Origin: Myxococcota bacterium
GTDB lineage: Bacteria > Myxococcota > UBA4151
DNA: 64,000 nucleotides
NCBI GenBank assembly: GCA_036338695.1
Contig: JAYZBQ010000022.1
Location: 11,644-75,643 of the forward strand
Reading direction: 5' to 3'
Shown here: piece after piece, positions 1 through 64,000 of the stretch
Position numbering within the stretch: position 1 is the stretch's first letter
Layout: the number at the start of each line of letters is the position of its first letter
The notes under the pieces: model-generated
Told to the model about the DNA's origin: nothing
The model's database searches: none
Seen by the model: the letters and a program-made list of their open reading frames with translations, nothing else
Made by a program: the position numbers and the translations under genes

Positions 1-150
1 CGTACAGCATGGGCGTGTCGTATCCGCCGGCTACCGCAACGCTCGATACGACCAGGTGTAGAAGGATCCCAAGTCCCCGCATCCCTGCTCCCTCCGATGA
101 CCGAACATCGCAGGTTCTACGCCAAGGACCAAGGGCTGGCTTGGGAATCG

Positions 151-1569
151 CTAGCGACGACGCCGACGCAAACCGAACAAGCTGACCAAGGCAAGCCACG
201 ACAGGTCGAGCCCACCCGCGCAACCACAGCTCGCGCCCTCGGGGGTGCCCCAGTCGGGATCGAGCGGCTCGACGTCGCCTCGCCCACTGTCCAAGGGCTG
301 TTGCACATCCGCAGCGGGCGCTGCGTCCGGCTCGGCAGGCCCCGCATCGACAGGCGCGACGCCGCTGTCGGGCGCAGGTGCTGGCGGACCCGTATCGACA
401 GGCGGCGCGCCCGTATCACGTGGCGAGCCGGCGTCAGGGCGCGGCGGCGGGGGCGTATCCATCCGGACCACCCGCAGCGCATCGACGGTGATGTGGAGGT
501 CTCGCCCCTGCTCATCGCCGTTATCGAAAACCTCCACCTTCTGATCCCCGCCAGCGGCGAAGTCACGCACCGCCACGCGCAGCCAGCCGCGCGCGCCCGT
601 CTGTCGCACCACCACGCGCTCTTCACGACCTTGAGCGCGGATAAGGTAGCGCACGCGCTGCGCGACGTTGTGCGGTGGGTTCACGTAAACCTCGATGGCG
701 TAGGAGCCAGCCTGGGCAAAACGCAGGTTCCAGCGCGCCCAGTTGCTCGGCGTCTCGTTCACGAAGGAGTTGGTCCAAAGGTAACTTCCGTCATGACCGC
801 TGCCTTCAACAAAGCGCCAGTACCGCTCGTTGCCCCAGCGCTCAAAGCAGGGGCTCGTCTCTTCGACCACGCCGCCTTGCGCCGGGAGCTCGGGGCAACG
901 CCGCTCCTGCTCACCCACCAGCGGTCGGTAGCTGTTGATGAGCGCCATATAGGTCGGGACGAACACCGGTCGACCGATCGTCGCAACGAGCATGTTGAGA
1001 TCATAATGGAGGTGAATGGTCGTCCCAACGCGGTTCCCTTCAGAGTCAAAGTAGGCGTTCGAGACCTGACCGAGGCGCTGACCACGCTCGACCCGCTGCC
1101 CCACGCGGACAGGGACCGTTTCGGGCGCCATGTGGAGGTAGCGATGTCGCCGCCCTGAGTCGGCGACGAGAAAGACGGAGTAGCTGCCGATGTGCACGAT
1201 CTGCCCTGCCTCAGCAGCTACCGCCCAGTGGACCTTGTCGGCGCAGGTGGCCGGGCGGATGTCCTGACCTTGGTGCCCTGTACCCCCAGGGCACAGCGGC
1301 ATCTCCCAGCGCCGCGGCTCGCAGAAATTATCCGACCAAGGATAGCTGTAGTTGCGCGCGTCGCACTGACCCCCACCGCCACCTCGACTCCCTCCGGGCA
1401 TGTACACTTGGGAGTTGGCATAAGCAGGCGCTCGCTCGAGCGGAAAGCGCATCCCCGGCGCGTAATCGCGCGCATCAACGCGCCCCTCATTGCCCGCTTG
1501 CAGACGACCCGGCGGGTTATACTGAAACCCGAGCAGAGGAAGGCATATGAGCGCCAGCGCCCACCTCAT
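151..1569 (-). CDS. M23 family metallopeptidase with golvesin-like C-terminal beta domain and MYXO-CTERM-like tail
   Basis: Signal peptide; HQGQD (HxxxD) and HLH zinc motifs; 'WARWNLRFAQAGSYAIEVY...VDALRV' domain; Pro/Asp/Ala linker; SCGC + hydrophobic helix + RRRRR C-terminus. Confidence 0.8.
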   Translation of the reverse strand: MRWALALICLPLLGFQYNPPGRLQAGNEGRVDARDYAPGMRFPLERAPAYANSQVYMPGGSRGGGGGQCDARNYSYPWSDNFCEPRRWEMPLCPGGTGHQGQDIRPATCADKVHWAVAAEAGQIVHIGSYSVFLVADSGRRHRYLHMAPETVPVRVGQRVERGQRLGQVSNAYFDSEGNRVGTTIHLHYDLNMLVATIGRPVFVPTYMALINSYRPLVGEQERRCPELPAQGGVVEETSPCFERWGNERYWRFVEGSGHDGSYLWTNSFVNETPSNWARWNLRFAQAGSYAIEVYVNPPHNVAQRVRYLIRAQGREERVVVRQTGARGWLRVAVRDFAAGGDQKVEVFDNGDEQGRDLHITVDALRVVRMDTPPPPRPDAGSPRDTGAPPVDTGPPAPAPDSGVAPVDAGPAEPDAAPAADVQQPLDSGRGDVEPLDPDWGTPEGASCGCAGGLDLSWLALVSLFGLRRRRR

Positions 1570-2099
1570 GGGACTACCGCCAGGTTCATCACCCGCTCCC
1601 GCAGGTGGCTGTCGCTCGAGCAGGCAGGATCCTTAGCCGGCTCGGCACACTCGACGTCAAAGTTGACGCCCGCGCCCTCGAAGGTCGCTGCGATCCCTGC
1701 GACGCCGTGCGTGCGCGACACCACCATCTGCTCGGGGTCGAGCTCGGGCTCATCAAACCCTGGGATCGTGTGCCCGGCATAGCGGACCAACAACACCACA
1801 TGACGCGGCCCCTCACGCCAGCTCAGGCTGTACCATGTAGGCCCCACCACGAGCTGAGCCTGGACGGGAACCGCTGCGGGGACGAGCACCCGACCTTCGG
1901 CTCCGCGCACCGTCTTGAGCCGCTTGAGCCACTCAGCGGGGACGCGCGCACGCGGCACGGTCAACCCCGTGCTCAGCCCACGATCAGCGGGGAGGATCTG
2001 CACAGCGCCCGGCTGTGACGCAGCCCGTTTGTCGCGCGCTTCGTCTGCGCGGACCGACAACGCTCCCAACATCAACACACTGACCATTACGATGCGCAT
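1566..2099 (-). CDS. secreted hypothetical protein, translationally coupled to the M23 peptidase
   Basis: Signal peptide; stop overlaps the M23 start by 4 bp; C-terminal VEC...DPAC Cys pair. Confidence 0.6.
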   Translation of the reverse strand: MRIVMVSVLMLGALSVRADEARDKRAASQPGAVQILPADRGLSTGLTVPRARVPAEWLKRLKTVRGAEGRVLVPAAVPVQAQLVVGPTWYSLSWREGPRHVVLLVRYAGHTIPGFDEPELDPEQMVVSRTHGVAGIAATFEGAGVNFDVECAEPAKDPACSSDSHLRERVMNLAVVP

Positions 2100-2174
2100 C
2101 GCTACACCTCACCAGATTACGTTATCGTACGCCATTGACGCTCGGGTGTCACGTCTCGGGCAACTGCCCGATGC

Positions 2175-2903
2175 TCAGACCAAGGTCATCATCAGCCGGA
2201 TCGCGACGGCGCTCAACACCACGCGGTAGACCAAGCGGAAGCGATCCTTGCTCAAATACTGCAAAAGCCACTTGCCCGTGTACGTCCCCACGATCACCGC
2301 AGCGATCAGCGGCGGCAGCTGCCAGACCATGTCGTCGAGGACATAGCCTGCTACCCCAAACGCAACGATCTTCTGCGCATGGATAAACGCCTGACCGGTC
2401 GCTTTGGTGGCGATAATCTCCTCGTTCTCCCAGCCCTCACGCAGCAAAAACGGAGCGATAATCGGCCCGGTTGCGCCGATCACCACGCCGAGGGTCCCCG
2501 AGAGCGCCCCGGCGATGCCAAAGGCGGCGCGCTCAGGCAGCTGCGCTAAGCCCCCCTTTGGCGCCCAGGCAGCGAACAGGACCACGACCCCAATGATCGC
2601 CTTGGTCACGTCCTCGTTCAACACGTGGACCAGCTGCAGCCCCACGATGGGCAGCGGCAGGGCGATGAGCACGAAGACCTTAAGCGCCGGCCATCGGATG
2701 TGCTCTCGGTAAGCGATCAGACGGGTCGTGTTGGAGCTGAGCTGAATCGCCGCGTGCAGCGGAATCGCCACCTCGAGCGGGAGGCCCATGAGCACCAAAA
2801 CGGTAAGCAAGAAGATACCGCCAGCCATGCCGATCAAGCCAGAGATCGTTGAGCCGACGAAGCAAGCGACCGTCAAAAGCGCAAGGAAGACCGCCGGCGT
2901 CAT
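2175..2903 (-). CDS. sulfite exporter TauE/SafE family membrane protein
   Basis: Multi-TM; 'ISGLIGMAGG' and 'IGATGPIIAPF' repeats typical of TauE/SafE. Confidence 0.85.
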   Translation of the reverse strand: MTPAVFLALLTVACFVGSTISGLIGMAGGIFLLTVLVLMGLPLEVAIPLHAAIQLSSNTTRLIAYREHIRWPALKVFVLIALPLPIVGLQLVHVLNEDVTKAIIGVVVLFAAWAPKGGLAQLPERAAFGIAGALSGTLGVVIGATGPIIAPFLLREGWENEEIIATKATGQAFIHAQKIVAFGVAGYVLDDMVWQLPPLIAAVIVGTYTGKWLLQYLSKDRFRLVYRVVLSAVAIRLMMTLV

Positions 2904-3592
2904 CGTGGCTGTGCGCCCTGCACCAACAACCGATAGCCCTCGCCGCGCACAGTCACCAAGACCTTGGCCCCTCGCTCGGACTCCATGTGGCGCCGCAGCT
3001 TGCTCATCAAGACATCGACCGTGCGCGTCTGGCTCTGCGGCGAGAGCCCCCAGACGCGCTCGAGCAGCTCTGCGCGCGTCACCAGATCACCGCGCCGGTC
3101 GAGCATGTAATCGAGCACACGGTACTCCATGTCCGTCAGATGAACGGGCTCGCCGTGACGCCAGGCCTGCCGAGCGCGCAGGTCGAGCTCCAAGCCGCCA
3201 AGGCTGACCCGCTCACCCGGTCCATGCCACGCTCGCCGCCTGAGCAGCGCGTCGATGCGGGCGATCAGCTCCGGCAACTCAAAGGGTTTGGGCACGTAGT
3301 CATCGGCGCCGACGCTGAGGCCCTCGACGCGCGCCTCGATGGTGCCGCGCGCCGTGAGCATCAGGATCGGCACCACGGAGCCGCGCTCTCGCAACAGGCG
3401 GCACAGCTCGAGTCCATCACCGTCCGGTAGGCCGAGGTCGAGCAGGATCAGGTCAAAAGCTTGTTCACAGACCACGGCCTGCGCCTCTTTGAGCAAGCGT
3501 ACACTACGGACCTCATGACCGAGCGCCGTCAGGCTGACCTCGAGGCTCAAGGTCAGCGTCGGGTCATCCTCGACGAGCAGCAGGCGCGCCAC
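2900..3592 (-). CDS. OmpR/PhoB family response regulator
   Basis: LLLVEDD, LDLGLPDGDG, GADDYVPKPF and winged-helix 'RTVDV...LRRH...TVRGEGY'; GTG start at 3592 chosen, just after the kinase stop. Confidence 0.92.
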   Translation of the reverse strand: MARLLLVEDDPTLTLSLEVSLTALGHEVRSVRLLKEAQAVVCEQAFDLILLDLGLPDGDGLELCRLLRERGSVVPILMLTARGTIEARVEGLSVGADDYVPKPFELPELIARIDALLRRRAWHGPGERVSLGGLELDLRARQAWRHGEPVHLTDMEYRVLDYMLDRRGDLVTRAELLERVWGLSPQSQTRTVDVLMSKLRRHMESERGAKVLVTVRGEGYRLLVQGAQPR

Positions 3593-3593
3593 G

Positions 3594-4583
3594 CTAAGCC
3601 TCCTGTCGCTCAAGCGGGAGCCAGAGCTCGGCGACGGCACCTCGCCCCGTGCCCTCGCTCGAGAGGTGAACCTGACCACCGTGACCGCGCGCGATGGCGC
3701 GCGCGAGCGCCAACCCAAGGCCTGTCCCCGAGCGCCCGGTATCAGCGCGAGAAAACCGACGAAACAACAGGTCCTCGGTCGACGGGTCGAACCCGACGCC
3801 GCGGTCGCGCAGCCCAAGCCACGCCATACCGCCTTGCGCCCGCAGCGCCACCTCGAGATGCGGCGAGGCATCGGAGTAGGTCACTGCGTTATCGATCAAG
3901 TTGTCGATAACCAAGGCGAGCGCGCTGGCGTCGCCATGAACCCAAACCGCCTGGGGGTGCTCAAACGACAGGCTCCCGTCGCGCCCCTTGATCAGCTCCT
4001 CAACGCCCGACAGAGACCGCTCGACCAGCGCCACCAAATCCACCGCCTCCGGCGCAAAGCGCAGCGGCTCGACCTCGAGCCGGCCGGCTTCGAGGACGTT
4101 GGCGACCCGCAGCCCAAGCCGGCGCGTCTCCGAGACGATGGCCGAGGCGAGCTTGGCGCGCTGCGCCGACTCAAGCCCCTCGTTTTGGATCGCCTGAGCC
4201 GCCACTCGGATCGCCGAGATGGGCGTCCTTAGGTTATGGCTCATGCCGGTCAAAAAGGCAGCCTCCGCCTGCCGCAAGCGAGCCTGCGCGCGCAGCCGAT
4301 TCAGCAACAAGATGAGCGCTGACAACACGGCAGCGAAGGCGGCGCTTCCGAGCGTCAGCATAACGATACTCAGGCCACCCCCGCGCGGAATCCAGAGCAA
4401 AACCCAGCCCACGAGCAAGGCGACGATCAAGGCGCCCATGATGACGGTGATCACCAACCCGCCCGAACCGGCCCAGAAGCTCTTTGCCCTCAGCTCGAGC
4501 TCGCTGAGCGCGCCGAGCTCAAGCCGAGCACGCCGGACGCTCCGGTGCGCTGGGGGGCGGCTGATCGGCTGCAACTCCATCAC
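3594..4583 (-). CDS. membrane-bound sensor histidine kinase
   Basis: 2 TM; H-box SHNLRTP, N-box NLIDNA, DRGVG, GTGLGLALA; almost no periplasmic domain. Confidence 0.92.
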   Translation of the reverse strand: MMELQPISRPPAHRSVRRARLELGALSELELRAKSFWAGSGGLVITVIMGALIVALLVGWVLLWIPRGGGLSIVMLTLGSAAFAAVLSALILLLNRLRAQARLRQAEAAFLTGMSHNLRTPISAIRVAAQAIQNEGLESAQRAKLASAIVSETRRLGLRVANVLEAGRLEVEPLRFAPEAVDLVALVERSLSGVEELIKGRDGSLSFEHPQAVWVHGDASALALVIDNLIDNAVTYSDASPHLEVALRAQGGMAWLGLRDRGVGFDPSTEDLLFRRFSRADTGRSGTGLGLALARAIARGHGGQVHLSSEGTGRGAVAELWLPLERQEA

Positions 4584-4598
4584 GGCGCGACCAAGCGA

Positions 4599-5804
4599 CT
4601 ACTCGCTGATATCCGGCAGGAGCAAGACCGACATCGGCTGAATCATGCCGTCGTCTAAATGCCCCGAGACACGCTCGATCGGCACCACGATATGCGCCAC
4701 CACCGAGGCGCCGTAGTCCGTGATGATTCCGTTCTGATTGGGCGCATAAAACCCGACCACATCGGCTTTGATCCGTGACCGGGTCTGTACGGGCGAGGTG
4801 GCGGCGAGGTCGGCGCGCTGCGTCAGGCGCTCACTCGCTTGCTGTCCATCGACCACGTGCCAGACCGCGTTGACGATGTCGCCGCGTAGCCGAAACGGGA
4901 TCGGGCGATCCGTGGGCAGCCCCACTTGACTGATGCGCGCTGCGATCTGCTTGCCGATGTCACGAAACGAGACCTCTTTGCTGATCGCCGAGGCGCGCCA
5001 TCGATCGACCTGCGCCACCGCCATCATCGTCGCCTCACCCGTAGGCTCAGCCGTGAAGAGGTCGGCGACGCGCCCAGCGCTGACCTCGGCCATCCAGGCA
5101 CCACCACCCACAAAGGTCACGAGCCCCGACAAGTCTTTGAGCACCCCCACCCCGACAGTACGCACCGTGGAGAGCTCAGCCAGGTCCAGCTTGGCGCCCC
5201 AGTCGCGGTCCTTGATCAGCGCATGGACGCTGCCGTGGACCTCGGTCTTCGGGACCCGCTTAAACCGCTCATGCTGCGACTCGACGTGCGTTTTCAGCCG
5301 CGCCAGGGCGGCGCCAAAATGCTCGCGCAGGCCGGACTCGACCGACGACGCCATCAACCCACCGAGAACGAACGGCAGCCGCCCCTCGTCGCGCCAGGTC
5401 ACCCGCGTCGAGGTGTCGCCGATCCGCTCATAGGTGATCGAGCCTTTGGCGTTGAGCTCGTCGCTCTCGATCGCTTCATCAAGCCAGATCCCTTCGCCCG
5501 CGTCCTCGCGGGTCATCACCAGCCGACCGCGCCCCATCTTCGGGCCTTTCCAAGCCCACACGGACCCTGCGCCGCGCGTTGCGCCGCTGTAGGCATGCTC
5601 TGCGTCAGGGTCCATGGTGGTGTCCCAGCCGGACCAAGTTCCCCAGCGGCGGAAATCGACCAACTCCTCATGGATCGTCTGCGTCGGCGCCTCGATCACC
5701 TCGGCGACCTCGACAGACCAGACCGGCGCACGCAGTAAGCCGATCGCAGCGACCGCCACGATCAGGCTCACGGCGATGATCGCCACACGCTTAAACCACT
5801 TCAT
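4599..5804 (-). CDS. SRPBCC (polyketide cyclase-like) domain fused to an acetolactate-decarboxylase-like domain
   Basis: N-terminal anchor + 'DFRRWGTWSGW...GAGSVWAWKG' SRPBCC; C-terminal 'GVGVLKDLSG...PIPFRLRG...VVGFY...AHIV...SGHLDD'. Confidence 0.6.
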   Translation of the reverse strand: MKWFKRVAIIAVSLIVAVAAIGLLRAPVWSVEVAEVIEAPTQTIHEELVDFRRWGTWSGWDTTMDPDAEHAYSGATRGAGSVWAWKGPKMGRGRLVMTREDAGEGIWLDEAIESDELNAKGSITYERIGDTSTRVTWRDEGRLPFVLGGLMASSVESGLREHFGAALARLKTHVESQHERFKRVPKTEVHGSVHALIKDRDWGAKLDLAELSTVRTVGVGVLKDLSGLVTFVGGGAWMAEVSAGRVADLFTAEPTGEATMMAVAQVDRWRASAISKEVSFRDIGKQIAARISQVGLPTDRPIPFRLRGDIVNAVWHVVDGQQASERLTQRADLAATSPVQTRSRIKADVVGFYAPNQNGIITDYGASVVAHIVVPIERVSGHLDDGMIQPMSVLLLPDISE

Positions 5805-5818
5805 GACGACCCTTTAGC

Positions 5819-7909
5819 TCAATACAGTGCGCGTACTCGCACTGACTTCGAGGCAACTAAAGCACAAAGTTCAGCGGGCGCCTCGAGGTGGCAACCGTCC
5901 TCGTCGGTAATCTCGGCGACGCTGCCGTGTCCGCTGCGCAGACCACCGAGCCAGGCGCGCCGGTCGCTCACGTAGAGGATGTCGCCGGGCTCGAGGCCGC
6001 CGAGCGCGTCGGCGAGCGCACGCGAGACGCGCAGGCTCGCCCGCCCCATCGCATCGCTCCCCAACGCCGCCTCACGCACGCTCGCTTGCGCCCAAGGCGT
6101 GTGCCGCTCAACGCCGGGCGCGCCCTTGAAGTGAGCGAGCGCGTCGGAGACGGTGCCAAACACCAAGCCCTTGAGCTCCTCGAGCGGGCGCGCCTTGGTG
6201 AGCAGCGTCACGGTCACACCGATCCCAAGGCAGACCACCAACCCAAAGAAGCCGCGCATGAACTTGTACTGGTTCTTACCGTCGAACAGGCCGTCGCCTG
6301 CATCCTTCATCGGGACGCCGTGCGCAAAGGGCGTGATCAGCTCCGGAAAGAGGATGGTCGCAAAGATCGCCAAACCACCGCCGACCATCGTCCAAACGGC
6401 TGCGGTCGGCGTAAAGCGCTTCCAGAAGATGCCGAGCAGCAGCGCGATCACCAGCGGTGGCGTCACCGCTGCGGTGAACGCGCCGTGTGCGGCGTAGATC
6501 GAGCCAAAGCTCGCAAACACCGGCACCAAGGCGACACCGAGCACCGTGATCGAGACGCTCGACCAGCGCGCCACGCTCAGCAGCTTGCGGTCATCAGCTT
6601 GCGGATGACTCGGCTTATAGATGTCGTTGACCACGATCGCTGCGATCGCCGTAATCAGCGTATCGACGGTGGACATCAGCGCCGCCGTCAAAGCCGCCAT
6701 GACCAGACCAAAGACGCCCGGTTGGGTAAGAAACTCGCCGGCGATGAAGAAGGCCTCTTTGGGGGCGATGTCACCGGGCAGGTACCCGGCGTGAACCAGC
6801 GCCTTCGCGACCCACCCCCCGCTCGCCACCACCACCGCGGCGATCGGCATGAGCACCAACATCATGGTGACCACGGCTTTGCGGCTGTCCTCGACCGAGC
6901 GTGCCGAGAGCAAGCGCATGACCATGCCCTGGTTTAGAAAGTAGAACATGGCTGAGTTCGCCATGGCGTCCTGCCAAAACACACCGACGGCAGGAAACGA
7001 GGGGTCCTCGTTGTACACCGGAAACGCGAGCCGATGCTCACGCGGAAGGTGCTGCCAAAACTGATCAAAGCCCCCGAGGTGATCGATCCCGAGGATCAGC
7101 AAGATCAGCCCCGTCGCCAGCAACATGGCGCCTTGAAACAGGTCGGTCATGATGACCGAGGTCTGCCCGCCAAAGGTCACATAAACAGCCGAGATGCTCG
7201 CAACCAAAACCGCCGCGTAAAAGACCGGCCAGCCCAACAGAATGTTGAGCGCTTGCCCCATGGTGAACAGATTGATGCCCACGTAGCCAATAAGGTACAC
7301 GAGGAGCAGCCACGTGCTGACCTTGCGCGCCGTCGGTCCGAACCGCCGATCAAAGAACTCCGGGATGCTGACCACCTTCGAGAAGTACAAAAGAGGCAGC
7401 CAACCAAAGAGCAGCAGCGGCACCCAGAGCCAGTCGTTGAGGTAGGTCTGCGAAGACCCGAGCCCGTAGGTAAACGCCACCTTCGAGTATTTGACGAAGC
7501 TGTACGAGCCGATGGTGGTCGCAACCAAGCTAAAGGCGATCAGCCACCACGAGAAGCGTTGCCCCCCAAAGAAGAAATCCTTGGTCGATTTGTTGTGTCG
7601 CCCAAACCATGTCCCGATGACGAGCATCGCCAGAAAATAGATCACCATGATGGCGTAATCGAGGGAGGTACCCAGGACCTTCTGGCGCTCCCAACCGCCG
7701 CGATAAGGGACTGCGTCGGCTTCGGTCATCGAGCCGTACTGCAGGTACCCTTGGACGCCGACGAAAAAGAGCAGACCGCCGAGACAGAGCAGCAGGTTGC
7801 GCAGCGGCCGGCCCGAGAGCCCGAGATACCCCTGCCTCATCGCCAACACCAAACCGAGGGCAAAGACCGCTCCGCCCACGGTATACTGGTAGATAAAACC
7901 GTCCATCAT
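5819..7909 (-). CDS. sodium:solute symporter (SSS) family transporter
   Basis: DFFFGGQ, SIPEFFDRRFG, FGGQTSVIMTD, AALMSTVD, NDIY motifs; extra N-terminal TM hairpin and C-terminal soluble extension. Confidence 0.9.
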   Translation of the reverse strand: MMDGFIYQYTVGGAVFALGLVLAMRQGYLGLSGRPLRNLLLCLGGLLFFVGVQGYLQYGSMTEADAVPYRGGWERQKVLGTSLDYAIMVIYFLAMLVIGTWFGRHNKSTKDFFFGGQRFSWWLIAFSLVATTIGSYSFVKYSKVAFTYGLGSSQTYLNDWLWVPLLLFGWLPLLYFSKVVSIPEFFDRRFGPTARKVSTWLLLVYLIGYVGINLFTMGQALNILLGWPVFYAAVLVASISAVYVTFGGQTSVIMTDLFQGAMLLATGLILLILGIDHLGGFDQFWQHLPREHRLAFPVYNEDPSFPAVGVFWQDAMANSAMFYFLNQGMVMRLLSARSVEDSRKAVVTMMLVLMPIAAVVVASGGWVAKALVHAGYLPGDIAPKEAFFIAGEFLTQPGVFGLVMAALTAALMSTVDTLITAIAAIVVNDIYKPSHPQADDRKLLSVARWSSVSITVLGVALVPVFASFGSIYAAHGAFTAAVTPPLVIALLLGIFWKRFTPTAAVWTMVGGGLAIFATILFPELITPFAHGVPMKDAGDGLFDGKNQYKFMRGFFGLVVCLGIGVTVTLLTKARPLEELKGLVFGTVSDALAHFKGAPGVERHTPWAQASVREAALGSDAMGRASLRVSRALADALGGLEPGDILYVSDRRAWLGGLRSGHGSVAEITDEDGCHLEAPAELCALVASKSVRVRALY

Positions 7910-7990
7910 CGCTCCTCAACGCCCTCAAGCGACCACCCGCTGGGCGAGGCGTCAATACCTCCGCTGCACACCGACCCGCCTCCGCTCAAC

Positions 7991-8728
7991 TCAGCGCCTC
8001 ATCACGACCGGGTCGCGCTCAAGCTTGGAGAGCAAGAAGGCGCAACACACGCCCGCTGCGAAGCCGCCAAGGTGCGCGCCGTAAGCAACCCCCGACCCGA
8101 CGCCTGCGAGCTTTGGCAAGAGGTTCTCAGCGACCACGTAGAACAACAAAACCCAGCGTGCGCTGATCTGAAGGCGCCCGACGTAAAATGGAAACAAGAC
8201 CACGAAGAACTTAATGCGGTGCTCGGGAAACAAGATCCAATACAGCCCCAAAACAGCGCTGATAGCGCCCGACGCGCCGATCAAAGGAACCGACGGGTCC
8301 GCCGCCCACAGCCCATAAATCACGCACGACGCGGCGCCGCCGAACAGGTACACCGCCAGAAACTTCATGTGACCAAAGTAATGCTCGATGTTGTCTGCGT
8401 AGATGTACAAGAAGAGCATATTCCCCACGAGGTGCATCAGCCCGCCGTGCAGAAACAAGCTCGACGCGATGGCATCGAGGCGGAACTCGGCCATCCGAAA
8501 TCCGTGGTTGTAGACCATCAGATCGTAGGCTGACTGCTGGCTCGAGAGCCCCTTGAGCATGCTGTACTCAAGATAGGCGTCACCGCCCGTTGCGGTCCAC
8601 ACCAGGGGCGCCTGCGCGGCGGGTACGGTGATCAGGAAGTACACGGCGCAGTTCACAGCGATCAGGAGCCAGGTCATCCAAGGGACGAAGCGCTCGGGGT
8701 TGGGTTCATCGCCGTAAGGTAAGAACAT
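7991..8728 (-). CDS. rhomboid family intramembrane serine protease
   Basis: FLHGGLMHLVGNM, IGASGAI (catalytic Ser), AHLGGF (catalytic His). Confidence 0.92.
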   Translation of the reverse strand: MFLPYGDEPNPERFVPWMTWLLIAVNCAVYFLITVPAAQAPLVWTATGGDAYLEYSMLKGLSSQQSAYDLMVYNHGFRMAEFRLDAIASSLFLHGGLMHLVGNMLFLYIYADNIEHYFGHMKFLAVYLFGGAASCVIYGLWAADPSVPLIGASGAISAVLGLYWILFPEHRIKFFVVLFPFYVGRLQISARWVLLFYVVAENLLPKLAGVGSGVAYGAHLGGFAAGVCCAFLLSKLERDPVVMRR

Positions 8729-8820
8729 CGAAGCCGCCAAACCCTAGCAATTCGGGCACGGCGCTCTTAGCTTAAAGTCCGAACCGGCGTCAGACCCAAA
8801 CCCCGGAGTAAGGAAGCCCC

Positions 8821-9255
8821 ATGCAGCTGCTGCTCATGCGCCACGGCGAGGCAAGCTACACACTCGGCGCAACGGACAAGGAGCGACCGCTCACCGACCG
8901 GGGCCGCGCCGAGTCGGCACGCGCCGGCGCCTGGATCAAGGCGCAAGGGCTCACGCCCGAGCTCATCCTATGCTCCTCGGCGCGCCGGACCCAAGAGACC
9001 CTGGCGGCGCTGGGGCTCGACGCGCCCAGCGTGATCGAGGATGCGCTCTATCTCGCCAGCGCCGACGAACTGCTGGCGCGCGGGCAGCACCACGCCCGTG
9101 ATCACCAACGGGTCCTCGTGATCGCGCACAACCCAGGCTTGAGCGCGCTCGCCTCGGAGCTGGGCTCCGAGCGCATCGGCATGGGCACCGCCGACCTCGT
9201 CGTCTTTGACCTAAGCGACGGCGCGGCGACACGCCTCGCTGCCTTTCACGGCTAG
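8821..9255 (+). CDS. sixA: SixA-like histidine phosphatase
   Basis: RHG, RPLT, SSARRTQET and HNPG motifs. Confidence 0.85.
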   Translation: MQLLLMRHGEASYTLGATDKERPLTDRGRAESARAGAWIKAQGLTPELILCSSARRTQETLAALGLDAPSVIEDALYLASADELLARGQHHARDHQRVLVIAHNPGLSALASELGSERIGMGTADLVVFDLSDGAATRLAAFHG

Positions 9256-9365
9256 CCCGCCCACCGGCCGAAATGTAAAGAAGCGTAAACATTGCGCGCT
9301 CGCGCCTTCCCGTGCGCGCTCGCCTGTGGCTTCAAGCGCCAGCATCTCCTGGGAGACCGAACGCC

Positions 9366-10502
9366 ATGGCGACACAGAACCTGACGGACGCACACAAAGA
9401 GTATGACGACGGACCCTTGATCTGGGTCAACACCCTCTTCCTCTGCGGAAGCCCCTTTCTCGCCGCCGTGCTGGTGCCCTGGTACCTTATGGAGTCGGGC
9501 AGCCATTGGGCGCTCTGGGTCACCGCCTTTGTGCTGTGGGGCTTTGCGGGCATGGGCATCACGGTCGGCTATCACCGCCTGGTGGCGCACCGCAGCTATC
9601 AAGCAAACGGCTTCTGGAAATTCCTTTTCCTCATCGGCGGCGCCGCCGCCATCCAAAACTCTGCGATCACGTGGGCGACCTCGCACCGACGCCATCACCA
9701 AGAGGTCGACACCGACAACGACCCCTACAACGCCAAGCGCGGGTTCTGGTGGTCGCACATCAAGTGGATCCTCCACCACGACGAGCAGGTTGAGGACTTC
9801 TCGAGCGTCCCCGATCTGACCAATGACCGCATGATCATGTGGCAACACCGCTACTACCACGCCATCTGGATGGTGATGAACATCGCCGTACCGGCGGCGA
9901 TCGGCCTGCTGATCGATCGCGTCTGGGGCATGATCCTGATCGCCGGCTTGCTGCGCGTGGTGTTGGTCCACCAAGGCACGTTCTGCATCAACAGCGTCTG
10001 CCACATCATCGGCACTCAGCCGTGGTCCAGCAAAGACACCAGCCGAGACTCGTGGATCAGCGCGCTGTTCACCTTCGGCGAAGGCTACCACAACTACCAC
10101 CACACCTTTGCAGCGGACTACCGCAACGGGCTCAAGTGGTACCACTTTGACCCAGGCAAATGGGCGATCTGGACGGGTGAGAAGCTCAAGATGTGCTCAG
10201 GGCTCAAGCGCACCACCGAACAGCAGCGCATGAAGAAGCGCATCCAGCGCGTCGCCGAGCAGTATTTTGCGCACCTTGAGACCATGGACGCGCCGGCTCA
10301 GGCGTCTTGGCGAGAGCGCCTCGAAGGTCGCCTCAACGAAGCCGAAGAGCGGCTGGCCGCTTGGTCGAGCCGTGCGCGCAAAGCGGCGCGCACCAAAGAC
10401 GAGCAGCTGCAAGCCGCCATGGCAGAAGCCGAGCAAGCCTTCCGGCAAGCCTGGGCAGAGTTTCAAGCTCTAGGACGTAGCGCCCGGCTCGCCGCCGCCT
10501 AA
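9366..10502 (+). CDS. delta-9 acyl-CoA/lipid desaturase
   Basis: His boxes HRLVAH, HRRHH, HNYHH; GEGY motif; C-terminal coiled coil; start chosen after GGAG RBS. Confidence 0.92.
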   Translation: MATQNLTDAHKEYDDGPLIWVNTLFLCGSPFLAAVLVPWYLMESGSHWALWVTAFVLWGFAGMGITVGYHRLVAHRSYQANGFWKFLFLIGGAAAIQNSAITWATSHRRHHQEVDTDNDPYNAKRGFWWSHIKWILHHDEQVEDFSSVPDLTNDRMIMWQHRYYHAIWMVMNIAVPAAIGLLIDRVWGMILIAGLLRVVLVHQGTFCINSVCHIIGTQPWSSKDTSRDSWISALFTFGEGYHNYHHTFAADYRNGLKWYHFDPGKWAIWTGEKLKMCSGLKRTTEQQRMKKRIQRVAEQYFAHLETMDAPAQASWRERLEGRLNEAEERLAAWSSRARKAARTKDEQLQAAMAEAEQAFRQAWAEFQALGRSARLAAA

Positions 10503-10580
10503 CCTACGCACCACCCGGCGGCCGTATTGAAGTCTTCGCCGCAGTAGGCCAATTTGGTGCCCTTCGCTGCGGAGGGTGTG

Positions 10581-14069
<3,489 letters not shown>

Positions 14070-14083
14070 GTTCGGAACGGAAC

Positions 14084-14899
14084 TTAACGGAGCCGGCTCA
14101 CCTTGTTGACGAGCTTGAGTTTTCCCTGACGCAGGACGAAGACGGACCACAGGTTCCCCGTTCCAGACGGTGGAAGAACCTGGGCTTTGAGTACTCCGTC
14201 CATGTACACGAGGACGCGCGCACCCGACTTCAAGAAGTTGGCTACGCCGGGGCGATGGTGGTGCGTGTAATCGTCGACCACATAGGTATACTCCGCCTCA
14301 GGGTCGACCTTTCGAAGGGTGATGGTCTCGGGACCAAAGCCGTCTCGATCGTCGCGGTCGAGTTGAGCTTTGCGGCGCCATGAGGTCTTGTACCGGTAGC
14401 TGATATGATACCGCTTTTTGCCGCGCTTGTACTTGAGTAAATGCGCATCCAAATCGGCAGGTGCGGCTCCCCAATCAAGGACGATGCGAACTTGCTTCGG
14501 GGACAAAGCCGGCGAGATGGAGAAGCGATTGTTTAAAATCGTTCCCGCCATAAAGTGCACCTCAACATCGCTGGTCACATAACCGCGCTTGCTAACCCGA
14601 ACCGTACGGTCGTCCTCTCGATTGTTGAGATCGGACGGCCACTTCAGGAGTGCCCGCCCCTCACCGTTGGTTCGGGTGGATTCGCCGCCCGCCGAGACCT
14701 TAGCGCCGACCAACGGATCACCGGTGAGCGCATCAAAGAAACGCAGCGCCAAGCCCGCGTCAGACCCTTGTTGCGTCTTTCGTTTGGCGTTGAGCTCGCT
14801 AAAGGCGTCCGTCTTGCGCTGCTTTGAATTCAGCTGAGGCTGCGCCGTCGCAGGCAGCGCCAAGCCAAGTACGGCACCGATCATCATCCATCGCATCAA
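14084..14899 (-). CDS. secreted protein with carboxypeptidase-regulatory-like and YfaP/DUF2135-like domains
   Basis: Signal peptide; 'RIVLDWG..PADLDAHL' and 'LDRDDRDGFGPETIT' motifs. Confidence 0.65.
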   Translation of the reverse strand: MMRWMMIGAVLGLALPATAQPQLNSKQRKTDAFSELNAKRKTQQGSDAGLALRFFDALTGDPLVGAKVSAGGESTRTNGEGRALLKWPSDLNNREDDRTVRVSKRGYVTSDVEVHFMAGTILNNRFSISPALSPKQVRIVLDWGAAPADLDAHLLKYKRGKKRYHISYRYKTSWRRKAQLDRDDRDGFGPETITLRKVDPEAEYTYVVDDYTHHHRPGVANFLKSGARVLVYMDGVLKAQVLPPSGTGNLWSVFVLRQGKLKLVNKVSRLR

Positions 14900-14984
14900 C
14901 GCACCTCTCCAACGCTCATGGTGAGCTCTTCAAAGTACGCCGCCTCGGGGCGCGGTATTCAAAACAAGCGACGTACGGCGAGGC

Positions 14985-16214
14985 TCACCCCACCGCCGTG
15001 ATCAAACACTTAAGATAGGCACCTTCGGGAAAGGTGACCGGGTGATCCAGCGCGTGTCCGTGCCGCTCGAGGAGCTCAAGCCGGTAACCCGCCTTGCGCG
15101 CGGCCTCGATGTTGAGCGCCACGAAGTCGTCCATCGTGATCCGGCTTGAGCACGAAGCCAGCACCAGCGTGCCGCCTTTAGCGAGCACGGCGAGCCCGAG
15201 CTTAGTCAACCGGCCGTAAGCCTGACGCGCCGACGCGATCTCTGACTTTTTGCGCGCAAACGAGGGCGGGTCGATCACGACCACGTCATACGATGCGCCC
15301 GCAGCGGCGAGCGCCTTGAGCTCGGCGAATGCGTCGCCGCAGATGAGCTCATGCGGGCAGCTGATCGCTGGATTGAGGGCGAAGTTACGCTCGGCTGCTT
15401 CGAGCGCCGGGCGGCTGGCGTCGAGGCTGGTCACTGCGCGTGCACGACCACGCGCCGCATAGAGCGAGAACCCGCCGGTGTACGAGAAGACGTTCAAGAC
15501 CTTTCGGTTCGCGCTCAGCGCCTCGACCCGCTGGCGGTTCTCGCGTTGATCCAGGAAAAACCCCGTCTTTTGACCGCGCTGCACGTCCACCTCAAAGGTC
15601 AGCCCATTCTCTTGAAACGTCATAGGAACTGGCAGAGGCTCGTCGGTCAGCACCTGCCCGTCGCGCAAGCCAAAGGCCTCACCTTGCGCCTTAAGCGCCC
15701 GGCTCAACCGCAGCACGACGTGGCGAACGCCGGGCAACCGCGTCAGAGCCGGCAGCACCTGCGCCAGGCGGGACCACCAGATGGCGCTGTAGAGCTTGAT
15801 CACCAACGCGTCGTCATAGCGGTCCACCACCAAGCCCGGCAAGCAGTCGCTCTCACCGTATAGGAGCCGGTAGCCGTTGGTTCCAGCAGCCGGAAGCGCT
15901 GCACGCAGCGCCGCAGCCGCCTCAACCCGGCTGGCGAAAAAGGCGGCGTCGATCGGGACGCCGCCGCCGCGGCACAGCATCTTCACGCGGATCGGATGAC
16001 CTGGGTCGTAGAGCCCGAGCCCCACCATCTTACGGCGATCGTCAAACACCACCGCCACGCTGCCCGCCTCACCCTCGCGCCGCTGCTTCTCGATGCCGCC
16101 ATCAAAGAGCCAAGGGTGCCCCTGGCGCAGACGCTTGGCGACGCCGCGGCCGACATGCACGGTCACGTTGTCTTGGGGCGGGTTCGGCAGGGTCTCGAGC
16201 GCAAACGATATCAT
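14985..16214 (-). CDS. rlmI: 23S rRNA m5C1962 methyltransferase RlmI-like
   Basis: PUA 'GHPWLF', GESDCLPGLVVD, GQKTGFFLDQR, FSYTGGF, DPPSF, EGAYLK. Confidence 0.85.
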   Translation of the reverse strand: MISFALETLPNPPQDNVTVHVGRGVAKRLRQGHPWLFDGGIEKQRREGEAGSVAVVFDDRRKMVGLGLYDPGHPIRVKMLCRGGGVPIDAAFFASRVEAAAALRAALPAAGTNGYRLLYGESDCLPGLVVDRYDDALVIKLYSAIWWSRLAQVLPALTRLPGVRHVVLRLSRALKAQGEAFGLRDGQVLTDEPLPVPMTFQENGLTFEVDVQRGQKTGFFLDQRENRQRVEALSANRKVLNVFSYTGGFSLYAARGRARAVTSLDASRPALEAAERNFALNPAISCPHELICGDAFAELKALAAAGASYDVVVIDPPSFARKKSEIASARQAYGRLTKLGLAVLAKGGTLVLASCSSRITMDDFVALNIEAARKAGYRLELLERHGHALDHPVTFPEGAYLKCLITAVG

Positions 16215-16322
16215 GCGCAGGCTCTAAACGCTTTTGCGCATCAGCCACCAGCCCTCAGCGCATAAGGCAGTTGTTCTCATGGGCGCAGTTGAGTAGGCAA
16301 ACCCACGCAAACTGGAGGCCTC

Positions 16323-17846
16323 ATGGCGCGACCGCAAGGCAGTGAGTTGATGGAGAAGCTGGTGTCCCTGTGCAAACGGCGCGGGTTCGTCTTCCCGGCG
16401 TCGGAGATCTATGGCGGCATCAATGGGTTCTGGGACTATGGCCCCTTAGGCGCACAGCTTAAAAACAACCTGCGCAACCGCTGGTGGCGTGACTTGGTCG
16501 AGTGCCCGCCCATCGGCCCCGACGGGCAGCCGCTCGACCTCGTGGGCTTGGACTCCTCCATCATCCAAAACCCCAAGACCTGGGAGGCCAGCGGTCACAT
16601 CGGCGGCTTCTCGGATCCCATGGTGGACTGCCGCGAGAGCAAGCGGCGCTACCGAGCGGATCATCTCTTGGTCTACCGCCCCAAAGAAGGCGCCGACCAG
16701 CACCCGAGCTACGCGTTCGTCGAGGGCAACGAAGCGGCGATCGCCAAGAAGCTCAAAAAAGCGCTGCGCGGGCGGCCCGTCACCGACCTGTTCGAGACCG
16801 TCTCACTCGTCGACCTTGAGCTCAGCGCCTACGCGCTGATCGTTGGTCCAGACGCAAGTGCGCCGGGCAGCCTGACCGAGCCGCGCGAGTTCAATTTGAT
16901 GTTCAAAACCTTTGTGGGGGCCACCAGCGGCGAAGACAACGTCGCCTACCTGCGGCCCGAGACGGCGCAGGGCATCTTCCTCAACTACAAGAACGTGCTC
17001 GACACCAGCCGTGTCAAAATGCCCTTCGGCATTGCGCAGGTCGGCAAGTCGTTTCGCAACGAGGTCACCCCGCGCAACTTCATCTTCCGCAGCCGAGAAT
17101 TTGAGCAGATGGAGATGGAGTTCTTCTGCTCACCCGACAGCGCCGAGACCTGGTTTGAGTACTGGACCCAGCAGCGCCTCAACTGGTGGAAGTCGCTGGG
17201 CGTGCGCGAAGAGAACCTGATCTTGCGCAAGCACGGCGACGATGAGCTCGCGCACTACTCCAAGGACGGCTTGGGTACCTATGACATCGAGTACGCCTAC
17301 CCCTTCTCTGATGGCTACGGCGAGCTCGAGGGCATCGCGCACCGCGGCAACTTTGACTTGAGTCAGCACCAGACCCACAGCGGCACCAAGATGGAGTACT
17401 TTGACCCGCAGACCCGAGAGCGCTTTATCCCCCACGTCATCGAGCCCGCCTCGGGGCTGACGCGCGGCGTCCTCGTCTTGCTTATCGAAGCCTACGACGT
17501 CGACGAGAGCCGACCGTCGCCGGAGCTGATGCGTTTTAAGCCCAGCCTGGCGCCGATCAAGGCGGGGATCTTCCCGCTCACGCGTAAAGACGGGCTGCCC
17601 GAGGTGGCGCAAAAACTCTACATGGACCTGCGCCGACACCACATCTGCCAGATCGACGAGAAGCAGAGCATCGGCAAGCGCTATGCTCGGATGGACGAGG
17701 CCGGGACCCCTTGGTGCTTTACCGTCGACCACGACACCCTGACCGATCAGACGGTCACGGTCCGGGACCGCGACACCGGCGAGCAGAGCCGAATTGCCCT
17801 AGACCAAGTCAGGCGCTTCATCGATGACGGGTTGAGCGACGATTGA
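16323..17846 (+). CDS. glyQS: glycine--tRNA ligase (alpha2 type)
   Basis: CKRRGF..SEIYGG, YLRPETAQGIF, FRNEVTPRNFIFRSREFEQME, HVIEPA, anticodon domain SIGKRYARMDEAGTP. Confidence 0.96.
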   Translation: MARPQGSELMEKLVSLCKRRGFVFPASEIYGGINGFWDYGPLGAQLKNNLRNRWWRDLVECPPIGPDGQPLDLVGLDSSIIQNPKTWEASGHIGGFSDPMVDCRESKRRYRADHLLVYRPKEGADQHPSYAFVEGNEAAIAKKLKKALRGRPVTDLFETVSLVDLELSAYALIVGPDASAPGSLTEPREFNLMFKTFVGATSGEDNVAYLRPETAQGIFLNYKNVLDTSRVKMPFGIAQVGKSFRNEVTPRNFIFRSREFEQMEMEFFCSPDSAETWFEYWTQQRLNWWKSLGVREENLILRKHGDDELAHYSKDGLGTYDIEYAYPFSDGYGELEGIAHRGNFDLSQHQTHSGTKMEYFDPQTRERFIPHVIEPASGLTRGVLVLLIEAYDVDESRPSPELMRFKPSLAPIKAGIFPLTRKDGLPEVAQKLYMDLRRHHICQIDEKQSIGKRYARMDEAGTPWCFTVDHDTLTDQTVTVRDRDTGEQSRIALDQVRRFIDDGLSDD

Positions 17847-17913
17847 ATCGGCTCAACCGGTTCATCGTTTATGATGTCGCTGGCGCCATCACGGCGTGCA
17901 CAAGGAGCTGATC

Positions 17914-19191
17914 ATGATGCGTTTCATCGCCTGCATGTTAACCCTCTCGGCGGGTCTGCCCGCCTACGCCCAAGCCATTAACTGGACGCCTCATCAGATG
18001 GGTACCCCCGTCCCTGCTGCAGCGCTCGCTGGCGGCGCCACGGCCAACAAAATCTATTACGTTTGCCGCAAGCGCCTGCCGCAGCGCTGGCATACGGGCT
18101 ACACCTTCGGCGCGCGCTGCCACACGGCGAAGGGCATGAAGGAGCTGCGCCACGACAAATACCAGATCGCCATGCCTGGCAAGAACAGTGCCTCGCTGGT
18201 CTGGCGTAACGCCAACAACATGGAGAAGCGCACGCCGATCCGCGCCGGTAAGCGCCCGGTCAACCCGGCGTTGTGCCGAGGCACGCACCAGGGGCGCTTT
18301 CGCTTGATCGGTCACGTGGTCAAGCGCGGCTGCAAGGCCGGCTTCAAAAACCGCAGCGTGGTCATGAACCGCTACCAGGTGCTCACCCACAACCACGCCG
18401 GTGGCAAGGTCGGCGCGCAGCTGCTCGGTCAGTCCGGCGACGGCCTCGGCGGCTCGGTCGAGGGCATGAAGCAAGCCGAGATCGGCGCTGCGCTCGCCGG
18501 GGTCGCCGCAACGCAAAAGTTCGATGCGAACCAGTTCTGGGCGGGCGTCTTGAAGCGCGCCGAGCGCCACAGCAAAGCGATCCAGCGCAACCAGAGCCGC
18601 AGTCTCAAAGACGGGCTCGGGGTCGCGCTCAACCGCGTCCTGTCGTGGAACCAGCTGCAAAAAGCCTTCAACGCGGTGCATCCGAACAAGCGGATCTACC
18701 GCAACGGCACGGGGCAAGGTCGGCGCCTCAAGCCCGGCGCCAAGTTTGGTCAGTACGATCGCGCCTTTGTTCAGTTCCTGGCGCGCAGCATCCCAGCCAA
18801 TGGTCCTGGTGCGCGCAAAAACACGCTCCAGGCTCGTGTGATGGCGCGGGTCTACAATCAGGCGCTGCGGCCCATGGCGCGTGACTTCGCACGAGTGCAG
18901 CAGAAGCTGAGCCGCAACGCCGCCTGTCGCAACCGCATGATGAAGACCTACAAAGGGCTCATGAACGCAGGCGCCTATTCACCGTGGAGTAACTTTGGCG
19001 CCGTGATGGACCGCAACTACTGCAACAACCGCGCCGCGCCCAAAGCCGGCAACGACCGCATGGGTCAGATCGCGCTGTGGTGGATGCGTCGCTACTGGGA
19101 CGGCACCCACAACCAGTGGGCCAACGCGCTCAACAAGCTCCTGATCAACTACGACCGCGCCTTTCACCGGAAGCTGCGCAACCAGCGCTAG
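17914..19191 (+). CDS. secreted basic protein with N-terminal DM9 (DUF3421)-like repeats
   Basis: Signal peptide; 'VPAAALAGG...YYVCR...HTG...YQI' and 'ALCRG...GHV...YQVL' DM9-like units; unknown helical C-terminal domain. Confidence 0.55.
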   Translation: MMRFIACMLTLSAGLPAYAQAINWTPHQMGTPVPAAALAGGATANKIYYVCRKRLPQRWHTGYTFGARCHTAKGMKELRHDKYQIAMPGKNSASLVWRNANNMEKRTPIRAGKRPVNPALCRGTHQGRFRLIGHVVKRGCKAGFKNRSVVMNRYQVLTHNHAGGKVGAQLLGQSGDGLGGSVEGMKQAEIGAALAGVAATQKFDANQFWAGVLKRAERHSKAIQRNQSRSLKDGLGVALNRVLSWNQLQKAFNAVHPNKRIYRNGTGQGRRLKPGAKFGQYDRAFVQFLARSIPANGPGARKNTLQARVMARVYNQALRPMARDFARVQQKLSRNAACRNRMMKTYKGLMNAGAYSPWSNFGAVMDRNYCNNRAAPKAGNDRMGQIALWWMRRYWDGTHNQWANALNKLLINYDRAFHRKLRNQR

Positions 19192-19195
19192 GCGC

Positions 19196-19879
19196 TCAGC
19201 AGCACCCGTCGACGCGCTCAGCGGCTTGATCGTCACAGCGGATGAGCCGGTACGCCCAGGCACCAGCGACAGCCCCGACGCAGGGCGCGACCAGGTACAG
19301 ACCGAGCTGCGCCGTCTGACCGAGCACCAGCGCCGGGCCGAGGCTGCGCGCCGGGTTCATCGACGCGCCCGTCAGCGGTCCGCCAAACAGGGCACCGAGG
19401 GCGACCGTTGCGCCAATAGCGACACCAGCGAGCTGCGCCACGGCGCGGTGATCCGTGGCGACGGCGGCGATCACAAACATCAGCAGAAAGGTCAGCAACA
19501 CCTCGACGGCGACCGCTTTTCCTAAACTCAAGCTGGTTGCGGTCACCCCGCCGACATGCTCGGGCAAGAGCCACCGGAGCACCGCCATGGCAGCGAGCGC
19601 TGCGACGCACTGGGTGAGCGCGTAGGCTGGCACCTGGCGCCACGGAAAGCGCCCGGTGCTCGCAAAGCCGAGCGTGACCGCCGGGTTGAAATGCGCCCCG
19701 GAGATATGCCCGGTGGCGTAGATCATCGCGCCGACGACGAGCCCAAAGATCATGCTGATGCCAAAATGCCCAATCACGCCGGGCTGGCTGAGCTCGACAG
19801 AGATCGCGCCGCAACCCACGAACACCATCGCAAAGGTCCCGATGAATTCAGCGCCCAGTTTTCGTCGATCCGGCACCAT
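19196..19879 (-). CDS. MIP/aquaporin family channel (NIP-like)
   Basis: AEFIGTF, HISGAHFNPAVT, GASMNPARSLGPA; ends in GCC. Confidence 0.92.
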   Translation of the reverse strand: MVPDRRKLGAEFIGTFAMVFVGCGAISVELSQPGVIGHFGISMIFGLVVGAMIYATGHISGAHFNPAVTLGFASTGRFPWRQVPAYALTQCVAALAAMAVLRWLLPEHVGGVTATSLSLGKAVAVEVLLTFLLMFVIAAVATDHRAVAQLAGVAIGATVALGALFGGPLTGASMNPARSLGPALVLGQTAQLGLYLVAPCVGAVAGAWAYRLIRCDDQAAERVDGCC

Positions 19880-19995
19880 CTGCTCCTCAGCTCGTGCGCC
19901 GGAGCCGCTTATAAGCGGGATCGATGCGACGCAAGCACTGCAGCGGCTCGCAATCACACAAAAACCGCGTAAGCTGTCGTTGCGAGGAGAGACCC

Positions 19996-21630
19996 ATGAT
20001 GCGTCTATGCGCACTGACCACGCTGAGCCTGCTGCTCACTGGCTGCCCGACACCGACCGATCCAAGCCCGGAGCCCGACGCCGGCGCGCCGGCGGACGCA
20101 GGGCCGGCTGAGCCGACCTTTTGCGAGCTCCAAGGCTTGTCCGAGCGCGCCTTTGACGCCACCGCGCCGACCGCCTTTCAGCGGCGGCAGCCCGCCGGGG
20201 ACTTCACGGTCTCGCTCCCTTTTGATGAGACCTTTACGCTGAGCGAGCGCTGGACCGGCTGCGAGAGCTACATCTTCCTGCCGCATGATCTGCCGCTCTC
20301 CCAGTCCAACCCTGCCAGCTTGTTCACGACCGACCTGGCGCAGCTGATCGAGAACTCGCCGCGCAACGTGCACTACTTCTTCGTGGCGCGCGGGCGGGTC
20401 GACGCCGTAGCCAGCAACGCGATCCGCACCCTCAAGAGCAACATCGAGACGCTGCTCGAGACGATGAGCGATGAGGACTATGACCACTGGATGGATCACC
20501 TCCACGTCGTACGCGGCGGGACCAACGACATCGACGGCCTCGTCGGCTCGATGTTCTCAAGCGCCGTCGGTGCGCGCGGCTGGGCGATCGACCGCTTCCA
20601 AAGGATTCGGGGAATCGGCGGGCTTGCGGACGTCAACGCACGCACCAACGCCGAGGGCTGGCCTTGGGAGACGCGGCTGTTCTCTGCTGGCTGGGAGGCG
20701 CAGTACTTTAACTTTGAGGCGACGCGCCAAGAACGGCTCGACGCCGAGACGGTCACCGAGATCCAAGTCTTCGACGGCTCGGTCCAAGAGCAGTACACCG
20801 ACGGTACGCTGGTGCTCCCCGACGCCGCGACCATGGCGGGGTTTGACACCATGGAGTTCGACATCTTGATGGAATGCCCGGACCGAGACCGAGCCGAGTT
20901 CGGTAACTGCGGCGAGTGGGATTACCTCGGACACGTCTGGCTGCGCGACGCGGCAGACGAGAACTGGCTGGAGATGGGCCGGATCATCACCACCTACCAT
21001 CGCGAGTCGCGCTGGATCATGGACGCCTCTTGGGCGCTGGCTTGGCTCCAAGACGGTGGCGAGCGAACGATCCGCTACGAGTGGGCGCCCTCATGGAACA
21101 AACAGCCCACCGGTATCACGCTCTCAGTTCGGCTGTCGAACCGGGGTAAAGGCGTGGCGGCGCGCGAGCTCGTACAGATCTTCTCGGGCGGCGCGCTCAA
21201 CAGCAGCTACAACCAGCGCGAGCCCGCCACCGCCACCGTTCCGGCGAACGCCACCCAGACCAAGCTCGTCGTCGTGACCACCGGACACGGGATGGACACG
21301 CAGAACTGCGCCGAGTTTTGCGCCCACTCACACCACTTCACGCTCGGTGAGACCACCTTTGATCAAGAGTTCCCCATCGTCGGTGACCAGAGCGGCTGCG
21401 CCAAAACAGTGCCCGAGGGGACGGTCCCCAACCAGGGCGGCACGTGGTGGTTTGGGCGCGCCGGTTGGTGCCCCGGGCGCGAGGTGGTGCCGTACATCCA
21501 GGACCTCACCAACCTGGTGACGCCCGGTCAGGAGGCGACCCTCTCGTACGAGGCAAAAATCAGCGGGCGGCCGCCCTTTGACGACGCCGGCAACGTGAAC
21601 CTGCGCGCCTACCTCGTCTACTACCGCTAA
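19996..21630 (+). CDS. lipoprotein with peptide-N-glycosidase F-like C-terminal domain
   Basis: Lipobox LLTGC; CGEWDY, EMGRIITTY, TTGHG..CAEFC, VPNQGGTWWFGRAGWCPG motifs. Confidence 0.8.
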   Translation: MMRLCALTTLSLLLTGCPTPTDPSPEPDAGAPADAGPAEPTFCELQGLSERAFDATAPTAFQRRQPAGDFTVSLPFDETFTLSERWTGCESYIFLPHDLPLSQSNPASLFTTDLAQLIENSPRNVHYFFVARGRVDAVASNAIRTLKSNIETLLETMSDEDYDHWMDHLHVVRGGTNDIDGLVGSMFSSAVGARGWAIDRFQRIRGIGGLADVNARTNAEGWPWETRLFSAGWEAQYFNFEATRQERLDAETVTEIQVFDGSVQEQYTDGTLVLPDAATMAGFDTMEFDILMECPDRDRAEFGNCGEWDYLGHVWLRDAADENWLEMGRIITTYHRESRWIMDASWALAWLQDGGERTIRYEWAPSWNKQPTGITLSVRLSNRGKGVAARELVQIFSGGALNSSYNQREPATATVPANATQTKLVVVTTGHGMDTQNCAEFCAHSHHFTLGETTFDQEFPIVGDQSGCAKTVPEGTVPNQGGTWWFGRAGWCPGREVVPYIQDLTNLVTPGQEATLSYEAKISGRPPFDDAGNVNLRAYLVYYR

Positions 21631-21668
21631 ACGCAAGCCCTCGAGCTGAGCTCGACCTGGAGCGCACG

Positions 21669-22589
21669 ATGCACCCGCTCGATATCTTCTTTAAGACCAT
21701 CTCTCGCTTGGGCGAATACCACCCGACCATCCGGCGGCGAAAAGCGATGACGCAGCTGGTCGCCGAGGACATCCCCTACCGAGACGGCGGCGACCCTGCC
21801 CACACCCTCGACCTGCACGCGCCGCTCAACCCCTCAGGCAAGCTGCCCGTGCTCTTGTACGTCCACGGCGGCGGGTTTCGCATCCTGTCGAAAAACACCC
21901 ACCGAGCGATCGCTCGTCATTTTGCGCTGGGCGGCTACCTGGTCGTCAACATCAACTACCGCCTCACACCGGCTGGCACCTTCCCCCATGCGCTGCAAGA
22001 TGTCTGCGACGCCTTGCACTGGACCCTCGAGAACATCGAAGCGTACGGCGGCGACCCAAACCGTCTGGTCTACGCAGGCGAGTCGGCGGGCGGCAACCTG
22101 ACGCTCAGCCTCGCCATGCTCGGCTGCTTTGAGCGCCCGGAGCCGTGGGCGAAGCGGGTGTTTGACGCCCAACCGAAGGTCCAAGCGGTCTTACCCGCCT
22201 GCGGCATGCTCGAGGTTCATCAGTCGCAGCGCTACGTCGAGGACACCTCGCTGCCCAAGTGGGTGCGCTCGCGCATCAAGGTGATCTGTGATGGCTACCG
22301 GGGTGACTCGCCCGAGGGTTCGCTCGCCAGCCCGCTGCAGCTGCTCGAGTCGGACACGCCGAGTGAGCGACCGCTGCCGCCGATCTTTTCGATCTGCGGC
22401 GACCGCGACTACGTGGTGGAGGACACCCACCGCCTCGGGCGCGCCCTGACCCGGCGCGCCAACGCCGGCGGCGTGAAGATCTACCCCAAAGGGATCCACG
22501 TCTTCCACGTCTTCCTCGGAGACCTTGCGAAACAAGCCTGGAGCGACCAGTTTGATTTCTTGCGACGACATGTCCCAGCGACGGAATAG
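21669..22589 (+). CDS. alpha/beta hydrolase (HSL-family esterase)
   Basis: HGGGF oxyanion motif, GESAGG nucleophile elbow, HVF. Confidence 0.9.
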   Translation: MHPLDIFFKTISRLGEYHPTIRRRKAMTQLVAEDIPYRDGGDPAHTLDLHAPLNPSGKLPVLLYVHGGGFRILSKNTHRAIARHFALGGYLVVNINYRLTPAGTFPHALQDVCDALHWTLENIEAYGGDPNRLVYAGESAGGNLTLSLAMLGCFERPEPWAKRVFDAQPKVQAVLPACGMLEVHQSQRYVEDTSLPKWVRSRIKVICDGYRGDSPEGSLASPLQLLESDTPSERPLPPIFSICGDRDYVVEDTHRLGRALTRRANAGGVKIYPKGIHVFHVFLGDLAKQAWSDQFDFLRRHVPATE

Positions 22590-22601
22590 CGACGACACAC
22601 C

Positions 22602-24638
22602 ATGACGACGATGCGCGGCTACCGCCCTTTTCTCCCGCAGCCCCTCCTCGAGGCGCTGCGCCGCCGCAGTCAACCGCACGAGACCATCCCGGGGTTAGCG
22701 ATCGCCGAGGGGCTTGAGGCGCAGTTCCCGCAGGTGCTCTGCGCCGACGCGCTCGAGTTCGTCTGCGCCCTGTATCGGCAGGTCCAACCCGAACTCGCAG
22801 CCGTCCTCGAGCAGCGCCAGCTCGACCGAGCCTTCCTCGATGAGGTCACGGCGCGCTGCACGCAAGAGAACCAAGATACGCCCTTTGAATCAGCCGACTA
22901 CCGAACGGCGATCGGGCAGAGGGACCGACGCGGACGGGTCGTGGTCGGGCCGCTGTCTGAGCCGACTCAGGGCGAGCAGGTCACCATCCCCGACTTCCTC
23001 GTCGGCGACCAGATCACGCTGTTCGGCCCGCCGGATTCGGCGAAGATGACGATCAACGCCATGAACGCGCTGCACCGGCGGCTCCCGGGCGAGCACCCCA
23101 TCGTCGCTGAGCTGGTCTCGGCGAGCGGGCAAGTCCCTCGCTGGGGGGCGGACTCTGAGGACTCCAAGACGCCCACGGCCGACAACATGCTCTCGGCGCA
23201 AGAGAACCTGCGCGCCTGCTTCGCCGGCGCCATCGACTTCGTCGAGGAGCGAACGGGTAAAGCCTACGCGCTGGCGGAGTCAGGCACCTCCAAGCCGATC
23301 AAGCGCTTTGTCGGGCTGGCGATCCCCGACGGCAACTACCTGCTCGACGGTGAGCCGCTGCCCCTGCACCTGCTCGATTTTGGGCTGCACCTTTTCCACA
23401 ACGCCACGCGCCCCGAGGCGCTCATTTTCTACGTCCCCAAGCTCGAGAACGAAGAAGAGGCAGCCTACCTGCGCAACATGATCGCCGCCGCGGAGGCGTT
23501 GATCGCTGAGCGACACCGAGACTATGCGCTCGGGAGCGTGCGTGTGATCCTGGTCTTCGAGAACCCGCGCGCCATCTTCCGCATCAGCGAAATGGCTGCG
23601 GCGCTCCACCCCTACTTCTTAGGTGGCTCGCTCGGCTGGCACGACTACCTGGCCTCGGCGGCGCGGCTGTTCAAACACGACCCCAACTACCGAATCCCGG
23701 TCAAGGCGGACCCGAACATCGTCATCAACCACATCCGCGAAAGCCATCAGATCCTGGTCGACCACCTCGCACCGATCGGCGCGCTCAAGATCGGGGGGAT
23801 GTATGGTGTCCTCTACGAGGACGGCAACCCAGCGAGCTTCGAGGTCAGCATGGTCGGCTACATCCGCGATGTCGTCACCCAGCTCAAACGCGGTCTCGAC
23901 GGCTTCTGGGTGGCGCACCCCAGCTTCGTGCGCATCGGCATTGCGCTGACCGAGGCGTGGCGCCGAAGCCAACAAGACGCCTCCGACGAGAGCCTCAAAA
24001 CCTTGGTCCGTGCCTTGGTGCCCAACCCGGTCGAGCTCGAGCCCCTGCTCGCGTTCTTGGACGCGCCCGACATCGAAGGCCTCGCCTCGGATCATCCCAA
24101 CTATGCGCGCGGGGTGCTCGCTGCGGATATTGAGGTCTCGGATGTCATCGCCAACGACGACCCCGAAGAGGTCCGCTACAACGTTTTTCAGGCGCTCCAA
24201 TACCTAGCGGACTGGCTCTGCGGAAACGGCTGCGTCGCCCTACCTGCGACCATGAAGAACACCGCCGGTGAGACCGTCTTTGTCCGCATCATGGACGACC
24301 TCGCCACCACCGAGCGGAGCCGCTGGGAGCTCTGGCATGAGGTGCATCACGGGCGCGTCAGCCGGAGCCTCTTCGAGCAGATTTTAGCTGAAGAGATCGA
24401 CTTCATTCGCAGCAATCGCTCGCTGCCGGTCAAGCGCGTCCAGGTGCAGTGGTCGGGCGACGCGGCGCGCTGGTACCCCGTCGCCATCAAAATCTTACGA
24501 CAGCTGGTGCTCGCCCCGGAGCCCGCCGAGTTCGTCAGCGAGCTCATGCTCCCCTTCACCTACGGCTGGGTGCGCTCGAGCGATGACCCGTGGGCGACGG
24601 CGCAAAACCTCAGCGACGGACAGCTGGGCGATTACTAG
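22602..24638 (+). CDS. malate synthase family protein (divergent)
   Basis: ADSEDS, YVPKLENEEEA, FEN, WHDYLAS, DGFWVAHP, GNGCVAL, MDDLATTERSRWELW match malate synthase motifs. Confidence 0.7.
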   Translation: MTTMRGYRPFLPQPLLEALRRRSQPHETIPGLAIAEGLEAQFPQVLCADALEFVCALYRQVQPELAAVLEQRQLDRAFLDEVTARCTQENQDTPFESADYRTAIGQRDRRGRVVVGPLSEPTQGEQVTIPDFLVGDQITLFGPPDSAKMTINAMNALHRRLPGEHPIVAELVSASGQVPRWGADSEDSKTPTADNMLSAQENLRACFAGAIDFVEERTGKAYALAESGTSKPIKRFVGLAIPDGNYLLDGEPLPLHLLDFGLHLFHNATRPEALIFYVPKLENEEEAAYLRNMIAAAEALIAERHRDYALGSVRVILVFENPRAIFRISEMAAALHPYFLGGSLGWHDYLASAARLFKHDPNYRIPVKADPNIVINHIRESHQILVDHLAPIGALKIGGMYGVLYEDGNPASFEVSMVGYIRDVVTQLKRGLDGFWVAHPSFVRIGIALTEAWRRSQQDASDESLKTLVRALVPNPVELEPLLAFLDAPDIEGLASDHPNYARGVLAADIEVSDVIANDDPEEVRYNVFQALQYLADWLCGNGCVALPATMKNTAGETVFVRIMDDLATTERSRWELWHEVHHGRVSRSLFEQILAEEIDFIRSNRSLPVKRVQVQWSGDAARWYPVAIKILRQLVLAPEPAEFVSELMLPFTYGWVRSSDDPWATAQNLSDGQLGDY

Positions 24639-24644
24639 CCGAGC

Positions 24645-25901
24645 CTACTGCCACTGCCGTGGGTCGTGGTTGATGCGGTAGATCTCACCGCGCGCCGGCA
24701 CGTTAAAGTAGATGCGATCATCCGGACCCATCACGAGCGTTCCAAGCGTCTCGGGCGGAAAATCGGTGTACAGGGTTCGGACCGGTTCACCATCGACGGT
24801 AAAGACGCGGAACTCAGAGTAGCTGTAGTCGATGAGATAGATTAGCCCGTCGTGGAGCAACAACCCGCTGGGCTTCCCGATCGGCTCCCCACCGAGCTCA
24901 ACCTCCTCATACTCCGCCTCGTTCATCTGATGATGGACTTGGACGAAGTCAAAGTTGGGGAGCAGCAGGCCGCCGCGCTGACCGGAGCGGACGTCGAGCC
25001 TCAGGACCCGCTCGTTGCCCGTGTCCGCGATGTACAAGTAGTCGTTCTCTCGATCGAGGGCGAGGCCGCTGCTCACCTCCTCTTCACGCTTGAGCACCCC
25101 CTCGATGTAGCGGAGCACCTCGCCATCGCTGTGGTCCTCCTCACCCGGGCCGTGGTCCTCTTTGAAGTCGTAGCGGTCGATCGCCCCTTTTTGTCCGTTG
25201 AAGGTCCAGTAGATGTTCTCTCGGTCATGTTCCATGCCCATGCAAAACGGCGTGAAGTGGAGCATGTCCATATGCGTCCCGTTCTTGCCGATATCGATCC
25301 CGAGAATGCTGCGGTCAGCGGTCCACAGGGTCGGGCCCGCAAAATCTTCGACCTCGTCGTCAAAGTTGGCTGTCCGGGTCTCAGGGCAGGTTCCGAAAAA
25401 GTCGTTCTCGCTAAAGACCAAGCTCGAGGGGTTGCGGGCGAAGTGGACGGCGTTGCCGTCGCGGATTCGCTCGCTGCGATCGTAGGTGGTCGTCGCCCTG
25501 TAAACAACGACAAAATCCGCCCCCTTAGGCTCGCACGTCTCAGCGGATGCGGTGGCTTTATTGCAAGGTCTTGCGCCGCGAATGGCTTGCCCTTCCGTGA
25601 GCCAGAGCTGGTCGCTGTTGGGTCGAAAGTCAAAACCACGAACGACCCGCCGCCCGGGCGCGTCGTAGACCAGCTCAAAATCGACGCTCGCTGGGTCACC
25701 GTCGTCCCAGCCGAGCTGATAGGCTGCGGGGCGCTCCGCACAAGCCTGCTCGTCCGGGTCACAGAAGGGCTTGTCCGGATCTGCGCACTGCGCGTGGGCG
25801 GTGCATTCCGGTGCGGCGGCATCGCCTGAGTCGGTTGCGGGCTCGCAGCCCAGCGTGAACAGAGCCACGAGAGCGAACGATCGCCAGAGACTAGGGTTCA
25901 C
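24645..25901 (-). CDS. lipoprotein with beta-propeller/NHL-like domain
   Basis: Lipobox FTLGC; 'HMDMLH..PFCMG', 'DHGPG..DHSDG', LYIADTGN. Confidence 0.65.
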   Translation of the reverse strand: MNPSLWRSFALVALFTLGCEPATDSGDAAAPECTAHAQCADPDKPFCDPDEQACAERPAAYQLGWDDGDPASVDFELVYDAPGRRVVRGFDFRPNSDQLWLTEGQAIRGARPCNKATASAETCEPKGADFVVVYRATTTYDRSERIRDGNAVHFARNPSSLVFSENDFFGTCPETRTANFDDEVEDFAGPTLWTADRSILGIDIGKNGTHMDMLHFTPFCMGMEHDRENIYWTFNGQKGAIDRYDFKEDHGPGEEDHSDGEVLRYIEGVLKREEEVSSGLALDRENDYLYIADTGNERVLRLDVRSGQRGGLLLPNFDFVQVHHQMNEAEYEEVELGGEPIGKPSGLLLHDGLIYLIDYSYSEFRVFTVDGEPVRTLYTDFPPETLGTLVMGPDDRIYFNVPARGEIYRINHDPRQWQ

Positions 25902-25919
25902 GTTCGCTCCAAAGTGCGC

Positions 25920-26828
25920 TCACTCGCTGAGCCATGCGACGCCGGTCAGCGTCTCAGAAATCTGCCAGAGCCGCTGCGCAACATCCACCCGGCGGCTGTA
26001 GCCCGATGACCTTACTCTAACCGCTCGACCCCGCATTTCAAGCCAGCGCGGTCCATAGTACGCGCCACCCACCGCGTCCGGATCGGTCGCAGCTCGAAGC
26101 GTCGGCGCCGCGCCGGCTCGAGCGCTCTGAGCAAACCAAGGGGTCATCAGACCGATCAAGCCGGAGGTCTCAACCAAGCCCGTGAACGCCCAGCCAGGGT
26201 GTGCGGCGAGCGATCGAGTGGTGTATCCGGCGGCCGACAAGCGCCGCTCGAGCTCATACGCAAACAACAGATTAGCGACCTTGCTCTGCCCGTAGGCTAG
26301 CCAACGGTTGTAACGACCCGACCAATTCAGGTCTGCGAACCGAATACGCCCCCAGCGGTGGGCATTCGACGCCACGGTCACGACCCGGCTGCCTCGAGTC
26401 TGGGTGAGTCGATCCAAAAGCAAGCCAGTGAGCGCGAAGTGCCCGAGATGGTTCGTGCCGAACTGAAGCTCAAACCCATCTTGCGTCTGACCAAAGGGTG
26501 GGATCATGACGCCCGCGTTGTTGATCAAAAGATCCAGCCGTTGATGCTGATCCATGAACTGCTCGGCGCAGGCGCGCACACTCGCGAGATCGGCCAGGTC
26601 CAGGGAGAGCAGCTCGTAGCCCCCGCGCACAGGCGTCTCGCTCAGTCGCGCAAGCGCATCATCGGCTTTAGCGCGCGACCGACACGCCAACACGACCTGA
26701 GCGCCTGCCTGCGCGAGCGCCTGCGCAGTCCACAGCCCGATGCCGCTGTTGGCGCCTGTTACGAGCGCCACCCGGCCTGTCTGGTCTTCAAGTTGATCAG
26801 GGCTCCAAGCCAAAACAACGCCTCCCAC
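25920..26828 (-). CDS. short-chain dehydrogenase/reductase (retinol-DH/WWOX-like)
   Basis: TGANSGIG, NNAG, FGTNHLGHF, YGQSK. Confidence 0.92.
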   Translation of the reverse strand: MGGVVLAWSPDQLEDQTGRVALVTGANSGIGLWTAQALAQAGAQVVLACRSRAKADDALARLSETPVRGGYELLSLDLADLASVRACAEQFMDQHQRLDLLINNAGVMIPPFGQTQDGFELQFGTNHLGHFALTGLLLDRLTQTRGSRVVTVASNAHRWGRIRFADLNWSGRYNRWLAYGQSKVANLLFAYELERRLSAAGYTTRSLAAHPGWAFTGLVETSGLIGLMTPWFAQSARAGAAPTLRAATDPDAVGGAYYGPRWLEMRGRAVRVRSSGYSRRVDVAQRLWQISETLTGVAWLSE

Positions 26829-26937
26829 CTGAGGCTCGGTGCCTACGACGATGCACGGATACGCTCAAGTGGGCGCTGGCTCCCGAGCGGCGGCTGTGTC
26901 ATCGAGCCGGCCGTCACACCGACAGGAGATCGACCCG

Positions 26938-27990
26938 ATGCCTCGTTACCTGCTACTCCTCACCCTGACCGCCTGTGGCGCCTCGCAGACGCCAGCAACC
27001 GACGCGGGCTCCGCACCCACCGACGCCTCTGCGGCACCAGCCGACGCAAACGCCCCAGCGGCCGACGCTGGGCTCGCTTCGCCCGATGCCGAACAGCCGG
27101 TCGCCGACGCCAGCGCGCCCTTAGCGGACGCTGCGGCGAGTCCGGACGCCGCGGGTAGTGCCTCGGACGCAGGCTCGGTCGCAGCGGACGCTGGCGAGGT
27201 GGAGCCCGGCGCTTCCCTCCGTCCTGGCGTTCAAGAGATCATCGTCGAGCAGCGCGTCGCGGGTGAGCTCGCCATGCGGCGCGTCGTGATTCAAGCGCCG
27301 GGTCGGCTGGTCCCAGCTGAGCGGTATCCGGTGGTCTTTGCGTTTCATGGAAACGGAGGCCGCCCAGAGGCTTTTCTCGGCCAGCTCCAGCGCTTCGTCG
27401 ACGCAGGGCGGTTCGTCGCGATCTTACCCGAGGGGCTCGAGCGCAGCTGGAACTTAGGTCGCGAGCGCTCTCAAGCCGACGACGTCGCCTTCGTTGAGCT
27501 GATCGTTGAGCGCTTGCGTGCCTACCCAAACCTCAACCTCAATCGAGCCTTTGCCTACGGCTACTCGAACGGCTCGGGGCTGGTGAATCAGCTCGCCGCT
27601 CGAACCAATCTGTTCCGAGGCTACGCCATGGCGGCGAGCGCCCTGACGCAAGAGCTCTTACCACCCGAAGAGGTGCACCTCGCCTCCGTGCTCAGCCTCC
27701 ATGGAACCGAAGACCAAGCCTGCCCCTATGATGGCGGGCGCGGTGTGGGCGGGCACGACTTCCTTGCGGTCGAAGACAGCGCGGCCCTCTGGGCGCGCAA
27801 AATGGGCTGCTCGCGGTTTCCGATCAGCAGCCGCACCGACGACGGCAACCGCCGCCTTGACTGGAGCCCCTGCCGTGAGGGGCACCGCGTCCTCCACTAC
27901 GGCTTTCAAGGCGCCGGACACGGTTTGCCCATGAACCAAGAAGGCGGCGTGCTCAACTTGGTGGTCAGCTTCTTTGAGGAGACGCCCTAA
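26938..27990 (+). CDS. LpqC/PHB-depolymerase-like esterase lipoprotein
   Basis: Lipobox LTAC after GGAG RBS; DAG-rich linker; FHGNGG, DDVAF, GYSNG, HGTED, GAGH. Confidence 0.8.
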   Translation: MPRYLLLLTLTACGASQTPATDAGSAPTDASAAPADANAPAADAGLASPDAEQPVADASAPLADAAASPDAAGSASDAGSVAADAGEVEPGASLRPGVQEIIVEQRVAGELAMRRVVIQAPGRLVPAERYPVVFAFHGNGGRPEAFLGQLQRFVDAGRFVAILPEGLERSWNLGRERSQADDVAFVELIVERLRAYPNLNLNRAFAYGYSNGSGLVNQLAARTNLFRGYAMAASALTQELLPPEEVHLASVLSLHGTEDQACPYDGGRGVGGHDFLAVEDSAALWARKMGCSRFPISSRTDDGNRRLDWSPCREGHRVLHYGFQGAGHGLPMNQEGGVLNLVVSFFEETP

Positions 27991-27993
27991 GCG

Positions 27994-30306
<2,313 letters not shown>

Positions 30307-30316
30307 TTATACGCCG

Positions 30317-31018
30317 TTAGCTACCCACAAATTCACGCACGAAGTCGGACACCGGATCCTGCTCCAGCTCCTGCAGTCTCCCATGCTGGGTGATTCGCCC
30401 ACCCTCAAGCACGACGAGCGGCGGATCAAAAGGCTCAAAATCGCGCCGATCGTGGCTCACCATCACGGTGGCCAGGTCACGCGCCGAGAGCTGCTCTGCC
30501 AGCCACGCTCGCACCGACCGCCGGGTGGGCGCGTCGAGCTGACTCATGGGCTCGTCCAGCAAGAGCAGATCCGGCTCACGCATCAGCGCGCGCGCCAAAG
30601 CGACCCGCTGCTGCTCGCCGCCCGACAGCTGATGCGGAAAGCGGCGGCGCAGTGCGCCGAGCTCGAAGCGCTCGAGGGCGTCGCGCAGGCGCTCCCTGCT
30701 GATGGCGTCTCTCGGTAAGCCGAAGGCGAGGTTGTCCTCGACGCGTAGGTGCGGGAACAGCCCGAGGCCTTGGGGAACATACGCCATCCGGCGCGCTTCA
30801 ACCGGAACCCAGAGCCCCTGCTCAGAATCCTGACAGACACGCGTCTTGATCACGACGCGCCCCACGGCGGCTGAGTCCACCCCGAGCAGGGCGCGCAGTA
30901 GCGTGCTTTTGCCCGCGCCGATCGGGCCGATCAGACCGAGTAAGGGTGCGGTACCGTCGAGCGTAGCAGCCACACGGAACGAACCGCGCACGACCTCGAG
31001 CGTCGCTGACCAGGTCAT
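30317..31018 (-). CDS. modC: molybdate ABC transporter ATP-binding subunit
   Basis: GPIGAGKS, LSGGEQQR, LLLDEP; downstream of modB. Confidence 0.85.
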   Translation of the reverse strand: MTWSATLEVVRGSFRVAATLDGTAPLLGLIGPIGAGKSTLLRALLGVDSAAVGRVVIKTRVCQDSEQGLWVPVEARRMAYVPQGLGLFPHLRVEDNLAFGLPRDAISRERLRDALERFELGALRRRFPHQLSGGEQQRVALARALMREPDLLLLDEPMSQLDAPTRRSVRAWLAEQLSARDLATVMVSHDRRDFEPFDPPLVVLEGGRITQHGRLQELEQDPVSDFVREFVGS

Positions 31019-31776
31019 GACACCCCCCAAGCTCGAGCGAGCGCTCGAAGCAGACCGAGCACCGCCAGCGCGCAGAGGACGAGCGCCATCGCTAAGCTCA
31101 GCGCAACGGACAAGCTCGACTCCATCACGGTATAGATGGCGAGCGGCATGGTCTGGCTGACGCCCGGCAGGTTGCCTGCGACAAAGATGGTCGCGCCGAA
31201 CTCACCTAAGGCGCGCGCCCAAGCCATCCCGACGCCAACGAAAATTCCAGGCGCCGCCAGCGGCAGCGTGACCTTGAAAAATACACGCACAGGGTCCAGC
31301 CCTAAGCTGCGCGCCACCCAAACGAGCTCCACGTCCACACGGCGAAACGCAGCGCAGGCCGCGCTCAAGTAAAACGGAGCGGCGACGACGACCTGCGCCA
31401 AAACGACGGCGCCCGTCGAGAACACCCAACCGCTCGCCTTGCCCAAGAGTCCATCAGGGCTCATCGAGACCAACAAGGCGAGCCCGATCACAGCGGGAGG
31501 CAGCACCATCGGCAGGTCGACCACCGCCTGCCAGGCAGGGTGCCGATCACGCTGACTCAGCCACCAAGCGGCCGGCGTGCCCAAAACCACGATCACCAAG
31601 ACGCTCATCGTGGAGGTGCGTAGGCTTAGGCCAAGCGCTGGAGCCCACAGCGGGTGCTCCCAAGCAGACGACCACGCCGCCGGCTGTGCGCCGGCAAGAA
31701 GACCCGCTAAGGGTAAGGCAAGCAAGAGCAGCATCGGCGCCGCAGCGAGCGCTAATCCACGATCGGATCGCATCAC
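31015..31776 (-). CDS. modB: molybdate ABC transporter permease
   Basis: DLPMVLPPAVIG, ARALGEFGAT, TMPLAIY. Confidence 0.9.
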   Translation of the reverse strand: MMRSDRGLALAAAPMLLLLALPLAGLLAGAQPAAWSSAWEHPLWAPALGLSLRTSTMSVLVIVVLGTPAAWWLSQRDRHPAWQAVVDLPMVLPPAVIGLALLVSMSPDGLLGKASGWVFSTGAVVLAQVVVAAPFYLSAACAAFRRVDVELVWVARSLGLDPVRVFFKVTLPLAAPGIFVGVGMAWARALGEFGATIFVAGNLPGVSQTMPLAIYTVMESSLSVALSLAMALVLCALAVLGLLRALARAWGVS

Positions 31777-32558
31777 GGCACCCCCAAGCCAAACTGGGTC
31801 AACGCACGCCGCCCCGGCTGACCGCCCAGGAGCTTGAGGAATCGCTGGACAGCCGGGCGCTCTCCAGCGCCTGCGCGCACGGCGAGCCAGAGCTCGGTTG
31901 GGCGATCGAGCGCCTGCGGCGGCCGAACCGCTCGGAAGCGATCATCGGTGGCGACATCGCTGGCGTAGACGATCGCCGCATCGAGCGCGCCGAGCGCGAC
32001 TTGCGCCCGCAGGCGGCGCACGTTGGGCTCCTGTGTGACCGTTTGGGCTTGAACAGCGCGCAGCCAGTCGGCGCCAAACTTGTGAGCAGCTCGTTTGAGC
32101 AGCGCCTCCGTGTACTCGCCGATCGGTGAGCTCTTGAGCCCGACACCGAGGCGCTGAACGCCCGGGAGCGCGTCCCACGTCAGTTGATCGCAGCGCGCGC
32201 TGCGTCGACAGGTCAGCACCAGTCGGTTGGTCGCGAGACGCTGCGGCGACTCGACCGTGCCCGCTCGCAGCAAGCGGTCCACGTCGCGTCGGTGCGCGCT
32301 CAGGAACAGGTCAAAAGGCATCCCACGCTCGATCTGCGCTCGCAGCCTCTGGCTGCCATCAAAGCTCATCACGACATCAGGAACATCGAGGTGATGGGCT
32401 GTCAAAGCCTGGAGACGCTGGAGCGGCTCAGTGAGCGAGGACGCCGCAAGCACCCGCACGCTCGCGCCCTCAGAGCCAGCCCAGCATGCGGCAGCTGACA
32501 GGCTCAAGCTCGCCACAGCGGCGGCTTGAACGACGAGGCGGCGGTCGAGGCGGTCCAT
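31773..32558 (-). CDS. modA: molybdate ABC transporter substrate-binding protein
   Basis: AASSL, FDGS..LRAQIERG, PIGEY, DAAIVYASD. Confidence 0.9.
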   Translation of the reverse strand: MDRLDRRLVVQAAAVASLSLSAAACWAGSEGASVRVLAASSLTEPLQRLQALTAHHLDVPDVVMSFDGSQRLRAQIERGMPFDLFLSAHRRDVDRLLRAGTVESPQRLATNRLVLTCRRSARCDQLTWDALPGVQRLGVGLKSSPIGEYTEALLKRAAHKFGADWLRAVQAQTVTQEPNVRRLRAQVALGALDAAIVYASDVATDDRFRAVRPPQALDRPTELWLAVRAGAGERPAVQRFLKLLGGQPGRRALTQFGLGVP

Positions 32559-32632
32559 ACCCTCAAGCGATGAACCGATCAGCGGGCCCGAGGCAAGCGG
32601 TTTTCGTGCGGCTAGAGGCGGGCCGAGAGCCC

Positions 32633-33517
32633 TTAGCGGTCGATCAACGCGTTCATGATCGAGAGCGTACCGAGTCGCTCATCACGCGCCAGGCGGTCAA
32701 AGACGCCGTCGCGTACGTACAGACCCGAGCTGTACTTGTCCGTCGCGGCGGTCACGTAGGGGCTCGGTCGCCCGCCCATTCGGTAACCGAACCCGTTGTA
32801 GGCCTCCGTGTAGGCTGCCATCGCCGCCAGATCTCGACTCTCGTAGGACAACCCGAGGGCATTGCGCAGATAGTTTTTCTGCCCAAGAGCGTGCACTGCG
32901 GCGTCGACGAACTGGTCTTTGCGGAAGAAGATGCCGCGCGGCACGATCGTCGTGGTTCGCCCGAGGGGCTGTCCGTTGTGCAGGTACCGTGAGGTCCTCA
33001 TCTGACTGTCTTCGCGATACCAAATCGCCGCCACGAGCTGTGGCGGGACGTCCGCCCGGCGCGCCACCGCATCGATCGACTCCCAGCGTCGGTCGGCGAG
33101 CGCCACGGTCCGGTTCAACATCGCCTCTTTGCTCGAGCGCACGTTGACGCCATCCGAGACCTGTCGCCGATACTCTTGGTACGCCGAGGCGAGACGACCC
33201 GTCGGACGGGCGACCCGAGGCGGCGCGGCGGGTGCCAGGCGCTCGAGCGCCTCCACCATGTCACCCGAGCGCGTCGCTGCGCCGAGTCGATCCTCAAGGC
33301 TCATGGAGTGATACGAGCCGTCGCGGTCAAAGTGATCGACCGCGGCAAACAGACGCTTGAGCTCGCTGGAGCCGCCGATGACGCCGTCGGCGTTCCGGTC
33401 GACCCCTTCGAGGTTGAGGTCATTGAGTTGAGGCTCCGCTTTGAGGTCATTGACCTTCAGCGGCCGGTTCAGGAGATTATCGACGAATCCATTGCGCGTA
33501 ATCTGAGTCACGAACAC
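32633..33517 (-). CDS. lysozyme-family (COG5526-like) protein with N-terminal EF-hand-like segment
   Basis: 'AAIWYRE...YLHNGQPLGRTTTIVPRG...EAYNGFGY...PSPYV...Y..G.YVRDG.FD'; DRNADGVI loop. Confidence 0.7.
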   Translation of the reverse strand: MFVTQITRNGFVDNLLNRPLKVNDLKAEPQLNDLNLEGVDRNADGVIGGSSELKRLFAAVDHFDRDGSYHSMSLEDRLGAATRSGDMVEALERLAPAAPPRVARPTGRLASAYQEYRRQVSDGVNVRSSKEAMLNRTVALADRRWESIDAVARRADVPPQLVAAIWYREDSQMRTSRYLHNGQPLGRTTTIVPRGIFFRKDQFVDAAVHALGQKNYLRNALGLSYESRDLAAMAAYTEAYNGFGYRMGGRPSPYVTAATDKYSSGLYVRDGVFDRLARDERLGTLSIMNALIDR

Positions 33518-33605
33518 CTCCTCGCTCTCCGGTATCGGCGGTCATCTAGGTCCGTTGCGTCCGTATACGACAACTGCCCGATCCTGCGCGCAGGCCTTGA
33601 GCGAC

Positions 33606-34577
33606 TCACCGCCCGTAAGACAGCAGCGTCTCGATCATGGCATCACGAAAGGCGTCGGTAAAACCGGGAACGTGCGCGCTGCCCTCCATCGTCCAAAGCT
33701 CGACCGAGCGCCCCCCCGAACAGTCGGACCAGATCGAGCGCGTCGTCTCGGCGCCTAAGACCGCGCGATCAAAATCATCCGCGGGCTGCTGCTCGGCTGG
33801 TCCCGAGCAGCCGTTGCGCGCGCGCCACCGCTCGACCAGGGTCTCAGCGCCTGGATACGCGCCGCCCGACTGCAAGCGCCCGCCAGGGTAACGGATCACG
33901 GTGTCCATGGTCCCGTGCACCTGTATATAGCCCACGGCTCGGCTGGGCTGGCAGCGCTGATCATCGACAAAGCCAGAACCGGCAATGTTGAGGACGGCGG
34001 TCACCTCGTCTGCAGCGTCACAAGCGATTCGAGAGCTCATAAAGCCACCGTTGGAGTGCCCGACAAGATAGACCCGCTCGGGGTCCACCGAAAGCTTCTC
34101 AACCGCCTCAGCGATCAGGTCGCGCAGGTAACCCAGATCATCGACGCGCGCGCGCCAAAAGTCACAGCAGGTGCTGGTGGCGTTCCAAAACCGGTTGTTC
34201 CGCGGGTCCCGCGTGCCGTCGGGAGCGAGGGTCACATAGCCGTAGGTGTTTCGTCGCGCGCTGATGCCGAGGTAGACGTCTTGGCCTTGGCCGTTGGCGG
34301 TGTAGCCATGGAGTAAAAGGACCAAAGGCCAGCGCTCTTGTCGGTTCCATGTGTCGGGAAGCCGAACCGCCACGCGACGATCTCCACCCAGAAATTCGGG
34401 CGGCGGACCCGCGTCCACAGCGACTGCATCCGCTGCGTCCAGGCTCCCTGCATCGCTCAGGCTCGCATCACTCGACTCCAGCGAGGGTGAGACCGCCTCA
34501 GGCGAACACGCTAAGGCAGTGAGGCAGAGCGACGCGAGGGTGAGTCTTTGTATCACGGTGACCTCATCTGCTGACAC
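33606..34577 (-). CDS. LpqC/PHB-depolymerase-like esterase lipoprotein
   Basis: Lipobox ALAC; LHGY, WNAT..CC, GHSNGG, HGTMD, GSAH. Confidence 0.82.
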   Translation of the reverse strand: MSADEVTVIQRLTLASLCLTALACSPEAVSPSLESSDASLSDAGSLDAADAVAVDAGPPPEFLGGDRRVAVRLPDTWNRQERWPLVLLLHGYTANGQGQDVYLGISARRNTYGYVTLAPDGTRDPRNNRFWNATSTCCDFWRARVDDLGYLRDLIAEAVEKLSVDPERVYLVGHSNGGFMSSRIACDAADEVTAVLNIAGSGFVDDQRCQPSRAVGYIQVHGTMDTVIRYPGGRLQSGGAYPGAETLVERWRARNGCSGPAEQQPADDFDRAVLGAETTRSIWSDCSGGRSVELWTMEGSAHVPGFTDAFRDAMIETLLSYGR

Positions 34578-34609
34578 ATCGTCAGCTTAGCCCAATCTGG
34601 GGGCGAATC

Positions 34610-35602
34610 CTAACCGAACACGAAGCGCTGGTTCCAGTGCGGGAAAATGAAACGCTGTGTCGGGGTGTTGACGAACCGCGCGCGCAAAGCCGGAAGGTCC
34701 ACCTTCATGATCTCTTTGGGGACGCCAGCCTTCGGCTCGAAAAAATCTTCCCAGTGGCAAAAGATCACGTCGGGTGCTTGGAGCGTATCGATCAGGTTCG
34801 GCGTGGCTCCACGCGCTTTGAGGTTGGCGCAATCCATCGGCAACAACGCCACGTCGACAGGGTGCTCTTCAAAGACCTTAGGCGGCGCGAAGCCAGCCGG
34901 ATAGCCGGTGCTTGAGGTCTGCACGTAGACGCGCTTAGCGACCCGCCCTGCGCGCAAGAAATCGATGAGGAAGGCAAGCGTGATGCCTTCTTGAAAATCG
35001 GACGCGTACACCGGCGCGCGTACCCGATCGCTCTCGAGGCGCTCTCGCCAAAGATGAACAAAGGCGTACTGGCTCGGGTGCCCTGACAGGATCGGGAGGA
35101 TCCGCATCGTCCCGCACGCGCTGAGCTGCCAAGTCCCAGCTCGCTCGGGCGTTGCGGCGACCTCGTTCATCGGCAAGATGGCGCGCCCTAAGCGGACGGG
35201 AGCGAAGACATGCTTGAGCGTGCGACTTGCGTAGATCCGAGCAGCCGGGTGAACGTGTGCGCTCGCTGGCTCGAGATCCAGGCAGTGATCATAGTGCCCA
35301 TGCCCCACCAAAATGGCGGTCACGGGTGCCAGGTCGGCTCGATGCTTAGCGAACTCGGCGGCGTCGTGCTCAAGCGGCGCAAACAGGACCTCGCTGAGCG
35401 GTCGGTGCGACCAAAAAGGGTCCGTTAGAACCGCCGAGTCTCCATAACGGATCAGGCAGCAGCCCACGCTGTAGTAGGTCACTTCGAGCTTGCTTGAGGG
35501 CGGCGCGGCGACCCCGCGATCAAAGGGAAACCCAGCGAGTCGTGAGCCGCAGCCGATCGCCCCGACAAGCCCGCTGTAAAGAAACGCGCGCCGATCGATC
35601 AT
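34610..35602 (-). CDS. MBL-fold metallo-hydrolase, probable Tat/lipoprotein signal
   Basis: DRRAFL twin-Arg; TDPFWS; GHGHYDH; HWEDFF. Confidence 0.8.
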   Translation of the reverse strand: MIDRRAFLYSGLVGAIGCGSRLAGFPFDRGVAAPPSSKLEVTYYSVGCCLIRYGDSAVLTDPFWSHRPLSEVLFAPLEHDAAEFAKHRADLAPVTAILVGHGHYDHCLDLEPASAHVHPAARIYASRTLKHVFAPVRLGRAILPMNEVAATPERAGTWQLSACGTMRILPILSGHPSQYAFVHLWRERLESDRVRAPVYASDFQEGITLAFLIDFLRAGRVAKRVYVQTSSTGYPAGFAPPKVFEEHPVDVALLPMDCANLKARGATPNLIDTLQAPDVIFCHWEDFFEPKAGVPKEIMKVDLPALRARFVNTPTQRFIFPHWNQRFVFG

Positions 35603-35617
35603 GCGCGCACGGCGTGG

Positions 35618-36055
35618 CTACTCATAACCAAGCTCAGGGCTGAGCAGGCGCCGACCGACGACAAAAACGCCCTGCCCACGCGCGACACATTCGCCCTGCT
35701 CGTCGAGCAGCTCGCCGGCTGCGATCAGCTTGCGCTCGGTGACCTCGGTCACCTGAGCGTGCGCGCACACCACACCGCCGACCACCGGCTGAAGCAGATC
35801 GATCTCAAAATGAGCGGTCAAAATGAAACGGTCTTCCACCATCGACTGCGCCGCAAAATAAGTCGCGTCGTCCAGCGCCTTAAAATAGACAGCGCCGTGC
35901 ATCGCCCCGGCGCTGTGAAAGAAGTCTTCACGAACGGTCAGCCGGACCTGCGCCTGCCCCGAACCCACCTCGAGATGCGGTTGAAAGAACGAATTGATCG
36001 GCGCCGTCATGTACATGCGCTCAAGTTTGCGAAAATGCTCGAGATCCTGGGGCAT
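35618..36055 (-). CDS. PaaI family thioesterase
   Basis: HGAVYFKALDDA hotdog motif. Confidence 0.85.
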   Translation of the reverse strand: MPQDLEHFRKLERMYMTAPINSFFQPHLEVGSGQAQVRLTVREDFFHSAGAMHGAVYFKALDDATYFAAQSMVEDRFILTAHFEIDLLQPVVGGVVCAHAQVTEVTERKLIAAGELLDEQGECVARGQGVFVVGRRLLSPELGYE

Positions 36056-36114
36056 GGGCTGATCGTGCCACGAATCGCTGCGCCGCAAAAGGCGCACCCA
36101 ACCGAGTGCGCCGG

Positions 36115-36519
36115 CTACTCGAGCTCTGCGCAGGGGTCGGAGGGCTGCCAGTCGCCGCGAGCGAAGAAGCAGCCGAGCGAGAGCTCATCGCAGGTCGAGC
36201 CGGTCTCGCTGGAGAAAACGATGTTCCAGGCCTCGACCGTTCCCGGATCCACCGCGCAGACACCTTGCAGCTCGGAGCGATCACAGGCTTCGACCGAAAC
36301 CAGCTCGCCCGGTTCCGAACCAGGGACCGGCGCATCACAGTCGGTCCGCATGGCGCCTGCGCTCCAGCTTGAGCCCACATACTCCTTGCACTCAAGCTCA
36401 CCGGTAAAGCCGTTGATGTACTGGCAGCTCGCTAAGACGCCGCTCGGCTGCTCTTCAGCTTCAGGTCCGCAGCCACTCATCGCGGCGACCACGGACAGCA
36501 TGATGACGCAACGGCTCAT
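36115..36519 (-). CDS. small Cys-rich lipoprotein
   Basis: GGAG RBS; lipobox MSGC; multiple Cys in the mature part. Confidence 0.65.
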   Translation of the reverse strand: MSRCVIMLSVVAAMSGCGPEAEEQPSGVLASCQYINGFTGELECKEYVGSSWSAGAMRTDCDAPVPGSEPGELVSVEACDRSELQGVCAVDPGTVEAWNIVFSSETGSTCDELSLGCFFARGDWQPSDPCAELE

Positions 36520-36549
36520 CGGACTCCTCCGGCGAAGACGACATCTTAT

Positions 36550-36587
36550 GATCGAAATAAACGAATAATGAAAGAATAAAACGACTA
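36550..36587 (+). promoter_or_regulatory. putative operator: two pairs of 9-bp direct repeats
   Basis: GATCGAAAT-AAACGAATA (36550-36567) and GAAAGAATA-AAACGACTA (36570-36587) in the AT-rich divergent intergenic region. Confidence 0.45.
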
Positions 36588-36679
36588 TTACAGCCAGATC
36601 TCCCATCGGAACACTCGCGCAGGTTGTCGGCGCTGGACTCTGCAGGCATGCTCCGGCGCCCTAGTGCGAGACGCGATAC

Positions 36680-37519
36680 ATGATTGCGCATCCCATCCCG
36701 TATCAAGGCAGTAAACGCCGCCTCGCCGGTCAGATCCTGCGCTTTGCACCGACACCGATACAGACCCTTTACGAGCCCTTCGCCGGCTCGGCTGCCATCA
36801 CCCTCGCCGCAGCCGCCTCGGAGCGCGCCCAGCGCTATGTTCTCGGAGATCAGCTCCAACCGCTGATCGAACTCTGGAATGAGGTGCTCGAGCGACCTCA
36901 TGAGCTGGCGGCTGCTTACACCGACTTGTGGCACGCTCAACACCATGACCCGAGAGCCTTCTTTGAGCAGGTACGGAGCGACTACAATGAATCGGCTGGC
37001 AGCGCTCGATTGCTCTATCTGCTGGCTCGGTGCGTCAAAAACGCCGTCCGCTTTAATGCGGCGGGTGCCTTTAACCAATCTGCGGATCACCGGCGACTCG
37101 GCACTAAGCCGGAGCGGATGAAGCGGCATATCCTGCTGGCGCACCAACACCTCGAGGGCCGTACACGAGCGGTTGCGACCGACTTCAGCGCGACGCTCGC
37201 GGCGGCTAAGCCAGGTGATTTGGTGTATTTAGACCCGCCCTATCAAGGAACCAGTCAAGGTAAAGACCGGCGCTATGTCGCCTCGCTCACACGCGAGCGA
37301 TTGATCAGTGAGCTAGAGCGCCTGCGAAGCCGAGGCGTTGCGACGATCGTAAGTTATGACGGCAGCACCGGGACACGGCGTTATGGCACACCGCTTCCGG
37401 CAGAGCTTGGGCTGCGTCGAATCGAGCTTAAGGCGGGCTGGTCGTCGCAAGCGACCCTCAACGGCCGGCGCGCCCAAACCGTGGAGTCGCTCTACCTCTC
37501 ACCGGAGGTGGCACCCTGA
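36680..37519 (+). CDS. orphan DNA adenine methyltransferase (Dam/D12 class)
   Basis: YQGSKRRL, EPFAGSAA (motif I), YLDPPY (motif IV); no adjacent nuclease. Confidence 0.88.
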   Translation: MIAHPIPYQGSKRRLAGQILRFAPTPIQTLYEPFAGSAAITLAAAASERAQRYVLGDQLQPLIELWNEVLERPHELAAAYTDLWHAQHHDPRAFFEQVRSDYNESAGSARLLYLLARCVKNAVRFNAAGAFNQSADHRRLGTKPERMKRHILLAHQHLEGRTRAVATDFSATLAAAKPGDLVYLDPPYQGTSQGKDRRYVASLTRERLISELERLRSRGVATIVSYDGSTGTRRYGTPLPAELGLRRIELKAGWSSQATLNGRRAQTVESLYLSPEVAP

Positions 37520-38220
37520 CGGCGCCTACGCAGCGCCCAAACACTGAAAAACAACCACCAACCCGGAGCAGCCGTTACTGAACAACCTGCAGGTGTCTCA
37601 GCACCACAGACCTGCTCCACAGGGTCGACCGCAGGCCCCGAGCCCGCTTCGTGGAAAAATCGGGCGTCTCCGAGCCAGTTCGGGGCGTTCGCCCAATCGT
37701 CACTCCCGAACTGTTCGGTCTCACCCACCGCCACCCACAGCTTACCCGTCTCACCGGTGGGACTCCATGCGGCGAGATAGCCGACCCCAGCCGGTACGGC
37801 GACCTTGCGCTCGATTAGGATCCAGGACTGCGTCTGCGTGAAAGGCTCAAAGAAGAGCTCACGTTCGCCCGAAACTGCGAGTCGCTCCAGACCCATGTCG
37901 TCCGGGATCGCAAAGGGCGTCGACTCATCCTGGCTGGCTTGCTCGTGAACCACGCCGAGCGCTGGCTCGTACTGCGCCAGCCGATCGATCAATGGAACGC
38001 CGAGCTGAACGAAGATCTCGGTGGGCTCGTCCACCTCATAGCGCAGCCAAAGGACGGGCTGCTCACAGGTCACGTTATGATAGAGCACGATGGAGATGTC
38101 TGGGTTTTCGATGGTCCATGCCTGCTCAGACGTTCCATACTGCCCGTCAGAGAAAAAGGGTTTATGCGCCGCAGCCGGCGTCGCGATCAGCCCTAAACCA
38201 AGCCAGAGAATGGAACGCAC
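37492..38220 (-). CDS. secreted protein with MYXO-CTERM-like tail
   Basis: Signal peptide then AHKPFF; FFEPFTQT motif; AGCS + hydrophobic stretch + RRRR. Confidence 0.65.
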   Translation of the reverse strand: MRSILWLGLGLIATPAAAHKPFFSDGQYGTSEQAWTIENPDISIVLYHNVTCEQPVLWLRYEVDEPTEIFVQLGVPLIDRLAQYEPALGVVHEQASQDESTPFAIPDDMGLERLAVSGERELFFEPFTQTQSWILIERKVAVPAGVGYLAAWSPTGETGKLWVAVGETEQFGSDDWANAPNWLGDARFFHEAGSGPAVDPVEQVCGAETPAGCSVTAAPGWWLFFSVWALRRRRQGATSGER

Positions 38221-38271
38221 AGCACACACCTCGCTTACCACATGACCACAATACACTTTTTACCGTACGCA

Positions 38272-38298
38272 AAACGACCAAAACGATCAACCCATCCA
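38272..38298 (+). promoter_or_regulatory. putative operator: tandem 9-bp direct repeats
   Basis: AAACGACCA-AAACGATCA-ACCCATCCA. Confidence 0.6.
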
Positions 38299-38381
38299 AC
38301 CAAGAGATGCGAATTGCGCTCAATCCGAGAAGGGATTGCAGAAAACGAGGGATTGGGCGTCTATGGATCATGGAGGTCGTC

Positions 38382-39302
38382 ATGCGCACCTTGATCCTAC
38401 TCTTCGCGCTGAGTTCCCCTGCTATCGCTGTGGCGGATTCGGCGGCAGTTTTCTCAAGAGGACCGCAAGCCACAGCGCCCGAGCGCGCCAGCCTGATCAT
38501 GCTCATCCGCAGCGCGCTCACAGAGCTCGGCTATTCTGAATGCCTTGATCGCAAGGGGCTGACCGTACCGAAGACGGCTCAGCTCAAGCGCCTGCTTGCC
38601 GACAAAGGCTGTGACCGCCTGTTCATGGTCGAGGTTATCCCACTGGGGCAAAAACGGGTCGTTCAGCTCACGGAGCTCAGCGCGTCAGCGCCCGAAAAAT
38701 CCCTGCACAGCGTGCGGATGAGCGCTGCGCGCGTCGAAGAGTTCGACGTTCTTGCGCCCAGGCTCGCCAAGGCGGTGCTCACGCGACGAGACGCCCGCAC
38801 CACCGCTCAGGTCGATCAGGTCACCGAGCGAGAGGGGCGAGACTGGAGGAAACGAGACGGCGAGCTCCTCGTCGGCGCCTCCATCCCCGTCGGCATCAGC
38901 GCGCACGCCGAGGCGGCGGCGTCGTACGGGATCGGTGGGCTGCTCAGCTATGAGATGGAGCGGGCTCGCCTCGACGCCGCCTTCTTGGGGCAGTTCAACA
39001 GCAGCGGAGACGAGTTGTGGCATGGAGGGCTCACGCTCGGTGCAGCGTATCTTTTCAACGCCGGCAACATCTCGCCCTACGTGGGCGCAAGCCTCGGTTA
39101 CGGGGCGACCTGGATGGGCTCCGACGTCGATGACGCCGACTTTGGATTGTTGACCAGCGTCGGCGGCGGCGTCGAATTCTTTCGGCTCTACCGCGCCCGG
39201 ATGCTCATCGACGCCAGGGTGACGGTCCCCACTTATCAGCTTGGGGACCGTCGCTACCCGATCTTCACCGGGATGTTCGGCGTCATGCTGGCGCTGCGCT
39301 AA
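38382..39302 (+). CDS. secreted protein with C-terminal outer-membrane beta-barrel-like domain
   Basis: GGAGG RBS; signal peptide; alternating beta-strand pattern 'ISPYVGASLGYG', 'GGGVEFFR'. Confidence 0.6.
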   Translation: MRTLILLFALSSPAIAVADSAAVFSRGPQATAPERASLIMLIRSALTELGYSECLDRKGLTVPKTAQLKRLLADKGCDRLFMVEVIPLGQKRVVQLTELSASAPEKSLHSVRMSAARVEEFDVLAPRLAKAVLTRRDARTTAQVDQVTEREGRDWRKRDGELLVGASIPVGISAHAEAAASYGIGGLLSYEMERARLDAAFLGQFNSSGDELWHGGLTLGAAYLFNAGNISPYVGASLGYGATWMGSDVDDADFGLLTSVGGGVEFFRLYRARMLIDARVTVPTYQLGDRRYPIFTGMFGVMLALR

Positions 39303-39304
39303 GG

Positions 39305-39976
39305 TCAGTACTTAACGCTGCAGCCCCAGCTCGAGGTGCTCGCTTTGCGCACACGCTTTCCAGAAGCCAAGTCGGCGAGCGCGTTGGTCAAGTACGGCTT
39401 GTAGGACTTGCCTTTGCGGCCGCTCGGTGCGTTGTCCGGCCCGCCCTTATAAGCCAGGTTGCCCTTGGCATCGACGACGAACATATGCGGGGTCGTCTTG
39501 GCGCCGTAGGCCTTGCCGACCTGGCCCGACTCATCGATCAGGATCGGGTAGTCCATGCTCCACTTTTTCGCGGCGGCTCGGTTCACTTCGGTGCCCTGTC
39601 CCTGCCGGCCCTTGGCGCCCGAGTTGATCGCAAGCCAGACGGTGTCTTTGCTCGACGTCGTCTTGGCGAGATTTTCCAGCACGCCGCCTTTGCCGTGCGC
39701 CGAGACCACGAAGGGGCACTCAGGGTTAAACCACTCGAGCACCACTGTCTTGCCCTTGTACTGCTCCAAAGAGTGCTCTTTACCATTGAGGTCTTTGAGC
39801 TTGAACGTCGGAGCGGCGTGCCCGACCGATGCCGTCTTGCCGTGCTGATGGTTGGTCTTCGCTTTGGCGTGGGCGGGCCCGCAGCCTCCGCAGTGCGCCA
39901 AAAGAGGCGGAGCAGCCTGGGCAGCGTGCGCCCAAGATAACGCCAGGACCGGGAGAAAGACTCGAAGGATCGTCAT
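39305..39976 (-). CDS. periplasmic thioredoxin/redoxin family protein
   Basis: VVLEWFNPECPFV, AINS, YGAKTTPHMFV, WGCSVKY. Confidence 0.88.
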   Translation of the reverse strand: MTILRVFLPVLALSWAHAAQAAPPLLAHCGGCGPAHAKAKTNHQHGKTASVGHAAPTFKLKDLNGKEHSLEQYKGKTVVLEWFNPECPFVVSAHGKGGVLENLAKTTSSKDTVWLAINSGAKGRQGQGTEVNRAAAKKWSMDYPILIDESGQVGKAYGAKTTPHMFVVDAKGNLAYKGGPDNAPSGRKGKSYKPYLTNALADLASGKRVRKASTSSWGCSVKY

Positions 39977-40848
39977 GGTATATTCCCTTTCATGAGATCG
40001 GTTTCCACGGCTGTGTAGCCACTCGCCGTTTCGATGTGAAGCGTCGCCAACAAGGACGCTGGTGTCGGTGATTTAGTCCAAAGCTCCGCCGGGAGCCTGC
40101 ACAGATTGTCTCGGCAGTAAGGCGTGGCGAGCCCATCGAGGCGAAGATGGAGCGCAGCGTGCGGGAACAATCTCACGGTGGCGCCTGCGGGTCCCTCGTA
40201 AACCCGCTCGGCGCCCGCGCGCTTCCACACGACCGATCGCTCCACCGGCAGCGCCTGCCATGCCTTATCCGTTGCGCTCTCTGGCTTCAGGGCTGCTGGA
40301 TCAGCTGGCTGAACCGCAATCTTCTTCGAGCCCTTGATGCAGATCTCGGCGCACGCCAGCCAGCTCGCCTCAAGCATTAACGCTTTGGATGACTCGAGCG
40401 GCGTCGAAGGGCGCTGCAGAAAGAAGGTCGTCGCTCCATCAAAGCCGTAGGAGACGATATCGCCTGCGCTCACCTTGCGCTTGGGTGCTGGCATCCGCGC
40501 AGCGACCTGTTCACGCCGTGGCGCGAGCAACTCGAAGGCTGTGGCGAGCCCCGTATCGCCGGGGCTATGCCAGTAAATGTGCCAACCTGGCGCAGGCGTG
40601 AGCTCGACGGCGAGCTGCGGCGCATCAACTCCGGTGATGCTCGTCCACTTCGCGCGTACGGCAACCTTTGGGACCTTCTCCGGCACCGGCTGGTGGGCAC
40701 GTTTCGCCTGCCCATCGGGCGCGGCGATCGGCTGGGCAGGCGCTGCTGGCGGGACCGCAATAGACGGACGCTCTACGCAGGCTGCGGCGACCGCAGCAAA
40801 GCTCAACAAAGCCGTGCGCCAAAGCGTCAAGTAAAGCCGACTGTTCAT
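39973..40848 (-). CDS. DsbD N-terminal (DsbC-like) domain lipoprotein
   Basis: GWHIYWHSPGDTG and WLACAEIC motifs; lipobox AAAC; coupled to the redoxin gene. Confidence 0.8.
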   Translation of the reverse strand: MNSRLYLTLWRTALLSFAAVAAACVERPSIAVPPAAPAQPIAAPDGQAKRAHQPVPEKVPKVAVRAKWTSITGVDAPQLAVELTPAPGWHIYWHSPGDTGLATAFELLAPRREQVAARMPAPKRKVSAGDIVSYGFDGATTFFLQRPSTPLESSKALMLEASWLACAEICIKGSKKIAVQPADPAALKPESATDKAWQALPVERSVVWKRAGAERVYEGPAGATVRLFPHAALHLRLDGLATPYCRDNLCRLPAELWTKSPTPASLLATLHIETASGYTAVETDLMKGNIP

Positions 40849-40888
40849 GGCGCGCAAATTAGACACGAGGTGATGACACCGCAACCCA

Positions 40889-40958
40889 AAACGACCAAAT
40901 CAACTTAATTTTCCGCTTGATTCCTGGTAAATCGGCAAATAAACGACCAAACCGACTC
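40889..40958 (+). promoter_or_regulatory. putative operator: two pairs of 9-bp direct repeats
   Basis: AAACGACCA-AATCAACTT (40889-40906) and AAACGACCA-AACCGACTC (40941-40958), the second just before the GAGGAGG RBS of the SOUL gene. Confidence 0.65.
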
Positions 40959-40972
40959 ACGAGGAGGTAAAA

Positions 40973-41641
40973 ATGAACGACGCTTTGCTCTGGATCGGCG
41001 TAGGAACGGCGCTCGTCGCTGGGCTTTGGTCAGGCTACACGGTCTTTTATGAAGGTCAGCTCGAGCAGCCGGCCTACGAGACCGTGCTTCGGCAGAGCGT
41101 CTTCGAGGTCAGGCGTTACGAGCCCTTCATCGTCGCAACCACGCCGATTCGTGGTCAGGGGCGCGCGCAGATGAGCGACGGATTCCGCTCCTTAGCGGGC
41201 TATATTTTTGGGCGGAACCAACCGCGAGAAAAGCTGGCGATGACAGCGCCGGTCCTTGCGACCACCGGCGAGGCGCTCGGTATGACGGCGCCGGTGATCA
41301 CCGACCGCTCAGCCGGGCACATGGCGTTTGTGATGCCGAGCCAGCGCACGCTCGCCGACCTGCCTCGACCGACCGGGCGGGGCATCACTCTAAAGACCAC
41401 TGACTGGGGTTTGGTAGCCGCTGTGCGCTACGCCGGCTACGCCACCGAGGAGCGAGTCCAGCGTCAGACGAAGTCGCTCAATGAGTGGCTTACCAAGCAG
41501 GGCTATGAAGTGCGCGGCGAAGCGCTAAGCGCTCAATACAACTCACCGAGTGCCATGCCGCTCTTGCGTCGAAACGAGATCCTCATCCCAGTACGCCCGG
41601 TGGTTACGGTGCTGTCGAGCTCAGCTTCGGAAGCGGAATAA
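40973..41641 (+). CDS. SOUL haem-binding protein
   Basis: EQPAY, FEVRRY, GFRSLAGYIFG.N, MTAPV (x2), MAFVMP, RRNEILI. Confidence 0.92.
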   Translation: MNDALLWIGVGTALVAGLWSGYTVFYEGQLEQPAYETVLRQSVFEVRRYEPFIVATTPIRGQGRAQMSDGFRSLAGYIFGRNQPREKLAMTAPVLATTGEALGMTAPVITDRSAGHMAFVMPSQRTLADLPRPTGRGITLKTTDWGLVAAVRYAGYATEERVQRQTKSLNEWLTKQGYEVRGEALSAQYNSPSAMPLLRRNEILIPVRPVVTVLSSSASEAE

Positions 41642-42497
41642 GCAGGTTAGTGCGGCGCTGGTAAGCCGCGAACTCCTCGAGGTGACCCCATTTGGCGAGC
41701 GCTCGCTCCTGCAGCAAGGGGACGCCGCTGCCGCGTGTCAGCAGCCCATAGACAAACACAGGCGAGCAGATCGCGAGCCACTGCAGCCCCTCGTAGTGGC
41801 CAAGTCCGGCTACGAAGAGCCCGGTCCATAACAGGATCTCACCGAAATAGTTGGGGTGCCGGGCGTAGGCCCACAACCCCTCATCGATCCAGCGCTCGCC
41901 CGATGCATTGCGCTGACGAAACCGCTTTTTCTGCTGATCTGCTACGACCTCAATCGTCCACCCAACCGTCCAGATGCACAGGCCGATCACCACCCAGGCG
42001 TCGAGCACAAATGGGCGCTTTGAGGTCAAGAGGATGATCACCGCAAACGAGGTCGTAAAGATCCACATCGCCTGGGCGGTCCACGCCATCACAAAGCGCG
42101 GGAACGAGTGCTTAATCTCATCAAAGCGTCCGTCCTTGCCCGTCTCGTGGATCCGGCGCGTCAAGAAGATGACGAGCCGCAAGGACCACAAGCCGACCGC
42201 CAGCGCGATCAGGAAGTGGTGGACTCCGGCCTGACCATTGGCGTGCGCCACCCAGAGACTCAGCCCAGCCATCAACAGAAACGTCGAGGTGCCCACCAGA
42301 TCGTAAAAGCGTTCACTCGAGAGCAAGTAGGCGGGGACAAACGCAAGCCACTGCAACCCCACAGCGATCAGCATGGCCAGCACGATGGCAGGCAAACCGC
42401 CCAGGCTGGCGTGACTGTGACCGCTGACCGCTGCGCTCAAGCCAAACAAGCCCAAGCAACAAAGGGCCGTGAACAGGTGCGCGGTGCTCGATTTCAC
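41604..42497 (-). CDS. DUF1295 / steroid 5-alpha-reductase-like membrane protein
   Basis: ERFYDLVG, KDGRFDEIK, ADQQK, GLWAYARHPNYFGE, SGVPLL. Confidence 0.9.
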   Translation of the reverse strand: MKSSTAHLFTALCCLGLFGLSAAVSGHSHASLGGLPAIVLAMLIAVGLQWLAFVPAYLLSSERFYDLVGTSTFLLMAGLSLWVAHANGQAGVHHFLIALAVGLWSLRLVIFLTRRIHETGKDGRFDEIKHSFPRFVMAWTAQAMWIFTTSFAVIILLTSKRPFVLDAWVVIGLCIWTVGWTIEVVADQQKKRFRQRNASGERWIDEGLWAYARHPNYFGEILLWTGLFVAGLGHYEGLQWLAICSPVFVYGLLTRGSGVPLLQERALAKWGHLEEFAAYQRRTNLLIPLPKLSSTAP

Positions 42498-42537
42498 AAC
42501 ACGACTCCTCGTCGGCGTTCGGGTGTTTTGCACCGAT

Positions 42538-42617
42538 TGGCCGATTATTTATCTTTTTTATGAACAGATTGGTCGATTTAATCAATCAGATTATATAATA
42601 AACGTATAAATCGACTT
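42538..42617. promoter_or_regulatory. divergent promoter with -10 box and 9-bp repeat operator
   Basis: TATAAT at 42594-42599 followed directly by AAACGTATA-AATCGACTT (42600-42617); minus-strand AATCGACCA (42570-42578) and AATCGGCCA (42538-42546). Confidence 0.65.
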
Positions 42618-42631
42618 TTAGGTGGACCCTC

Positions 42632-43534
42632 ATGAAAAGCGTGATCACGGGTGCGACGGGCTTGATCGGTATGCGGCTGGCTCAAGGCTTGGACCAACCG
42701 ACCATACTCAGCCGGAACCCGGAGCGAGCGCAGCGCCTGATGCCCGGCGCGCAGGCTGTTGGGTGGGCACCGGAGCGGGAAGCAGCGCCGGTCAGTGCGC
42801 TGGAGGGGCGAGACGTAGTGTTTCACCTCGCTGGCGAGCCCGTGGCGTCGGGACGCTGGAGCGATGAAAAGAAGCGCAGAATACGTGATAGCCGAGTGAT
42901 CGGGACCCAGCGCCTCCTTGAGGGGCTGGCAGCCTGCGAACATCCGCCAAAGACGCTTGTTGCAGCTTCCGCTGTGGGATTCTACGGTGATCGGGGTGAC
43001 ACCGTCCTCGACGAATCCTCATCGATGGGCGAGGGCTACCTGGCCGAGGTCTGCCGCGACTGGGAGACCGAGGCGCTTCGCGCCGAGAGCCTCGGCATCC
43101 GTGTCGTCTGCTTACGCATCGGCATCGTCCTCGCAGAAGACGGCGGTGCGCTCGAGCAGATGCTCCCTATCTTCCGACTCGGAGGGGGCGGAAAGCTGGG
43201 GAGCGGTCAGCAATGGATGCCCTGGATTCATGTCGACGACGTAGTCGGGCTGTTGCTTTGGTCCGCCACCAACCCGGAGGCGAGCGGGGTCTACAATGGC
43301 GTGGCTCCCGAGCCTGTCCGTAACGCGGAGTTCACCAAATCGCTGGCGGCAGCGATCAACCGCCCGGCGTTTATGCCGGTACCCCGCCTCGGTCTACGGC
43401 TTCTGTTTGGCGAGAAAACATCGATCATCATGGCGTCGCAGAACATCCAACCCCGGCGCGCCTTAGGTGACGGATATCGCTTCGCCTTCCCCCAACTCGA
43501 CGGAGCGCTGAACACCCTTTTTGGTGCGGCGTGA
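42632..43534 (+). CDS. TIGR01777 family NAD-dependent epimerase/oxidoreductase
   Basis: ITGATGLIG, HLAGE, SRVIGT, ASAVGFYG, GSGQQWMPWIH. Confidence 0.92.
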   Translation: MKSVITGATGLIGMRLAQGLDQPTILSRNPERAQRLMPGAQAVGWAPEREAAPVSALEGRDVVFHLAGEPVASGRWSDEKKRRIRDSRVIGTQRLLEGLAACEHPPKTLVAASAVGFYGDRGDTVLDESSSMGEGYLAEVCRDWETEALRAESLGIRVVCLRIGIVLAEDGGALEQMLPIFRLGGGGKLGSGQQWMPWIHVDDVVGLLLWSATNPEASGVYNGVAPEPVRNAEFTKSLAAAINRPAFMPVPRLGLRLLFGEKTSIIMASQNIQPRRALGDGYRFAFPQLDGALNTLFGAA

Positions 43535-44922
43535 GGCGCACCCTGCTGTGGTTTCGCGGTAAGGACTTACGCGTCGAAGACCACGAGGGGCTTCACCGAG
43601 CGCTCGCCGCAGACGAGGTCATCCCCGTCTTTGTCCTCGACCCGTATTTCTTCGATCCCGAGCGCGCCCAAGCGCTACCGCACCGAATGCAGTACTTGCT
43701 CGATGCGCTCGAAGAGCTCGCCGGTGACCTGCGCCAGCTCGGCAGCGAGCTCATCATCGAGCAGGGGCGAAGCGTCGACGTCATCCCGACGCTGGCTGCT
43801 GAGTGGGCTGTTGACGAGGTCATTGCGCAGGGTTGGACTGAGGGCTTCGGGCGCCAGCGCGACGCCCGCATTGAGGCGCAGCTGAGCTGCCCGCTGACGC
43901 TAGTTGATGGCGAAACGATGGTCTCACCGGGCTCGGTACGGACGCAACAAGGCGGAGCCTACAGCGTCTTTACGCCGTACTGGCGACGCTTCATGGCGAC
44001 GGCGCAGATCGCCCCACCACGACCGCGCCCTTCGCAGCTCCCTCCCCTTCCATCAGGCTGCGAAAGCTCGGCGCGCATCCCCTCGCTCGACGAGCTCGGG
44101 ATCCAGCGAAATCACCAGCTCCTCAAAGGAGGCTCAACCGCTGCGAAAGAGCGACTTTCGGGCTTTCTCTCGGCACGCGTCGGGTCGTACAAAACGGCGC
44201 GCAACCGACCCGACAAGGACGGCTCGAGCCGCTTAGGTCCTGACCTCAAGTTCGGCGCCCTCTCGGCGCGCCAGATCTGGGCGGCGGCGCAGCAACCGGA
44301 ATTACGCTCCGATTCGGGGTCCTTTCGGCGGCAGCTGGTCTGGCGAGAATTTGCGCACGACCTCGTGTGGAACCAGCCCAGGCTTCTCACCGAACCCTTT
44401 CGGCCCAAGTTTCGTGAATTCCCTTGGATTGGGCTCGACGAGCACTGGGAGGCGTGGGTCGAAGGCCGTACAGGCTACCCCATCGTCGACGCAGCGTCTC
44501 GCCAGCTCCTCGCCACCGGCTTCATCCCGAACCGAGCACGCATGATCACGGCGAGCTTCCTGACCAAGCATCTGCTCATCGACTATCGGCGGGGCGAGGC
44601 GCATTTTATGAAGTGGCTCACCGATGGTGACTGGATCCAGAACAATTTTGGGTGGCAGTGGTCAGCCGGCTGCGGGTGTGACGCGCAGCCGTATTTTCGC
44701 GTCTTCAATCCGATCCTCCAGGGCAAAAAGTTTGACCCCCAGGGCACCTACGTCCGGCGATGGGTTCCTGAACTCGAAGGCGTGCCTAAAAAGTGGATCC
44801 ACACGCCTTGGCTCGCCGAGCGCTCGCTCTTCGCTGCCGATTACCCGGCGCCGATCGTCGATCATGCGACCGCACGTAAGCGCTTCTTGGAACATGCGAA
44901 GGCGTATCTAGCGACCGTCTGA
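43531..44922 (+). CDS. phrB: deoxyribodipyrimidine photolyase (cryptochrome/photolyase family)
   Basis: WFR.KDLRVEDH, VFTPY, SRLGPDLKFG, WREF, GRTGYPIVDA, NRARM, GWQWSAGCGCDAQPYFRVFNP. Confidence 0.93.
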   Translation: MRRTLLWFRGKDLRVEDHEGLHRALAADEVIPVFVLDPYFFDPERAQALPHRMQYLLDALEELAGDLRQLGSELIIEQGRSVDVIPTLAAEWAVDEVIAQGWTEGFGRQRDARIEAQLSCPLTLVDGETMVSPGSVRTQQGGAYSVFTPYWRRFMATAQIAPPRPRPSQLPPLPSGCESSARIPSLDELGIQRNHQLLKGGSTAAKERLSGFLSARVGSYKTARNRPDKDGSSRLGPDLKFGALSARQIWAAAQQPELRSDSGSFRRQLVWREFAHDLVWNQPRLLTEPFRPKFREFPWIGLDEHWEAWVEGRTGYPIVDAASRQLLATGFIPNRARMITASFLTKHLLIDYRRGEAHFMKWLTDGDWIQNNFGWQWSAGCGCDAQPYFRVFNPILQGKKFDPQGTYVRRWVPELEGVPKKWIHTPWLAERSLFAADYPAPIVDHATARKRFLEHAKAYLATV

Positions 44923-45432
44923 ACCGCGCTGCCGTCGAAACACACGAACAGCACGCACAGGCGTCTTGCCTGGGACCTTGAAGGTGACCTCTTCGTGAAA
45001 AACCACGTCACTGATTCGACGCCGTGCGGTCGTCATCAACCCCTGCGGAAAGCGATCCTCCGTCAGGAGCGTATCCCCCTTGCCCAGCCAGCGAGATCGA
45101 CGCTCAGTCGTCCCGCCGTCGAGATTTTTGCCGATCGCCCAGCGGTTATCCACCGGCAGGACGATCGCCTCATCGGTGAAGCGCGTGATGACACGAAAGC
45201 TGATCCCGCGACGGGTAGCTCGAATAACCTGCTTGACCGCCAAAGAGCTCATCACCTTCCGAGCGATCCAGCCGTAGCCCATCGCCTGGAGTACAGGGTC
45301 CAGCGAGGTCGAGCTTTGTGCGTCGAGCGACCAGGTCCCCTCCATCCAGACCGCCGGTTTCGCCTGCGCCGGCTGGGCAACCGAGCACACGCCCAGCGCC
45401 AGCGCACAGGCTAGATGCACCGTGGTCCTCAT
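44908..45432 (-). CDS. secreted FABP/calycin-fold lipid- or bilin-binding protein
   Basis: Signal peptide ending AQA; 'EGTWSL..SS..LD..LQAMGYGWIARK' matches the FABP N-terminal signature; C-terminal 'AVRVFRR'. Confidence 0.6.
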   Translation of the reverse strand: MRTTVHLACALALGVCSVAQPAQAKPAVWMEGTWSLDAQSSTSLDPVLQAMGYGWIARKVMSSLAVKQVIRATRRGISFRVITRFTDEAIVLPVDNRWAIGKNLDGGTTERRSRWLGKGDTLLTEDRFPQGLMTTARRRISDVVFHEEVTFKVPGKTPVRAVRVFRRQRGSDGR

Positions 45433-46271
45433 CGGCTGCTCTGCGTTTGAGTCAGCTCTTGTGTCAGCGCCAGACAGTCGATGACTCTGCTGCGCGTCAC
45501 GTAGTGGCGCCCTCCCGCGCAGATCCTCTTCATCGCCACGTCATGATCTTGGGCGAACAGCGACCTTTGAGCGTGCGCCAAAGGCACCTCATCCCCATCG
45601 CAAAAGAGCCGGCGGTTCACCACTCGGTAGGTGGCTCGCTCATCCACTACGTCGACCTCGAAGCGGCGCTCAAAGCCCTCACCTGAGCGCAGCTCAAGCT
45701 CTGCTCGCCCATCGGCTAAGTCGAGCTCGGCACGGACAAATCCGGGCTCCACCCAGCGTTGGCGAATACGCTGAATCGGGCTGTACTCGGCGATGCAGTG
45801 AAGGCGCGCCAAGGCGGCGCCAAAAAAATAGTCAGGCGTCTCTCGGCCATTGCCCGGTTTGGTCATCACGACGCGCACGTGCTCTGGCCGACCGATGCGC
45901 TGCCGCAGCGCTTGATGCCAAGGCGCGAGCAGTTCGATATGCTCCACGTGCAGCAAGCGCTCCTGTCGCTGCGCCAACGAGAACAATGCCTGCGCAGCCA
46001 CAGGCTCGAGCGCCACCGGAAACTCCACCACGACATCGCAGTCAGCCTCAAGAGCGCGCCGCACCTGCGCCTCATGCTCAGCAGAGGGCGAGCAGATGGC
46101 GACGGCCTCGACGCGTTGGATCAGGTCATCAAAACCGACCTCTGGAGCTTCAAACTCGTGTGCAAACCGACCTCGGCAGACGGCGCTGAGGGTCGCACCT
46201 GGATCCAGAGCGATCGCTCGGGCACGGGCGCGCCCGGCACGGCCAACGCCAACGACCCCCCAACGCACCAA
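45429..46271 (-). CDS. biliverdin reductase A-like oxidoreductase (Gfo/Idh/MocA family)
   Basis: VVGVGRAG, ICS.S..H, VVVEFP, LHVEHIELL, ALARL, GEGFER, LFAQD, RVIDCL all track BVR-A motifs. Confidence 0.75.
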   Translation of the reverse strand: MVRWGVVGVGRAGRARARAIALDPGATLSAVCRGRFAHEFEAPEVGFDDLIQRVEAVAICSPSAEHEAQVRRALEADCDVVVEFPVALEPVAAQALFSLAQRQERLLHVEHIELLAPWHQALRQRIGRPEHVRVVMTKPGNGRETPDYFFGAALARLHCIAEYSPIQRIRQRWVEPGFVRAELDLADGRAELELRSGEGFERRFEVDVVDERATYRVVNRRLFCDGDEVPLAHAQRSLFAQDHDVAMKRICAGGRHYVTRSRVIDCLALTQELTQTQSSR

Positions 46272-46290
46272 CGCTAGTCCGCCTACCCGG

Positions 46291-46803
46291 TCACGCCGAG
46301 CGCTTCGCCGGTGCCGCTTCCCGGGGCGGGAAGAGCTGATGCATCATCTCGTGCCGGTACCGAAAGATCCGGTCCACGTCGTTGCGCACAAACAAGCGCT
46401 GAATGATGGAGCCACCGAAGACACGGTAGATCACGCGGTCGGTGCACATCGTCCCGCCGTCTTGCTCAACGAACTCATGGGTATGGTGCCACTGACGGTA
46501 CGGCCCGCGTAGTTGCTGGTCGACGAAGCTGTGCGGCGGGTTCCAGTCGGTGATCTCGGTGCGCCACTTCAGCGGGATCCCCCGCAGCCGAATCCGGTAG
46601 TCGATCAGCGCGCCGGTTTTCATCTCGATCGGCTTGGGCGTCAGCACCTCGAACCGTAGGAACTCGGGCGTCAAAACCTGCAAGTTGTAGGCGTCTTGAA
46701 AGAACGCGAAGACCTCGTCGATCGGATAATCTAAAAAGCAGTGCGACTCGAGCAGCCATGACCCATCCGGCTGCCTTGTTTGCGTTACGTCGTTGTTGCT
46801 CAT
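46291..46803 (-). CDS. SRPBCC family protein
   Basis: VFAFF.DAYNL..LTP, WRTEIT, FVDQQLRGPYRQWHHTHEF, IFRYRH. Confidence 0.9.
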   Translation of the reverse strand: MSNNDVTQTRQPDGSWLLESHCFLDYPIDEVFAFFQDAYNLQVLTPEFLRFEVLTPKPIEMKTGALIDYRIRLRGIPLKWRTEITDWNPPHSFVDQQLRGPYRQWHHTHEFVEQDGGTMCTDRVIYRVFGGSIIQRLFVRNDVDRIFRYRHEMMHQLFPPREAAPAKRSA

Positions 46804-47357
46804 CAGCTCAACTCCTTCTCATCACGTTGTTCTAAAAGCGCTCGAGCGCGCTCGCTCAGGAGCCCGAGCGCAATCGACCAGACGGCGCCGACCGCAAGAG
46901 CTCCTTCTAAGCCATGGATCTCCATACACCCGAGCCGCTCTCCACCGAGATAGGCGGCGGGCCCACCAAAGGCGCCTACTGCCGTCGCCAGCCCGCGGGT
47001 CCGAAGCAGCGCGAACTGGCTGTGCAGCGCCGTGGCGCCAAAACCAGCCCACAGCGAGATCATCCACAAAGGCACGCCCGCGAGCCGCATGCCCCCGAAA
47101 TAGGTGACCGACCCGGTCGCCGCCAAGGTGGCGTCGGTGGCGAGTCCCACCCCGACCGCCCAGACCAGCATCAGGAGCTCTTGCCGCAGCGCTCGACGCT
47201 CAAACCAGAGATGAACGGCAACGAACATCGCCATCGCGCTCGGCCGCACCCACCCGACACCGAGCACACACGCCCACCAAGCCGCCTGATGGCTAAGCCA
47301 TTGCGGCGCGCCGCCCCATCGCCAGATCATCGGACGCTGAAGGACGTCGGCTACCAT
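46803..47357 (-). CDS. DUF2878 family membrane protein
   Basis: HQAAWWACVLG, PLWMISLWAGF, GGPAAYLGG.RLG. Confidence 0.8.
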   Translation of the reverse strand: MVADVLQRPMIWRWGGAPQWLSHQAAWWACVLGVGWVRPSAMAMFVAVHLWFERRALRQELLMLVWAVGVGLATDATLAATGSVTYFGGMRLAGVPLWMISLWAGFGATALHSQFALLRTRGLATAVGAFGGPAAYLGGERLGCMEIHGLEGALAVGAVWSIALGLLSERARALLEQRDEKELS

Positions 47358-48304
47358 AAGCTCGACGGGTACGGATCCAGGTAGACCTGCCCAGCAAGCC
47401 ACGGATGCGCCCCTTTATCCAACACCTGGTGTTTGAGGAGCGTGAGCGGCGCGAGCAGCGACGTCTGGCCGTTTCCGTAGGCTCGGATCGCCTCCATCGT
47501 GTGCTGCCGACAGACACGGCTCAAGCGCTTTGAAACGTAGCCCATGATGTGCTGGAGCACGTTGACGTGGCGCCCGCGCGTTAGCCGATGCCCCATCACC
47601 GACTGCGCCTGGCCCAAATGATCTGCCAGCTGTTCCTGGGTGAGCGCACCTTTCAAGCTCGCCACCTGCCGACCGAGCGCTCGCTGAGCGCCAGGATGAT
47701 GCGCCATGTACAGCAGCTTGTGCGAAGCATACTCTGCCTGAAGCGCAGCGACCGATGGGTCCTCGCGCAACGCTTTGAGCCGCCTGCTCGTAAAAATCCG
47801 ATGCAGAAACTGCTGACGCAACATGGCGTCTTTGAGCCAACCCTCTTCCGCGCGCGCGAGCGCCGGGAAGTCGTTGCGCAGACGGTGCGTCAAGAAGCCG
47901 GCATCGCGCGCCACGACCTGCGCTTTTCGCTCGACGCCGGCGTATACCTTGACGCCGCTGATCCCGCAGGTGGGCGAGCCGCGCTTGAGTAAGAAACCAT
48001 CGAGGTCCAAACGAGACAGCCGATCGCTGATCGATTCGAGGGTCGAGTCCATGAGCGCGGTGTGATCTACGCCGCTCGGTGACTCGACGAGCGCGTTACG
48101 GGTCTCGCCGCGCAGCACTCGCACGACGGGTCTAGGGACACCCATACCCGCTTCCACTTCCGGGCATACCGGGACGAGTTCGACGTGCTGAGCGAGGACG
48201 TCCATCACGAAGTTATCTCGCTGGTGCCCGCCGTTGTAGCGGACCTGCTCGCCCATCAGGCAGGCGCTGATGCCGACGCGCGGCGCAAGACGATCTGCTG
48301 TCAT
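47351..48304 (-). CDS. YbgA family protein (DUF523 + DUF1722)
   Basis: GISACLMGEQVRYNGGH, VCPEVEAGMGVPR, SPTCG, HKLLYMAH, NVLQHIMGY, QVYLDPYP. Confidence 0.92.
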   Translation of the reverse strand: MTADRLAPRVGISACLMGEQVRYNGGHQRDNFVMDVLAQHVELVPVCPEVEAGMGVPRPVVRVLRGETRNALVESPSGVDHTALMDSTLESISDRLSRLDLDGFLLKRGSPTCGISGVKVYAGVERKAQVVARDAGFLTHRLRNDFPALARAEEGWLKDAMLRQQFLHRIFTSRRLKALREDPSVAALQAEYASHKLLYMAHHPGAQRALGRQVASLKGALTQEQLADHLGQAQSVMGHRLTRGRHVNVLQHIMGYVSKRLSRVCRQHTMEAIRAYGNGQTSLLAPLTLLKHQVLDKGAHPWLAGQVYLDPYPSSLW

Positions 48305-48306
48305 AA

Positions 48307-48387
48307 AACCACCCAAAACGTTCGCTTCGCCTAGATATTAGCGCCCAAACTGCGTATTTACAAACCAACAAACGACCAAAACAACTT
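48307..48387 (+). promoter_or_regulatory. putative operator: two pairs of 9-bp direct repeats
   Basis: AACCACCCA-AAACGTTCG (48307-48324) and AAACGACCA-AAACAACTT (48370-48387). Confidence 0.65.
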
Positions 48388-48389
48388 TT

Positions 48390-49637
48390 ATGTTCCTCAT
48401 GATCCTCGCGCAGTCGCTCCTAGCGGCTCCCAATAGCGACGCCCCAAAGCCACCGGATACACGCCTCGAGCTCGCCGGTTTACCTGCCGTGACCTATCGG
48501 AGCGACGCAGGCCTGGGCGCCGGCTTGCTGGCCTCCACGGCTCGCTTTCGACCGGGCTGTGTCCCCTTCTGTTGGCGGGCGCTGACGCTACTCCAAGGGG
48601 TCATGCAGTGGGATGAGCAAGGCATAAAGGTCCCAACACGCAACGCGGTGGTCTTCCTTGACCTCCCCCAGTGGCAGCGCCCCAACTGGCGCCTCCTCCT
48701 GGCGCTGGCCAACTTCGATGATGACGAGACAGGATACCGGGGGATTGGGACGCGGCGGATCGCCGGTGGGACGCGAGGTACCCCCTCCTACGGCTGGCAC
48801 CGTCGCGTCGCCGGGTTCAAGTGGCGTCAGCGGTGGCTTGGACGACCGACGTCGCCGACGGGGTACCTCGACGCCTACCTCGGTACCGAGCTTGGCTGGA
48901 ACACCGTCACGGCGCCACCGGGTAGCCAACTCCAGCTCGACCGCAGCGCCCATGGCCGGAATCCAGACTCTTGGGCTGGTCTGATCGCACCGTATCTGCA
49001 GCCGAGCGGTGATCACCTCGAGCTCCTGGTCAGCGCCGGGGCGCTCTACGATCACCGTGACCACGAGTTCACGCCGAGCCGGGGTGGATTTCATGAAGTC
49101 AGCCTGCGCAGTGGCCAAGCAGCGGACGCAGGCCTCTGGGCGAGTCTCTTTATCGAGTCGTCGTTTTTCAAAACTCTGATCGCTCAGCGAGTCGTGATTG
49201 CGAGCCGCTTGCTGCTTGATCACGCCGTGGGTTCGGTCCCTGTGTATCGCCGCGCTGAGGTAGGCGGTCTAATCCCGCATCTCGGCGTGTCAGGCGCTGA
49301 GGGCGTCCGCGGGGTTCCGACCTATTACGAGGTGGGTCAAACCAAAGCCATCGCCAACTTCGAGCTCCGCTGGCGCGTCGTGGACCACGTCGTGGGCCAG
49401 CAAGCCCTCAGCTGGCGAGCCGTGACCTTCGTAGACGCAGGGCGGGCGTGGACCGATCTGCACAACGGATTGCTCGAGCCGCTCGATCTCGACGCACCAT
49501 GGCACGCTGCTCTGGTTGGGTTCGGTGGTGGCCTGCGTCTGCGATGGGGCCAAGCGTTTGTGCTGAGGATGGATGCGGCCTTTAGCCCCGTGACGCAAAC
49601 CAGCGGGCTCTACTTTGGGACCGACCACATTTTCTAA
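48390..49637 (+). CDS. Omp85/BamA-TamA family beta-barrel protein, no obvious POTRA domain
   Basis: 'LPAVTYRSDAGLGAG', YDHRDHEFTPSRG, GVRG, NFELRW, FVDAGRAW, GGGLRL, terminal F. Confidence 0.75.
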   Translation: MFLMILAQSLLAAPNSDAPKPPDTRLELAGLPAVTYRSDAGLGAGLLASTARFRPGCVPFCWRALTLLQGVMQWDEQGIKVPTRNAVVFLDLPQWQRPNWRLLLALANFDDDETGYRGIGTRRIAGGTRGTPSYGWHRRVAGFKWRQRWLGRPTSPTGYLDAYLGTELGWNTVTAPPGSQLQLDRSAHGRNPDSWAGLIAPYLQPSGDHLELLVSAGALYDHRDHEFTPSRGGFHEVSLRSGQAADAGLWASLFIESSFFKTLIAQRVVIASRLLLDHAVGSVPVYRRAEVGGLIPHLGVSGAEGVRGVPTYYEVGQTKAIANFELRWRVVDHVVGQQALSWRAVTFVDAGRAWTDLHNGLLEPLDLDAPWHAALVGFGGGLRLRWGQAFVLRMDAAFSPVTQTSGLYFGTDHIF

Positions 49638-49832
49638 TCGCTTGACGTCTTCACCCATCAACAGCGGGGGCAGAAGCCACCGGCTCGCCCTGCAGAAAAT
49701 CACCGCTCGCCTCTTCACGGGTCATCAGTTGATGAACGCGCAGCCCGGAGCTAAAGTTGTCTACAGATAGTAACTAGTCACGGGCTTCGCCTTGTGAGAA
49801 GAACCGGCAGCCTTGAGGCGGGGGACCAGTTG

Positions 49833-50006
49833 ATGGACGCGATGACGCGCAGCCTGACGCTACAACTTGAGAGCCTATACGAAGAGCGCGCGTTTTTAGC
49901 GCAAGAGATCGGCGTGAGCGATGCACGCGACATTGTCGCGATGGTGCGCAGTCTGGAGGCGCAGCTGAACGACCTCTACGCACAGGTTGATCAACCGCAA
50001 AAATAA
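49833..50006 (+). CDS. small helical protein with two SLxxQLxxLY repeats
   Basis: 57 aa; MTRSLTLQLESLYEE / MVRSLEAQLNDLYAQ; directly upstream of and co-oriented with HTH-PYP. Confidence 0.6.
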   Translation: MDAMTRSLTLQLESLYEERAFLAQEIGVSDARDIVAMVRSLEAQLNDLYAQVDQPQK

Positions 50007-50035
50007 TAGCCTTTTTGCACGTTTTGGCTTGCCGT

Positions 50036-50053
50036 AAAGGTCCAAATAGTCCA
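50036..50053 (+). promoter_or_regulatory. putative autoregulatory operator upstream of HTH-PYP
   Basis: AAAGGTCCA-AATAGTCCA 9-bp pair; minus-strand AAACGTGCA at 50016-50024. Confidence 0.5.
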
Positions 50054-50081
50054 GCATAGCGACGTCTGGACAAAGAACATC

Positions 50082-50630
50082 ATGGCTGATCAGCATTTAA
50101 CGAGCACGAGAGTTGCGGAAATCCTTGGGGTTACGGCGTCAACGGTCAAACGTTGGGCTGACGAAGGCTCCTTGCCTTGCGAGCGCACCGCTGGGGGACA
50201 CCGGCGCTTCTTGGCGTCCGAGGTCGCACGCTTCCGACAAACAGAAGCAGACACCAGCGTGGCGCATCTGGCCACGCTAAGCGAAGAAGAGTTTGACGCG
50301 CTCCCGTACGGCGCGATCGGGCTCGACGAGCAAGGGGTGATCATCCGCTACAATGCAACCGAGGCGACGTTTTCGAACCACAAGGCGGACCAAGTTCTCG
50401 GGAGGAACTTCTTCACGCAGGTCGCTCCCTGCACCAACAACCGACTCGTCTTTGGCGCTTTTCGTGATGGGATCGCGTCGGGCTCGATGGACGTGAAGAT
50501 CCCCTACACCTTCACTTATGTGATGAAGCCGACCAACGTCGTGCTTCACATGGTGCGCTGCCAAGATACCCGGACCAACTGGCTGCTAGTCCACCATAAT
50601 ACGGATTCGACCGGCTCACTTATCGTGTAA
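50082..50630 (+). CDS. BldC/excisionase-type HTH fused to a photoactive yellow protein (PYP) domain
   Basis: HTH 'LTSTRVAEILGVTASTVKRWADEG.L...RTAGGHRRF'; PYP 'FDALPYGAIGLD..G.I.RYNATE...GRNFFTQVAPCT...YTFTYVMKPTNV' with Tyr42, Glu46, Cys69 and Met100 equivalents. Confidence 0.9.
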   Translation: MADQHLTSTRVAEILGVTASTVKRWADEGSLPCERTAGGHRRFLASEVARFRQTEADTSVAHLATLSEEEFDALPYGAIGLDEQGVIIRYNATEATFSNHKADQVLGRNFFTQVAPCTNNRLVFGAFRDGIASGSMDVKIPYTFTYVMKPTNVVLHMVRCQDTRTNWLLVHHNTDSTGSLIV

Positions 50631-50667
50631 GGGCTCCCCGCCGCGACGGCGAGGAGGAGCACGAACG

Positions 50668-51588
50668 ATGAACAAGAGCACCCTTTGGCTTGGCGCCTTG
50701 CTGGTCACTGCTTGCGGTGAGCCCTCTGAACAACCCAGCGACACCAACCGCCCCGACCTGAGCGACCTGCTCGACGCCGGGCCTGTAAGTTCGCCCGACG
50801 CAGGCGCTTCAGCAGACGCAGGCGTCGCGCCGAGCGACGCGGGGCCAAGCCCCATCGATGCCGGCGGCAACGTCGAGCCAGACGCCGGACCTCCCGCTCC
50901 GGTCGCTACCGAGCAACGCTACGCCATGAAGGCGGTCTCTGCGGTGCAACAGCGAAACCCCAGCCCGCTGGGGAACGAAGAGGTGCGCGTGACGACGACA
51001 CAGTACGTGCTGCTTGAGAGCGAGCGACTTGAAGAGGACTTCAGCTGGACAGAGACACTGTGCAGCATCACAACCAGCGAGGCGCGTTACCGGTTTGGGA
51101 TCCGCGCCAGCACCAGCTACCCGGCCGCCTTTGTGGATCACTTCCCGACCTTCGAGCGGACCGGGACGTGGACCGAAGCAGGCGAGTTCTCCGCAGGCCC
51201 GATGGCCTCGGTCGTCGGCGCTGAGCTGGCCAACCCGCTACGCGACCCACTACCCACCGAGCCAGGCGCAGGCGGGGAGATCGACTCCGACGAAGATGGT
51301 CATCCCGGCGTCACGGTCAACGTCGGCGGCGCCGTCTCGGGTTCCGTTTATGTAGCGCAGCGAAGCATCATATCGCTGCGCGGCCGAGAGCGCGACGGCG
51401 GCCGGATCGAAGGTCTCTGGCAATCCAATGACGAGCAGGTCGTTCTTGGCGCAAGCAGTGGGATCTTGAACCGACAGGTGGAGCGCCGCCGAGATCCGGA
51501 GGACGCTGCGAGCTTCTTTATTATGACCCCGATCGATGACGCGTGGGATTGCGACGACATCACCGCTCGGATCGACGAGCTGTTCTAA
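50668..51588 (+). CDS. lipoprotein of unknown function
   Basis: GAGGAG RBS; lipobox VTAC; DAG linker; DSDEDGHPGVTV loop. Confidence 0.7.
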   Translation: MNKSTLWLGALLVTACGEPSEQPSDTNRPDLSDLLDAGPVSSPDAGASADAGVAPSDAGPSPIDAGGNVEPDAGPPAPVATEQRYAMKAVSAVQQRNPSPLGNEEVRVTTTQYVLLESERLEEDFSWTETLCSITTSEARYRFGIRASTSYPAAFVDHFPTFERTGTWTEAGEFSAGPMASVVGAELANPLRDPLPTEPGAGGEIDSDEDGHPGVTVNVGGAVSGSVYVAQRSIISLRGRERDGGRIEGLWQSNDEQVVLGASSGILNRQVERRRDPEDAASFFIMTPIDDAWDCDDITARIDELF

Positions 51589-51989
51589 GCCGCCTCAACG
51601 GACGGCTCAGCGCCGTAAGCCCAGCGAGCGGACGCAGCGACCGTGGCGGTGAGCACGACGCCCCAGACGATATCGACCACGACCAGGCCTGATGGCCAGG
51701 CTTCGATGACGGCCCAGTTGGTGAACTCAAAGGTCGCGTAGGCGAACCAACCGAGCAGCGCGCCGCGCGCCGCCGCCATCCGCACGCTCGCAGCGGGGAG
51801 CGCGCCGAAGAAGACCACCACGGCGATGTATTGAACGTAGAAAAGCGCGGCAGCGCCGACCACGGTCTCTTGCGCTCGCAGCGGGCCGAGCTGTTCGTTG
51901 TAAAAGGATGCGGCGAAGACACCAAGCCAAACCAAATCCACGACCACCATGACCAACGCAGCCACGACAACGGCTCGAACAGAACGCAT
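51585..51989 (-). CDS. DUF2177 family membrane protein
   Basis: DLVWLG...FY..QLG, AYATFEFTNWA...WP...VDIVWG. Confidence 0.88.
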   Translation of the reverse strand: MRSVRAVVVAALVMVVVDLVWLGVFAASFYNEQLGPLRAQETVVGAAALFYVQYIAVVVFFGALPAASVRMAAARGALLGWFAYATFEFTNWAVIEAWPSGLVVVDIVWGVVLTATVAASARWAYGAEPSVEAA

Positions 51990-52035
51990 GGGCTTCCTCC
52001 TTGTCCAGCGAGCTCAAAAGAACGAATTGGATATT

Positions 52036-52097
52036 TATCCGATTTGAACTTGAACGAATTTTTCGATTGTGTATAGATAAACCGCATAAATCGACCA
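52036..52097. promoter_or_regulatory. divergent promoter with 9-bp repeat operators on both strands
   Basis: Plus strand AACCGCATA-AATCGACCA (52080-52097); minus strand AATCGAAAA-ATTCGTTCA (52051-52068) and AATCGGATA (52036-52044). Confidence 0.65.
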
Positions 52098-52106
52098 AGG
52101 CGCCCC

Positions 52107-52775
52107 ATGAAGAAGCCACAAAGCAGTTTTGAATCGACTATTTCGTTCAGCGCCTCAGCGACCGTCCCGACACGCTACGGTGACTGGGAGATGAGCACTT
52201 TTCACGACGCTCAAGGCGTCGAGCATGTCTGCCTAACGCACGGCGATGTCGCCGATCACGACGACGTCCTGTGCCGCTTTCACTCGGCTTGCATGACGGG
52301 TGAGATCTTCGGCTCAAAGCGTTGTGACTGCGGCGAGCAGCTCGATGGAGCGTTTCGCCGCATCCAGAAGGCAGGGCGGGGCGTGATCGTCTACCTCGCG
52401 CAGGAAGGGCGCGGGATCGGCCTGACCAACAAGCTGCGCGCCTACGACGTGCAGAACCGCGGCTACGACACGGTGGACGCCAACCGAGCGCTCGGCCTAC
52501 CAGATGACATCCGGAGCTACGACGACGCCAACGCAATCCTCAAGCTGCTCGGCGTGCGCAGCGTCCGGTTGATGACCAACAACCCTGACAAGCTGCGCAG
52601 CGTGCGCGAGGCGGGCTTACTCGCCGACCGCGAGGCGCACCTTCTGCCCGTGGGCGCGCTCGCCCAGCGCTACGTCCAGACCAAGCAGCATCGCATGGGT
52701 CACCTCAACGAAGGCAGCGCCGACAGTCAGCCCCTGTTCCCCAGCGAGTTCGAGACCCTGCTCAACGCCTCGTAA
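52107..52775 (+). CDS. ribA: GTP cyclohydrolase II
   Basis: HSACMTGEIFGSKRCDCGEQL, QEGRGIGL.NK, DTVDAN, MTNNPDK, RMGH. Confidence 0.95.
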   Translation: MKKPQSSFESTISFSASATVPTRYGDWEMSTFHDAQGVEHVCLTHGDVADHDDVLCRFHSACMTGEIFGSKRCDCGEQLDGAFRRIQKAGRGVIVYLAQEGRGIGLTNKLRAYDVQNRGYDTVDANRALGLPDDIRSYDDANAILKLLGVRSVRLMTNNPDKLRSVREAGLLADREAHLLPVGALAQRYVQTKQHRMGHLNEGSADSQPLFPSEFETLLNAS

Positions 52776-52778
52776 ACG

Positions 52779-53765
52779 ATGCCGTCTACACCATCCAATC
52801 GGACGCTGGCGGTTATCGGCGCAGGCGTCTCCGGCCTCACCGCCGCGGCGCAGCTGCAGCGATCTGGGTGGAGCGTTCGCCTCTTTGACAAAGGGCGCGG
52901 GCCAGGCGGGCGCGCTGCGACAAGGCGCAGCGCTTCGGGTGGCTTTGACCACGGCGCTCCGTATTTTACGGTGCAGACTGCGCAGGGGCGAGCGCTGGTC
53001 GAGCGCTTGCACGCTCAAGGGGTTGTGGCGCCGTGGTCCGGCCGCTTCGCAAGCGTGGACGCAGCCAACGCGTTCCATGAATCGCCAGCGCATGAACGGT
53101 GGGTCGGACGACCCAAAATGAGCGCGCTCGGTCGGTATCTGAGCCGTGATCTCGAGGTGAATTTAAGCACGCGTATCGTGACGCTCGGTGGCAAACCTGG
53201 CGCCTGGACCCTCGTCGACGAAAACGAGCACCACCACGGCTCCTTTCATGCTGTGCTCATGAGCTGTCCCGGGCCGCAGGCTGCAACGCTCCTACCCAAA
53301 CCCAGCGCGCTGCACGCGCGCTGCCTCGCGATGCGCTATGCCGTCTGCTGGGCTGGTCTCGTCGAGCTTACCGCTCAAGAGCCGTTTGCCTGGGACAGCC
53401 TCTCGTTCGAAGCCGGCACGCTCGGCGAGGCGTTTCGCAGCAACAGCAAACCGGAACGCAGCGGCGCCGAGCGATGGGTGGTCCACGCAGCGCCTGACTG
53501 GAGCTCAGCACATCGCCACGACGCGCCGGAGGTCGTGGGTCAAGCCCTGACCGAAGCCTTTGAAGAAGCTACCGGACAAAAGGTGCACACGATGACCGTG
53601 CACCGATGGCTCTACGCTCGAGCGCTCCAAAACGAGGGCGAGGTTGCTCTTATCGACAGCGAGCGACGGCTGGGCTTATGCGGCGACGGGATGACCGGTG
53701 GAGGCGTTGAAGCGGCATACATTAGCGGGCTCGAGCTGGCCAAGCAGGTGCAGGCGCATTTCTAA
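52779..53765 (+). CDS. renalase-like NAD(P)/FAD-dependent oxidoreductase
   Basis: IGAGVSG, DKGRGPGGR, FDHGAPYF, HRWLYA, CGD, VEAAYISG. Confidence 0.9.
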   Translation: MPSTPSNRTLAVIGAGVSGLTAAAQLQRSGWSVRLFDKGRGPGGRAATRRSASGGFDHGAPYFTVQTAQGRALVERLHAQGVVAPWSGRFASVDAANAFHESPAHERWVGRPKMSALGRYLSRDLEVNLSTRIVTLGGKPGAWTLVDENEHHHGSFHAVLMSCPGPQAATLLPKPSALHARCLAMRYAVCWAGLVELTAQEPFAWDSLSFEAGTLGEAFRSNSKPERSGAERWVVHAAPDWSSAHRHDAPEVVGQALTEAFEEATGQKVHTMTVHRWLYARALQNEGEVALIDSERRLGLCGDGMTGGGVEAAYISGLELAKQVQAHF

Positions 53766-53783
53766 GCGCAGCAGCCGAATCCC

Positions 53784-54221
53784 TCAGACGTTTTGAGGAG
53801 GCGGCTCAGAAGCTCGCCGGCTCGGGCGCCAGATATCGGCTGCGACCAGGACACCCGCTGCGATCACGAACTGAAGCGGCATGCGCGCCCACAAGAGCCA
53901 GCGCTCACGCGCCATCCCGTCAATGTAGACGTCAGCGACCAACATGTAGATGTTGGCTGGATACACGGCGACCAGCAGCGCCAGCAGCCCCCACCCGGCC
54001 AACCGCCGGGTACGCGACCAAAGCAAACCCACACCGCCTGCGACCTCAAAGAATCCGCTGATGTAGACCAGCTCAAGCGGAGCTGGCAGAAAAGGCGGCA
54101 CGATCGGCACGAACAAGCCAGGGTTACGAAAATGTTCGACCCCGACAGCGATGAAGGACAGCCCAACCAAAAGCGTGATGAACTGCGCTTTCAAGGGGCG
54201 GCTCATGGCGTGATCAGACAT
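53784..54221 (-). CDS. DoxX-like membrane protein
   Basis: GVEHF..P, IVPPFLP, SGFFEV, AVYPANI, ARMPLQ; start uncertain (in-frame ATG also at 54338). Confidence 0.8.
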   Translation of the reverse strand: MSDHAMSRPLKAQFITLLVGLSFIAVGVEHFRNPGLFVPIVPPFLPAPLELVYISGFFEVAGGVGLLWSRTRRLAGWGLLALLVAVYPANIYMLVADVYIDGMARERWLLWARMPLQFVIAAGVLVAADIWRPSRRASEPPPQNV

Positions 54222-54337
54222 CGGCTGCTCCCCTCTCAAGCTGCGCGCAGAGCGACGAGCAGCCGATGGCGCCGAAGCGCCCTCCCCCTTTTGCTCACTC
54301 GAGGCGCCCCGCTCCTTCGCTGCGCGAATAAATACCA

Positions 54338-54355
54338 TGAACGTTTTGTTCGATT
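54338..54355 (-). promoter_or_regulatory. putative operator: 9-bp direct repeat pair
   Basis: Minus strand reads AATCGAACA-AAACGTTCA, in the AT-rich divergent region before hemH. Confidence 0.6.
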
Positions 54356-54451
54356 TTAATATCAAAATCCAGCTAATATACGACCGCTCCCTGCGATCCG
54401 CCCACAGATGCGCCGCCTAAAGAGCACAGGCTTAGACAGGATACACAGACC

Positions 54452-55504
54452 ATGAACCCACGACGCACCGGCGTTCTGCTGACTCAACTCGGGACCCCCA
54501 AAGCTGCGACACAAGCCGCTGTCCGCCCCTTTCTTCGCGAGTTTTTGTCCGATCCGCGCGTGATCGACATCCCAGGGCTTGCGCGCGCAGCGCTCGTCAA
54601 CCTGATCATCGTCCCCTTTCGCACGCCGAAGTCGACCAAAATCTACCAAGAGCTCTGGGAAGTCGGCGGGGGTGAGTCACCGATTATGATGCACACGGAG
54701 GCTCTGACCGATGCGCTCAACGAGCGGCTCAAGGGCGACCACATCACCGTGCACATGGCGATGCGCTACCAAGCGCCGTCGATGGACGACGTGCTCGAGA
54801 CCATGCGGCTCGAGAACTACGACAAGATCGTGATCCTGCCGATGTTCCCCCACTACGCCTCGTCAAGCACCGGGACGGCGATCCAAAAGGCAATGGAGAT
54901 CATCTCGAAGTGGTGGGTGATCCCGGAGCTCGAGGTGGTCAATCAGTTCTACGACGAGGCCTTCTACATCGACACCGTGGTCGAGCAAGCCCGCAAGCAC
55001 GACCTGAGCACCTTTGATCACGTCGTCATCAGCTACCACGGGTTACCCGATCGACACGTCGACAAAGTCTATGAGGGCAAAGAGAACTTGTGCCGGGACC
55101 ACCACTGCGACGAGCGCGTCGATGAAGAGAACAAGTTCTGCTACAAAGCGACCGCTTACGAAACATCGAGATTAATCGCTGAAAAGCTAGGTCTAGAGCC
55201 CCATCAATACACCACCAGCTTCCAGTCTCGACTCGACGATAAATGGCTCACACCCTTTAGCGATGAGGTCATCGAGCAGCTCGCTAAAGACGGGAAGAAA
55301 CGTCTCTTGGTGTTCTCGCCTGCCTTCGTCGCGGACTGCTTAGAGACCTTGATCGAGGTGGGCTCAGAGTACCAAGAAATCTTCGAGGAGCATGGCGGCG
55401 AACACGTCCAGCTCGTCGAGAGCTGCAACACCGAGCCGACCTGGGTGGAGGGCTTGAGCGACTTCATCCGGCAGCGGCGAGTACGCCCGGCCAAGAGCGT
55501 TTAG
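54452..55504 (+). CDS. hemH: ferrochelatase
   Basis: LGTP, FLSDPRVID, MRY..P, PHYASSSTG, SYHGLP, FQSR, FVADCLETL.E. Confidence 0.96.
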   Translation: MNPRRTGVLLTQLGTPKAATQAAVRPFLREFLSDPRVIDIPGLARAALVNLIIVPFRTPKSTKIYQELWEVGGGESPIMMHTEALTDALNERLKGDHITVHMAMRYQAPSMDDVLETMRLENYDKIVILPMFPHYASSSTGTAIQKAMEIISKWWVIPELEVVNQFYDEAFYIDTVVEQARKHDLSTFDHVVISYHGLPDRHVDKVYEGKENLCRDHHCDERVDEENKFCYKATAYETSRLIAEKLGLEPHQYTTSFQSRLDDKWLTPFSDEVIEQLAKDGKKRLLVFSPAFVADCLETLIEVGSEYQEIFEEHGGEHVQLVESCNTEPTWVEGLSDFIRQRRVRPAKSV

Positions 55505-55505
55505 C

Positions 55506-57050
55506 TTACGGACAGCTGGGCGCCGCCTCGAGCGTCATGAGCGTCCATGCGGTCTGGTACCCGATCTGATGCGCTCGCCACGAGCGCCAAGCCGCCGAGT
55601 CACGCTCGCCGGGCTCCTGACCCAAGGCGCACTGCCCGGTGAGCAGCGTATAGAGGTACCCGCCGACCGCTTTGTCGAGGTCTCGGTGCATATGCCAGGC
55701 GTCTCGGTAGGCTGACTGGCCTGGGATCGCCTCACGCAGCTGCGCATAGAGCGTACGGATCGGCACGGCGCGAGCATGCGGCAGCTCGGACTGCTCGATC
55801 ATAAACCGCGCCACGCCGAGGTCGGTATCGTTCAAGGTGCCGCTGTCGCGATGATCGAGGCCGTATCGCATGGACTCGTCCCCGAAGTTGCCGTTGTCTT
55901 GCATCGGAAACCCAAAAGAGAACCCGAACTGCGACGGATCCACGCGGTAGCGCTTGTTTGGCTCAAAATTGGAGTTGGCGCGCCCGAAATTGAAATTAAT
56001 GGGCGCTTCGCCGCCGTTTTGGAGGATCTGCGGTGCTTGATCGAACACCCAGTTGAGCCCACCGAGGATCCCGCGCTCGGAGCTCGAGCCGGTGTGATGA
56101 TAGCTGATCACCTGCTCATCGACCCCGCAGCCACGAAACGGTGTGAGCGGCACGGCGACCCCCTCTTGAGCGGTGGGCTCCGCTGCGGCAACCACTTCAT
56201 AGGCGACCTGCGCCGCTTCGTCGTCGAAGGTGTAGCCCGACTGCGCAGCGCTGCGGCGAGTGATCTTGGCATAGATGGCTGCGGCGCCGAGATAGGCGCC
56301 CTGAGGTGACGGGTGACCTGAGCCCGCGCCTGGCTGCTGACGATCACCGAGAGCGTGCCATGCGCGCCCTGCTGGGACGACCTCGAGCGACGTCGCAGCG
56401 CCCAGCGCTACCCGGTGCGCAATGGACTCCATCTGATCCACCGCAGCCTCGGTCTCGTTACCCCGAGCCCAACCGGTCAAGAGCAGAGGCTGTCCGCCGC
56501 CGCTCACGACCGCAGCGGCGACCTTTTGCGTACCGAGGGCATGGTAGCCTGGCAGCTGCGCCATTATATAGGGATCGGGGCTGATCACCACATAGTCCCA
56601 CGCCTGATCATCGCCTCCGCTGAGCATGCGCCAACGCGCTTGCTGGTCCTCGGGCCAGTAATAGAACTGCGCCAACGAGTGCCGATGATGGGTGTAGGTC
56701 ACCTGAGCACCATTCTGCCCCAAACCGAGGGTCACGTCCTTGCTCGCATACAGATCATGAGCCGTGACCTCGACGCGTTCGGTTCCGTCGTCGCCCTCGA
56801 GAATCCGCCCAAGCTCAGCGGCGATCGACTCAGGCGAAAAGGTGGTCGCAGCGCCCCCCATCGAGCGGCTCGATCCGAGCACCAAAATACGGACCACGCC
56901 GTCACCGCTTCGGTCCGGGCTCTGCGCGATCACCGGTCCGCCTCCATCACGCCCCGCTTCATCACCCGCTCCTTCTGGCGCGCAGCCAGTCAGGCACAGC
57001 AGGGCAGCCAAGAGACCCTCAGAGCACCTCACGCCGCCCAGCCCGCTCAC
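55506..57050 (-). CDS. lipoprotein with SGNH-like N-terminal domain
   Basis: GTG start overlaps the upstream stop; lipobox LTGC; ILVLGSS, WDYVVI, VPAGRAW, HPSPQGAYL. Confidence 0.55.
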   Translation of the reverse strand: MSGLGGVRCSEGLLAALLCLTGCAPEGAGDEAGRDGGGPVIAQSPDRSGDGVVRILVLGSSRSMGGAATTFSPESIAAELGRILEGDDGTERVEVTAHDLYASKDVTLGLGQNGAQVTYTHHRHSLAQFYYWPEDQQARWRMLSGGDDQAWDYVVISPDPYIMAQLPGYHALGTQKVAAAVVSGGGQPLLLTGWARGNETEAAVDQMESIAHRVALGAATSLEVVPAGRAWHALGDRQQPGAGSGHPSPQGAYLGAAAIYAKITRRSAAQSGYTFDDEAAQVAYEVVAAAEPTAQEGVAVPLTPFRGCGVDEQVISYHHTGSSSERGILGGLNWVFDQAPQILQNGGEAPINFNFGRANSNFEPNKRYRVDPSQFGFSFGFPMQDNGNFGDESMRYGLDHRDSGTLNDTDLGVARFMIEQSELPHARAVPIRTLYAQLREAIPGQSAYRDAWHMHRDLDKAVGGYLYTLLTGQCALGQEPGERDSAAWRSWRAHQIGYQTAWTLMTLEAAPSCP

Positions 57051-59581
57051 GGTTTGACGTAGACCCAAAGGTAACGGTTTCCGTTGTGGTTCAAGCCAAA
57101 GCAGTTCGACGCCTCCCAACTGCAGCTGTTGTTGACGGTCAGGTTGCGACTGCTCTCGCTGCATCCGTTGCCACCTGCCCACCACGAGGTCCCGCTGTTC
57201 GGCTGGTTTCCGCTTGCGTAAATTTGGTTCGCTTGAATCGTGAAATTGGAATCCGTGATCAAGTTCGTTTCGGGGTAGCCGGACAGCCCAAGGCGAAAGA
57301 CGTTCTTGTTCACGTCGATGTAGCGATAACTGTTCCTGCTCGACCCGCACACGACGCGCAGCTTGTTGTAGTTGTTCAAGGCGCATGGCTGCCCCCACGC
57401 ACGCGGCACGTCATCACCGCCCGGCCGGTCATAATACCCTGCGCATTGCAACCAGCCGTCGCCGAACGCAGGCCCCGTCTCCCCCGAGAAGTTGGGCACC
57501 TGACCCGACACCTGACATTGGTTGGTGCAGCCGTCGTTGTTGTTTTGGTTGCCGTCGTCGCAGGCCTCGACCCCGGCACGTACGACGCCATCGCCGCAGC
57601 GCGCCGCGGTGCAATTGTTCAAGCAACCATCGGTCTGCGTTTGGTTGCCGTCATCGCAAGCTTCCACACCGACCTGCACCTGACCGTCGCCGCAGGACGC
57701 CACCGTACAGTTATTGAGGCAAGCGTCCCCCTGCTCGGCGTTGCCGTCGTCGCATGCTTCCACGCCCGCTTGGACCTGACCATCGCCGCAGCGCGCCGCC
57801 GCGCAGTTGTTCAAGCAGCTATCGGTCTGTGTTTGGTTGCCATCGTCGCACGCTTCCACACCGACCTGGACCTGACCGTCGCCGCAGCGGGCTGCGCTGC
57901 AGTCGTTGAGGCAGGCGTCGTCTTGATTGGCGTTGCCGTCATCGCAGGCTTCCACGCCGGCCTGCACCAAACCGTCACCGCAGGACGCCGCCGTGCAGTC
58001 GTTCAGGCAAGCGTCCCCTTGCTCGGCGTTGCCGTCGTCGCAGGCTTCCACCCCATCGTGGACGATCCCGTCACCGCAAGCAGCCCGAGCGCATTGGTTG
58101 GTGCACGCGTCCGTATCGACTCGGTTTCCGTCATCGCAGACCTCAACGTCGCGCTGGACGATGCCGTCGCCGCAAGCAGCGACCTGGCAGCTGTTGGTGC
58201 ACGCATCGTTCGGATCGGCGTTGCCGTCATCGCATGCTTCGACGCCAACGAAGAGCTCTCCATCACCGCAGCGAGCCAGACGGCAATCGCTCAAGCACGA
58301 GTCATCATCGCGCGCGTTGGCGTCGTCGCATTCCTCCCCTTCAAGCGCCAGGATCCCATCACCGCAGCGAGCGAGCTGGCACGCGTTGGTGCAGGCGTCG
58401 CGCGCCTCTCGGTTGCCGTCATCGCAAGCCTCCCCCGCGTCGAGACGACCGTTACCGCAGACCTCAAGACGGCAACGCGCATCGCAGCCATCGCCGACCT
58501 CCACGCCGCCATCATCGCAGGTCTCGCCCTCATCGATGCGACCATTCCCACAAGCCTCGACCCGGCAGACCTCATCGCATCCATCGCCGGCCACGGCGTT
58601 GCCGTCATCGCACCCCTCGGAAGCATCGACGCGCCCATTACCGCAGACCTCACGCAGACAACGAGCGTCACAGCCGTCACCAGGCTGGTCGTTTCCATCA
58701 TCGCATTCCTCAAAGCCTTCATCCTCGGGCTGCAGATCGCCCCGCTGGATGTCATCGCCGCAGCGCGCCACCTCACAGCGCAGGGTGCAGGCGTCGGTGG
58801 GGTCGGCGTTGCCGTCGTCGCAGGCTTCACGACCGGCCCATACCTGACCATCACCGCAGCTCGCCGCGGCGCAATTCGACAGGCAATCATCCGTCTCGTC
58901 GTCGTTGCCGTCGTCGCAGCGCTCGCCCTCCTGAACCACGCCATCGCCGCAGCTCGCTGGTTGACAGTTACGGCAGGCGTCCGTGGGGTCTTCGTTGCCA
59001 TCATCACAGCCCTCACCCGGACCGACGACGCCGTCGCCGCAGCGCGCAAGAATGCAGTCCGATAAGCAGGCGTCGGTGTCGACGTCGTTGCCGTCATCAC
59101 AAGCCTCAAAGCCAGCTTCCCCGGCGGCGCGATCTGTGCGCACCACGCCATCACCGCAGCGCGCAAGGCGGCAACCGCTCAAGCACTCATCCTCATCGAC
59201 CGCGTTGCCGTCATCACAGGCTTCGTAGTCCACGTCCCCTTCCGAGAGATCTGCGCGCACAAAGCCGTCGCCGCAGACCGCCACGCGACAGGCCGTCGTG
59301 CACGCGTCATCGTCCGCGTCGTTGCCATCATCGCAGGCTTCAAAGCCGTCCATGTCTGGGTCGAGGTCGGTGCGCGTGGTGCCGTCGCCGCAACGCGCAA
59401 TCGTGCAGCCGATCGTACAACCATCGGTCCCTACATCGTTGCCATCATCACACGCCTCGCCCGCCTCGATCGATCCGTTGCCACAGCTCGCCTCGGTCTC
59501 ACGAACGACCACCTGATCGCCGCACGAACCACTCAATACAAAGCTCGTCAGCAGCGCGCTGCGCAGGCCTTTAGACAGCAT
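57047..59581 (-). CDS. Cys-rich repeat (DUF4215-like) lipoprotein, paralogue of 10581-14069
   Basis: [15 protein letters not shown]-terminus; 20 CG(D/N)x repeats by my count; distinct Asn-rich C-terminal domain. Confidence 0.85.
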
Positions 59582-59685
59582 CGCATCTCCCGTCTTGTGA
59601 CCCCATCACGAGGCGCCTTGGAGCTTGCACGGTCAACACGATGCTTTCAAGCCAGTGAGCGAGGACGGCGCGGCGCCACTTTCCT

Positions 59686-62025
59686 TTGCTCGCTCCTAGG
59701 TTGCGACCTACACTGTCCTTGGGAGCTTGGGCTTTGAGATCGTGGGCGCAATCAAAGGCGGGGATCATCTACCTCAGCGTACTGCTCACGCCGAGCGCAG
59801 CCGCTTCTGCGCAGGAGCCAACACCTCAAAGCGCCGAGCAGAACCTCGAGGCGCTGGCAACCGAGTCAACGCCCGAGCCCGCCAAGGCGGTCCCGACCTT
59901 GGGAACGACGGTGCGCGGCAAAAAATCGCCGACCGCGGGGGCGGCGATCGAACGCGCCAAAACGGCGGTCACACGCGACGAGGTCGAGGAGCGCCAGAGC
60001 CGGTCCGCGCCCGACGCGCTGCGTTACGAGCCGGGAGTCTTCGTCCAAAAGACGGCGCACGCCCAAGGCTCAGCGTTTGTCCGAGGGCTGACCGGACAGC
60101 AGACCTTGCTGATGTTCGATGGGATCCGGCTGAACAATTCCACCTATCGACAAGGCCCCAACCAGTACTTCTTCACCCTCGATGCGCAGACCATCGACTC
60201 GATCGTGGTGCGGCGTGGCGGGGCCTCGACGCGCTACGGCTCAGACGCCATCGGCGGGGTCATCGCAGCGCAACCTCTTCGAGCGCCTGCCGTGGCAGCG
60301 GGTCAGCGACGCATCGCGCCGAGCGTGACGCTGAGTGGGGCGACCGCCGACGAGAGCGTCGGGGGGCGCCTTCAGCTTGCGTGGAGCCAAGGTCGCCAGT
60401 TGCGCGTCCTGGCTGGCGTGGGTGGGCGCCGAGTCGGCGAGCTCGAAGGCAGCGGCGTCTTGCTGTCGCCCGAGACCGGCGAGCCGGCGCAAGTCCCCAT
60501 GATGCGGCCCGATGGTCGAACGCAGGCAGGTACAGGCTTTGATGAGCTCACCTTTGACGGGCGCGTCGACGCGCGCGGGCACCCCAAAGACCGACTCAGC
60601 GTGGCGGTCTATGGCTACCGACAGTTCGACGCACCGCGCACCGACCAATGCCCCGCTGCTTATGCGCCGTTTGACGAGTGCTTGCGCTACGAAGAGCAGT
60701 TCCGAACCCTCGCTTACGCCGCCTTTGATACCAAGCGCGTTGGCGCCCTTAAGCGGCTGCGCCTCACGGCGTCTTGGCAGCAGCAGCACGAGCGCAAACG
60801 GCTCGATCGCCCGAGCTCATTTGTGCAACACACTGGGCGTGATTCGGTGCAGACGCTCGGGCTCAGCCTCGTGGGCTCGACCAAGCCCATTCGGCTCAAT
60901 TCTTCACTGCGCCTCAAAGGTCAATTTGGCGCCGACCATTACGCCGACTCGGTCGCTTCGAAAGCCTGGACGGAGTTGACCGATCTCGAGGTCCTGGTCG
61001 AGCGCAGCCGAGGGCAATACCTCGACGGGTCACGCTATGCGCAAGGTGGCGTCTTCATCGATCTCGAGCTCGCTTGGAAGCGGCGCCTGTCCTTCCTTGC
61101 GGGAGGGCGCGCCGCCTGGGCGCTTGCCCAAGCCGACGCCGACCTGACCTCCGGCTCGCAGGCGGTCGACGCCACCTGGATGCCAGTCACCGGTCACGCA
61201 GGGCTTCGGTTCACCATCAGCCGTCTCGACGCGCTCAACCTCTCGCTCGACCGCTCGTTTCGAGCGCCCAACCTCGATGACCTCACCAGCCGACAGTTCA
61301 CCGGGCCCGGGTTTCAGTTTGAGAACGCTGCGCTCGGACCGGAGGTCGCGCACAGCGTAGAGCTCGGGTGGACGCGCCGTGCGCGTGACCTCGAGTGGGA
61401 CCTCTGGGGTTTTCGCACCGAGCTTGATGGCGCGATCGTGCGCCGCCCCAGGGCGCCGGAGGACTGCCCGCCCGAGACCCCCGGCTGCCAGGCGTCCTGG
61501 ACGCGTTTTCAGCTGATCAACGCACCCGACCCGTCCTTTATCTATGGTCTCGAAGGCGGTCTCATGGTGCGCATCGCTGATCACTGGCGCCTTCGGACGA
61601 CGGCTGCCTGGGCACGCGGCGACGGCCCCAACCCGGCCCTGCTCAACCAAGCAAGCGCAGCCGATACACGCCAGCGCGTCCCGCTCTCGCGCATCCCGCC
61701 GCTCAACGGCACGCTCGACCTGCGCTGGCGCCCCGACGCCCGGCGCGGACCCTACGCTGGCTTCGCCTTGCGTGGGGCGGCGCTCCAGGACCAGCTCGCC
61801 CTCTCCGATGTCTCCGACGAGCGGATCCCCACCGGGGGTACACCCGGGTTTGTGGTGGCCGACCTTCGCCTGGGCTACCGTGTGCATCGTGGGCTGATCG
61901 CAGGAATCGTTGTGGAAAACCTGACGGACCAGATCTATCGGTACCACGGCTCAGCGGTGAACGGGCCGGCGCGCGGCTTGCAGCTCCGAATCCGATACAC
62001 CCCGACGCCAAAGGATAAGGAATGA
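59686..62025 (+). CDS. TonB-dependent receptor
   Basis: Plug 'PGVFVQKT..GSAFVRG...DGIRLN...RGGASTRYGSDAIGGVI'; FRAPNLDDL; ENLTD..Y; start uncertain. Confidence 0.9.
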   Translation: MLAPRLRPTLSLGAWALRSWAQSKAGIIYLSVLLTPSAAASAQEPTPQSAEQNLEALATESTPEPAKAVPTLGTTVRGKKSPTAGAAIERAKTAVTRDEVEERQSRSAPDALRYEPGVFVQKTAHAQGSAFVRGLTGQQTLLMFDGIRLNNSTYRQGPNQYFFTLDAQTIDSIVVRRGGASTRYGSDAIGGVIAAQPLRAPAVAAGQRRIAPSVTLSGATADESVGGRLQLAWSQGRQLRVLAGVGGRRVGELEGSGVLLSPETGEPAQVPMMRPDGRTQAGTGFDELTFDGRVDARGHPKDRLSVAVYGYRQFDAPRTDQCPAAYAPFDECLRYEEQFRTLAYAAFDTKRVGALKRLRLTASWQQQHERKRLDRPSSFVQHTGRDSVQTLGLSLVGSTKPIRLNSSLRLKGQFGADHYADSVASKAWTELTDLEVLVERSRGQYLDGSRYAQGGVFIDLELAWKRRLSFLAGGRAAWALAQADADLTSGSQAVDATWMPVTGHAGLRFTISRLDALNLSLDRSFRAPNLDDLTSRQFTGPGFQFENAALGPEVAHSVELGWTRRARDLEWDLWGFRTELDGAIVRRPRAPEDCPPETPGCQASWTRFQLINAPDPSFIYGLEGGLMVRIADHWRLRTTAAWARGDGPNPALLNQASAADTRQRVPLSRIPPLNGTLDLRWRPDARRGPYAGFALRGAALQDQLALSDVSDERIPTGGTPGFVVADLRLGYRVHRGLIAGIVVENLTDQIYRYHGSAVNGPARGLQLRIRYTPTPKDKE

Positions 62026-63143
62026 TCACGATGCACCGACACGTACTCGCACTCGCCATGACCATATTTTGCTTGGGCTGCCCTGCTGACGACCCGCAGA
62101 CTACCGACGCCGGCGTCCCGCCGATCGCCGATGCGGGCGCGGACAACGGCACGGACTGCCAGACCGTCCCGAGTGAAGACCTCGGTGTCTGCGCCGTGGC
62201 GGACGACGCCTACCTCCCGCGCCAGAACGGCTCGGCGGATGACGCTTGGGACGCCTGCATCACCGACGACAACACCTACCACCTCGCTGGCGAGAGCACG
62301 CCCTCGTCAGTGGCGCGCGTCGAAGCGTTCGATCGCATCGGCGCTTTGTTGTGGGATCACTCGATCGCGCCGCCCGCCGACCATTTCGTTCAAGCCAAGC
62401 TGATCTACGCAGAAGACAGCGGCGTCGGCTCGCGCGTGGCGCGCCGCTACGATACGCACTACCCCAAGCCGCCCAACGGCGAGAGCTGCCAAGACGAGGG
62501 CGTCCCTGCGCAGTACCCCGACTATTGCGTCGGCCCAGCGACGCTTGAGCCGATCATCAACGAAGCCTTCTTGCAAGGCGGTCAAGGCAACGACCCAGCG
62601 CTCAACTCGGCGCGCATCCGCGCCGCGCTGATGTGGTTTTACTACGTCTCCGCCGTCAAAGAGGGCATGAGCTGCGCAGCGAAAGCGAAAGACTGCGACA
62701 GCTCGTGGGCGTACCACACGGGCGGAACCGATCGAGACAACCCGATCGGCTTAGGTCGAGCCATCAAGCGCGTAGCGCCCGAGACCTACAACCAAGCCTT
62801 TGATGGCAACCTCGCCATTCGCTGCTGGCGCGACCTCGACAGCGCCGAGACGGCTGAAAATGAAGCCCTACAGTTGCGTGCAGTCAACCAGCTTGATGCG
62901 GCGCTGATTCAAGGCTTTGCGGCGATCATCAAAGACGAGCTTGACCATGCCGATTGCTCAACAGGCCTTTACCGAGAGTCAGCGCTTGAATTTGTGCGCA
63001 CCGTGGCGCCGCTCTTCGATCGCCCCTTTGCCGAAAAAGACCCGACTGCCGCCGCAGCCTTTCTGGCTGGTTTAGAGGGTGAGGTGAACGTTCCAACCCT
63101 CACCGGCTATGTGTTCAATACCTTTGACTGTGGAAGCCGCTAG
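62022..63143 (+). CDS. Cys-containing lipoprotein coupled to the TonB receptor, possibly FEA1/imelysin-like iron-binding
   Basis: Lipobox LGC; start overlaps the receptor stop; helical domain with 'DSSWAYHTGG'. Confidence 0.55.
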   Translation: MITMHRHVLALAMTIFCLGCPADDPQTTDAGVPPIADAGADNGTDCQTVPSEDLGVCAVADDAYLPRQNGSADDAWDACITDDNTYHLAGESTPSSVARVEAFDRIGALLWDHSIAPPADHFVQAKLIYAEDSGVGSRVARRYDTHYPKPPNGESCQDEGVPAQYPDYCVGPATLEPIINEAFLQGGQGNDPALNSARIRAALMWFYYVSAVKEGMSCAAKAKDCDSSWAYHTGGTDRDNPIGLGRAIKRVAPETYNQAFDGNLAIRCWRDLDSAETAENEALQLRAVNQLDAALIQGFAAIIKDELDHADCSTGLYRESALEFVRTVAPLFDRPFAEKDPTAAAAFLAGLEGEVNVPTLTGYVFNTFDCGSR

Positions 63144-64000
63144 TCGAAGACGACCTGAAGCGGTAGGGCGGCGTAGCGCTTCTCGCCCACGCAACGACCT
63201 TGATCGACTCGATCACAGTGATGATCCGGCGCTTCTTGCGCCAAGCCCTCTTCGCTCCCCCAACAGTAGACGGCGCCGCCGCGTGAGCGGGCGCAGACGT
63301 GGCGCGTAGCGACCGCAACCTGCTGGATCGGGGGGAGCCCATTGACCGGGTCGGTGCTTGGCTCACCACGCAGCCCCACGCCTAGCTGACCGTGGCTGTT
63401 CGAGCCCGCACAGAGGACCTGCCCCGTCGATCGGACCATGCAACCCTGGCAGGCTGCCTGCGAACCGCAGGCGTAATGCCTGGAGCGCGCCAGCACCTCG
63501 TCCTCGGTGTGGGGGGTTCCGCCCCAGCAGCGCATCTGCGACGCCTCATCGAGCGCACACGCGCCGAGCCCGTCGCCATAGACGCCTAGGCTCAGGTCGA
63601 TCACGCCGACTGCGCCGACCACAGGACGCGGCCTGGGTTCAGCGACGGGATCAGCCGCCTCCACCGCATCCCAGCTGAGCAGGCTGGCGCTGAGCGACCC
63701 CCAGCACGAGATCGTCTGGTCACGGCGCAGGGCGCAGGTGGTGCTTCCGGCAGCGACGACATCGACGGCGTCGTCCAAACGCTGCACCGCAACCGGCAAG
63801 GCCTGACCGCGGTCAGCGCCTACCCAGCCGTCGCCTAGCTGACCCTGCGTGTTCTCGCCCCAACAAAAAACGCGGCCAGACGCCACCACGGCGCAGGTAT
63901 GCCCGGCGCTGCGCGCGATCCGGCGCGCATCCTGCAGTCCGGGCACCACGCTGAGCTCGGCGGCGTCTCGAACCCAGCGCGCCACGCGACCGTCGACCAA
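63140..64000 (-). CDS. RCC1-repeat protein (partial, runs off window)
   Basis: HTCAV..GRVFCWGEN..GQLG, TCAL..ISCWG, HVCA..GAVYCWG repeats. Confidence 0.85.
   Translation of the reverse strand: MVDGRVARWVRDAAELSVVPGLQDARRIARSAGHTCAVVASGRVFCWGENTQGQLGDGWVGADRGQALPVAVQRLDDAVDVVAAGSTTCALRRDQTISCWGSLSASLLSWDAVEAADPVAEPRPRPVVGAVGVIDLSLGVYGDGLGACALDEASQMRCWGGTPHTEDEVLARSRHYACGSQAACQGCMVRSTGQVLCAGSNSHGQLGVGLRGEPSTDPVNGLPPIQQVAVATRHVCARSRGGAVYCWGSEEGLAQEAPDHHCDRVDQGRCVGEKRYAALPLQVVFD

Follow-up and report, generated by a model that had tools for sequence, protein, structure and literature searches.

The closest described systems to the regulator considered here come from two groups, small winged helix-turn-helix (HTH) proteins and photoactive yellow proteins (PYPs). 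BldC binds 9-bp direct repeats of the form AATTXXXX(C) using residues R30 and H46, according to the part of the report available (PMC5859096), and for CtMerR the authors predict "an alternative DNA-binding site", with none named in the accessible portion of that report (PMC11796333). For PYPs, two recent surveys describe the signal output as largely unknown (PMC9664959, PMC12826048), and the supplement of the second lists two HTH_17-PAS proteins (MBX2811747.1 and MBT6178959.1) that its main text does not discuss. The locus described in this study brings these elements together, as a PYP domain lies behind a BldC-like HTH and a tandem 9-bp repeat, referred to here as the box, lies at promoters throughout the genome. 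On balance, and from comparative sequence evidence, we favor the reading that the box is the operator of this protein, which would repress a photoprotection regulon spanning the genome until light releases it.

The gene at 50082..50630 (+) of the window (the whole 64,000-nt stretch that was analyzed) encodes a protein of 182 aa, HTH-PYP, with Pfam matches to HTH_17/MerR and PAS, and comprises a BldC/Xis-like winged HTH at aa 6–53 and a PYP domain at aa ~60–171. Its matches in the PDB are to PYP (E 4e-25) and also to CtMerR (8JBS), RacA and BldC, and the structure model (pLDDT 85.6) is predicted to adopt the PYP fold (rmsd 1.4 A, Foldseek E 5e-13). Residues Y90, E94 and C117 correspond to Y42, E46 and C69 of PYP and are invariant in 58 of 58 HTH-PYP homologues, all fusions. 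Both family models score below their cut-offs, with 111.8 against 143.05 for TIGR02373 (PYP), of which positions 13–122 were matched, and 54.3 against 77 bits for NF033787 (BldC). The HTH nonetheless retains R30, W31, T42, G44, H46, R47 and R48 of BldC; R24, G38, H40, R41 and R42 of HTH-PYP, equivalent to BldC R30 and H46, which read the DNA, and G44, R47 and R48 of the wing in the order R30, G44, H46, R47 and R48, are invariant across homologues, whilst BldC K26 and T29 are replaced by S and K and its E16-R22 bridge is not retained. No B12-binding domain is present in the protein.

The original prediction was that a pair of 9-bp direct repeats marks almost every promoter of a ~19-kb island and forms the binding site of HTH-PYP. 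The repeats are real, with the unit AAWCGNYYA recurring in direct orientation and with a period of 9, both in the window and in the rest of the genome. When a pair matrix built from the 10 predicted pairs was run on the genome with the 36–55 kb part of the window removed, 11 pairs scored at least 20 at spacing 9, compared with 0–2 at each of the other spacings from 5 to 25, and inverted arrangements gave only 0–1 pairs each. A palindromic operator was ruled out, as inverted arrangements are not enriched, and the CarH-type spacing of 11 was found in 0 of 68 cases at a score of at least 12 in the second held-out set and was not enriched in the other scans either. A matrix trained without window DNA gave 40, 24 and 10 intergenic matches at three thresholds, against 4.3, 0.7 and 0.03 (maxima 10, 2 and 1) when these gaps were dinucleotide-shuffled 30 times, which bears out the prediction of a motif above chance, with spacing 9 specific in held-out DNA. 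With this matrix, nine of the 11 predicted sites score 15–23, the weak ones being 48307 (11.0) and 50036 (9.4), and the top score elsewhere in the window is 12.1, within a gene.

These figures bear on the suggestion, which we regard as largely refuted, that A-rich promoters produce the repeat as a by-product or that it is a sigma-factor promoter element. It is true that the sites lie in AT-rich gaps and that the lower-GC genomes G008 and G040 hold chance matches inside genes (nine of the 10 exact-pattern sites fetched from these two lie inside long ORFs), but period 9 is specific and far over the shuffles, and AT-richness is not the cause of the box because one is present in no more than 19 of 100 AT-rich gaps. 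Distinct -35 and -10 hexamers also adjoin the box, and its orientation varies relative to the genes.

Within the window, the eight pairs for which the prediction quoted letters were found in place letter for letter, two further pairs had been overlooked, and an array listed at 36550-36587 proved looser than a pair, with spacings of 9, 11 and 9. This array of units on both strands, now placed at 36549..36596 (spacings 9, 11, 9, 9; best pair 36579-36596, 15.4) with 36115-36519 (-) on one side and a Dam-type methylase gene (+) on the other, is the site of lowest certainty. The pair AAACGACCA AAACGATCA at 38272..38289 (+; 23.4) lies between the divergent genes 37492-38256 (-) and 38379-39302 (+), the pair at 40889..40906 (+; 18.7) between a DsbD_N/redoxin operon (-) and a SOUL gene (+), and that at 40941..40958 (+; 19.3) immediately ahead of the ribosome-binding site of the same gene, whose SOUL product is haem-binding. 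The box is kept at orthologous promoters of L002, a locus in which the block is syntenic. Kept there are the pair at 42600..42617 (+; 18.8), right behind TATAAT (42594-42599), the pair AATCGAAAA ATTCGTTCA at 52051..52068 (-; 17.3), which faces DUF2177, the pair at 52080..52097 (+; 20.3), behind TATAGAT, and the pair at 54338..54355 (-; 21.6), in the divergent gap between DoxX and ferrochelatase. One of the overlooked pairs, AATCGACCA ATCTGTTCA at 42561..42578 (-), faces DUF1295 and scores 12.1, compared with 19.3 for its L002 counterpart, and the weak pair AACCACCCA AAACGTTCG at 48307..48324 (+; 11.0) is likewise stronger in L002; it shares a divergent gap with the pair at 48370..48387 (+; 18.2), ahead of an Omp85-like gene, where 17 consecutive bases are identical in L002. 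The promoter of HTH-PYP itself holds the lowest-scoring sites of the window (both 9.4), namely AAAGGTCCA AATAGTCCA at 50036..50053 (+), a position kept in L002, and the second overlooked pair, AAACGTGCA AAAAGGCTA at 50007..50024 (-). The 50007..50024 position scores 17–21 in three same-genus loci, whereas distant HTH-PYP genes mostly have no box nearby (present at one of six metagenome loci and in none of six genomes).

The genes behind these sites in the window include an operon of a TIGR01777 oxidoreductase and a CPD-type photolyase (42632..44922, +), headed by the 42600 pair, an operon of DUF523/DUF1722, DUF2878, SRPBCC, GFO/IDH/MocA and an unknown protein (44908..48304, -), at whose start the 48307 pair stands, and ribA, a FAD oxidoreductase gene, a DoxX-like gene (-) and ferrochelatase (52107..55504, mixed strands), the first two behind the 52080 pair. 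Confinement to an island was not upheld, as boxes scoring at least 14 occur in 30 intergenic gaps spread over 17 contigs, seven of these gaps being in the window, so that a regulon of HTH-PYP, whilst supported by the comparative evidence, would span the genome. The region is not foreign DNA either, a candidate explanation that was rejected, as its GC content of 59–65% per kb is near the 63.9% of the genome and L002 contains a syntenic block. Outside the supposed island, boxes precede genes for a (6-4) photolyase, proteorhodopsin, cfa/DUF1365, glutathione peroxidases and fasciclin; CIA30, SOUL, hemH, ribA and the CPD-type photolyase are also box-linked, and several boxes precede genes without a known light link. 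A test on marker genes is partly circular because the markers were picked from box neighbors, leaving the paralogues as the only independent part. Of these, a second cfa and a second glutathione peroxidase bear the box, and it is absent at the second photolyase (C5), the second (housekeeping) ribA and two redoxins. As a separate observation, metatranscriptome contigs (X1 and X2, with small word shares) matched 36000-55900 at 90–99% identity, X1 touching 26 of 30 bins and X2 eight of 30; the contigs carry no strand, start or level and were left out of the argument.

The box can be traced to a clade of regulators. In the second held-out set, it was found upstream of 43 of 62 HTH-related regulator genes from several phyla, compared with four of 202 control genes and none of eight outgroup HTHs. 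Counted over the ~130 bp in front of clade HTH genes, it occurs at 35 of 69 loci, or at 30 of 64 once the window's family is set aside, against four of 608 other ORF starts. Unseeded EM on 59 upstream regions of distant non-PYP relatives returned AAaCGaacAAAtCGaccA, and this motif placed eight of the 11 predicted sites among the genome's top 30 matches. Because the box lies upstream of clade genes across phyla, and a motif trained without PYP recovers the sites of the window, it is a property of the BldC/CtMerR-like HTH clade. B12-binding domains were found in 21 of 23 scanned non-PYP homologues, and since these relatives carry the same box, it belongs to the HTH domain and not to PYP. In a tree of the HTH alone (57 sequences, ~47 columns), PYP-fused and non-PYP HTHs are interleaved in one clade (support 0.85), with a resolution too low for counting fusion events and with seven B12-labelled rows not domain-scanned. 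Exact-pattern counts over 61 genomes are low and do not separate clade-bearing from clade-free genomes, six clade-bearing genomes having no match and G040 and G008 having matches without the clade. A search of plasmids for clade HTHs and the CtMerR locus gave two weak matches only.

Each of six genomes of the same family (G000–G005) has exactly one clade HTH, which in all six is HTH-PYP; the other two HTH_17/MerR genes in the genome of the window (G000) differ from the clade. The box being tied to this clade, it is very likely, judging from comparative evidence, that HTH-PYP binds it. That another protein is the binder, with HTH-PYP merely a target, seems very improbable: the candidates would be a B12-type paralogue missing from an assembly that is 93.6% complete, or a TetR protein at C72:32470. 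HTH-PYP and HTH-B12 genes do coexist in G025 and G060, and the G060 boxes stand at non-PYP paralogues, but the single clade HTH in all six family genomes and the presence of the box in front of such HTH genes across unrelated phyla argue against this, and the inverted arrangements that a TetR site would be expected to show have no enrichment. In G000, neither CarH nor ChrR was found, the sole match to PF02607 (B12) lies in a 1209-aa frame, and the ChrR cupin anti-sigma domain PF12973 had no match.

Boxes stand in both orientations relative to genes, and fill the -35/-10 spacer or cover the start site. Among 116 boxes from clade promoters, a TTGACA-like hexamer precedes 17 and a TAnnnT-like hexamer precedes 24, and a third repeat unit is favored at +18. 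From such positions, HTH-PYP is likely to repress. Each HTH would read one 9-bp unit, with at least two stacking head-to-tail in a BldC-like manner, and the bound array would block RNA polymerase. MerR-family proteins are able to activate from the spacer, and HTH-PYP could instead sense light and bind the box as an activator, its lit state binding, as in the engineered GCN4-PYP, and remodeling the promoter or recruiting polymerase, which we consider improbable. An activator would suit the boxes that lie 100–250 bp away from the nearest start, and an engineered GCN4-PYP appears as active at 450 nm in a listing (PMC4469895). Nevertheless, in several promoters the box overlaps the start site or sits at the ribosome-binding site, the spacers that hold a box measure 16–17 bp by eye, unlike the long MerR type, and the B12 relatives with the same box resemble the dark repressor CarH.

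For the preferred repressor, the signal is probably light acting through the PYP chromophore. p-Coumarate on C117 would isomerize in blue light and loosen the PYP N-terminal segment, which is directly joined to the HTH, and the loosened segment may weaken cooperative binding. In G000, a tyrosine ammonia-lyase (TAL) was not found, the only aromatic lyase scoring as HutH (697 bits, cut-off 539), and one lyase each is present in G001, G004, G005 and G060. The best score for the coumarate ligase (pCL) model TIGR02372 in G000 was 50 of a 335-bit cut-off, a weak test because genomes with stand-alone PYP failed it too. These results could indicate that HTH-PYP binds the box without p-coumarate, with C117 sensing an oxidant or an aromatic acid or its CoA ester and light acting indirectly via reactive oxygen; the low TIGR02373 score agrees with this, as does overlap of the regulon with singlet-oxygen and ROS regulons such as those of ChrR and MerR in Vibrio (PMC5241685). 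We consider such a sensor unlikely, as the fusions show no variation at any of the three positions equivalent to Y42, E46 and C69. Furthermore, pyp operons include TAL in only 5% of cases and pCL in 32%, with uptake proposed (PMC12826048), and HAL has been proposed as a source (PMC9664959). Phytoene synthase was not found in G000 although proteorhodopsin is present, and this retention of proteorhodopsin is a hint of chromophore scavenging.

A gene for a 57-aa protein with two LE.QL..LY motifs (49833..50006, +) adjoins that of HTH-PYP. It is present in seven of eight HTH-PYP genomes, compared with none of 53 others, and adjoins HTH-PYP in seven of seven metagenome loci and four of four further genomes; the exception, G002, has HTH-PYP and boxes and lacks the gene. 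The protein had no match in Pfam, NCBIfam or the PDB, and a predicted complex with HTH-PYP (aa 1–172) scored 0.20 (mark, 0.32). From its gene neighborhood, the protein may well take part in the switch, binding the PYP domain so as to trap the lit state or to scaffold the dark oligomer. A search of the ESM Atlas with it gave a top score of 0.80, which is a lead only.

A wider reading can be put forward tentatively, in which a natural one-component PYP switch and its dedicated 57-aa partner run a genome-wide light regulon, made up of two photolyase classes, proteorhodopsin, and membrane and peroxide defense, in a marine heterotroph. The host would make neither p-coumarate nor retinal, and would therefore sense light only when chromophores are scavenged. 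PYP would have replaced a B12 sensor on a BldC-like DNA-binding domain, and the 9-bp operator, common to Myxococcota through Bacteroidota, would be the missing site of CtMerR-type regulators. For CtMerR-type B12 regulators more widely, the box is also a candidate for the binding site, which the available part of the CtMerR report leaves open (PMC11796333). With an output domain of its own, a predicted operator and ~30 target promoter regions, this PYP makes light, DNA binding and expression testable in one small protein, and a blue-light switch of 182 aa that acts on an operator of 18 bp would make a compact optogenetic part.

A photoreceptor-repressor on tandem repeats is already known as a design logic (CarH, BldC), and what is new is the operator, regulator and genome-wide regulon as one combination, of which we found no description. 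CarH/LitR of Thermus, Bacillus and Myxococcales are photoreceptor-repressors that bind tandem direct repeats over the promoter, as proposed here (PMC9304148); in the part of that source available, however, these are 11-bp nnnnTnnACAn repeats, with B12 and green light, as opposed to 9-bp repeats and no B12 domain. The best PDB match to the HTH is CtMerR of Chloracidobacterium thermophilum (8JBS/8JBT; E 4e-9, SVKRW...RTPGGHRR), described in the accessible text as a light-responsive regulator whose sensor is adenosylcobalamin instead of PYP (PMC11796333). BldC of Streptomyces (PDB 6AMA/6AMK) has a MerR-like winged HTH, as here, and its 9-bp repeats have, in the portion available, an AT-rich 4-mer and then CG, in two to four units; shifted by one base, the box unit reads AAAWCGWYY, against AATTXXXX(C) (PMC5859096). 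The BldC type of target, 9-bp direct repeats, is thus matched by a period-9 box tied to the clade, its binding being predicted. As described there, BldC is without a sensor domain and controls development, whereas HTH-PYP has a C-terminal PYP domain. The H. halophila PYP, Ppr, Ppd and Rc-PYP have the fold (rmsd 1.4 A) and Y42/E46/C69 in common with HTH-PYP, which differs in sitting behind a DNA-binding domain and in that tal and pcl were not found. Rc-PYP has a neighboring partner, Rc-PBP (bioRxiv 2021.06.01.446672, in the part available), as HTH-PYP has the 57-aa gene, whose product is far smaller than the 36-kDa dimer given there for PBP. Finally, the engineered GCN4-PYP (Fan et al., 2011, as summarized in PMC4469895) also joins a DNA-binding element to the light-unfolding N-terminal segment of PYP, but whereas that element is a synthetic leucine zipper, the one in HTH-PYP is a winged HTH of natural origin that comes with a predicted operator.

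The box, a tandem pair of 9-bp units (AAWCGNYYA) with a spacing of 9, is a real period-9 repeat. All eight pairs whose letters had been quoted in the original prediction were confirmed letter for letter; among the remaining sites, two further pairs are present but weaker, and the units at 36550-36587 form a loose array. A first matrix, built from ten 18-mers of these pairs and scanned over the 3.36-Mb host genome (G000) minus window 36-55 kb, found 11 pairs scoring ≥20 at spacing 9, compared with 0–2 at each other spacing from 5 to 25 and 0–1 in inverted arrangements. The best 20 matches genome-wide all lie between called genes, in DNA that makes up ∼11% of the genome by our own gene caller. 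An independent matrix, learned from non-PYP upstream regions by unseeded EM, gave 40, 24 and 10 matches at three thresholds in the intergenic DNA of G000, far above the 4.3, 0.7 and 0.03 obtained in 30 dinucleotide shuffles, and placed the box in 19 of 100 AT-rich gaps. The claim that the box is restricted to an island of ∼19 kb is contradicted by 30 box-bearing gaps on 17 contigs, nor does the island stand apart in composition, the GC content of the region not being distinct.

The HTH-PYP regulator (182 aa; 50082..50630, + strand), used as query, retrieved 51 genome loci, most with an HTH-only match, and B12-binding domains occur in 21 of 23 scanned HTH-only homologues. With the first matrix (score ≥12), 35 of 69 clade loci have a box pair no more than ∼130 bp upstream, as do 30 of 64 once the window's family is removed. 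The corresponding figures are 1–8 of 69 for other spacings and 4 of 608 for other ORF starts; of these four ORFs, two look crtI-like and one TIGR01777-like by eye. The counts omit one short locus, three loci that are own or duplicates, and seven matches that are PYP-only or lack an HTH. Run unseeded on 59 non-PYP upstream regions, EM arrived at AAaCGaacAAAtCGaccA, and the top 30 matches of this motif in G000 include 8 of the 11 originally listed sites. From a second set of 80 new metagenome loci 12 were dropped (five short, four without anchor, one duplicate, two PYP-only); here the box stands upstream of 43 of the 62 genes that were not recognised as PYP fusions, two of which are probably truncated PYP fusions. 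For control ORFs the count is 4 of 202, two of these being DUF523-like, and for outgroup HTH genes it is none of eight. Because these upstream counts are high for clade genes and low or zero for controls and outgroup HTHs, the box is judged, at the level of sequence, to follow the TVKRW...TxGGHRR HTH clade.

The clade profile finds exactly one gene, HTH-PYP, in G000 and in each of five family members; the other HTH_17 and MerR genes of G000 lack the clade signature, and searches of this genome for CarH-type and ChrR genes found none. The proposal that HTH-PYP binds the box is supported by the box–clade association and by this sole membership in six family genomes, and the box is very probably its operator, as a putative pairing. 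Conservation upstream of HTH-PYP orthologues holds in same-family genomes, but distant fusions mostly lack their own box (present in one of the six PYP fusions of the second metagenome set and in none of six further genomes); at least two distant HTH-PYP genomes also carry non-PYP paralogues. Genome-level counts of the box pattern did not discriminate between genomes. Genome G052 has two near-identical clade HTH fragments, each broken by an internal TGA stop (C22:485160-485330 and 593075-593245), and G000 encodes a second excisionase-type HTH of a different clade (C48:392598-393140; L131:2099-2641), a 180-aa protein at an operon head without a box.

Between 36.5 and 54.5 kb of the window, every divergent promoter gap bears a box. 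The genes concerned are SOUL, DUF1295 and TIGR01777 with CPD photolyase; DUF523/1722-DUF2878-SRPBCC, an Omp85-like gene, HTH-PYP and DUF2177; and ribA with FAD oxidoreductase, DoxX and ferrochelatase. Elsewhere in G000 the box precedes a photolyase-related DPRP gene, FAD oxidoreductase-DUF1365-cfa-cfa, a desaturase with TetR, proteorhodopsin, two glutathione peroxidases, fasciclin, CIA30, YceI and a CysJ-like flavoprotein, as well as several genes with no known light connection. In Vibrio, blue light is reported to induce cfa and phr (PMC5241685). At a score of ≥14 the box occurs on 45 of 1456 predicted operon heads, and none was found upstream of the second photolyase or the housekeeping ribA of G000. 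In the same-genus locus L002 it is kept in 5/5 aligned orthologous gaps, much of the flanking DNA having drifted; in same-family genomes the box is present at photolyase/DUF523, DPRP and HTH-PYP.

The proteorhodopsin-type gene (C80:5446-6096; L055) has two boxes upstream. In its product helix C is DTE-like and the tuning position is occupied by Gln, as in the blue-absorbing type; phytoene synthase was not found in G000. A box-like pair within the 5′ end of ribA (52132-52149, + strand, score 17.4) recurs in L002 and L130, and may reflect either a downstream operator or a constraint on the coding sequence. A D12-class adenine methylase (36680-37519, + strand) has been inserted between genes of the regulon; no cognate nuclease is obvious next to it. 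A gene for a 120-aa membrane protein, divergent from a ToL/ExbB operon, is flanked on either side by boxes (C58:46679 and 47150; L135, L144), which two same-genus genomes conserve. The window (10554-14069, 57047-59581) and contigs C58, C10 and C80 encode many large, Cys-rich surface proteins with DUF4215 repeats, some of which also have fibrinogen or RCC1 domains.

A TTGACA-like hexamer immediately precedes 17 of the 116 boxes found near clade genes, so that the box fills the spacer; in 24 the preceding hexamer is TAnnnT-like and the box covers the start site. Position +18 is favoured for a third unit, and the 42600 box of the window adjoins TATAAT. Judged from sequence, placement in the spacer or over the start site corresponds to repressor positions. 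MerR-family regulators can activate from the promoter spacer. Repression that is on in the dark and off in light is predicted from target content and CarH analogy, and we lean towards the full mechanism of HTH-PYP as a light-released repressor. In two same-family genomes (L128:6455, L129:6848) a TTGACA-box-(-10) promoter faces the opposite way to the small gene/HTH-PYP pair; the strand that it would transcribe shows no clear gene, and the product may be a small RNA or small ORF.

A 57-aa ORF (49833-50006), a candidate partner of HTH-PYP, occurs in seven of eight HTH-PYP genomes and 0/53 others, and adjoins the fusion in 7/7 metagenome loci and in four further genomes found among 401; its product had no family match in family and structure searches. 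At L305 (G102:C510) a stand-alone PYP lies beside a protein with a longer array of the partner's QL..LY motif, repeated several times, and since this array adjoins a PYP that is unfused, the 57-aa family tracks PYP, not the HTH. At L200:1570-2900 and L201, HTH-B12 and pyp are separate, divergently oriented genes, and the box lies ahead of the stand-alone pyp; the fusion may plausibly have arisen from the unfused L200 arrangement. Next to the L200 pair is an ORF that looks photolyase-like by eye but has no Pfam match. Neither TAL nor a recognisable pCL was found in G000, with a pCL ligase model that also fails in stand-alone-PYP genomes; HAL and TAL are told apart by a residue rule. Both PYP surveys, in the parts available, describe TAL/pCL as often absent near pyp (PMC12826048; PMC9664959).

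Searches of the non-subscription literature turned up no description of either an HTH-PYP operator or this box. The available main text of PMC12826048 does not mention HTH or MerR, but two helix-turn-helix PYP proteins are listed in its supplement, one of which is parsed as HTH_17-PAS; among the matches listed in the supplement of PMC9664959 all are gene neighbours, and a fused entry may exist. The sensor of HTH-PYP is assigned to the PYP family by residues and modelled fold, with Y90/E94/C117 invariant across 58 fusions. The final helix of the modelled HTH (45-57) continues straight into helices matching the PYP N-terminal segment; in PYP this segment becomes unfolded on illumination, and it has served to make an engineered GCN4 fusion switchable (PMC4469895).

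The HTH matches CtMerR, RacA and BldC. For CtMerR an alternative, unnamed DNA site has been predicted (PMC11796333). BldC binds 9-bp direct repeats head-to-tail, H46 reading the AT-rich minor groove and R30 a C-G pair (PMC5859096); these residues correspond to H40 and R24 in HTH-PYP, and the one-base-shifted unit AAAWCGWYY parallels BldC AATTCGGAC, although K26, T29 and the E16-R22 bridge of BldC differ. CarH repeats, on the other hand, are 11-bp (PMC9304148), in contrast to the 9-bp box. HTH-PYP would be BldC-like in DNA recognition and CarH-like in logic, but is a member of neither family.

Follow-up and report, generated by a model that had tools for sequence, protein, structure and literature searches.

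HTH-PYP, a putative blue-light-gated repressor of a photo-oxidative-stress regulon in a family of Myxococcota

Closest described systems

The CarH/LitR regulators, among them TtCarH and CarH of Myxococcales, combine an N-terminal MerR-like winged helix-turn-helix (HTH) with a C-terminal photosensor, and the available passages of PMC9304148 describe them as bound to tandem direct repeats at photoprotection genes. The protein studied here, HTH-PYP, shares this layout but has a PAS/PYP domain instead of the cobalamin-binding domains of CarH/LitR, and the repeat found with it has 9-bp units, whereas the CarH operator is 11-bp (nnnnTnnACAn). The closest HTH in the PDB to that of HTH-PYP is found in CtMerR (PDB 8JBS/8JBT), a B12-class light sensor (PMC11796333) for which the available passages of the CtMerR literature give no operator. 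HTH_17-B12 relatives of CtMerR have the same 9-bp tandem repeat and similar neighbouring genes, but are about 260-330 aa long and carry B12 domains where HTH-PYP, at 182 aa, carries PYP. BldC of Streptomyces is a stand-alone 68-aa HTH without a sensor, whereas the HTH of HTH-PYP is fused to PYP; the HTH motif and the key, base-reading Arg of the two align, with a score for HTH-PYP below the BldC family cut-off, and in both cases the 9-bp repeats begin AT-rich and end in C. According to the portions of PMC5859096 available, BldC binds 9-bp direct repeats, AATTXXXX(C), head-to-tail and strongly distorts DNA.

On the sensor side, PYP and its fusions (Ppr, Ppd, MCP-PYP, PYP-V4R and Rec-PYP) have the same fold and all nine pocket residues (PMC12826048), but the output of HTH-PYP, unlike that of the known fusions, is a DNA-binding domain in the same chain. 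In two recent surveys of PYP (PMC12826048, PMC9664959), the main gap named is how the signal passes from this domain to its output. For Rc-PYP, a neighbouring gene encodes a light-dependent partner, PBP (bioRxiv 10.1101/2021.06.01.446672, in the part available), a 142-aa protein of helices and sheets; the candidate partner at the present locus is a 57-aa helical repeat, a distinction drawn by description only. The outputs resemble those of class II LitR with short LOV in Pseudomonas (PMC9758184) and of RpoE-ChrR/MerR in Vibrio cholerae (PMC5241685), where phrB, cryB-like, short-chain dehydrogenase, FAD oxidoreductase and ufaM/cfa genes are found. A literature search found no paper describing an HTH-, MerR- or BldC-PYP regulator, the main text of neither PYP family survey mentions HTH or MerR fusions, and the fusion is in print only as supplement rows, one HTH_17-PAS protein among them.

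The island, its regulator and a small neighbour

The window, the whole stretch of DNA analysed, comprises 64,000 nt of contig JAYZBQ010000022.1 from Myxococcota bacterium GCA_036338695.1 (G000; assembly completeness 93.6%). Gene calls and family scans confirmed every gene that an initial annotation had named in a photo-oxidative-stress island, DoxX-like only by weak matches, and bore out its division into short divergent units, with four divergent pairs and a unit made up of a small ORF and HTH-PYP (Table 1). A DsbD-N gene is divergent from SOUL, and the FAD-dependent oxidoreductase is presumably renalase-like. The island also holds genes not known for light stress, encoding Omp85, the putative lipoprotein, Gfo/Idh and two unknown ORFs.

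Table 1. Genes and predicted repeat sites in and beside the island (positions in the window)
Feature	Position	Strand	Remarks
Protein of unknown function adjoining the 38271 site	37492..38256	-	homolog in G004, G005
Best-scoring site of the genome, three units	38271..38297	+	outside the interval initially annotated
Sites upstream of SOUL	40888-40905, 40940-40957 (40888..40957)	+	also at SOUL in G004, G005
SOUL haem-binding protein	40973..41641	+	family match
DUF1295 membrane protein	41604..42533	-	family match
Back-to-back sites, DUF1295/TIGR01777 divergent promoter	42562-42579, 42599-42616	minus, plus	
TIGR01777 (YfcH-like) oxidoreductase	42632..43534	+	family match
DNA photolyase	43531..44922	+	PF00875 and PF03441
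Secreted-type protein without family match, end of YbgA unit	44908..45432	-	
Gfo/Idh/MocA oxidoreductase	45429..46271	-	family match
SRPBCC (polyketide cyclase-like) protein	46291..46803	-	family match
DUF2878	46803..47402	-	family match; start codon tentative
YbgA-like	47351..48316	-	PF04463 and DUF1722
Sites, YbgA/Omp85 divergent promoter	48306-48323, 48369-48386	+	
Omp85-family protein	48390..49637	+	family match
57-aa acidic helical protein	49833..50006	+	without Pfam family; proposed HTH-PYP partner
Sites upstream of HTH-PYP	50008-50025, 50035-50052	minus, plus	candidate autoregulation; also in relatives
HTH-PYP, 182 aa	50082..50630	+	proposed light-gated repressor; HTH ~aa 4-55, PYP ~aa 60-172
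Putative lipoprotein, downstream of HTH-PYP	50668..51588	+	
DUF2177 membrane protein	51585..51989	-	family match
Sites, DUF2177/ribA divergent promoter	52052-52069, 52079-52105 (three units)	minus, plus	also upstream of ribA in G005
ribA, GTP cyclohydrolase II	52107..52775	+	above NCBIfam cut-off
FAD-dependent oxidoreductase	52779..53765	+	family match
DoxX/MauE-like membrane protein	53784..54365	-	weak matches only, E ~1e-3; probable start ~54221
Strong site, DoxX/hemH divergent promoter	54339..54356	-	
hemH ferrochelatase	54452..55504	+	above cut-off

The N-terminal domain of HTH-PYP is a BldC/CtMerR-type winged helix-turn-helix. Its best sequence matches in a structural database are CtMerR (8JBS), RacA and BldC, with Thermus CarH lower; it scores 54 against NF033787 (cut-off 77), and R24 and the HTH motif align with BldC. 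R24 is invariant and aligns with chain position 33 of 6AMA, which is read as BldC Arg30 after a 3-residue tag. The PYP pocket is complete, with 9/9 residues (I79, Y90, E94, F110, V114, A115, P116, C117 and F144) equivalent in the same order to Hhal I31, Y42, E46, F62, V66, A67, P68, C69 and F96, and the top Foldseek matches of the structural model are PYP (rmsd 1.2-2.8 A, ~2 A). The PYP domain scores 111.8 bits against TIGR02373, whose cut-off of 143.05 is reached by 0 matches among 301 phylum genomes. A tree of HTHs built by a quick method (99 rows, 57 columns, 58/95 inner branches open) intermixes PYP-fused HTHs with long ones, mostly of B12 type, over 7 changes; since starred branches force only 1 change, the tree was rejected as a source for the direction and number of sensor swaps.

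The product of the 57-aa gene upstream is a likely partner of HTH-PYP. It carries two SLxxQLxxLY-like repeats and an excess of acidic residues (10 D/E vs 5 K/R), and is present in 9/301 genomes, all within the 10 having HTH-PYP. An ESM Atlas search returned only unnamed clusters, with a best score of 0.80. The repeat is often fused to PYP-like domains (28/45 scanned proteins), and as a candidate PYP-binding repeat family it comprises 457 clusters.

A 9-bp tandem repeat in and beyond the island

The repeat unit is about AAAnCGnYC, in tandem with a 9-bp spacing. The motif was found de novo in relatives (information 18.6 vs ~12 in shuffles), and the weight matrix was trained on promoters of three related genomes only, none from G000. 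Six island promoters, which are orthologous to the training promoters so that their ranks are only partly independent, ranked 3, 10, 13, 16, 18 and 27 of 1145 G000 intergenic regions; sites outside the island are independent, and the promoter at 38271, just outside it, ranked 1 of 1145. The initial annotation had placed 9-bp repeats beside each unit, which holds for these six promoters but not for the region directly upstream of the small ORF, where G000 has no site (rank 931). The protein adjoining the 38271 site is a probable regulon member because its homolog follows a YbgA-like gene in both G004 and G005.

The repeats exceed chance. With a score of at least 15, 23 regions were observed in G000 vs 0-3 in each of 10 dinucleotide shuffles, and paired half-sites peak at period 9 (19 pairs vs 1-4 at periods 7, 8 and 10-13). 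The exact pattern occurs 21 times in G000 vs 0 for reversed-pattern controls, a partly circular count; for genomes outside the training set the counts are 10 vs 0 (G005) and 5 vs 1 (G004). It is not enriched in G060 (7 vs 9) or G062 (2 vs 5), and its count exceeds the control in certain genomes that lack HTH-PYP (G057, 11 vs 4; G008, 11 vs 6). The 9-bp units escaped a general-purpose repeat finder. A sigma70 consensus scan gave 0 promoters, so that any overlap between sites and promoters is putative.

The predicted regulon extends well beyond the island. Elsewhere in G000 the repeats mark a photolyase-related operon, cfa/DUF1365, glutathione peroxidases, fasciclin, CIA30 and rhodopsin, and several top-ranked sites flank genes without a known light link. 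The photolyase-related gene, not a training locus, has upstream sites in 5/5 family relatives. Sites precede SOUL and phrB/YbgA in G004 and G005, where HTH-PYP is located elsewhere, and a sister genus with a fragmented island has retained the sites; the island as a block was rejected as a conserved unit, its synteny being confined to the genus. Rhodopsin was likewise rejected as a conserved target, the gene being present in G000 and not in five family relatives, so that the link comes from G000 only; four rhodopsin loci of other families had no site. Among distant HTH-PYP genomes, G060, G025, G062, G077 and G102 have no site scoring at least 10 at HTH-PYP, and the same holds for the photolyase loci in four of these five. 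Only two metatranscriptome runs contained small shares of the island (0.16 and 0.05); both consist of contigs with no strand or light/dark contrast and were set aside with regard to expression level, induction and habitat.

The scan also took in 47 relatives with nothing but the HTH in common. The same matrix gave p<=0.05 upstream in 29/47 of them (Ignavibacteriota, Bacteroidota, Myxococcota and others), B12-binding domains were present in 18/20 of those scanned, and their loci include TIGR01777 in 25/47 and photolyase in 15/47. These independent data tie the predicted operator to the HTH type.

Proposed mechanism and alternatives

Among the scanned ORFs of the island, HTH-PYP alone was recognised as a regulator, as the initial annotation had stated. 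Searches of G000 and of the family genomes covered turned up no ChrR, CarH-type, BLUF or phytochrome gene, and HTH-PYP is therefore the only candidate binder found, which suggests that PYP was swapped for a B12 sensor. The chrR anti-sigma cupin was found in 0/6 family genomes, with matches in control genomes; CarF (PF10520) was found in 0/4, with no match in control genomes either; and no LOV-like motif was found in the genomes searched. The only MerR_1 matches of G000, G001, G004 and G005 are HTH-PYP and one other short MerR, and their only B12-binding_2 match lies in a 1200-aa frame, a methionine synthase. Seven promoters contained 0 tandem TnnACA (11-bp CarH-type) and no TGTACA-N12-TGTACA operator. 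The RpoE promoter consensus is TGATC-type, with 0 matches in six island promoters and 1 loose match near 38271. The proposal of a familiar output module on a different light sensor is thus partly supported, as regards the sensors sought in the family, but the HTH itself is CarH-like (CtMerR/BldC), and because of this HTH-PYP is described here as a putative B12-repressor chassis with a swapped sensor, not an unrelated circuit.

We consider it on balance probable that this Myxococcota family controls a genome-wide photo-oxidative-stress regulon through HTH-PYP, a one-component transcription regulator gated by blue light and most likely a repressor. In darkness, the BldC-type HTH would bind the tandem 9-bp repeats head-to-tail, both in its own promoter and in those of photolyase, photolyase-related, cfa/DUF1365, ribA, hemH, SOUL, glutathione peroxidase, fasciclin, CIA30 and rhodopsin genes. 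Blue light would photoisomerise a hydroxycinnamate thioester on Cys117 and loosen the PYP fold near the HTH linker, and the loosened PYP would let the DNA go, possibly with the help of the 57-aa partner. The role would be the same as that of the B12-dependent relatives with the same HTH and operator. Direct binding of HTH-PYP to the repeats is very likely, repression rather than activation is likely, and light sensing via a pCA-type chromophore is predicted with slightly less assurance.

Less probable, though the most serious of the alternatives, is that HTH-PYP binds the repeats and controls the regulon in response to a chemical input, either hydroxycinnamate or a related algal or prey ligand, or singlet oxygen or peroxide that oxidises Cys117, with light acting only indirectly. 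The family genomes searched yielded no gene for tyrosine ammonia-lyase (TAL) or coumarate ligase (pCL). G000 has a single ammonia-lyase, HutH; G001, G004, G005 and G060 likewise have a single lyase, again with the SH motif; and TIGR02372 stayed below its cut-off in G000 and in 13/13 further genomes, of which ten have HTH-PYP. The second ammonia-lyase of G025 was rejected as a chromophore source, having a different motif (YHGCG) and not adjoining HTH-PYP. Peroxidases and a probable nickel superoxide dismutase are among the predicted targets in G000, and Cys occurs in 0/33 motif matches of the PYP-like domains fused to the small-protein repeat, which argues that the PYP clade also works without a covalent chromophore. 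However, a survey of pyp operons found TAL in only 5% and pCL in 32% of them generally, and the replaced B12 sister class is a light sensor (PMC11796333). The Y42/E46/C69 triad, which binds and tunes the chromophore in PYP (PMC12826048), is moreover jointly invariant in 65/65 HTH-PYP fusions of the homolog alignment.

It is improbable that the repeats are read by another factor, either a B12-type paralog in unassembled DNA or an excisionase-like protein on contig C48, with HTH-PYP as target or co-regulator. In G060 and G062 the sites do precede B12-type paralogs instead of HTH-PYP, the genomes are incomplete, and there is one weak further HTH match (E 0.0007); yet the C48 protein scores 20 bits vs 95 and sits on a long branch, six family genomes, four at least 92% complete, yielded no B12-type regulator, and in G000-G005 HTH-PYP or its operon is preceded by sites. 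More doubtful still is a light-sensing activator or DNA-bending factor, or a two-protein switch in which DNA release needs capture by the 57-aa protein: the sigma70 scan gave no promoters, BldC distorts DNA and the acidic small protein occurs only with HTH-PYP, but G002 has HTH-PYP and sites and the small protein was not found there, and in the available parts of PMC9304148, PMC9758184 and PMC11796333 dark repression is the mode described or proposed for CarH, CtMerR-like and class II LitR regulators.

For the light-gated repressor, the chromophore may be scavenged. Phytoene synthase was not found in four family genomes, and since the cell apparently produces no p-coumarate and no carotenoids, scavenged pigments may arm both light systems. 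On this basis we suggest, tentatively and as a possibility that is rather unlikely in full, that PYP, in a natural single-chain transcription factor, has taken the place of the B12 photoreceptor with HTH and operator unchanged and governs the entire light regulon including rhodopsin, that it acts as an AND gate for blue light and algal or prey hydroxycinnamate, and that small repeat proteins of a new PYP-binding family tune it.

Since sensor, output and predicted operator belong to one system, with sensor and output in one 182-aa chain and a predicted regulon, the relay from PYP to output is testable in vitro and in E. coli, and the same work predicts the operator of CtMerR-type B12 repressors. 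Chromophore domains used directly in transcription factors include LOV and B12. If the proposed mechanism is true, PYP would join them, and HTH-PYP would be a very small blue-light switch.

HTH-PYP and its putative chromophore

The C-terminal domain of HTH-PYP aligned to PYP chains with E ~1e-24, and PYP structures were the best structural match to its AlphaFold model (mean pLDDT 83). Nine of nine pocket residues listed in the available text of PMC12826048 are present. Equivalents of Tyr42, Glu46 and Cys69 were unchanged in all 65 aligned HTH-PYP fusions, an alignment of the query and 64 of the 66 top near-full-length matches among the best 120 of 216, from which the self match and one partial protein were left out. 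The HTH matched CtMerR (8JBS; 39 bits), RacA (34) and BldC (32) better than Thermus CarH (25); the history of a sensor swap was not recoverable from the HTH tree. Of 301 genomes of the phylum, ten contained full-length HTH-PYP, including the source genome and all four other family members in the sample; G003 likewise carries it. The source genome appears to belong to Myxococcota. Three matches extended into the PYP domain, two titled Myxococcota/Myxococcales and the third with another taxon label. HTH-PYP at locus L011 is 82% identical, in a record titled as a taxon unlike other close matches and possibly mislabelled.

Locations of features in the window, in other contigs (C) and loci (L) and in proteins (P)
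Feature	Location	Description
Small ORF	49833-50006	57 aa, doubled SLxxQLxxLY motif
HTH-PYP ORF	50082-50630 (+)	182 aa, HTH_17/MerR-like N-terminal and PAS C-terminal domains (family scan)
Unnamed helical domain	L130:985-1416; L131; L129:1681-2700; P0182; P0216	~140 aa
Redoxin and DsbD-N genes	39305-40884	Divergent from SOUL, common promoter region; may belong to regulon
D12-class adenine DNA methyltransferase	36680-37519	Adjoins island; no restriction partner noticed
Large proteins	57047-59581; 10554-14069	Many cysteine-rich DUF4215-like repeats; DNA-level periods 96 bp and 117 bp
HTH-PYP, sister genus	L094:3431-5496; L095:3805-5882	Convergent with metallo-beta-lactamase-fold and GAF-HD genes
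Rhodopsin gene	L112:3393-4097 (source genome C80:5392-6096)	Several repeat sites upstream
Nickel superoxide dismutase, aconitase B and exonuclease III lookalikes (by eye)	Source genome C2:13316-13789; C24:11217-13988; C19:24310-25086	Weaker sites (ranks 22-33) upstream
exbB/exbD-like pair	L107:2028-3616; L142	Upstream repeat site in source genome and G005 alike
Fatty-acid desaturase/alkane-hydroxylase-like gene	L102:9405-11010	Preceded by repeat site, followed by TetR regulator

In the best reading, which we consider reasonably probable, dark HTH-PYP represses via tandem repeats and blue light releases it. The protein would cover the repeats head-to-tail in the dark; blue light would isomerise a hydroxycinnamate attached to Cys117, the partial unfolding that PYP is known to undergo would spread to the short HTH linker (residues 56-63), and HTH-PYP would then depart from DNA.

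The sole ammonia-lyase of the source genome is HutH. Its motif recurs in the single lyase of each of four other HTH-PYP genomes; the distant genome G025 has a second lyase, with a different motif. No coumarate ligase (pCL) was found at the cut-off in the source genome or 13 others. According to the available text of two surveys (PMC12826048, PMC9664959), 5% of pyp operons include tyrosine ammonia-lyase and 32% include pCL, and chromophore uptake from outside is allowed. Since senescing Emiliania makes p-coumaric acid (PMC4807370, available part) and the source genome has a rhodopsin while phytoene synthase was not found in it, we infer that scavenging of chromophore is plausible. A chemical or redox input to HTH-PYP seems unlikely.

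The 9-bp repeat and its candidate reader

Gibbs sampling of ten island promoters from three same-genus genomes, the source genome excluded, returned a tandem 9-bp direct repeat (unit consensus AAAACGACC; information 18.6 versus ~12 in shuffles). Among 1145 intergenic regions of the source genome, defined by rough gene calls, the matrix ranked six island promoters 3, 10, 13, 16, 18 and 27, ranks that are partly circular because the training promoters are orthologs of these; matrix sites beyond the island lie outside the circularity. Rank 1 fell to a site at 38271. Scores of 15 or more were reached by 23 regions, versus 0-3 per shuffle (ten shuffles), and half-site pairs peaked at period 9. Ranks, shuffle contrast and period bear out the 9-bp repeats that the initial annotation had reported beside the island units.

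The matrix was also run on 260 bp upstream of 47 relatives having the HTH alone in common. Sites at p<=0.05 against single-base shuffles, mostly 40-120 bp ahead of the HTH match, were found in 29 of the 47, which are not independent counts because many are kin, and which span Ignavibacteriota, Bacteroidota, Myxococcota and others. TIGR01777 occurs in 25/47 loci and photolyase in 15/47; these sites and neighbours together therefore indicate that the HTH type goes with the 9-bp repeat and such targets. B12-binding domains were present in 18 of 20 HTH-only relatives scanned, and the tandem repeat upstream of the HTH match in 29 of the loci L013-L059 is a predicted operator of the HTH_17-B12 (CtMerR-like) class.

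No B12-type regulator was found in the six genomes of the source family: B12-binding_2 matches lie in 1200-aa frames in five and absent from the 59% complete genome, and MerR_1 matches in four comprise HTH-PYP and one short MerR, nothing else. ChrR and phytochrome were each found in 0/6 family genomes, BLUF in 0/4, and no LOV-like motif was found in the source genome. These searches thus turned up HTH-PYP alone as a candidate binder, and that the repeats are read by another protein is improbable. The view that the gene set is wired to PYP instead of RpoE-ChrR, LitR or CarH is largely upheld at the level of predicted DNA sites, the ChrR and B12-type searches agreeing with it; light sensing by HTH-PYP is so far a prediction.

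Candidate regulon and its reach

ORF and family scans located every ORF named by the initial annotation at 40973-55504 with the families it had given, confirming inventory and place; matches to DoxX were weak. The FAD oxidoreductase is presumably renalase-like. The ORFs form short, mostly divergent units flanking AT-rich gaps, six of the seven having a GC content of 0.39-0.51 versus 0.64 for the genome, which comprises 3.36 Mb in 99 contigs and is 93.6% complete. Its rhodopsin, 81% identical to one in G057 and not found in five family relatives, may point to a marine habitat.

Elsewhere in the source genome, sites lie at the operon of a photolyase-related (DPRP) gene with epimerase and short-chain dehydrogenase, at an FAD oxidoreductase-DUF1365-cfa operon, at two glutathione peroxidases (one site inside the called start region), and at fasciclin, CIA30, rhodopsin, CysJ-like flavoprotein and desaturase genes, targets picked out after the matches were seen; neighbours of several other top-scoring sites have no known light link. 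These candidates clearly overlap the light regulons described in the available parts of reports on Pseudomonas (phrB, cryB, short-chain dehydrogenase, FAD oxidoreductase, ufaM; PMC9758184) and Vibrio (cfa and photolyases; PMC5241685).

Synteny of the island is confined to the genus, and in G004 and G005, of another genus in the family, HTH-PYP adjoins unrelated genes. Sites are conserved after REARRANGEMENT: the exact pattern precedes genes with site-bearing homologs in the source genome in 3/5 (G004) and 4/10 (G005) matches, SOUL and phrB/YbgA in both, ribA and exbB in G005, and one gene without assigned function in G004. Upstream sites also occur at DPRP in 5/5 family relatives and, in G004 and G005, ahead of the unit formed by the small ORF and HTH-PYP. 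In the distant genomes G060, G025, G062, G077 and G102 no site was found at the HTH-PYP gene; four of these genomes yielded photolyase loci, and there too no site was found. In G060 and G062, where B12 paralogs coexist, sites precede these paralogs. The pattern showed no enrichment in G060 or G062 and was raised in G057 and G008, both without HTH-PYP. The regulon claim holds for the source family only.

The small protein and known systems

The small gene adjoins HTH-PYP in 10 of 11 genomes. Its product occurs in 9/301 phylum genomes, all of them among the ten with HTH-PYP, and the other 41 PYP-bearing genomes of that sample gave no match at E<=1e-6; diverged versions adjoin single-domain PYPs in G047, G210 and G278 (by eye). 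Its repeat family comprises 457 clusters, and a PYP-like domain ends 28 of 45 members scanned, mostly drawn from the longer ones among 150 listed; the chromophore cysteine was found in 0/33 pocket-motif matches of these domains. Co-occurrence and fusions therefore point to the repeat as a candidate PYP-binding module. P0152-P0218 are long proteins with up to 14 repeat copies, then a PYP-like domain without the cysteine. In G278, G210 and G047 the unnamed helical domain lies next to single-domain PYPs and repeat proteins; in P0182 and P0216 it appears to share one chain with the repeat. It was not found in the source genome.

Repression is assigned by analogy; an activating HTH-PYP, or an obligatory two-protein switch, is very improbable beside light-relieved repression.

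No description of an HTH-PYP regulator was found in the literature, in which pyp neighbourhoods were reportedly treated by Meyer et al. in 2012. 'HTH' and 'MerR' are absent from the available main texts of PMC12826048 and PMC9664959; the former counts proteins >200 aa as multidomain, a rule that would miss most HTH-PYP fusions. Its available supplements include, uncommented, at least one protein of HTH_17-PAS type (MBX2811747.1) and another homolog labelled 'helix-turn-helix'; in that of the latter, MerR and photolyase appear as separate genes close to pyp in Massilia. BldC, a structural relative of the HTH, sits head-to-tail on direct repeats of 9 bp, AATTXXXX(C) (PMC5859096, available part), a spacing predicted here for HTH-PYP too, whereas the CarH operator has 11-bp repeats (PMC9304148, available part). 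HTH-PYP is a candidate CarH-like one-component photorepressor of a new variant, outside the CarH, LitR and RpoE-ChrR systems.

Follow-up and report, generated by a model that had tools for sequence, protein, structure and literature searches.

A biliverdin reductase-family oxidoreductase coupled to an exported FABP homologue in a light-stress gene cluster of a marine Myxococcota bacterium

The FABP/iLBPs are commonly regarded as animal proteins, and a cytosolic location is typical of them. In bacteria, lipocalins and other calycins have been proposed to carry lipids released from membranes, and photolyase-linked gene clusters for light and singlet-oxygen stress are known in the proteobacteria. 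The literature places the biliverdin reductases of the BVR-A/BvdR family in mammals and cyanobacteria. The essential catalytic arginine of this family is Arg185 in Synechocystis, Arg171 in rat, and Arg172 in human, with its role described in PMC5309722; the same source reports that mutation of His84 or Asp287 strongly lowers BvdR activity and that the active-site tyrosine is not essential, since mutants retain about 40–50% activity. UnaG and the chlopsid eel FABPs bind bilirubin and thus provide a precedent for the FABP scaffold, and a Gly-Pro-Pro insertion in a loop between two strands is reported to define the UnaG clade (PMC4641735). Among bacteria, the one published FABP-like group that we came across comprises the barrel proteins of the Rv0813c family, which were recognised by structure (PMC8561143). 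Neither of the two bacterial families that are the subject of this study, one BVR-like and one FABP-like, was found described in the literature.

The window analysed here is a 64,000-nt stretch of a Myxococcota contig. The host is a marine bacterium, and the gene pair of interest lies inside a light-stress gene cluster (Table 1). Five genes form an operon in the order DUF523/DUF1722, DUF2878, SRPBCC, BVR-family reductase, and exported FABP-family protein; the Pfam name of DUF523 (PF04463) is 2-thiouracil desulfurase. The SRPBCC gene is 19 nt upstream of the reductase gene and is syntenic in two relatives (loci L004 and L005) at 82% identity. The initial annotation had reported that the reductase stop overlaps the FABP-like start, and the 4-nt ATGA junction was confirmed, as were both sets of ORF coordinates and all of the motif strings it quoted, which are present in the two minus-strand translations. 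The photolyase gene is convergent with the operon (tail to tail), sharing 15 nt at its 3′ end with the FABP-like gene. SOUL and hemH genes, also named in the initial annotation as neighbours, were recovered with strong Pfam scores, and together with the photolyase and a MerR-PYP regulator they give the pair a light- and tetrapyrrole-related setting. RNA contigs from two libraries cover the operon, one spanning the reductase/FABP junction (45379–45529) and one spanning 46157–46911; these are compatible with co-transcription of the operon, short of proof.

Table 1. Features of the light-stress cluster around the reductase/FABP-like gene pair
Feature	Coordinates	Strand	Details
SOUL haem-binding-family protein	40973..41641	+	PF04832, 3.4e-42
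Deoxyribodipyrimidine photolyase	43531..44922	+	PF03441 2.1e-79, PF00875 1.3e-40, NCBIfam photolyase models
Exported FABP/iLBP-family protein (predicted)	44908..45432	-	174 aa from ATG; mature part about residues 27-174
Signal-peptide coding part (predicted)	45355..45432	-	residues 1-26: basic n-region, hydrophobic core, AQA|K cleavage site
ATGA stop/start overlap, 4 nt	45429..45432	-	junction sequence; reductase stop and FABP-like start
BVR-A/BvdR-family NAD(P)H oxidoreductase	45429..46271	-	280 aa, without signal peptide
SRPBCC (polyketide cyclase/dehydrase-like) lipid-binding-fold protein	46291..46803	-	PF03364, 5.8e-09; third cistron
DUF2878 membrane protein	46803..47402	-	PF11086, 2.2e-21; second cistron
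DUF523 + DUF1722 protein	47351..48316	-	PF04463 1.1e-33, PF08349 3.7e-25; first cistron
Divergent promoter gap of operon	48317..48389	.	shared motif at 48369-48379
MerR-type HTH fused to photoactive-yellow-protein domain	50082..50630	+	HTH residues 6-53; residues 63-170 match PYP, 3.9e-25
Ferrochelatase HemH	54452..55504	+	PF00762, 1e-92

Proteobacterial photolyase-linked stress clusters share with this locus the photolyase, DUF523/DUF1722, DUF2878, DUF1295, SDR, FAD oxidoreductase, and SRPBCC genes and a small exported calycin-like protein. The present cluster differs in that a true FABP homologue occupies the calycin position, a gene for a BVR-family reductase has been added, and the candidate regulator is a MerR-PYP fusion. 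The gene for this candidate light-sensing regulator is 1.7 kb from the operon. A promoter motif, AAAHCGACCAA, was derived by eye from the same promoter gaps in which its matches were then counted: 17 against 1.72 expected in the window, within four divergent gaps, and 8 against 0.90 and 5 against 0.53 expected in the same gaps of two relatives. In L092, the gap orthologous to the operon promoter carries two copies. Because of the gene content and the shared promoter motif, we infer light regulation of the cluster, with blue or UV light as the probable inducer.

The FABP-like protein was hard to place from its single sequence. No Pfam family matched at E≤10, including PF00061 and PF14651, and therefore no Pfam match to the Rv0813c group exists either; NCBIfam also gave none, and PF00061 was matched by 1 of 39 relatives, at 22.2 bits where the cut-off is 23. 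A search of the PDB gave a best E value of 0.064, with 16 of the 17 matches listed belonging to the FABP family and the other being phosphoenolpyruvate synthase. A narrower family profile (A2) reached 3.9e-4. The profile built from 44 family sequences (A4) matched animal proteins over their full length, at 3.1e-16 for 3pp6, about 2e-14 for FABP4, and about 1e-13 for CRABP2, with 223 PDB sequences at E≤0.01, the best 60 of which are all FABP family. The AF2 model (pLDDT 79 overall and 78–96 across the ten-residue blocks of the mature part) has the topology βA-αI-αII-βB to βJ, with the first strand at residues 32–36, helices at 45–50 and 55–63, and then nine strands. This ten-strand barrel with its helix-turn-helix lid returned 319 Foldseek matches at E≤1e-3, of which the best 50 are all FABP family. 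VIA-align superposed the model on 1vyf with Z 20.3 and an rmsd of 1.5 Å over 135/135 residues, and Z was at least 8 for 321 of 999 aligned chains. Profile and predicted fold therefore agree with the FABP signature that had been read from the sequence.

Compared with the animal iLBPs (FABP4, FABP5, FABP7, myelin P2, and CRABP1/2), the predicted protein has the same barrel and lid, whole chains superpose, the N-terminal G-T-W motif is common to the two groups, and arginines align with R106 and R126. It differs in being bacterial, in its 13–21% identity, in a two-residue insertion after βA, in the replacement of Tyr128 by Phe, and in its Sec-type leader. The signal peptide was read from the sequence, without a predictor; hydrophobic N-terminal leaders are present throughout the family alignments, and the AF2 pLDDT falls below 50 for residues 1–3 and 11–26. 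These data identify the protein, on sequence and modelling grounds, as a Sec-exported and genuine homologue of the animal FABP/iLBPs. The best single-sequence PDB match, the secreted nematode nemFABP As-p18 (6i8x, 6i9f), is described as extracellular too (PMC6646235). From the Rv0813c family as described, the protein is set apart by its iLBP sequence-profile match and its lid helices. No specific affinity to the UnaG clade was seen, and the 174-aa sequence contains no Gly-Pro-Pro motif, in line with a reservation already made in the initial annotation.

In profile A4, R137, R163, and F165 align with R106, R126, and Y128, the carboxylate-anchoring Arg-Arg-Tyr triad of FABP4. R163 is invariant and R137 at least 90% conserved among the 44 family sequences, and many more arginines are invariant in the core family. 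One tentative interpretation, which we think deserves some weight, is that the protein is a periplasmic carrier of fatty acids, lysolipids, or oxidised lipids under light stress, and that the reductase acts on an unrelated cytoplasmic substrate, its gene being a neighbour only through co-regulation. The family-wide conservation of the two arginines aligned with R106 and R126 is consistent with this, as are the fatty-acid-binding character of the nearest structures and sequences (FABP4, FABP5, myelin P2, and FABPs from squid and flatworm) and the SRPBCC lipid-binding-fold protein and membrane proteins encoded in the same operon. Most FABP-like family members, moreover, occur without a BVR-like gene: the sister genus has no BVR-like gene and its FABP-like gene adjoins a cupredoxin, and the neighbours at family loci include a cupredoxin (L089, L090), a GMC oxidoreductase (4 of 26 loci), or enoyl-CoA hydratase or thioesterase genes (L111, L120, L121). 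However, these neighbours are heterogeneous and point to no pathway, a simple fatty-acid pocket would not normally have so many extra invariant arginines, the window protein has Phe in place of Tyr128, and an ATGA overlap usually joins functionally linked genes.

The strong profile and fold matches also include CRABP and CRBP, a sea urchin FABP-like carotenoid binder has been described (PMC4156332), and a microbial rhodopsin gene (PF01036, 2.3e-43) is present in the own genome. It is conceivable, but highly improbable, that the ligand of the FABP-like protein is a retinoid or apocarotenoid acid linked to rhodopsin or light-induced pigments and that the reductase has a polyene substrate. The light-related setting of the cluster would fit, but the rhodopsin gene lies on another contig and the cluster showed no gene for retinal or carotenoid biosynthesis. 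Reduction of polyenes is not known for the BVR family.

The reductase starts from TTG at 46271 or from GTG one codon later. Its sole Pfam match is the PF01408 N-terminal domain (4.6e-16), with no Pfam family reported for the C-terminal part. In a single-sequence phmmer search of the PDB it matched rat BVR-A (9.1e-18), human BVR-A (1e-15), and Synechocystis BvdR (1.1e-13), in that order. The initial annotation had proposed that the protein follows BVR-A along its length, and this is borne out by a profile of 44 sequences (A3), which matched rat and human BVR-A and BvdR over their full length at 2.5e-38 to 7e-37: positions 8–280 correspond to rat BVR-A residues 13–290 (2.5e-38) and positions 3–279 to BvdR residues 13–323 (1e-37). 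The next oxidoreductase scored 7.3e-19 and aligned with positions 3–128, the N-terminal domain, only. Foldseek with the AF2 model (mean pLDDT 95.8) gave as its best match 5b3v, the complex of BvdR with biliverdin and NADP+ (3.2e-23). Homology to BVR-A (1gcu, 1lc0, 2h63) and BvdR (5b3t, 5b3u, 5b3v) thus spans the Rossmann and C-terminal domains with the same fold, and includes the GxGxxG/A motif and the stretch LHVEHIELL, identical in Synechocystis BvdR.

In the active site, R156, H66, D242, E83-F84-P85, and C159 are equivalent to Synechocystis Arg185, His84, Asp287, Glu101-Tyr102-Pro, and Arg188, respectively. The catalytic arginine is present in 3/3 genus members, 32/33 other non-cyanobacterial homologues, and 13/13 cyanobacterial homologues. 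H66, D242, and E83 are likewise kept in 3/3 genus members, and H66 and D242 also in 33/33 other non-cyanobacterial homologues, so that the catalytic Arg and the His84, Asp287, and Glu101 equivalents are common to the reductase and the described enzymes. The protein is identified by these comparisons as a genuine, intact, and predicted cytoplasmic member of the BVR-A/BvdR family with its catalytic arginine retained. It differs from cyanobacterial BvdR in its identity of about 30%, in three substitutions (Tyr102 to Phe, Arg188 to Cys, and Lys237 not kept), and, in setting, in its photolyase cluster and a host without a known haem oxygenase. The position of Tyr102 (Tyr97 in rat), which lies in the E-Y-P motif, is Phe84 in the window and F in 3/3 genus members; it is F in 19, Y in 13, and A in 1 of the other non-cyanobacterial homologues and Y in 13/13 cyanobacterial ones. 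Arg188, the second propionate-binding arginine, is invariant in 46 other bacterial homologues (33/33 non-cyanobacterial and 13/13 cyanobacterial), but within the genus its position is occupied by Cys159 (window protein) or by Asn (both other members); the corresponding residue of rat BVR-A is Trp. With 42–48% identity between genus members, the reductase gene is conserved less than any other in the cluster, most of its neighbours being at 55–83%. Because of this low identity and the loss of the Arg188 equivalent, reductase function may be shifted or weakly constrained.

Taken to its extreme, such divergence would make the reductase a displaced, fast-evolving, and perhaps decaying copy whose coupling to the FABP-like gene is meaningless. 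The long branches of the genus members and the absence of the pair outside the genus would fit, but the reading frame is intact, without internal stops, in 4/4 genus genomes, adjacency of the pair is also retained in 4/4, core catalytic and cofactor residues are kept, and the model is of high confidence. We regard this explanation as very unlikely.

Conservation of the pair is confined to the genus. A BVR-like gene with an adjacent FABP-like gene was found at 2 of 80 BVR-like loci, the two closest, which are from the same genus, and at 0 of 28 distinct FABP-like loci outside it, most of which had only 1.5 kb of flanking sequence. The idea that the two genes form a conserved module does not survive this comparison. 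Within the genus, synteny extends over the whole cluster in L004/L092 and L005/L091. In relatives, the usual place of the reductase gene is upstream of an alternative-complex-III-like operon, and in the reductase tree the genus clade is nested (98/85 support) in a 13-row clade of which 7 rows are ACIII-adjacent, with a long stem of 0.42. Myxococcota-type and Eisenbacteria genomes without canonical haem oxygenase carry a large branch of the BVR-A/BvdR family. The FABP-like family, which has neither a Pfam model nor a name, comprises 289 representatives at 50% identity and was present in 22 of the 301 genomes sampled from a Myxococcota phylum.

The initial annotation interpreted the pair as a module that makes and binds bilirubin. 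In its fullest form, cytoplasmic bilirubin made from biliverdin IXα would diffuse across the inner membrane and be held by the FABP-like protein as a UnaG-like photoprotective antioxidant. The two families, the translational coupling, the signal peptide, and the light setting with SOUL and HemH in the same cluster all stand. Reduction of biliverdin to bilirubin is the only characterised activity in the BVR-A/BvdR family, the putative carboxylate-anchoring arginines and the further invariant ones of the FABP-like family would suit such a ligand, and loss of BvdR is reported to raise oxidative stress in a cyanobacterium (PMC10608806). Conservation and the source of biliverdin do not support the proposal. 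Four haem-degrading families, PF01126, PF05171 (HemS), PF03992 (ABM/IsdG), and PF10615 (DUF2470/HugZ), gave 0 matches each in the own genome (93.6% complete), the canonical haem oxygenase PF01126 was absent in 10 further genomes (0/5 from the same family and 0/5 other genomes bearing a BVR-like gene), and no phytochrome was found. The lost Arg188 equivalent, the Phe at Tyr102, and the missing Gly-Pro-Pro motif also count against it, as does the difference in compartment, since the FABP-like protein has a signal peptide and the reductase has none, as the initial annotation had cautioned. We therefore consider this proposal unlikely, and bilirubin is one candidate ligand with a correspondingly small chance of being the right one. 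A light-switched antioxidant system that dispenses with a classical haem oxygenase, in which the BVR-type reductase makes a bilirubin-like compound and the exported FABP homologue holds it in the periplasm, is similarly improbable; its bilin could come from prey, the environment, a novel haem-opening enzyme, or non-enzymatic haem oxidation.

Adjacent and coupled genes need not have a common ligand, and these two proteins are placed in different compartments. Most likely, the pair is an addition, specific to this genus, to the defence against photo-oxidative stress, and deals with hydrophobic carboxylates. As a whole, we put at roughly 50% the reading that the two genes are the coupled last cistrons of a light-cluster operon with a lineage-specific role in photo-oxidative protection. 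The reductase would reduce a conjugated, carboxylate-bearing substrate with NAD(P)H, a linear tetrapyrrole being the leading class. The FABP-like protein would hold a hydrophobic carboxylate in the periplasm, by default a fatty acid-like lipid and possibly a bilin, and both proteins would protect against photo-oxidative damage. The pairing would be a recent invention at genus level, in which the reductase gene moved from the ACIII-like-operon site and then evolved fast; being recent at that level, it would therefore be a lineage-specific add-on and not a widespread module.

Two families regarded as animal hallmarks, BVR-A (otherwise known only from cyanobacteria) and the FABP/iLBPs, thus have sizeable undescribed bacterial branches, which could be used as new UnaG-type bilin- or lipid-binding scaffolds. 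The occurrence of the BVR-like branch in genomes without canonical haem oxygenase raises the question of its substrate. Should the pair indeed produce and retain a bilin, it would represent a novel route of photoprotection in bacteria and a source of UnaG-like reporters; if it has no bilin role, the exported bacterial FABPs would provide a tractable entry to periplasmic lipid handling and to the origin of the iLBP fold.

The reductase and the FABP-like protein are encoded by genuine minus-strand ORFs at the positions that the initial annotation had assigned, and all of the motif strings it quoted were found in the two translations. The overlap it described was also present, with the reductase stop and the FABP-like start sharing an ATGA, and the third-position GC of both genes (0.69 for the reductase and 0.73 for the FABP-like gene) resembles that of adjacent genes. 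The products are predicted to occupy separate compartments, the reductase in the cytoplasm and the FABP-like protein in the periplasm.

Pfam recognized a Gfo/Idh/MocA Rossmann domain alone in the reductase (PF01408, 4.6e-16), and the C-terminal half had no Pfam match even at E<=10. The closest PDB relatives of the single sequence were rat BVR-A (9.1e-18), human BVR-A (1e-15) and Synechocystis BvdR (1.1e-13). A profile built from 44 homologues aligned with BVR-A/BvdR chains over the whole length (2.5e-38 to 7e-37); the next-best oxidoreductase (7.3e-19) aligned with the N-terminal domain only. The AlphaFold model was very confident (pLDDT 95.8), and its top Foldseek match was BvdR with biliverdin and NADP+ (5b3v, 3.2e-23). 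Residues were mapped by counting in the profile-PDB alignment, and the offset was checked against the numbering in PMC5309722. Synechocystis BvdR Arg185, His84, Asp287 and Glu101 correspond to R156, H66, D242 and E83, respectively, and the Tyr102 position is occupied by Phe84. According to the same paper, BvdR Tyr mutants retain ~40-50% activity, Arg185 is essential and Arg188 forms a salt bridge with a propionate (PMC5309722). The Arg185 equivalent is present in 48/49 aligned homologues. At the Arg188 position the window reductase has Cys159; in the 49-sequence alignment this position is Arg in 46/46 homologues outside the window's genus and Cys or Asn in 3/3 inside it. The proposed likeness to BVR-A is borne out by the PDB profile, Foldseek and the residue mapping, and on these matches the reductase is a BVR-family member with, as judged from the aligned residues, an altered substrate pocket.

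The FABP-like protein had no match in Pfam or NCBIfam, and a Pfam scan of 39 relatives left 35 without any family, with one matching PF00061 slightly below the cut-off. The core family is tiny (14 matches among 5.8 billion sequences). An exhaustive profile search returned 289 representatives at E<=0.001; most are of 150-190 aa, while some, at 800-1400 aa, hold the domain 2-4 times. Homologues P0138, P0139, P0141-P0143 and P0145-P0147 (up to 1440 aa) contain 3-4 stretches matching the profile, showing that tandem multi-FABP-domain proteins exist. When the wider family was aligned (44 sequences), its profile matched 223 PDB sequences at E<=0.01 (best 3.1e-16); all 60 matches listed were FABP, CRABP or myelin P2, and the alignments span strand A to the C terminus. 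The predicted structure has the exact intracellular lipid-binding protein (iLBP) topology, superposes on whole FABP chains (Z 20.3, 1.5 Å, 135/135 residues) and gave 319 Foldseek matches at E<=0.001. Profile, topology and superposition together confirm the FABP resemblance originally suggested for the small protein. Relative to FABP4, R137 and R163 align with the two ligand-anchoring arginines and F165 with the tyrosine; R163 is invariant among the 44 sequences, and R137 almost so. Further invariant arginines are R111, R112, R114 and R139. The N terminus reads as a Sec-type leader ending in AQA, followed by K, which would leave residues 27-174 as the mature protein, and relatives also carry leaders. 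Database cluster members listed for the family were all named "hypothetical protein". The ESM Atlas has bacterial clusters (51-147 members each), none of them named, that share its features or fold, and these occur most often in Myxococcota, Pseudomonadota and Verrucomicrobiota.

Word searches of the open-access literature, which are no proof of absence in print, found neither a description of BVR-A/BvdR homologues from organisms other than animals and cyanobacteria nor one of a bacterial protein homologous to FABP/iLBP at the sequence level. A 2023 paper places BvdR in mammals and many cyanobacteria, and for Actinobacteria names just unrelated F420-dependent enzymes. The known bacterial "FABP-like" family, as described in PMC8561143, is Rv0813c. 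On the profile and fold evidence both family assignments are solid, and, going by these literature searches, both are apparently undescribed.

The pair closes a tightly packed minus-strand run of DUF523/DUF1722, DUF2878, SRPBCC, reductase and FABP-like genes. DUF1722 is the domain of E. coli YbgA, which adjoins photolyase, and the DUF523-DUF1722 fusion at the operon head is consistent with a near-UV stress theme. A photolyase gene is convergent with the operon, its end running 15 nt into the FABP-like gene. The surrounding genes encode SDR-DUF1731, DUF1295, SOUL, DUF2177, RibA, an FAD oxidoreductase and HemH, so that the SOUL and hemH genes reported close by are both present. One further protein joins a MerR-type HTH and a photoactive-yellow-protein (PYP) domain in a single chain; it is conserved in a relative (82% identity) and is a candidate for the cluster's blue-light-sensing transcription factor. 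Within the photolyase cluster, the motif AAAHCGACCAA occurs in the divergent, AT-rich promoter gaps; the window has 17 matches versus 1.72 expected (<=1 mismatch), a count that is partly circular because the motif was derived by eye from the same gaps. Orthologous gaps of relatives provide an independent check: L092 and L091, syntenic loci in other genomes of the genus, contain 8 matches versus 0.90 expected and 5 versus 0.53, respectively. It may act as an operator or promoter element common to these gaps.

Coordinates of the gene pair and associated features
Feature	Position or locus	Strand	Remarks
Reductase ORF	45429-46271	-	280 aa
FABP-like ORF	44908-45432	-	174 aa
DUF523/DUF1722 gene	47351-48316	-	operon's first gene; DUF523 Pfam name, 2-thiouracil desulfurase
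MerR-type HTH fused to PYP domain	50082-50630	+	HTH residues 6-53; PYP residues 63-170, 3.9e-25 to PYP structures
AAAHCGACCAA, window	40888, 40940, 42569, 48369, 52088; also 38271, 38280, 5653, 7581		<=1 mismatch
AAAHCGACCAA, L092	331, 6100, 6162, 7735, 9760, 9814		<=1 mismatch
AAAHCGACCAA, L091	4522, 6177		<=1 mismatch
BVR-like loci adjacent to genes like those of alternative complex III (ACIII)	L006, L008, L009, L010, L012, L014, L026, L037, L041, L051		gene pair within 1-4 kb downstream

Two salt-marsh RNA libraries yielded contigs over the operon at 90-99% identity, one of them spanning the reductase/FABP junction; these contigs neither prove transcription nor rank the genes, and the one uncovered bin in X18, at 48359-48500, carries no meaning. 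Elsewhere in the genome a microbial rhodopsin is encoded (PF01036, 2.3e-43, G000:C80:5413-6054, locus L131), and the organism therefore uses light directly. The rhodopsin would favor a retinoid or carotenoid role, which we consider a minor alternative. At 57047-59581(-), and also next to the sister-genus loci L089 and L090, there are genes for large secreted proteins bearing cysteine-rich DUF4215 repeats, collagen-like repeats and fibrinogen-like domains; such extracellular domains are eukaryote-like and unusual in a bacterium.

Conservation of the pair proved narrow. Of the 542 confirmed BVR-like loci (contigs representing one genome per species), the best 80 were compared; the FABP-like gene was found at two of these, the closest, L004 (48% identity) and L005 (42%), where the whole cluster is in synteny with the window. 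Among 301 genomes sampled from the window's phylum, a true BVR-like gene occurred in the window's genus only (3/3 genomes plus its own, E ~1e-104 to 1e-112); six other matches (~1e-21 to 1e-23) covered the Rossmann domain only. The FABP-like gene was present in 5/5 other genomes of the taxonomic family, including the sister genus, where no BVR-like gene was found. In both sister-genus genomes examined it directly follows a plastocyanin/azurin-family cupredoxin gene (L089 9344-10486(+), L090 3662-4821(-)). In another sample of 301 genomes, from the phylum of a Myxococcota-labelled genome, it occurred in 22/301 genomes at 26 places, none with a BVR-like gene, most of them covered with 1.5 kb of flank only. 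At 4/26 (L113, L116, L117 and L118, each ~1-2000) it directly follows a same-strand GMC-family FAD oxidoreductase gene, at L109 and L122 it adjoins genes for proteins with MopE-type copper-binding motifs, and at one locus it adjoins RibA and an amine-oxidase-like gene; the remaining loci are mixed. These 26 neighborhoods point to no single pathway. The main rival explanation gives the FABP-like protein a role in lipid damage, with no ligand shared with the reductase; we judge this somewhat unlikely.

Elsewhere, at 10/30 other non-cyanobacterial BVR-like loci, the BVR-like gene sits immediately upstream of same-strand genes for a multihaem cytochrome c7-like protein and a ~1050-aa molybdopterin/4Fe-4S-like protein, which we take to be actA/actB of ACIII. 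In the reductase tree the genus clade (100/98) sits on a long stem inside a 13-row clade (98/85), of which seven rows are ACIII-adjacent, and cyanobacterial BvdR forms a separate clade (100/100). The reductase is the least conserved cluster gene among genus members.

The searches turned up no source of biliverdin. The window's own genome (3.36 Mb, 93.6% complete) had no canonical haem oxygenase (PF01126), HemS/ChuS, ABM/IsdG or DUF2470/HugZ and no phytochrome PHY domain match, and PF01126 was found in none of the family's five other genomes (59-94% complete) and in 0/5 other BVR-like-bearing genomes of 4.9-9.0 Mb, although haem-oxygenase absence from incomplete genomes is no proof. Biliverdin could possibly be supplied by an uncharacterised haem-opening enzyme. 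UnaG was not among the matches listed for the FABP-like protein (best 50 for Foldseek/VIA-align, best 60 for the PDB profile), where rows are almost tied and uninformative either way. The initial proposal, that the pair makes and binds bilirubin for photoprotection, is weakened because haem oxygenase is missing from the searched genomes, the pair is narrowly distributed, the Arg188 equivalent is lost and the UnaG motif is missing; we now regard it as improbable.

Our preferred reading, to which we give a probability of about one half, views the pair as a genus-specific extension of a light-stress regulon. The cytoplasmic BVR-family reductase would act on a conjugated carboxylate, with bilins as the leading class, and the exported FABP homologue would hold a hydrophobic carboxylate in the periplasm. 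This functional account of the pair is a testable hypothesis.

Follow-up and report, generated by a model that had tools for sequence, protein, structure and literature searches.

A BldC-type winged helix-turn-helix joined to photoactive yellow protein, a probable blue-light gene switch in a marine Myxococcota bacterium

Photoactive yellow protein (PYP) has served as a model photoreceptor for decades. Its signal transduction chain was described as "an important gap in knowledge" (Dohmen et al. 2025), and the available text of Kim et al. (2021) reports that the downstream partner of H. halophila PYP was not identified. The product of one gene in the window (the whole 64,000-nucleotide stretch of DNA analyzed here), designated HTH-PYP, was predicted to unite a helix-turn-helix (HTH) with a PYP domain. 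Taken as a whole, HTH-PYP is best explained, with moderate confidence, as a one-component blue-light transcription factor that follows the logic of LitR/CarH, with PYP replacing the B12 domain; in its marine host it would probably switch DNA-repair and light-stress genes in response to blue light. New in this analysis are a small ORF beside the gene, AAAnCGACY repeats at light genes, and the same repeats at genes that join the same HTH to B12-binding domains in other genomes of the phylum.

A BldC-type winged HTH joined to PYP

The original prediction had read the string LT..VA..LGV...TV.RWA..G.L...RT.GGHRR as a BldC-like HTH. The string is present, and the assignment was borne out by Pfam, where HTH_17 matched residues 6 to 53 above its cut-off (E value, 5.8e−10) together with MerR_1 and MerR, also above cut-off, and by alignment to the BldC structure 6ama (E value, 1e−6). 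The best solved match of the HTH, and its nearest solved relative, was CtMerR (8jbs/8jbt; E value for 8jbs, 5e−9), an AdoCbl photoreceptor and HTH_17-type member of the CarH/LitR group; CarH was a weak match (5c8d; E value, 1.6e−4), and RacA was also among the PDB matches. HTH-PYP scored 54.3 bits against the BldC model NF033787 (HTH_BldC; cut-off, 77) and 12.7 bits against the CarH model NF052513 (cut-off, 400), and no B12-binding match was present in the Pfam scan. The DNA contacts of BldC, with roles as given in PMC5859096, correspond to R24 (Arg30), W25 (Trp31), T21 (Thr27), H40 (His46), and R41/R42 (Arg47/48), and the head-tail interface corresponds to G38 (Gly44), T36 (Thr42), V17 (Val23), L15 (Phe21), and A37 (Leu43), the last of which is nonpolar. 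The majority of these contact and interface positions were invariant in an alignment of 53 fusion proteins. HTH-PYP shares with Streptomyces BldC the winged HTH with its TV(K/T)RW recognition helix and GGHRR wing; BldC, in contrast, is a stand-alone protein of 68 residues with no sensor, whereas HTH-PYP adds a 120-residue PYP domain and has S20 and D27 in place of Lys26 and Lys33 of BldC.

The remainder of the protein was matched by the Pfam family PAS (residues 71 to 161) and by the PYP model TIGR02373 (photo_yellow), which aligned residues 62 to 171 with profile positions 13 to 122 of 124 at 111.8 bits, under the equivalog cut-off of 143.05. The match starts at profile position 13 because the HTH replaces the first 12 residues. 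A phmmer search of the PDB aligned residues 63 to 170 with residues 15 to 122 of H. halophila PYP (E value, ∼4e−25), and alignment to 1gsx and other solved PYPs confirmed the residues that had been picked out by eye: Tyr42, Glu46, Cys69 (within VAPCT), and Met100 are Y90, E94, C117, and M148, and the substitutions of Thr50 by Ser and Arg52 by His are S98 and H100. Y90, E94, and C117 were invariant across the 53 fusion proteins, and the equivalents of Pro68 and Thr70 were retained in at least 90% of them. The Tyr42/Glu46/Cys69 triad was retained in 0 of 50 PYP-like domains from the repeat-module proteins described below, which indicates that selection maintains the triad specifically in the fusion family. 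At the level of sequence, the PYP domain was thus shown to keep the residues that hold p-coumaric acid, and the domain and fold matches of HTH-PYP as a whole are far beyond chance.

An AlphaFold2 (AF2) model of HTH-PYP (pLDDT, 85.6) showed the PAS fold of H. halophila PYP, N-terminal cap included, and superposed on solved PYPs with an rmsd of 1.2 to 1.5 Å over 112 to 116 columns (target-normalized TM score, 0.85 to 0.93). In the model, the helix at residues 45 to 56 continues into cap helices at residues 60 to 65 and 68 to 72. The BldC-type winged HTH was thereby shown to be joined through about 3 residues to the cap helices, in agreement with the attachment at the N-terminal end of PYP that had been proposed.

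Table 1. Features of the HTH-PYP locus and candidate operators in the window
Feature	Position	Strand	Description
DsbD_N/redoxin to DUF1295 genes	39305..42533		redoxin/AhpC + DsbD_N (−), SOUL heme-binding (+), DUF1295 (−); putative regulon members
Candidate operator	40888..40957	+	five 9-mers: AAAACGACC AAATCAACT ... AAATCGGCA .. TAAACGACC AAACCGACT
Candidate operators	42539..42616		TAATCGGCC, AAATCGACC (−); TAAACGTAT AAATCGACT (+)
Photolyase operon	42632..44922	+	epimerase/DUF1731 + DNA photolyase (FAD_binding_7, E value 2e−79); putative regulon members
YbgA-like operon	44908..48316	−	174-aa ORF, GFO_IDH oxidoreductase, SRPBCC/polyketide cyclase, DUF2878, YbgA-like (2-thiouracil desulfurase + DUF1722); putative regulon members
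Candidate operator	48362..48386	+	AAACCAACA.. CAAACGACC AAAACAACT; between YbgA-like operon (−) and Omp85-like gene (+)
Small partner ORF (candidate)	49833..50006	+	57 aa, pI 4.3, 6.5 kDa, acidic
Degenerate tandem	50008..50025	−	AAAACGTGC AAAAAGGCT; spacer between small ORF and HTH-PYP gene; candidate autoregulatory operator
HTH-PYP gene	50082..50630	+	ATG start, 182 aa + stop
Winged HTH	50082-50249		residues 1-56; BldC/excisionase type
Linker			residues 57-59; short, low confidence
PYP domain	50259-50597		residues 60-172
C117 codon	50430-50432		Cys69 equivalent
ribA-ferrochelatase cluster	51585..55504		DUF2177 (−), ribA (GTP cyclohydrolase II; +), FAD/amine-oxidase-like oxidoreductase (+), MauE-like membrane protein (−), ferrochelatase (+); putative regulon members
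Candidate operators	52037..52096		AAATCGGAT (−); AAACCGCAT AAATCGACC (+); between DUF2177 (−) and ribA (+)
Weak candidate 9-mer	54348..54356	−	AAATCGAAC; start of MauE-like gene, before ferrochelatase

Distribution of the fusion and the small ORF beside it

The HTH-PYP architecture accounted for 66 of 120 clusters at 90% identity among the matches listed and was found in 9 species genomes; judged from these sequences, it is a genuine protein family. The fusion was present in all six genomes of the window's own class, so genomes lacking it were unavailable as a negative control at the level of class or order. Its chromosomal context is kept across a genus, and the whole cluster is syntenic in the related locus L009. 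A further locus, L004, carries two HTH-PYP genes preceded by homologues of the epimerase, SRPBCC, and YbgA genes. An association with photolyase genes, suggested as a point to survey, held for the window's own lineage and partly for L004, but not for most homologues: at eight other loci, a stretch of about 6.5 kb around the fusion contained 65 ORFs in all, among them no lyase, ligase, or photolyase. In a tree of PYP domains, 51 of 53 single-domain PYPs grouped in one starred clade separate from the fused PYPs.

It had been left open whether the architecture was already catalogued. It is, in that databases hold these proteins as "photoactive yellow protein" or "MerR family regulator" and a supplementary table of Dohmen et al. 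(2025) lists one instance as "HTH_17 PAS"; a discussion of it was not found in the literature searched, and HTH DNA-binding output is absent from the PYP domain partners in the main text of Xing et al. (2022) and Dohmen et al. (2025), as far as that text was available. HTH-PYP differs from the multidomain PYPs Ppr, Ppd, MCP-PYP, and PYP-V4R in that its PYP is fused N-terminally to a DNA-binding domain. In coupling a PAS-family photosensor directly to an HTH within one polypeptide, it resembles the LOV-HTH proteins of the EL222 type. EL222 has the opposite order and another class of HTH, with an N-terminal LOV domain, a flavin chromophore, and a C-terminal LuxR-type HTH.

A small ORF (∼55 amino acids) adjoins the HTH-PYP gene in eight of nine related loci. 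For the window copy, the ATG at 49833 was chosen as the start in common with L009; a GTG form would be longer (49794-50006). The product was predicted to form two helices (residues 3 to 26 and 28 to 52) around the core motif QLxxLYxER..L...LG..D...I..MVRSLEAQLxDLY, and its family comprised 230 clusters; no family was found for it in Pfam or NCBIfam up to an E value of 10, and the ESM Atlas returned nothing usable. Among the representatives listed, 50 of 130 carried the module N-terminal to PYP-like domains, and it also occurs as tandem repeats of up to 14 copies fused to chromophore-less PYP-like domains. The small ORF would thus be a conserved, previously undescribed partner protein of HTH-PYP, with binding suggested by adjacency and domain fusion; a complex prediction for the pair scored 0.00 with controls not run and carries no weight either way. 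A precedent for PYP acting with a small acidic protein is PBP of Rhodobacter capsulatus, a dimer of 16 kDa and pI 3.9 that binds Rc-PYP light-dependently, according to the available text of bioRxiv 10.1101/2021.06.01.446672. The likeness was drawn from the description of PBP only, and the proteins differ in size (16 versus 6.5 kDa).

Tandem 9-bp repeats as candidate operators

Tandem 9-bp direct repeats of the form AAAnCGACY were found at the photolyase, ribA, SOUL, and other genes of the window and, elsewhere in the genome, at a second cryptochrome-like cluster and a rhodopsin gene. The core AAAYCGRCCAA occurred 15 times in the window against 2.45 expected, a count reached in 0 of 100 shuffles, and the strict tandem pattern gave 10 matches in this genome versus 1 for the reversed control; in the same-genus genome G007, it gave 0 matches. 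High-scoring intergenic sites in this genome adjoin light and oxidative-stress genes, with candidate operators beside photolyase, cryptochrome-like, rhodopsin, and oxidative-stress genes. The format recalls that of BldC, whose sites are AATTCGGTC: both sets are 9-bp direct repeats in which an AT-rich block precedes CG and the last letter is C or T, and they differ in the AT block, which is AAAn at the candidate sites and AATT at BldC sites.

The five 9-mers at 40888 lie where the DsbD_N/redoxin operon (−) and the SOUL gene (+) diverge, and those from 42539 lie in a 98-bp spacer of 32% GC between the DUF1295 gene (−) and the epimerase/DUF1731-photolyase operon (+). The latter are kept in L009, which also has sites in the spacer equivalent to that upstream of the YbgA-like operon. 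At the start of the MauE-like gene, the listed 9-mer forms part of a weak tandem, AAATCGAAC AAAACGTTC (54339-54356). The tandem upstream of the HTH-PYP gene itself is degenerate, each of its 9-mers carrying 2 mismatches; the same-genus genome G006 has, at the same spot and 58 bp before its HTH-PYP gene, AAAACGACC AAAAAGACC, and L009 has AAAACGAAC AAAAAGTTC. A scan of 40800-54500 returned 0 sigma-70-like promoters, so that repression and activation cannot be read from the position of the sites.

A looser pattern, AAANCGRCNAAANCGRC, was too degenerate and the stricter one was therefore adopted: in other HTH-PYP genomes it matched 28 versus 30, 13 versus 8, 32 versus 29, and 2 versus 1 times relative to the reversed control, with no clear excess in these four of five genomes, and in G003 32 versus 14 times. 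A 15-bp direct repeat upstream of HTH-PYP, GGTCCAAATAGTCCA, was also considered as an operator and rejected; it is unique in the window, with 5 near-matches against 3.4 expected.

Pairs of motif and gene recur in three other HTH-PYP genomes, at genes for SOUL, DUF2177, fasciclin, a CarboxypepD_reg protein, and one more; these include tandem sites upstream of the SOUL orthologue in L116 and the DUF2177 orthologue in L136. Elsewhere in the phylum, B12-binding (CarH-like) domains follow an HTH of the same subfamily in fusion proteins, and AAAnCGACY repeats were found upstream of all four such HTH_17-B12 genes inspected.

A proposed PYP-based counterpart of CarH/LitR and its alternatives

Because the same HTH and the same repeats occur with B12-type genes, HTH-PYP is best read as a swap of PYP for the B12 sensor. 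The likeness to class I, AdoB12-dependent, MerR-type CarH/LitR, already proposed in the original prediction, gained comparative support from this shared HTH subfamily and from CtMerR, from the shared upstream repeat, and from the light-related genes that the repeats mark here. Proteins of both kinds are small and carry a MerR-like winged HTH at the N terminus and a light-sensing domain, predicted as such in HTH-PYP, at the C terminus. They differ in the sensor, which in CarH is a four-helix bundle with a Rossmann B12 module responding to green and UV-visible light and in HTH-PYP would be a PYP domain that carries p-coumaric acid and reacts to blue light. PYP photochemistry is reversible, and AdoCbl photolysis is irreversible. 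HTH-PYP lacks the B12-binding module and also the C-terminal domains of LitR classes II to V, and none of classes I to V is PYP-based in the available text of PMC9758184. The LitR regulons described in the same text include phrB, cryB, an SDR gene, an FAD oxidoreductase gene, and a GTP cyclohydrolase gene, a content that the putative HTH-PYP regulon resembles.

In the mechanism that we propose, the HTH would bind tandem AAAnCGACY repeats head-to-tail, as BldC does on AATTnnnnC repeats, and the repeats would lie in the promoter regions of a photo-oxidative-stress regulon comprising two photolyase/cryptochrome-family clusters, rhodopsin, ribA, SOUL, peroxiredoxin, glutathione peroxidase, and other genes. 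The weaker repeat before its own gene may serve autoregulation. In the dark, HTH-PYP would multimerize on the repeats and repress; in blue light, the chromophore would isomerize and the HTH-bearing N-terminal cap unfold, after which the array on DNA would loosen and the regulon be induced, the direction of this response being the least certain step. The acidic two-helix protein may associate with the PYP domain and thereby tune or relay the switch.

The protein might instead sense light while the AAAnCGACY regulon answers to another protein, with HTH-PYP confined to its own operon or to protein contacts. Only association links the motif to the regulator, the repeat before the HTH-PYP gene of the window is weak, and the second light cluster contains a TetR gene. 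Among 301 genomes of the phylum, 63 also have the strict motif, and the fusion is found in just 10 of these; the wider spread of the motif is, however, accounted for by the fusion-less genomes, where it accompanies genes that combine the same HTH with B12 domains. The repeat moreover shares its 9-bp head-to-tail arrangement with the sites solved for BldC, whose DNA-contact residues are conserved in HTH-PYP, and a search of the genome for competing regulators or sensors found none: of its two HTH_17 proteins, the second is without the GGHRR wing, a CarH-like B12 protein was absent by frame length with one locus read, and no BLUF protein was found. Control of the regulon by another protein is accordingly unlikely. 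A different role for the HTH_17 domain, as an excisionase or recombination directionality factor or as a RacA-like chromosome-anchoring protein with no promoter specificity, is suggested by the score of 35.3 bits against the excise model TIGR01764 (cut-off, 28.8) and by the PDB match to RacA. TIGR01764 is a domain-type model, and passing it therefore names a domain and no function; Pfam scans of the surrounding genes contained no integrase, recombinase, or phage family, and the conserved chromosomal context and presence in every genome of the class also argue against such a role, which we regard as highly improbable.

That HTH-PYP is a transcription factor whose PYP-like domain senses a ligand or redox state, or stays in the apo form, was considered from the side of chromophore supply. 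In the genome (93.6% complete), tyrosine ammonia-lyase (TAL) was not found, HutH being the only aromatic lyase (697 bits; cut-off, 539), nor was a dedicated p-coumarate-CoA ligase (pCL) of the TIGR02372 type (best score, 50 bits; cut-off, 334.7), and no such genes lie near the eight related loci. The score under the TIGR02373 equivalog cut-off and the chromophore-less PYP-like domains in the same gene neighborhood family point the same way. The genome does, however, contain nine generic AMP-binding ligase matches, p-coumarate may be taken up, and functional pyp genes are mostly distant from these enzymes, with only ∼10% near TAL and ∼30% near pCL in the available text of Xing et al. (2022). 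With the triad invariant in the fusions and lost from chromophore-less relatives, and with a putative regulon composed of light-related genes, a domain that does not sense light is quite unlikely, and we retain the blue-light transcription factor.

A broader proposal, that HTH-PYP defines a sixth, PYP-based class of LitR/CarH and that the small ORF is the first of an unnoticed family of PYP-partner domains, is put forward tentatively, as somewhat less likely than not. If true, the sixth class arose by exchange of a B12 for a PYP module on one BldC-like HTH and one AAAnCGACY operator, a case of modular evolution by sensor swapping on a single scaffold; HTH-PYP would be the master blue-light switch for photolyases, rhodopsin, and oxidative-stress genes in a marine class-level lineage, and the small ORF a concrete candidate for the long-sought downstream signaling partner of PYP. 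A natural PYP wired to a DNA-binding domain would have an output readable by EMSA or reporter, for which predicted operators and a predicted regulon are available, and the conserved small protein offers a testable candidate PYP-binding module. As a compact 20-kDa blue-light switch, HTH-PYP could also become an optogenetic tool beside CarH and EL222. Ecologically, the locus hints at how a small-genome marine lineage may link light to DNA repair and rhodopsin expression.

Parts of HTH-PYP were also covered by metatranscriptome contigs, which is a faint hint of expression only, because RNA libraries can hold DNA and the contigs were without transcript ends. Parts of the gene without such cover carry no meaning. 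Contigs from two marine runs covered it at an identity of at least 99% in one run and 95 to 99% in the other, and a salt-marsh run contained relatives of 90 to 97% identity in which the small ORF was covered too.

HTH-PYP architecture and family

HTH-PYP is a real, natural fusion of a photoactive yellow protein (PYP) with a BldC-like DNA-binding domain and represents an uncharacterized family. The ORF encodes 182 amino acids from an ATG start codon, and the profiles named for a search in the original prediction (TIGR02373, HTH_17, and MerR) all matched it. Pfam placed HTH_17 on residues 6 to 53 (E value, 5.8e-10) and a PAS fold on residues 71 to 161; its MerR_1 and MerR families matched as well. 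Using NCBIfam, positions 13 to 122 of the 124-position TIGR02373 (photo_yellow) profile aligned to residues 62 to 171 with 111.8 bits, below the equivalog cutoff of 143.05; HTH_BldC scored 54.3 bits (cutoff, 77) and the "excise" domain 35.3 bits (cutoff, 28.8). The C-terminal part matched H. halophila PYP in the PDB (E value, about 4e-25), with residues 63 to 170 corresponding to PYP 15 to 122. In this register, the chromophore-pocket residues Tyr42, Glu46, Cys69, and Met100 are Y90, E94, C117 (VAPCT), and M148, and Thr50 and Arg52 are replaced by S98 and H100; every residue assignment previously made by eye was therefore correct.

An AlphaFold2 model built with 53 family members as input (mean pLDDT, 85.6) contained a winged HTH (helices 8 to 15 and 19 to 28, strand 41 to 44, helix 45 to 56), a low-confidence segment at approximately residues 51 to 60, and short helices (60 to 65 and 68 to 72) equivalent to the PYP N-terminal cap, followed by the PAS core. 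The PYP part superposed on solved PYPs with an rmsd of 1.2 to 1.5 Å over 112 to 116 columns. The HTH takes the place of about the first dozen residues of free PYP, no more, and is tethered a few residues from the cap.

When 5.8 billion proteins were searched with a word index, 228 matches were obtained at E ≤ 0.001; among the 120 matches listed, P0001 to P0066 had 82 to 100% query cover, HTH families, and lengths of 151 to 227 amino acids. Across 185,579 species genomes, both domains were found in a single frame at nine loci (L001 to L009). The fusion was present in all six genomes of the window's order, which is the whole class as represented in the collection, and a match across both domains was found in 10 of 301 genomes sampled evenly from the phylum. 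Y90, E94, C117, the KRW of the recognition helix, and the GGHRR wing were invariant in 53 aligned members. In a PYP-domain tree, 51 of 53 single-domain PYPs formed one clade (support, 95/99) apart from the fused PYPs; the other two were rows with long branches, and one of these came from a 546-bp contig. The fusion may have arisen only once.

Two HTH-PYP paralogues lie in tandem at L004. Two further HTH-PYP matches (G010 and G080) each carry one in-frame stop and could be pseudogenes, assembly errors, or cases of recoding. At L010 to L013, from Thermoanaerobaculia MAGs, a gene with the same HTH is divergent from two or three tandem stand-alone PYP genes; by eye, the C-terminal part of its product resembles a B12-binding domain, and an additional ORF at L010 similarly resembles an EAL domain by eye. 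These loci may represent an unfused layout of the same parts in a different phylum.

The original prediction knew of no characterized regulon for such a protein, and no description of an HTH-PYP protein came up in full-text literature searches. In Xing et al. 2022 (PMC9664959) and Dohmen et al. 2025 (PMC12826048), the terms "MerR," "HTH," and "DNA-binding" are absent from the main text; in the former they occur solely in gene-neighborhood columns of data set S3, and in the latter a supplementary table parses one protein as "HTH_17 PAS," and the sequence list has another entry reading "helix-turn-helix." Dohmen et al. define multidomain PYPs as >200 amino acids, which leaves out nearly all of the HTH-PYP family. 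None of the five LitR/CarH classes distinguished by C-terminal domain in the available part of Maruyama et al. 2022 (PMC9758184) carries a PYP.

Coordinates of features (window positions unless a genome or locus is named; G000 is the window's own genome)
Feature	Position	Strand	Remark
HTH-PYP gene	50082..50630	+	
Small ORF	49794..50006 as listed; conserved ATG 49833	same as HTH-PYP	
Degenerate tandem 9-mer before HTH-PYP	50008-50025		
High-scoring tandem site	38271-38288		AAAACGACC AAAACGATC
Listed ORF containing this site	37992-39302		no Pfam family
D12-class N6-adenine DNA methyltransferase gene	36680-37519		E value, 7.6e-30; ~13 kb upstream
Large DUF4215-repeat and RCC1-repeat proteins	57047-59581; 63140-64000		also on G000:C58 and C80
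Second light-type cluster (L093)	G000:C72:28400-42000		also SDR, NmrA-like
Bacteriorhodopsin-like gene (L095)	G000:C80:5180-6096		Bac_rhodopsin, E value, 1.7e-43
Tandem HTH-PYP paralogues	L004:10001-11199		
HTH gene and stand-alone PYP genes	L010:5672-8488		
HTH-PYP match with in-frame stop	G010:C148:5507-6028		TAG
HTH-PYP match with in-frame stop	G080:C61:12605-13129		TGA

A small acidic ORF beside the fusion gene

When window neighbors were compared with L001 to L013 by tblastn, the sole gene traveling with the fusion was the small ORF directly upstream. It adjoins the fusion gene in eight of nine full-length loci: the two genes share a strand in the window, L001, and L009 and are divergent in L002, L003, and L005 to L008. 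The small ORF was not identified at L004 by tblastn. The conserved core of approximately 45 amino acids often begins at the start codon. The product is acidic (pI 4.3; 6.5 kDa), has a predicted two-helix fold (pLDDT, 78), and matched no Pfam or NCBIfam family.

A profile search with the small ORF yielded 230 clusters of 27 to 133 amino acids, every one annotated "hypothetical," and when all 1.84 billion representatives were scanned, the module was identified in 496 proteins at E ≤ 0.001. Many of these contain it 2 to 14 times in tandem and reach up to 1,290 amino acids in length (rows P0241 to P0370, e.g., P0269 and P0242; the repeat has no Pfam family). A PYP-like domain formed the C-terminal end of 50 of 130 newly listed representatives (phmmer E values, 7e-32 to 2e-4), and BLAST examples likewise had PYP-like ends. 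Their presence in one protein connects the module to the PYP fold by domain fusion (a "Rosetta stone" link). None of the 50 module-fused domains had Tyr42, Glu46, and Cys69 together, and just one had the Cys; loss of the chromophore triad where it is unneeded thus contrasts with its invariance in the HTH-PYP family. A precedent for a light-dependent small acidic PYP partner is Rc-PYP/PBP, in the available part of a preprint (bioRxiv 10.1101/2021.06.01.446672).

Tandem 9-bp repeats and their likely binder

The divergent spacers of the cluster were AT-rich (32 to 44% GC versus 64% for the window) and shared the word AAATCGACCAA, for which 15 matches with ≤1 mismatch were found versus 2.45 expected, a count reached in 0 of 100 shuffles. 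Tandem 9-mers were evident, e.g., AAAACGACC AAATCAACT, TAAACGACC AAACCGACT, and AAACCGCAT AAATCGACC, and a degenerate pair precedes HTH-PYP itself. The strict pattern AAAHCGACYAAAHCGAC (≤1 mismatch) occurred 10 times in the 3.36-Mb genome versus once for the reversed control. In the same-genus G007 it had 0 matches, and a looser pattern had no clear excess in four of five other HTH-PYP genomes.

High-scoring intergenic sites outside the window flanked a second cluster composed of a fatty-acid desaturase and TetR, an operon encoding a cryptochrome/photolyase-related protein (DPRP), and an amine oxidase. Such sites also flanked a bacteriorhodopsin-like gene, a glutathione peroxidase, FAA hydrolase and GST, a flavodoxin-type reductase, YceI and Zn-ADH, and a fasciclin protein. 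The second cluster has tandem sites in three spacers. Two tandem AAAnCGACY sites precede the bacteriorhodopsin-like gene, so a microbial rhodopsin may belong to the predicted light regulon. Within the window, one high-scoring site falls inside a listed ORF; the site is intragenic unless this ORF has a later start than the one listed. Candidate sites lie 9 to 30 bp upstream of several start codons, which would fit operators over promoters and hence repression; a promoter scan predicted none in the cluster.

BldC sites are head-to-tail direct repeats with the consensus AATTXXXX(C), e.g., AATTCGGTC (Schumacher et al.), the same format as the repeats found here. By alignment, the BldC DNA contacts Arg30, Trp31, Thr27, His46, and Arg47/48 correspond to R24, W25, T21, H40, and R41/R42, and its head-tail interface residues Gly44, Thr42, Val23, Phe21, and Leu43 to G38, T36, V17, L15, and A37. 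The majority of mapped residues are invariant in the HTH-PYP family, whereas Lys26 and Lys33 of BldC are replaced by S20 and D27. Coordinate comparison identified five cases, chosen because of this proximity, in which no more than ~100 bp separated the strict motif from a gene encoding this HTH; a chance match this close to one given gene in 5 to 10 Mb is very unlikely, and chance is therefore not the explanation for five. Four (G022, G015, G063, and G185) involve CarH-type HTH_17 and B12-binding proteins of 267 to 282 amino acids, and the fifth is the HTH-PYP gene of same-genus G006, with AAAACGACC AAAAAGACC 58 bp upstream. Sites were also located 120 to 140 bp upstream of the small ORF in the family-level relatives G009 and G010. 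Motif-gene pairs recurred in three further HTH-PYP genomes: G004 (SOUL and DUF2177), G005 (fasciclin), and G001 (a CarboxypepD_reg protein and one more).

The window's genome encodes just two HTH_17 proteins, the other without the wing motif. None of its four B12-binding matches (1,209, 509, 191, and 1,156 amino acids) has a CarH-like length, one being a mutase C terminus followed by a MeaB-like gene, and no BLUF protein was found. Among solved structures, the HTH is closest to CtMerR (8jbs), a tetrameric AdoCbl photoreceptor according to the available part of PMC11796333. HTH-PYP is thus the likely binder of the candidate repeats. Taken with the site format, the BldC residues, the motif near genes encoding this HTH, the recurring pairs, and the lack of a rival in the window's genome, this relationship leads us to argue for a sensor swap on a single HTH and operator scaffold. 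The best reading is that HTH-PYP would be a PYP-based analogue of CarH/LitR, controlling a photolyase, rhodopsin, and oxidative-stress regulon via tandem 9-bp repeats and acting with a small protein as a new partner. HTH-PYP offers a direct way to test what the output of PYP is, a long-open question.

Gene neighborhood, chromophore supply, and habitat

HTH-PYP is surrounded by genes for redoxin, DsbD_N, SOUL, and DUF1295; an epimerase/DUF1731 and a DNA photolyase; a leftward string with SRPBCC, DUF2878, and YbgA-like genes; an Omp85-like gene; and DUF2177, ribA, an FAD oxidoreductase, and ferrochelatase. L009 is syntenic, and its fusion protein is 82% identical. At L004, epimerase/DUF1731, SRPBCC, and YbgA homologues precede the two HTH-PYP genes. 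No photolyase, lyase, or ligase was identified among ORFs scanned in ~6.5 kb around the fusion at the other six loci. The expected association with photolyase and light genes consequently held for the window's lineage and failed at these six, making the adjacency lineage specific.

The sole aromatic ammonia-lyase in the window's genome (93.6% complete) is HutH (697 bits), no p-coumarate-CoA ligase exceeded the TIGR02372 threshold (best, 50 bits), and no chromophore pathway was found there. According to the available part of Xing et al. (PMC9664959), just ~10% of functional pyp genes are located near TAL, and ~30% near pCL. p-Coumarate could be supplied by uptake and a generic ligase. RNA-library contigs, the only sign of expression, offer a hint. 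Several studies include marine and seawater metagenome runs that contain near-identical DNA; in combination with the rhodopsin gene and the genome size of 3.4 Mb, this finding suggests that the lineage is marine and planktonic. A DNA methyltransferase gene lies upstream of HTH-PYP, and large DUF4215- and RCC1-repeat proteins are found repeatedly across the genome; two adjoin tandem AAAnCGACY sites (L092 and L095).
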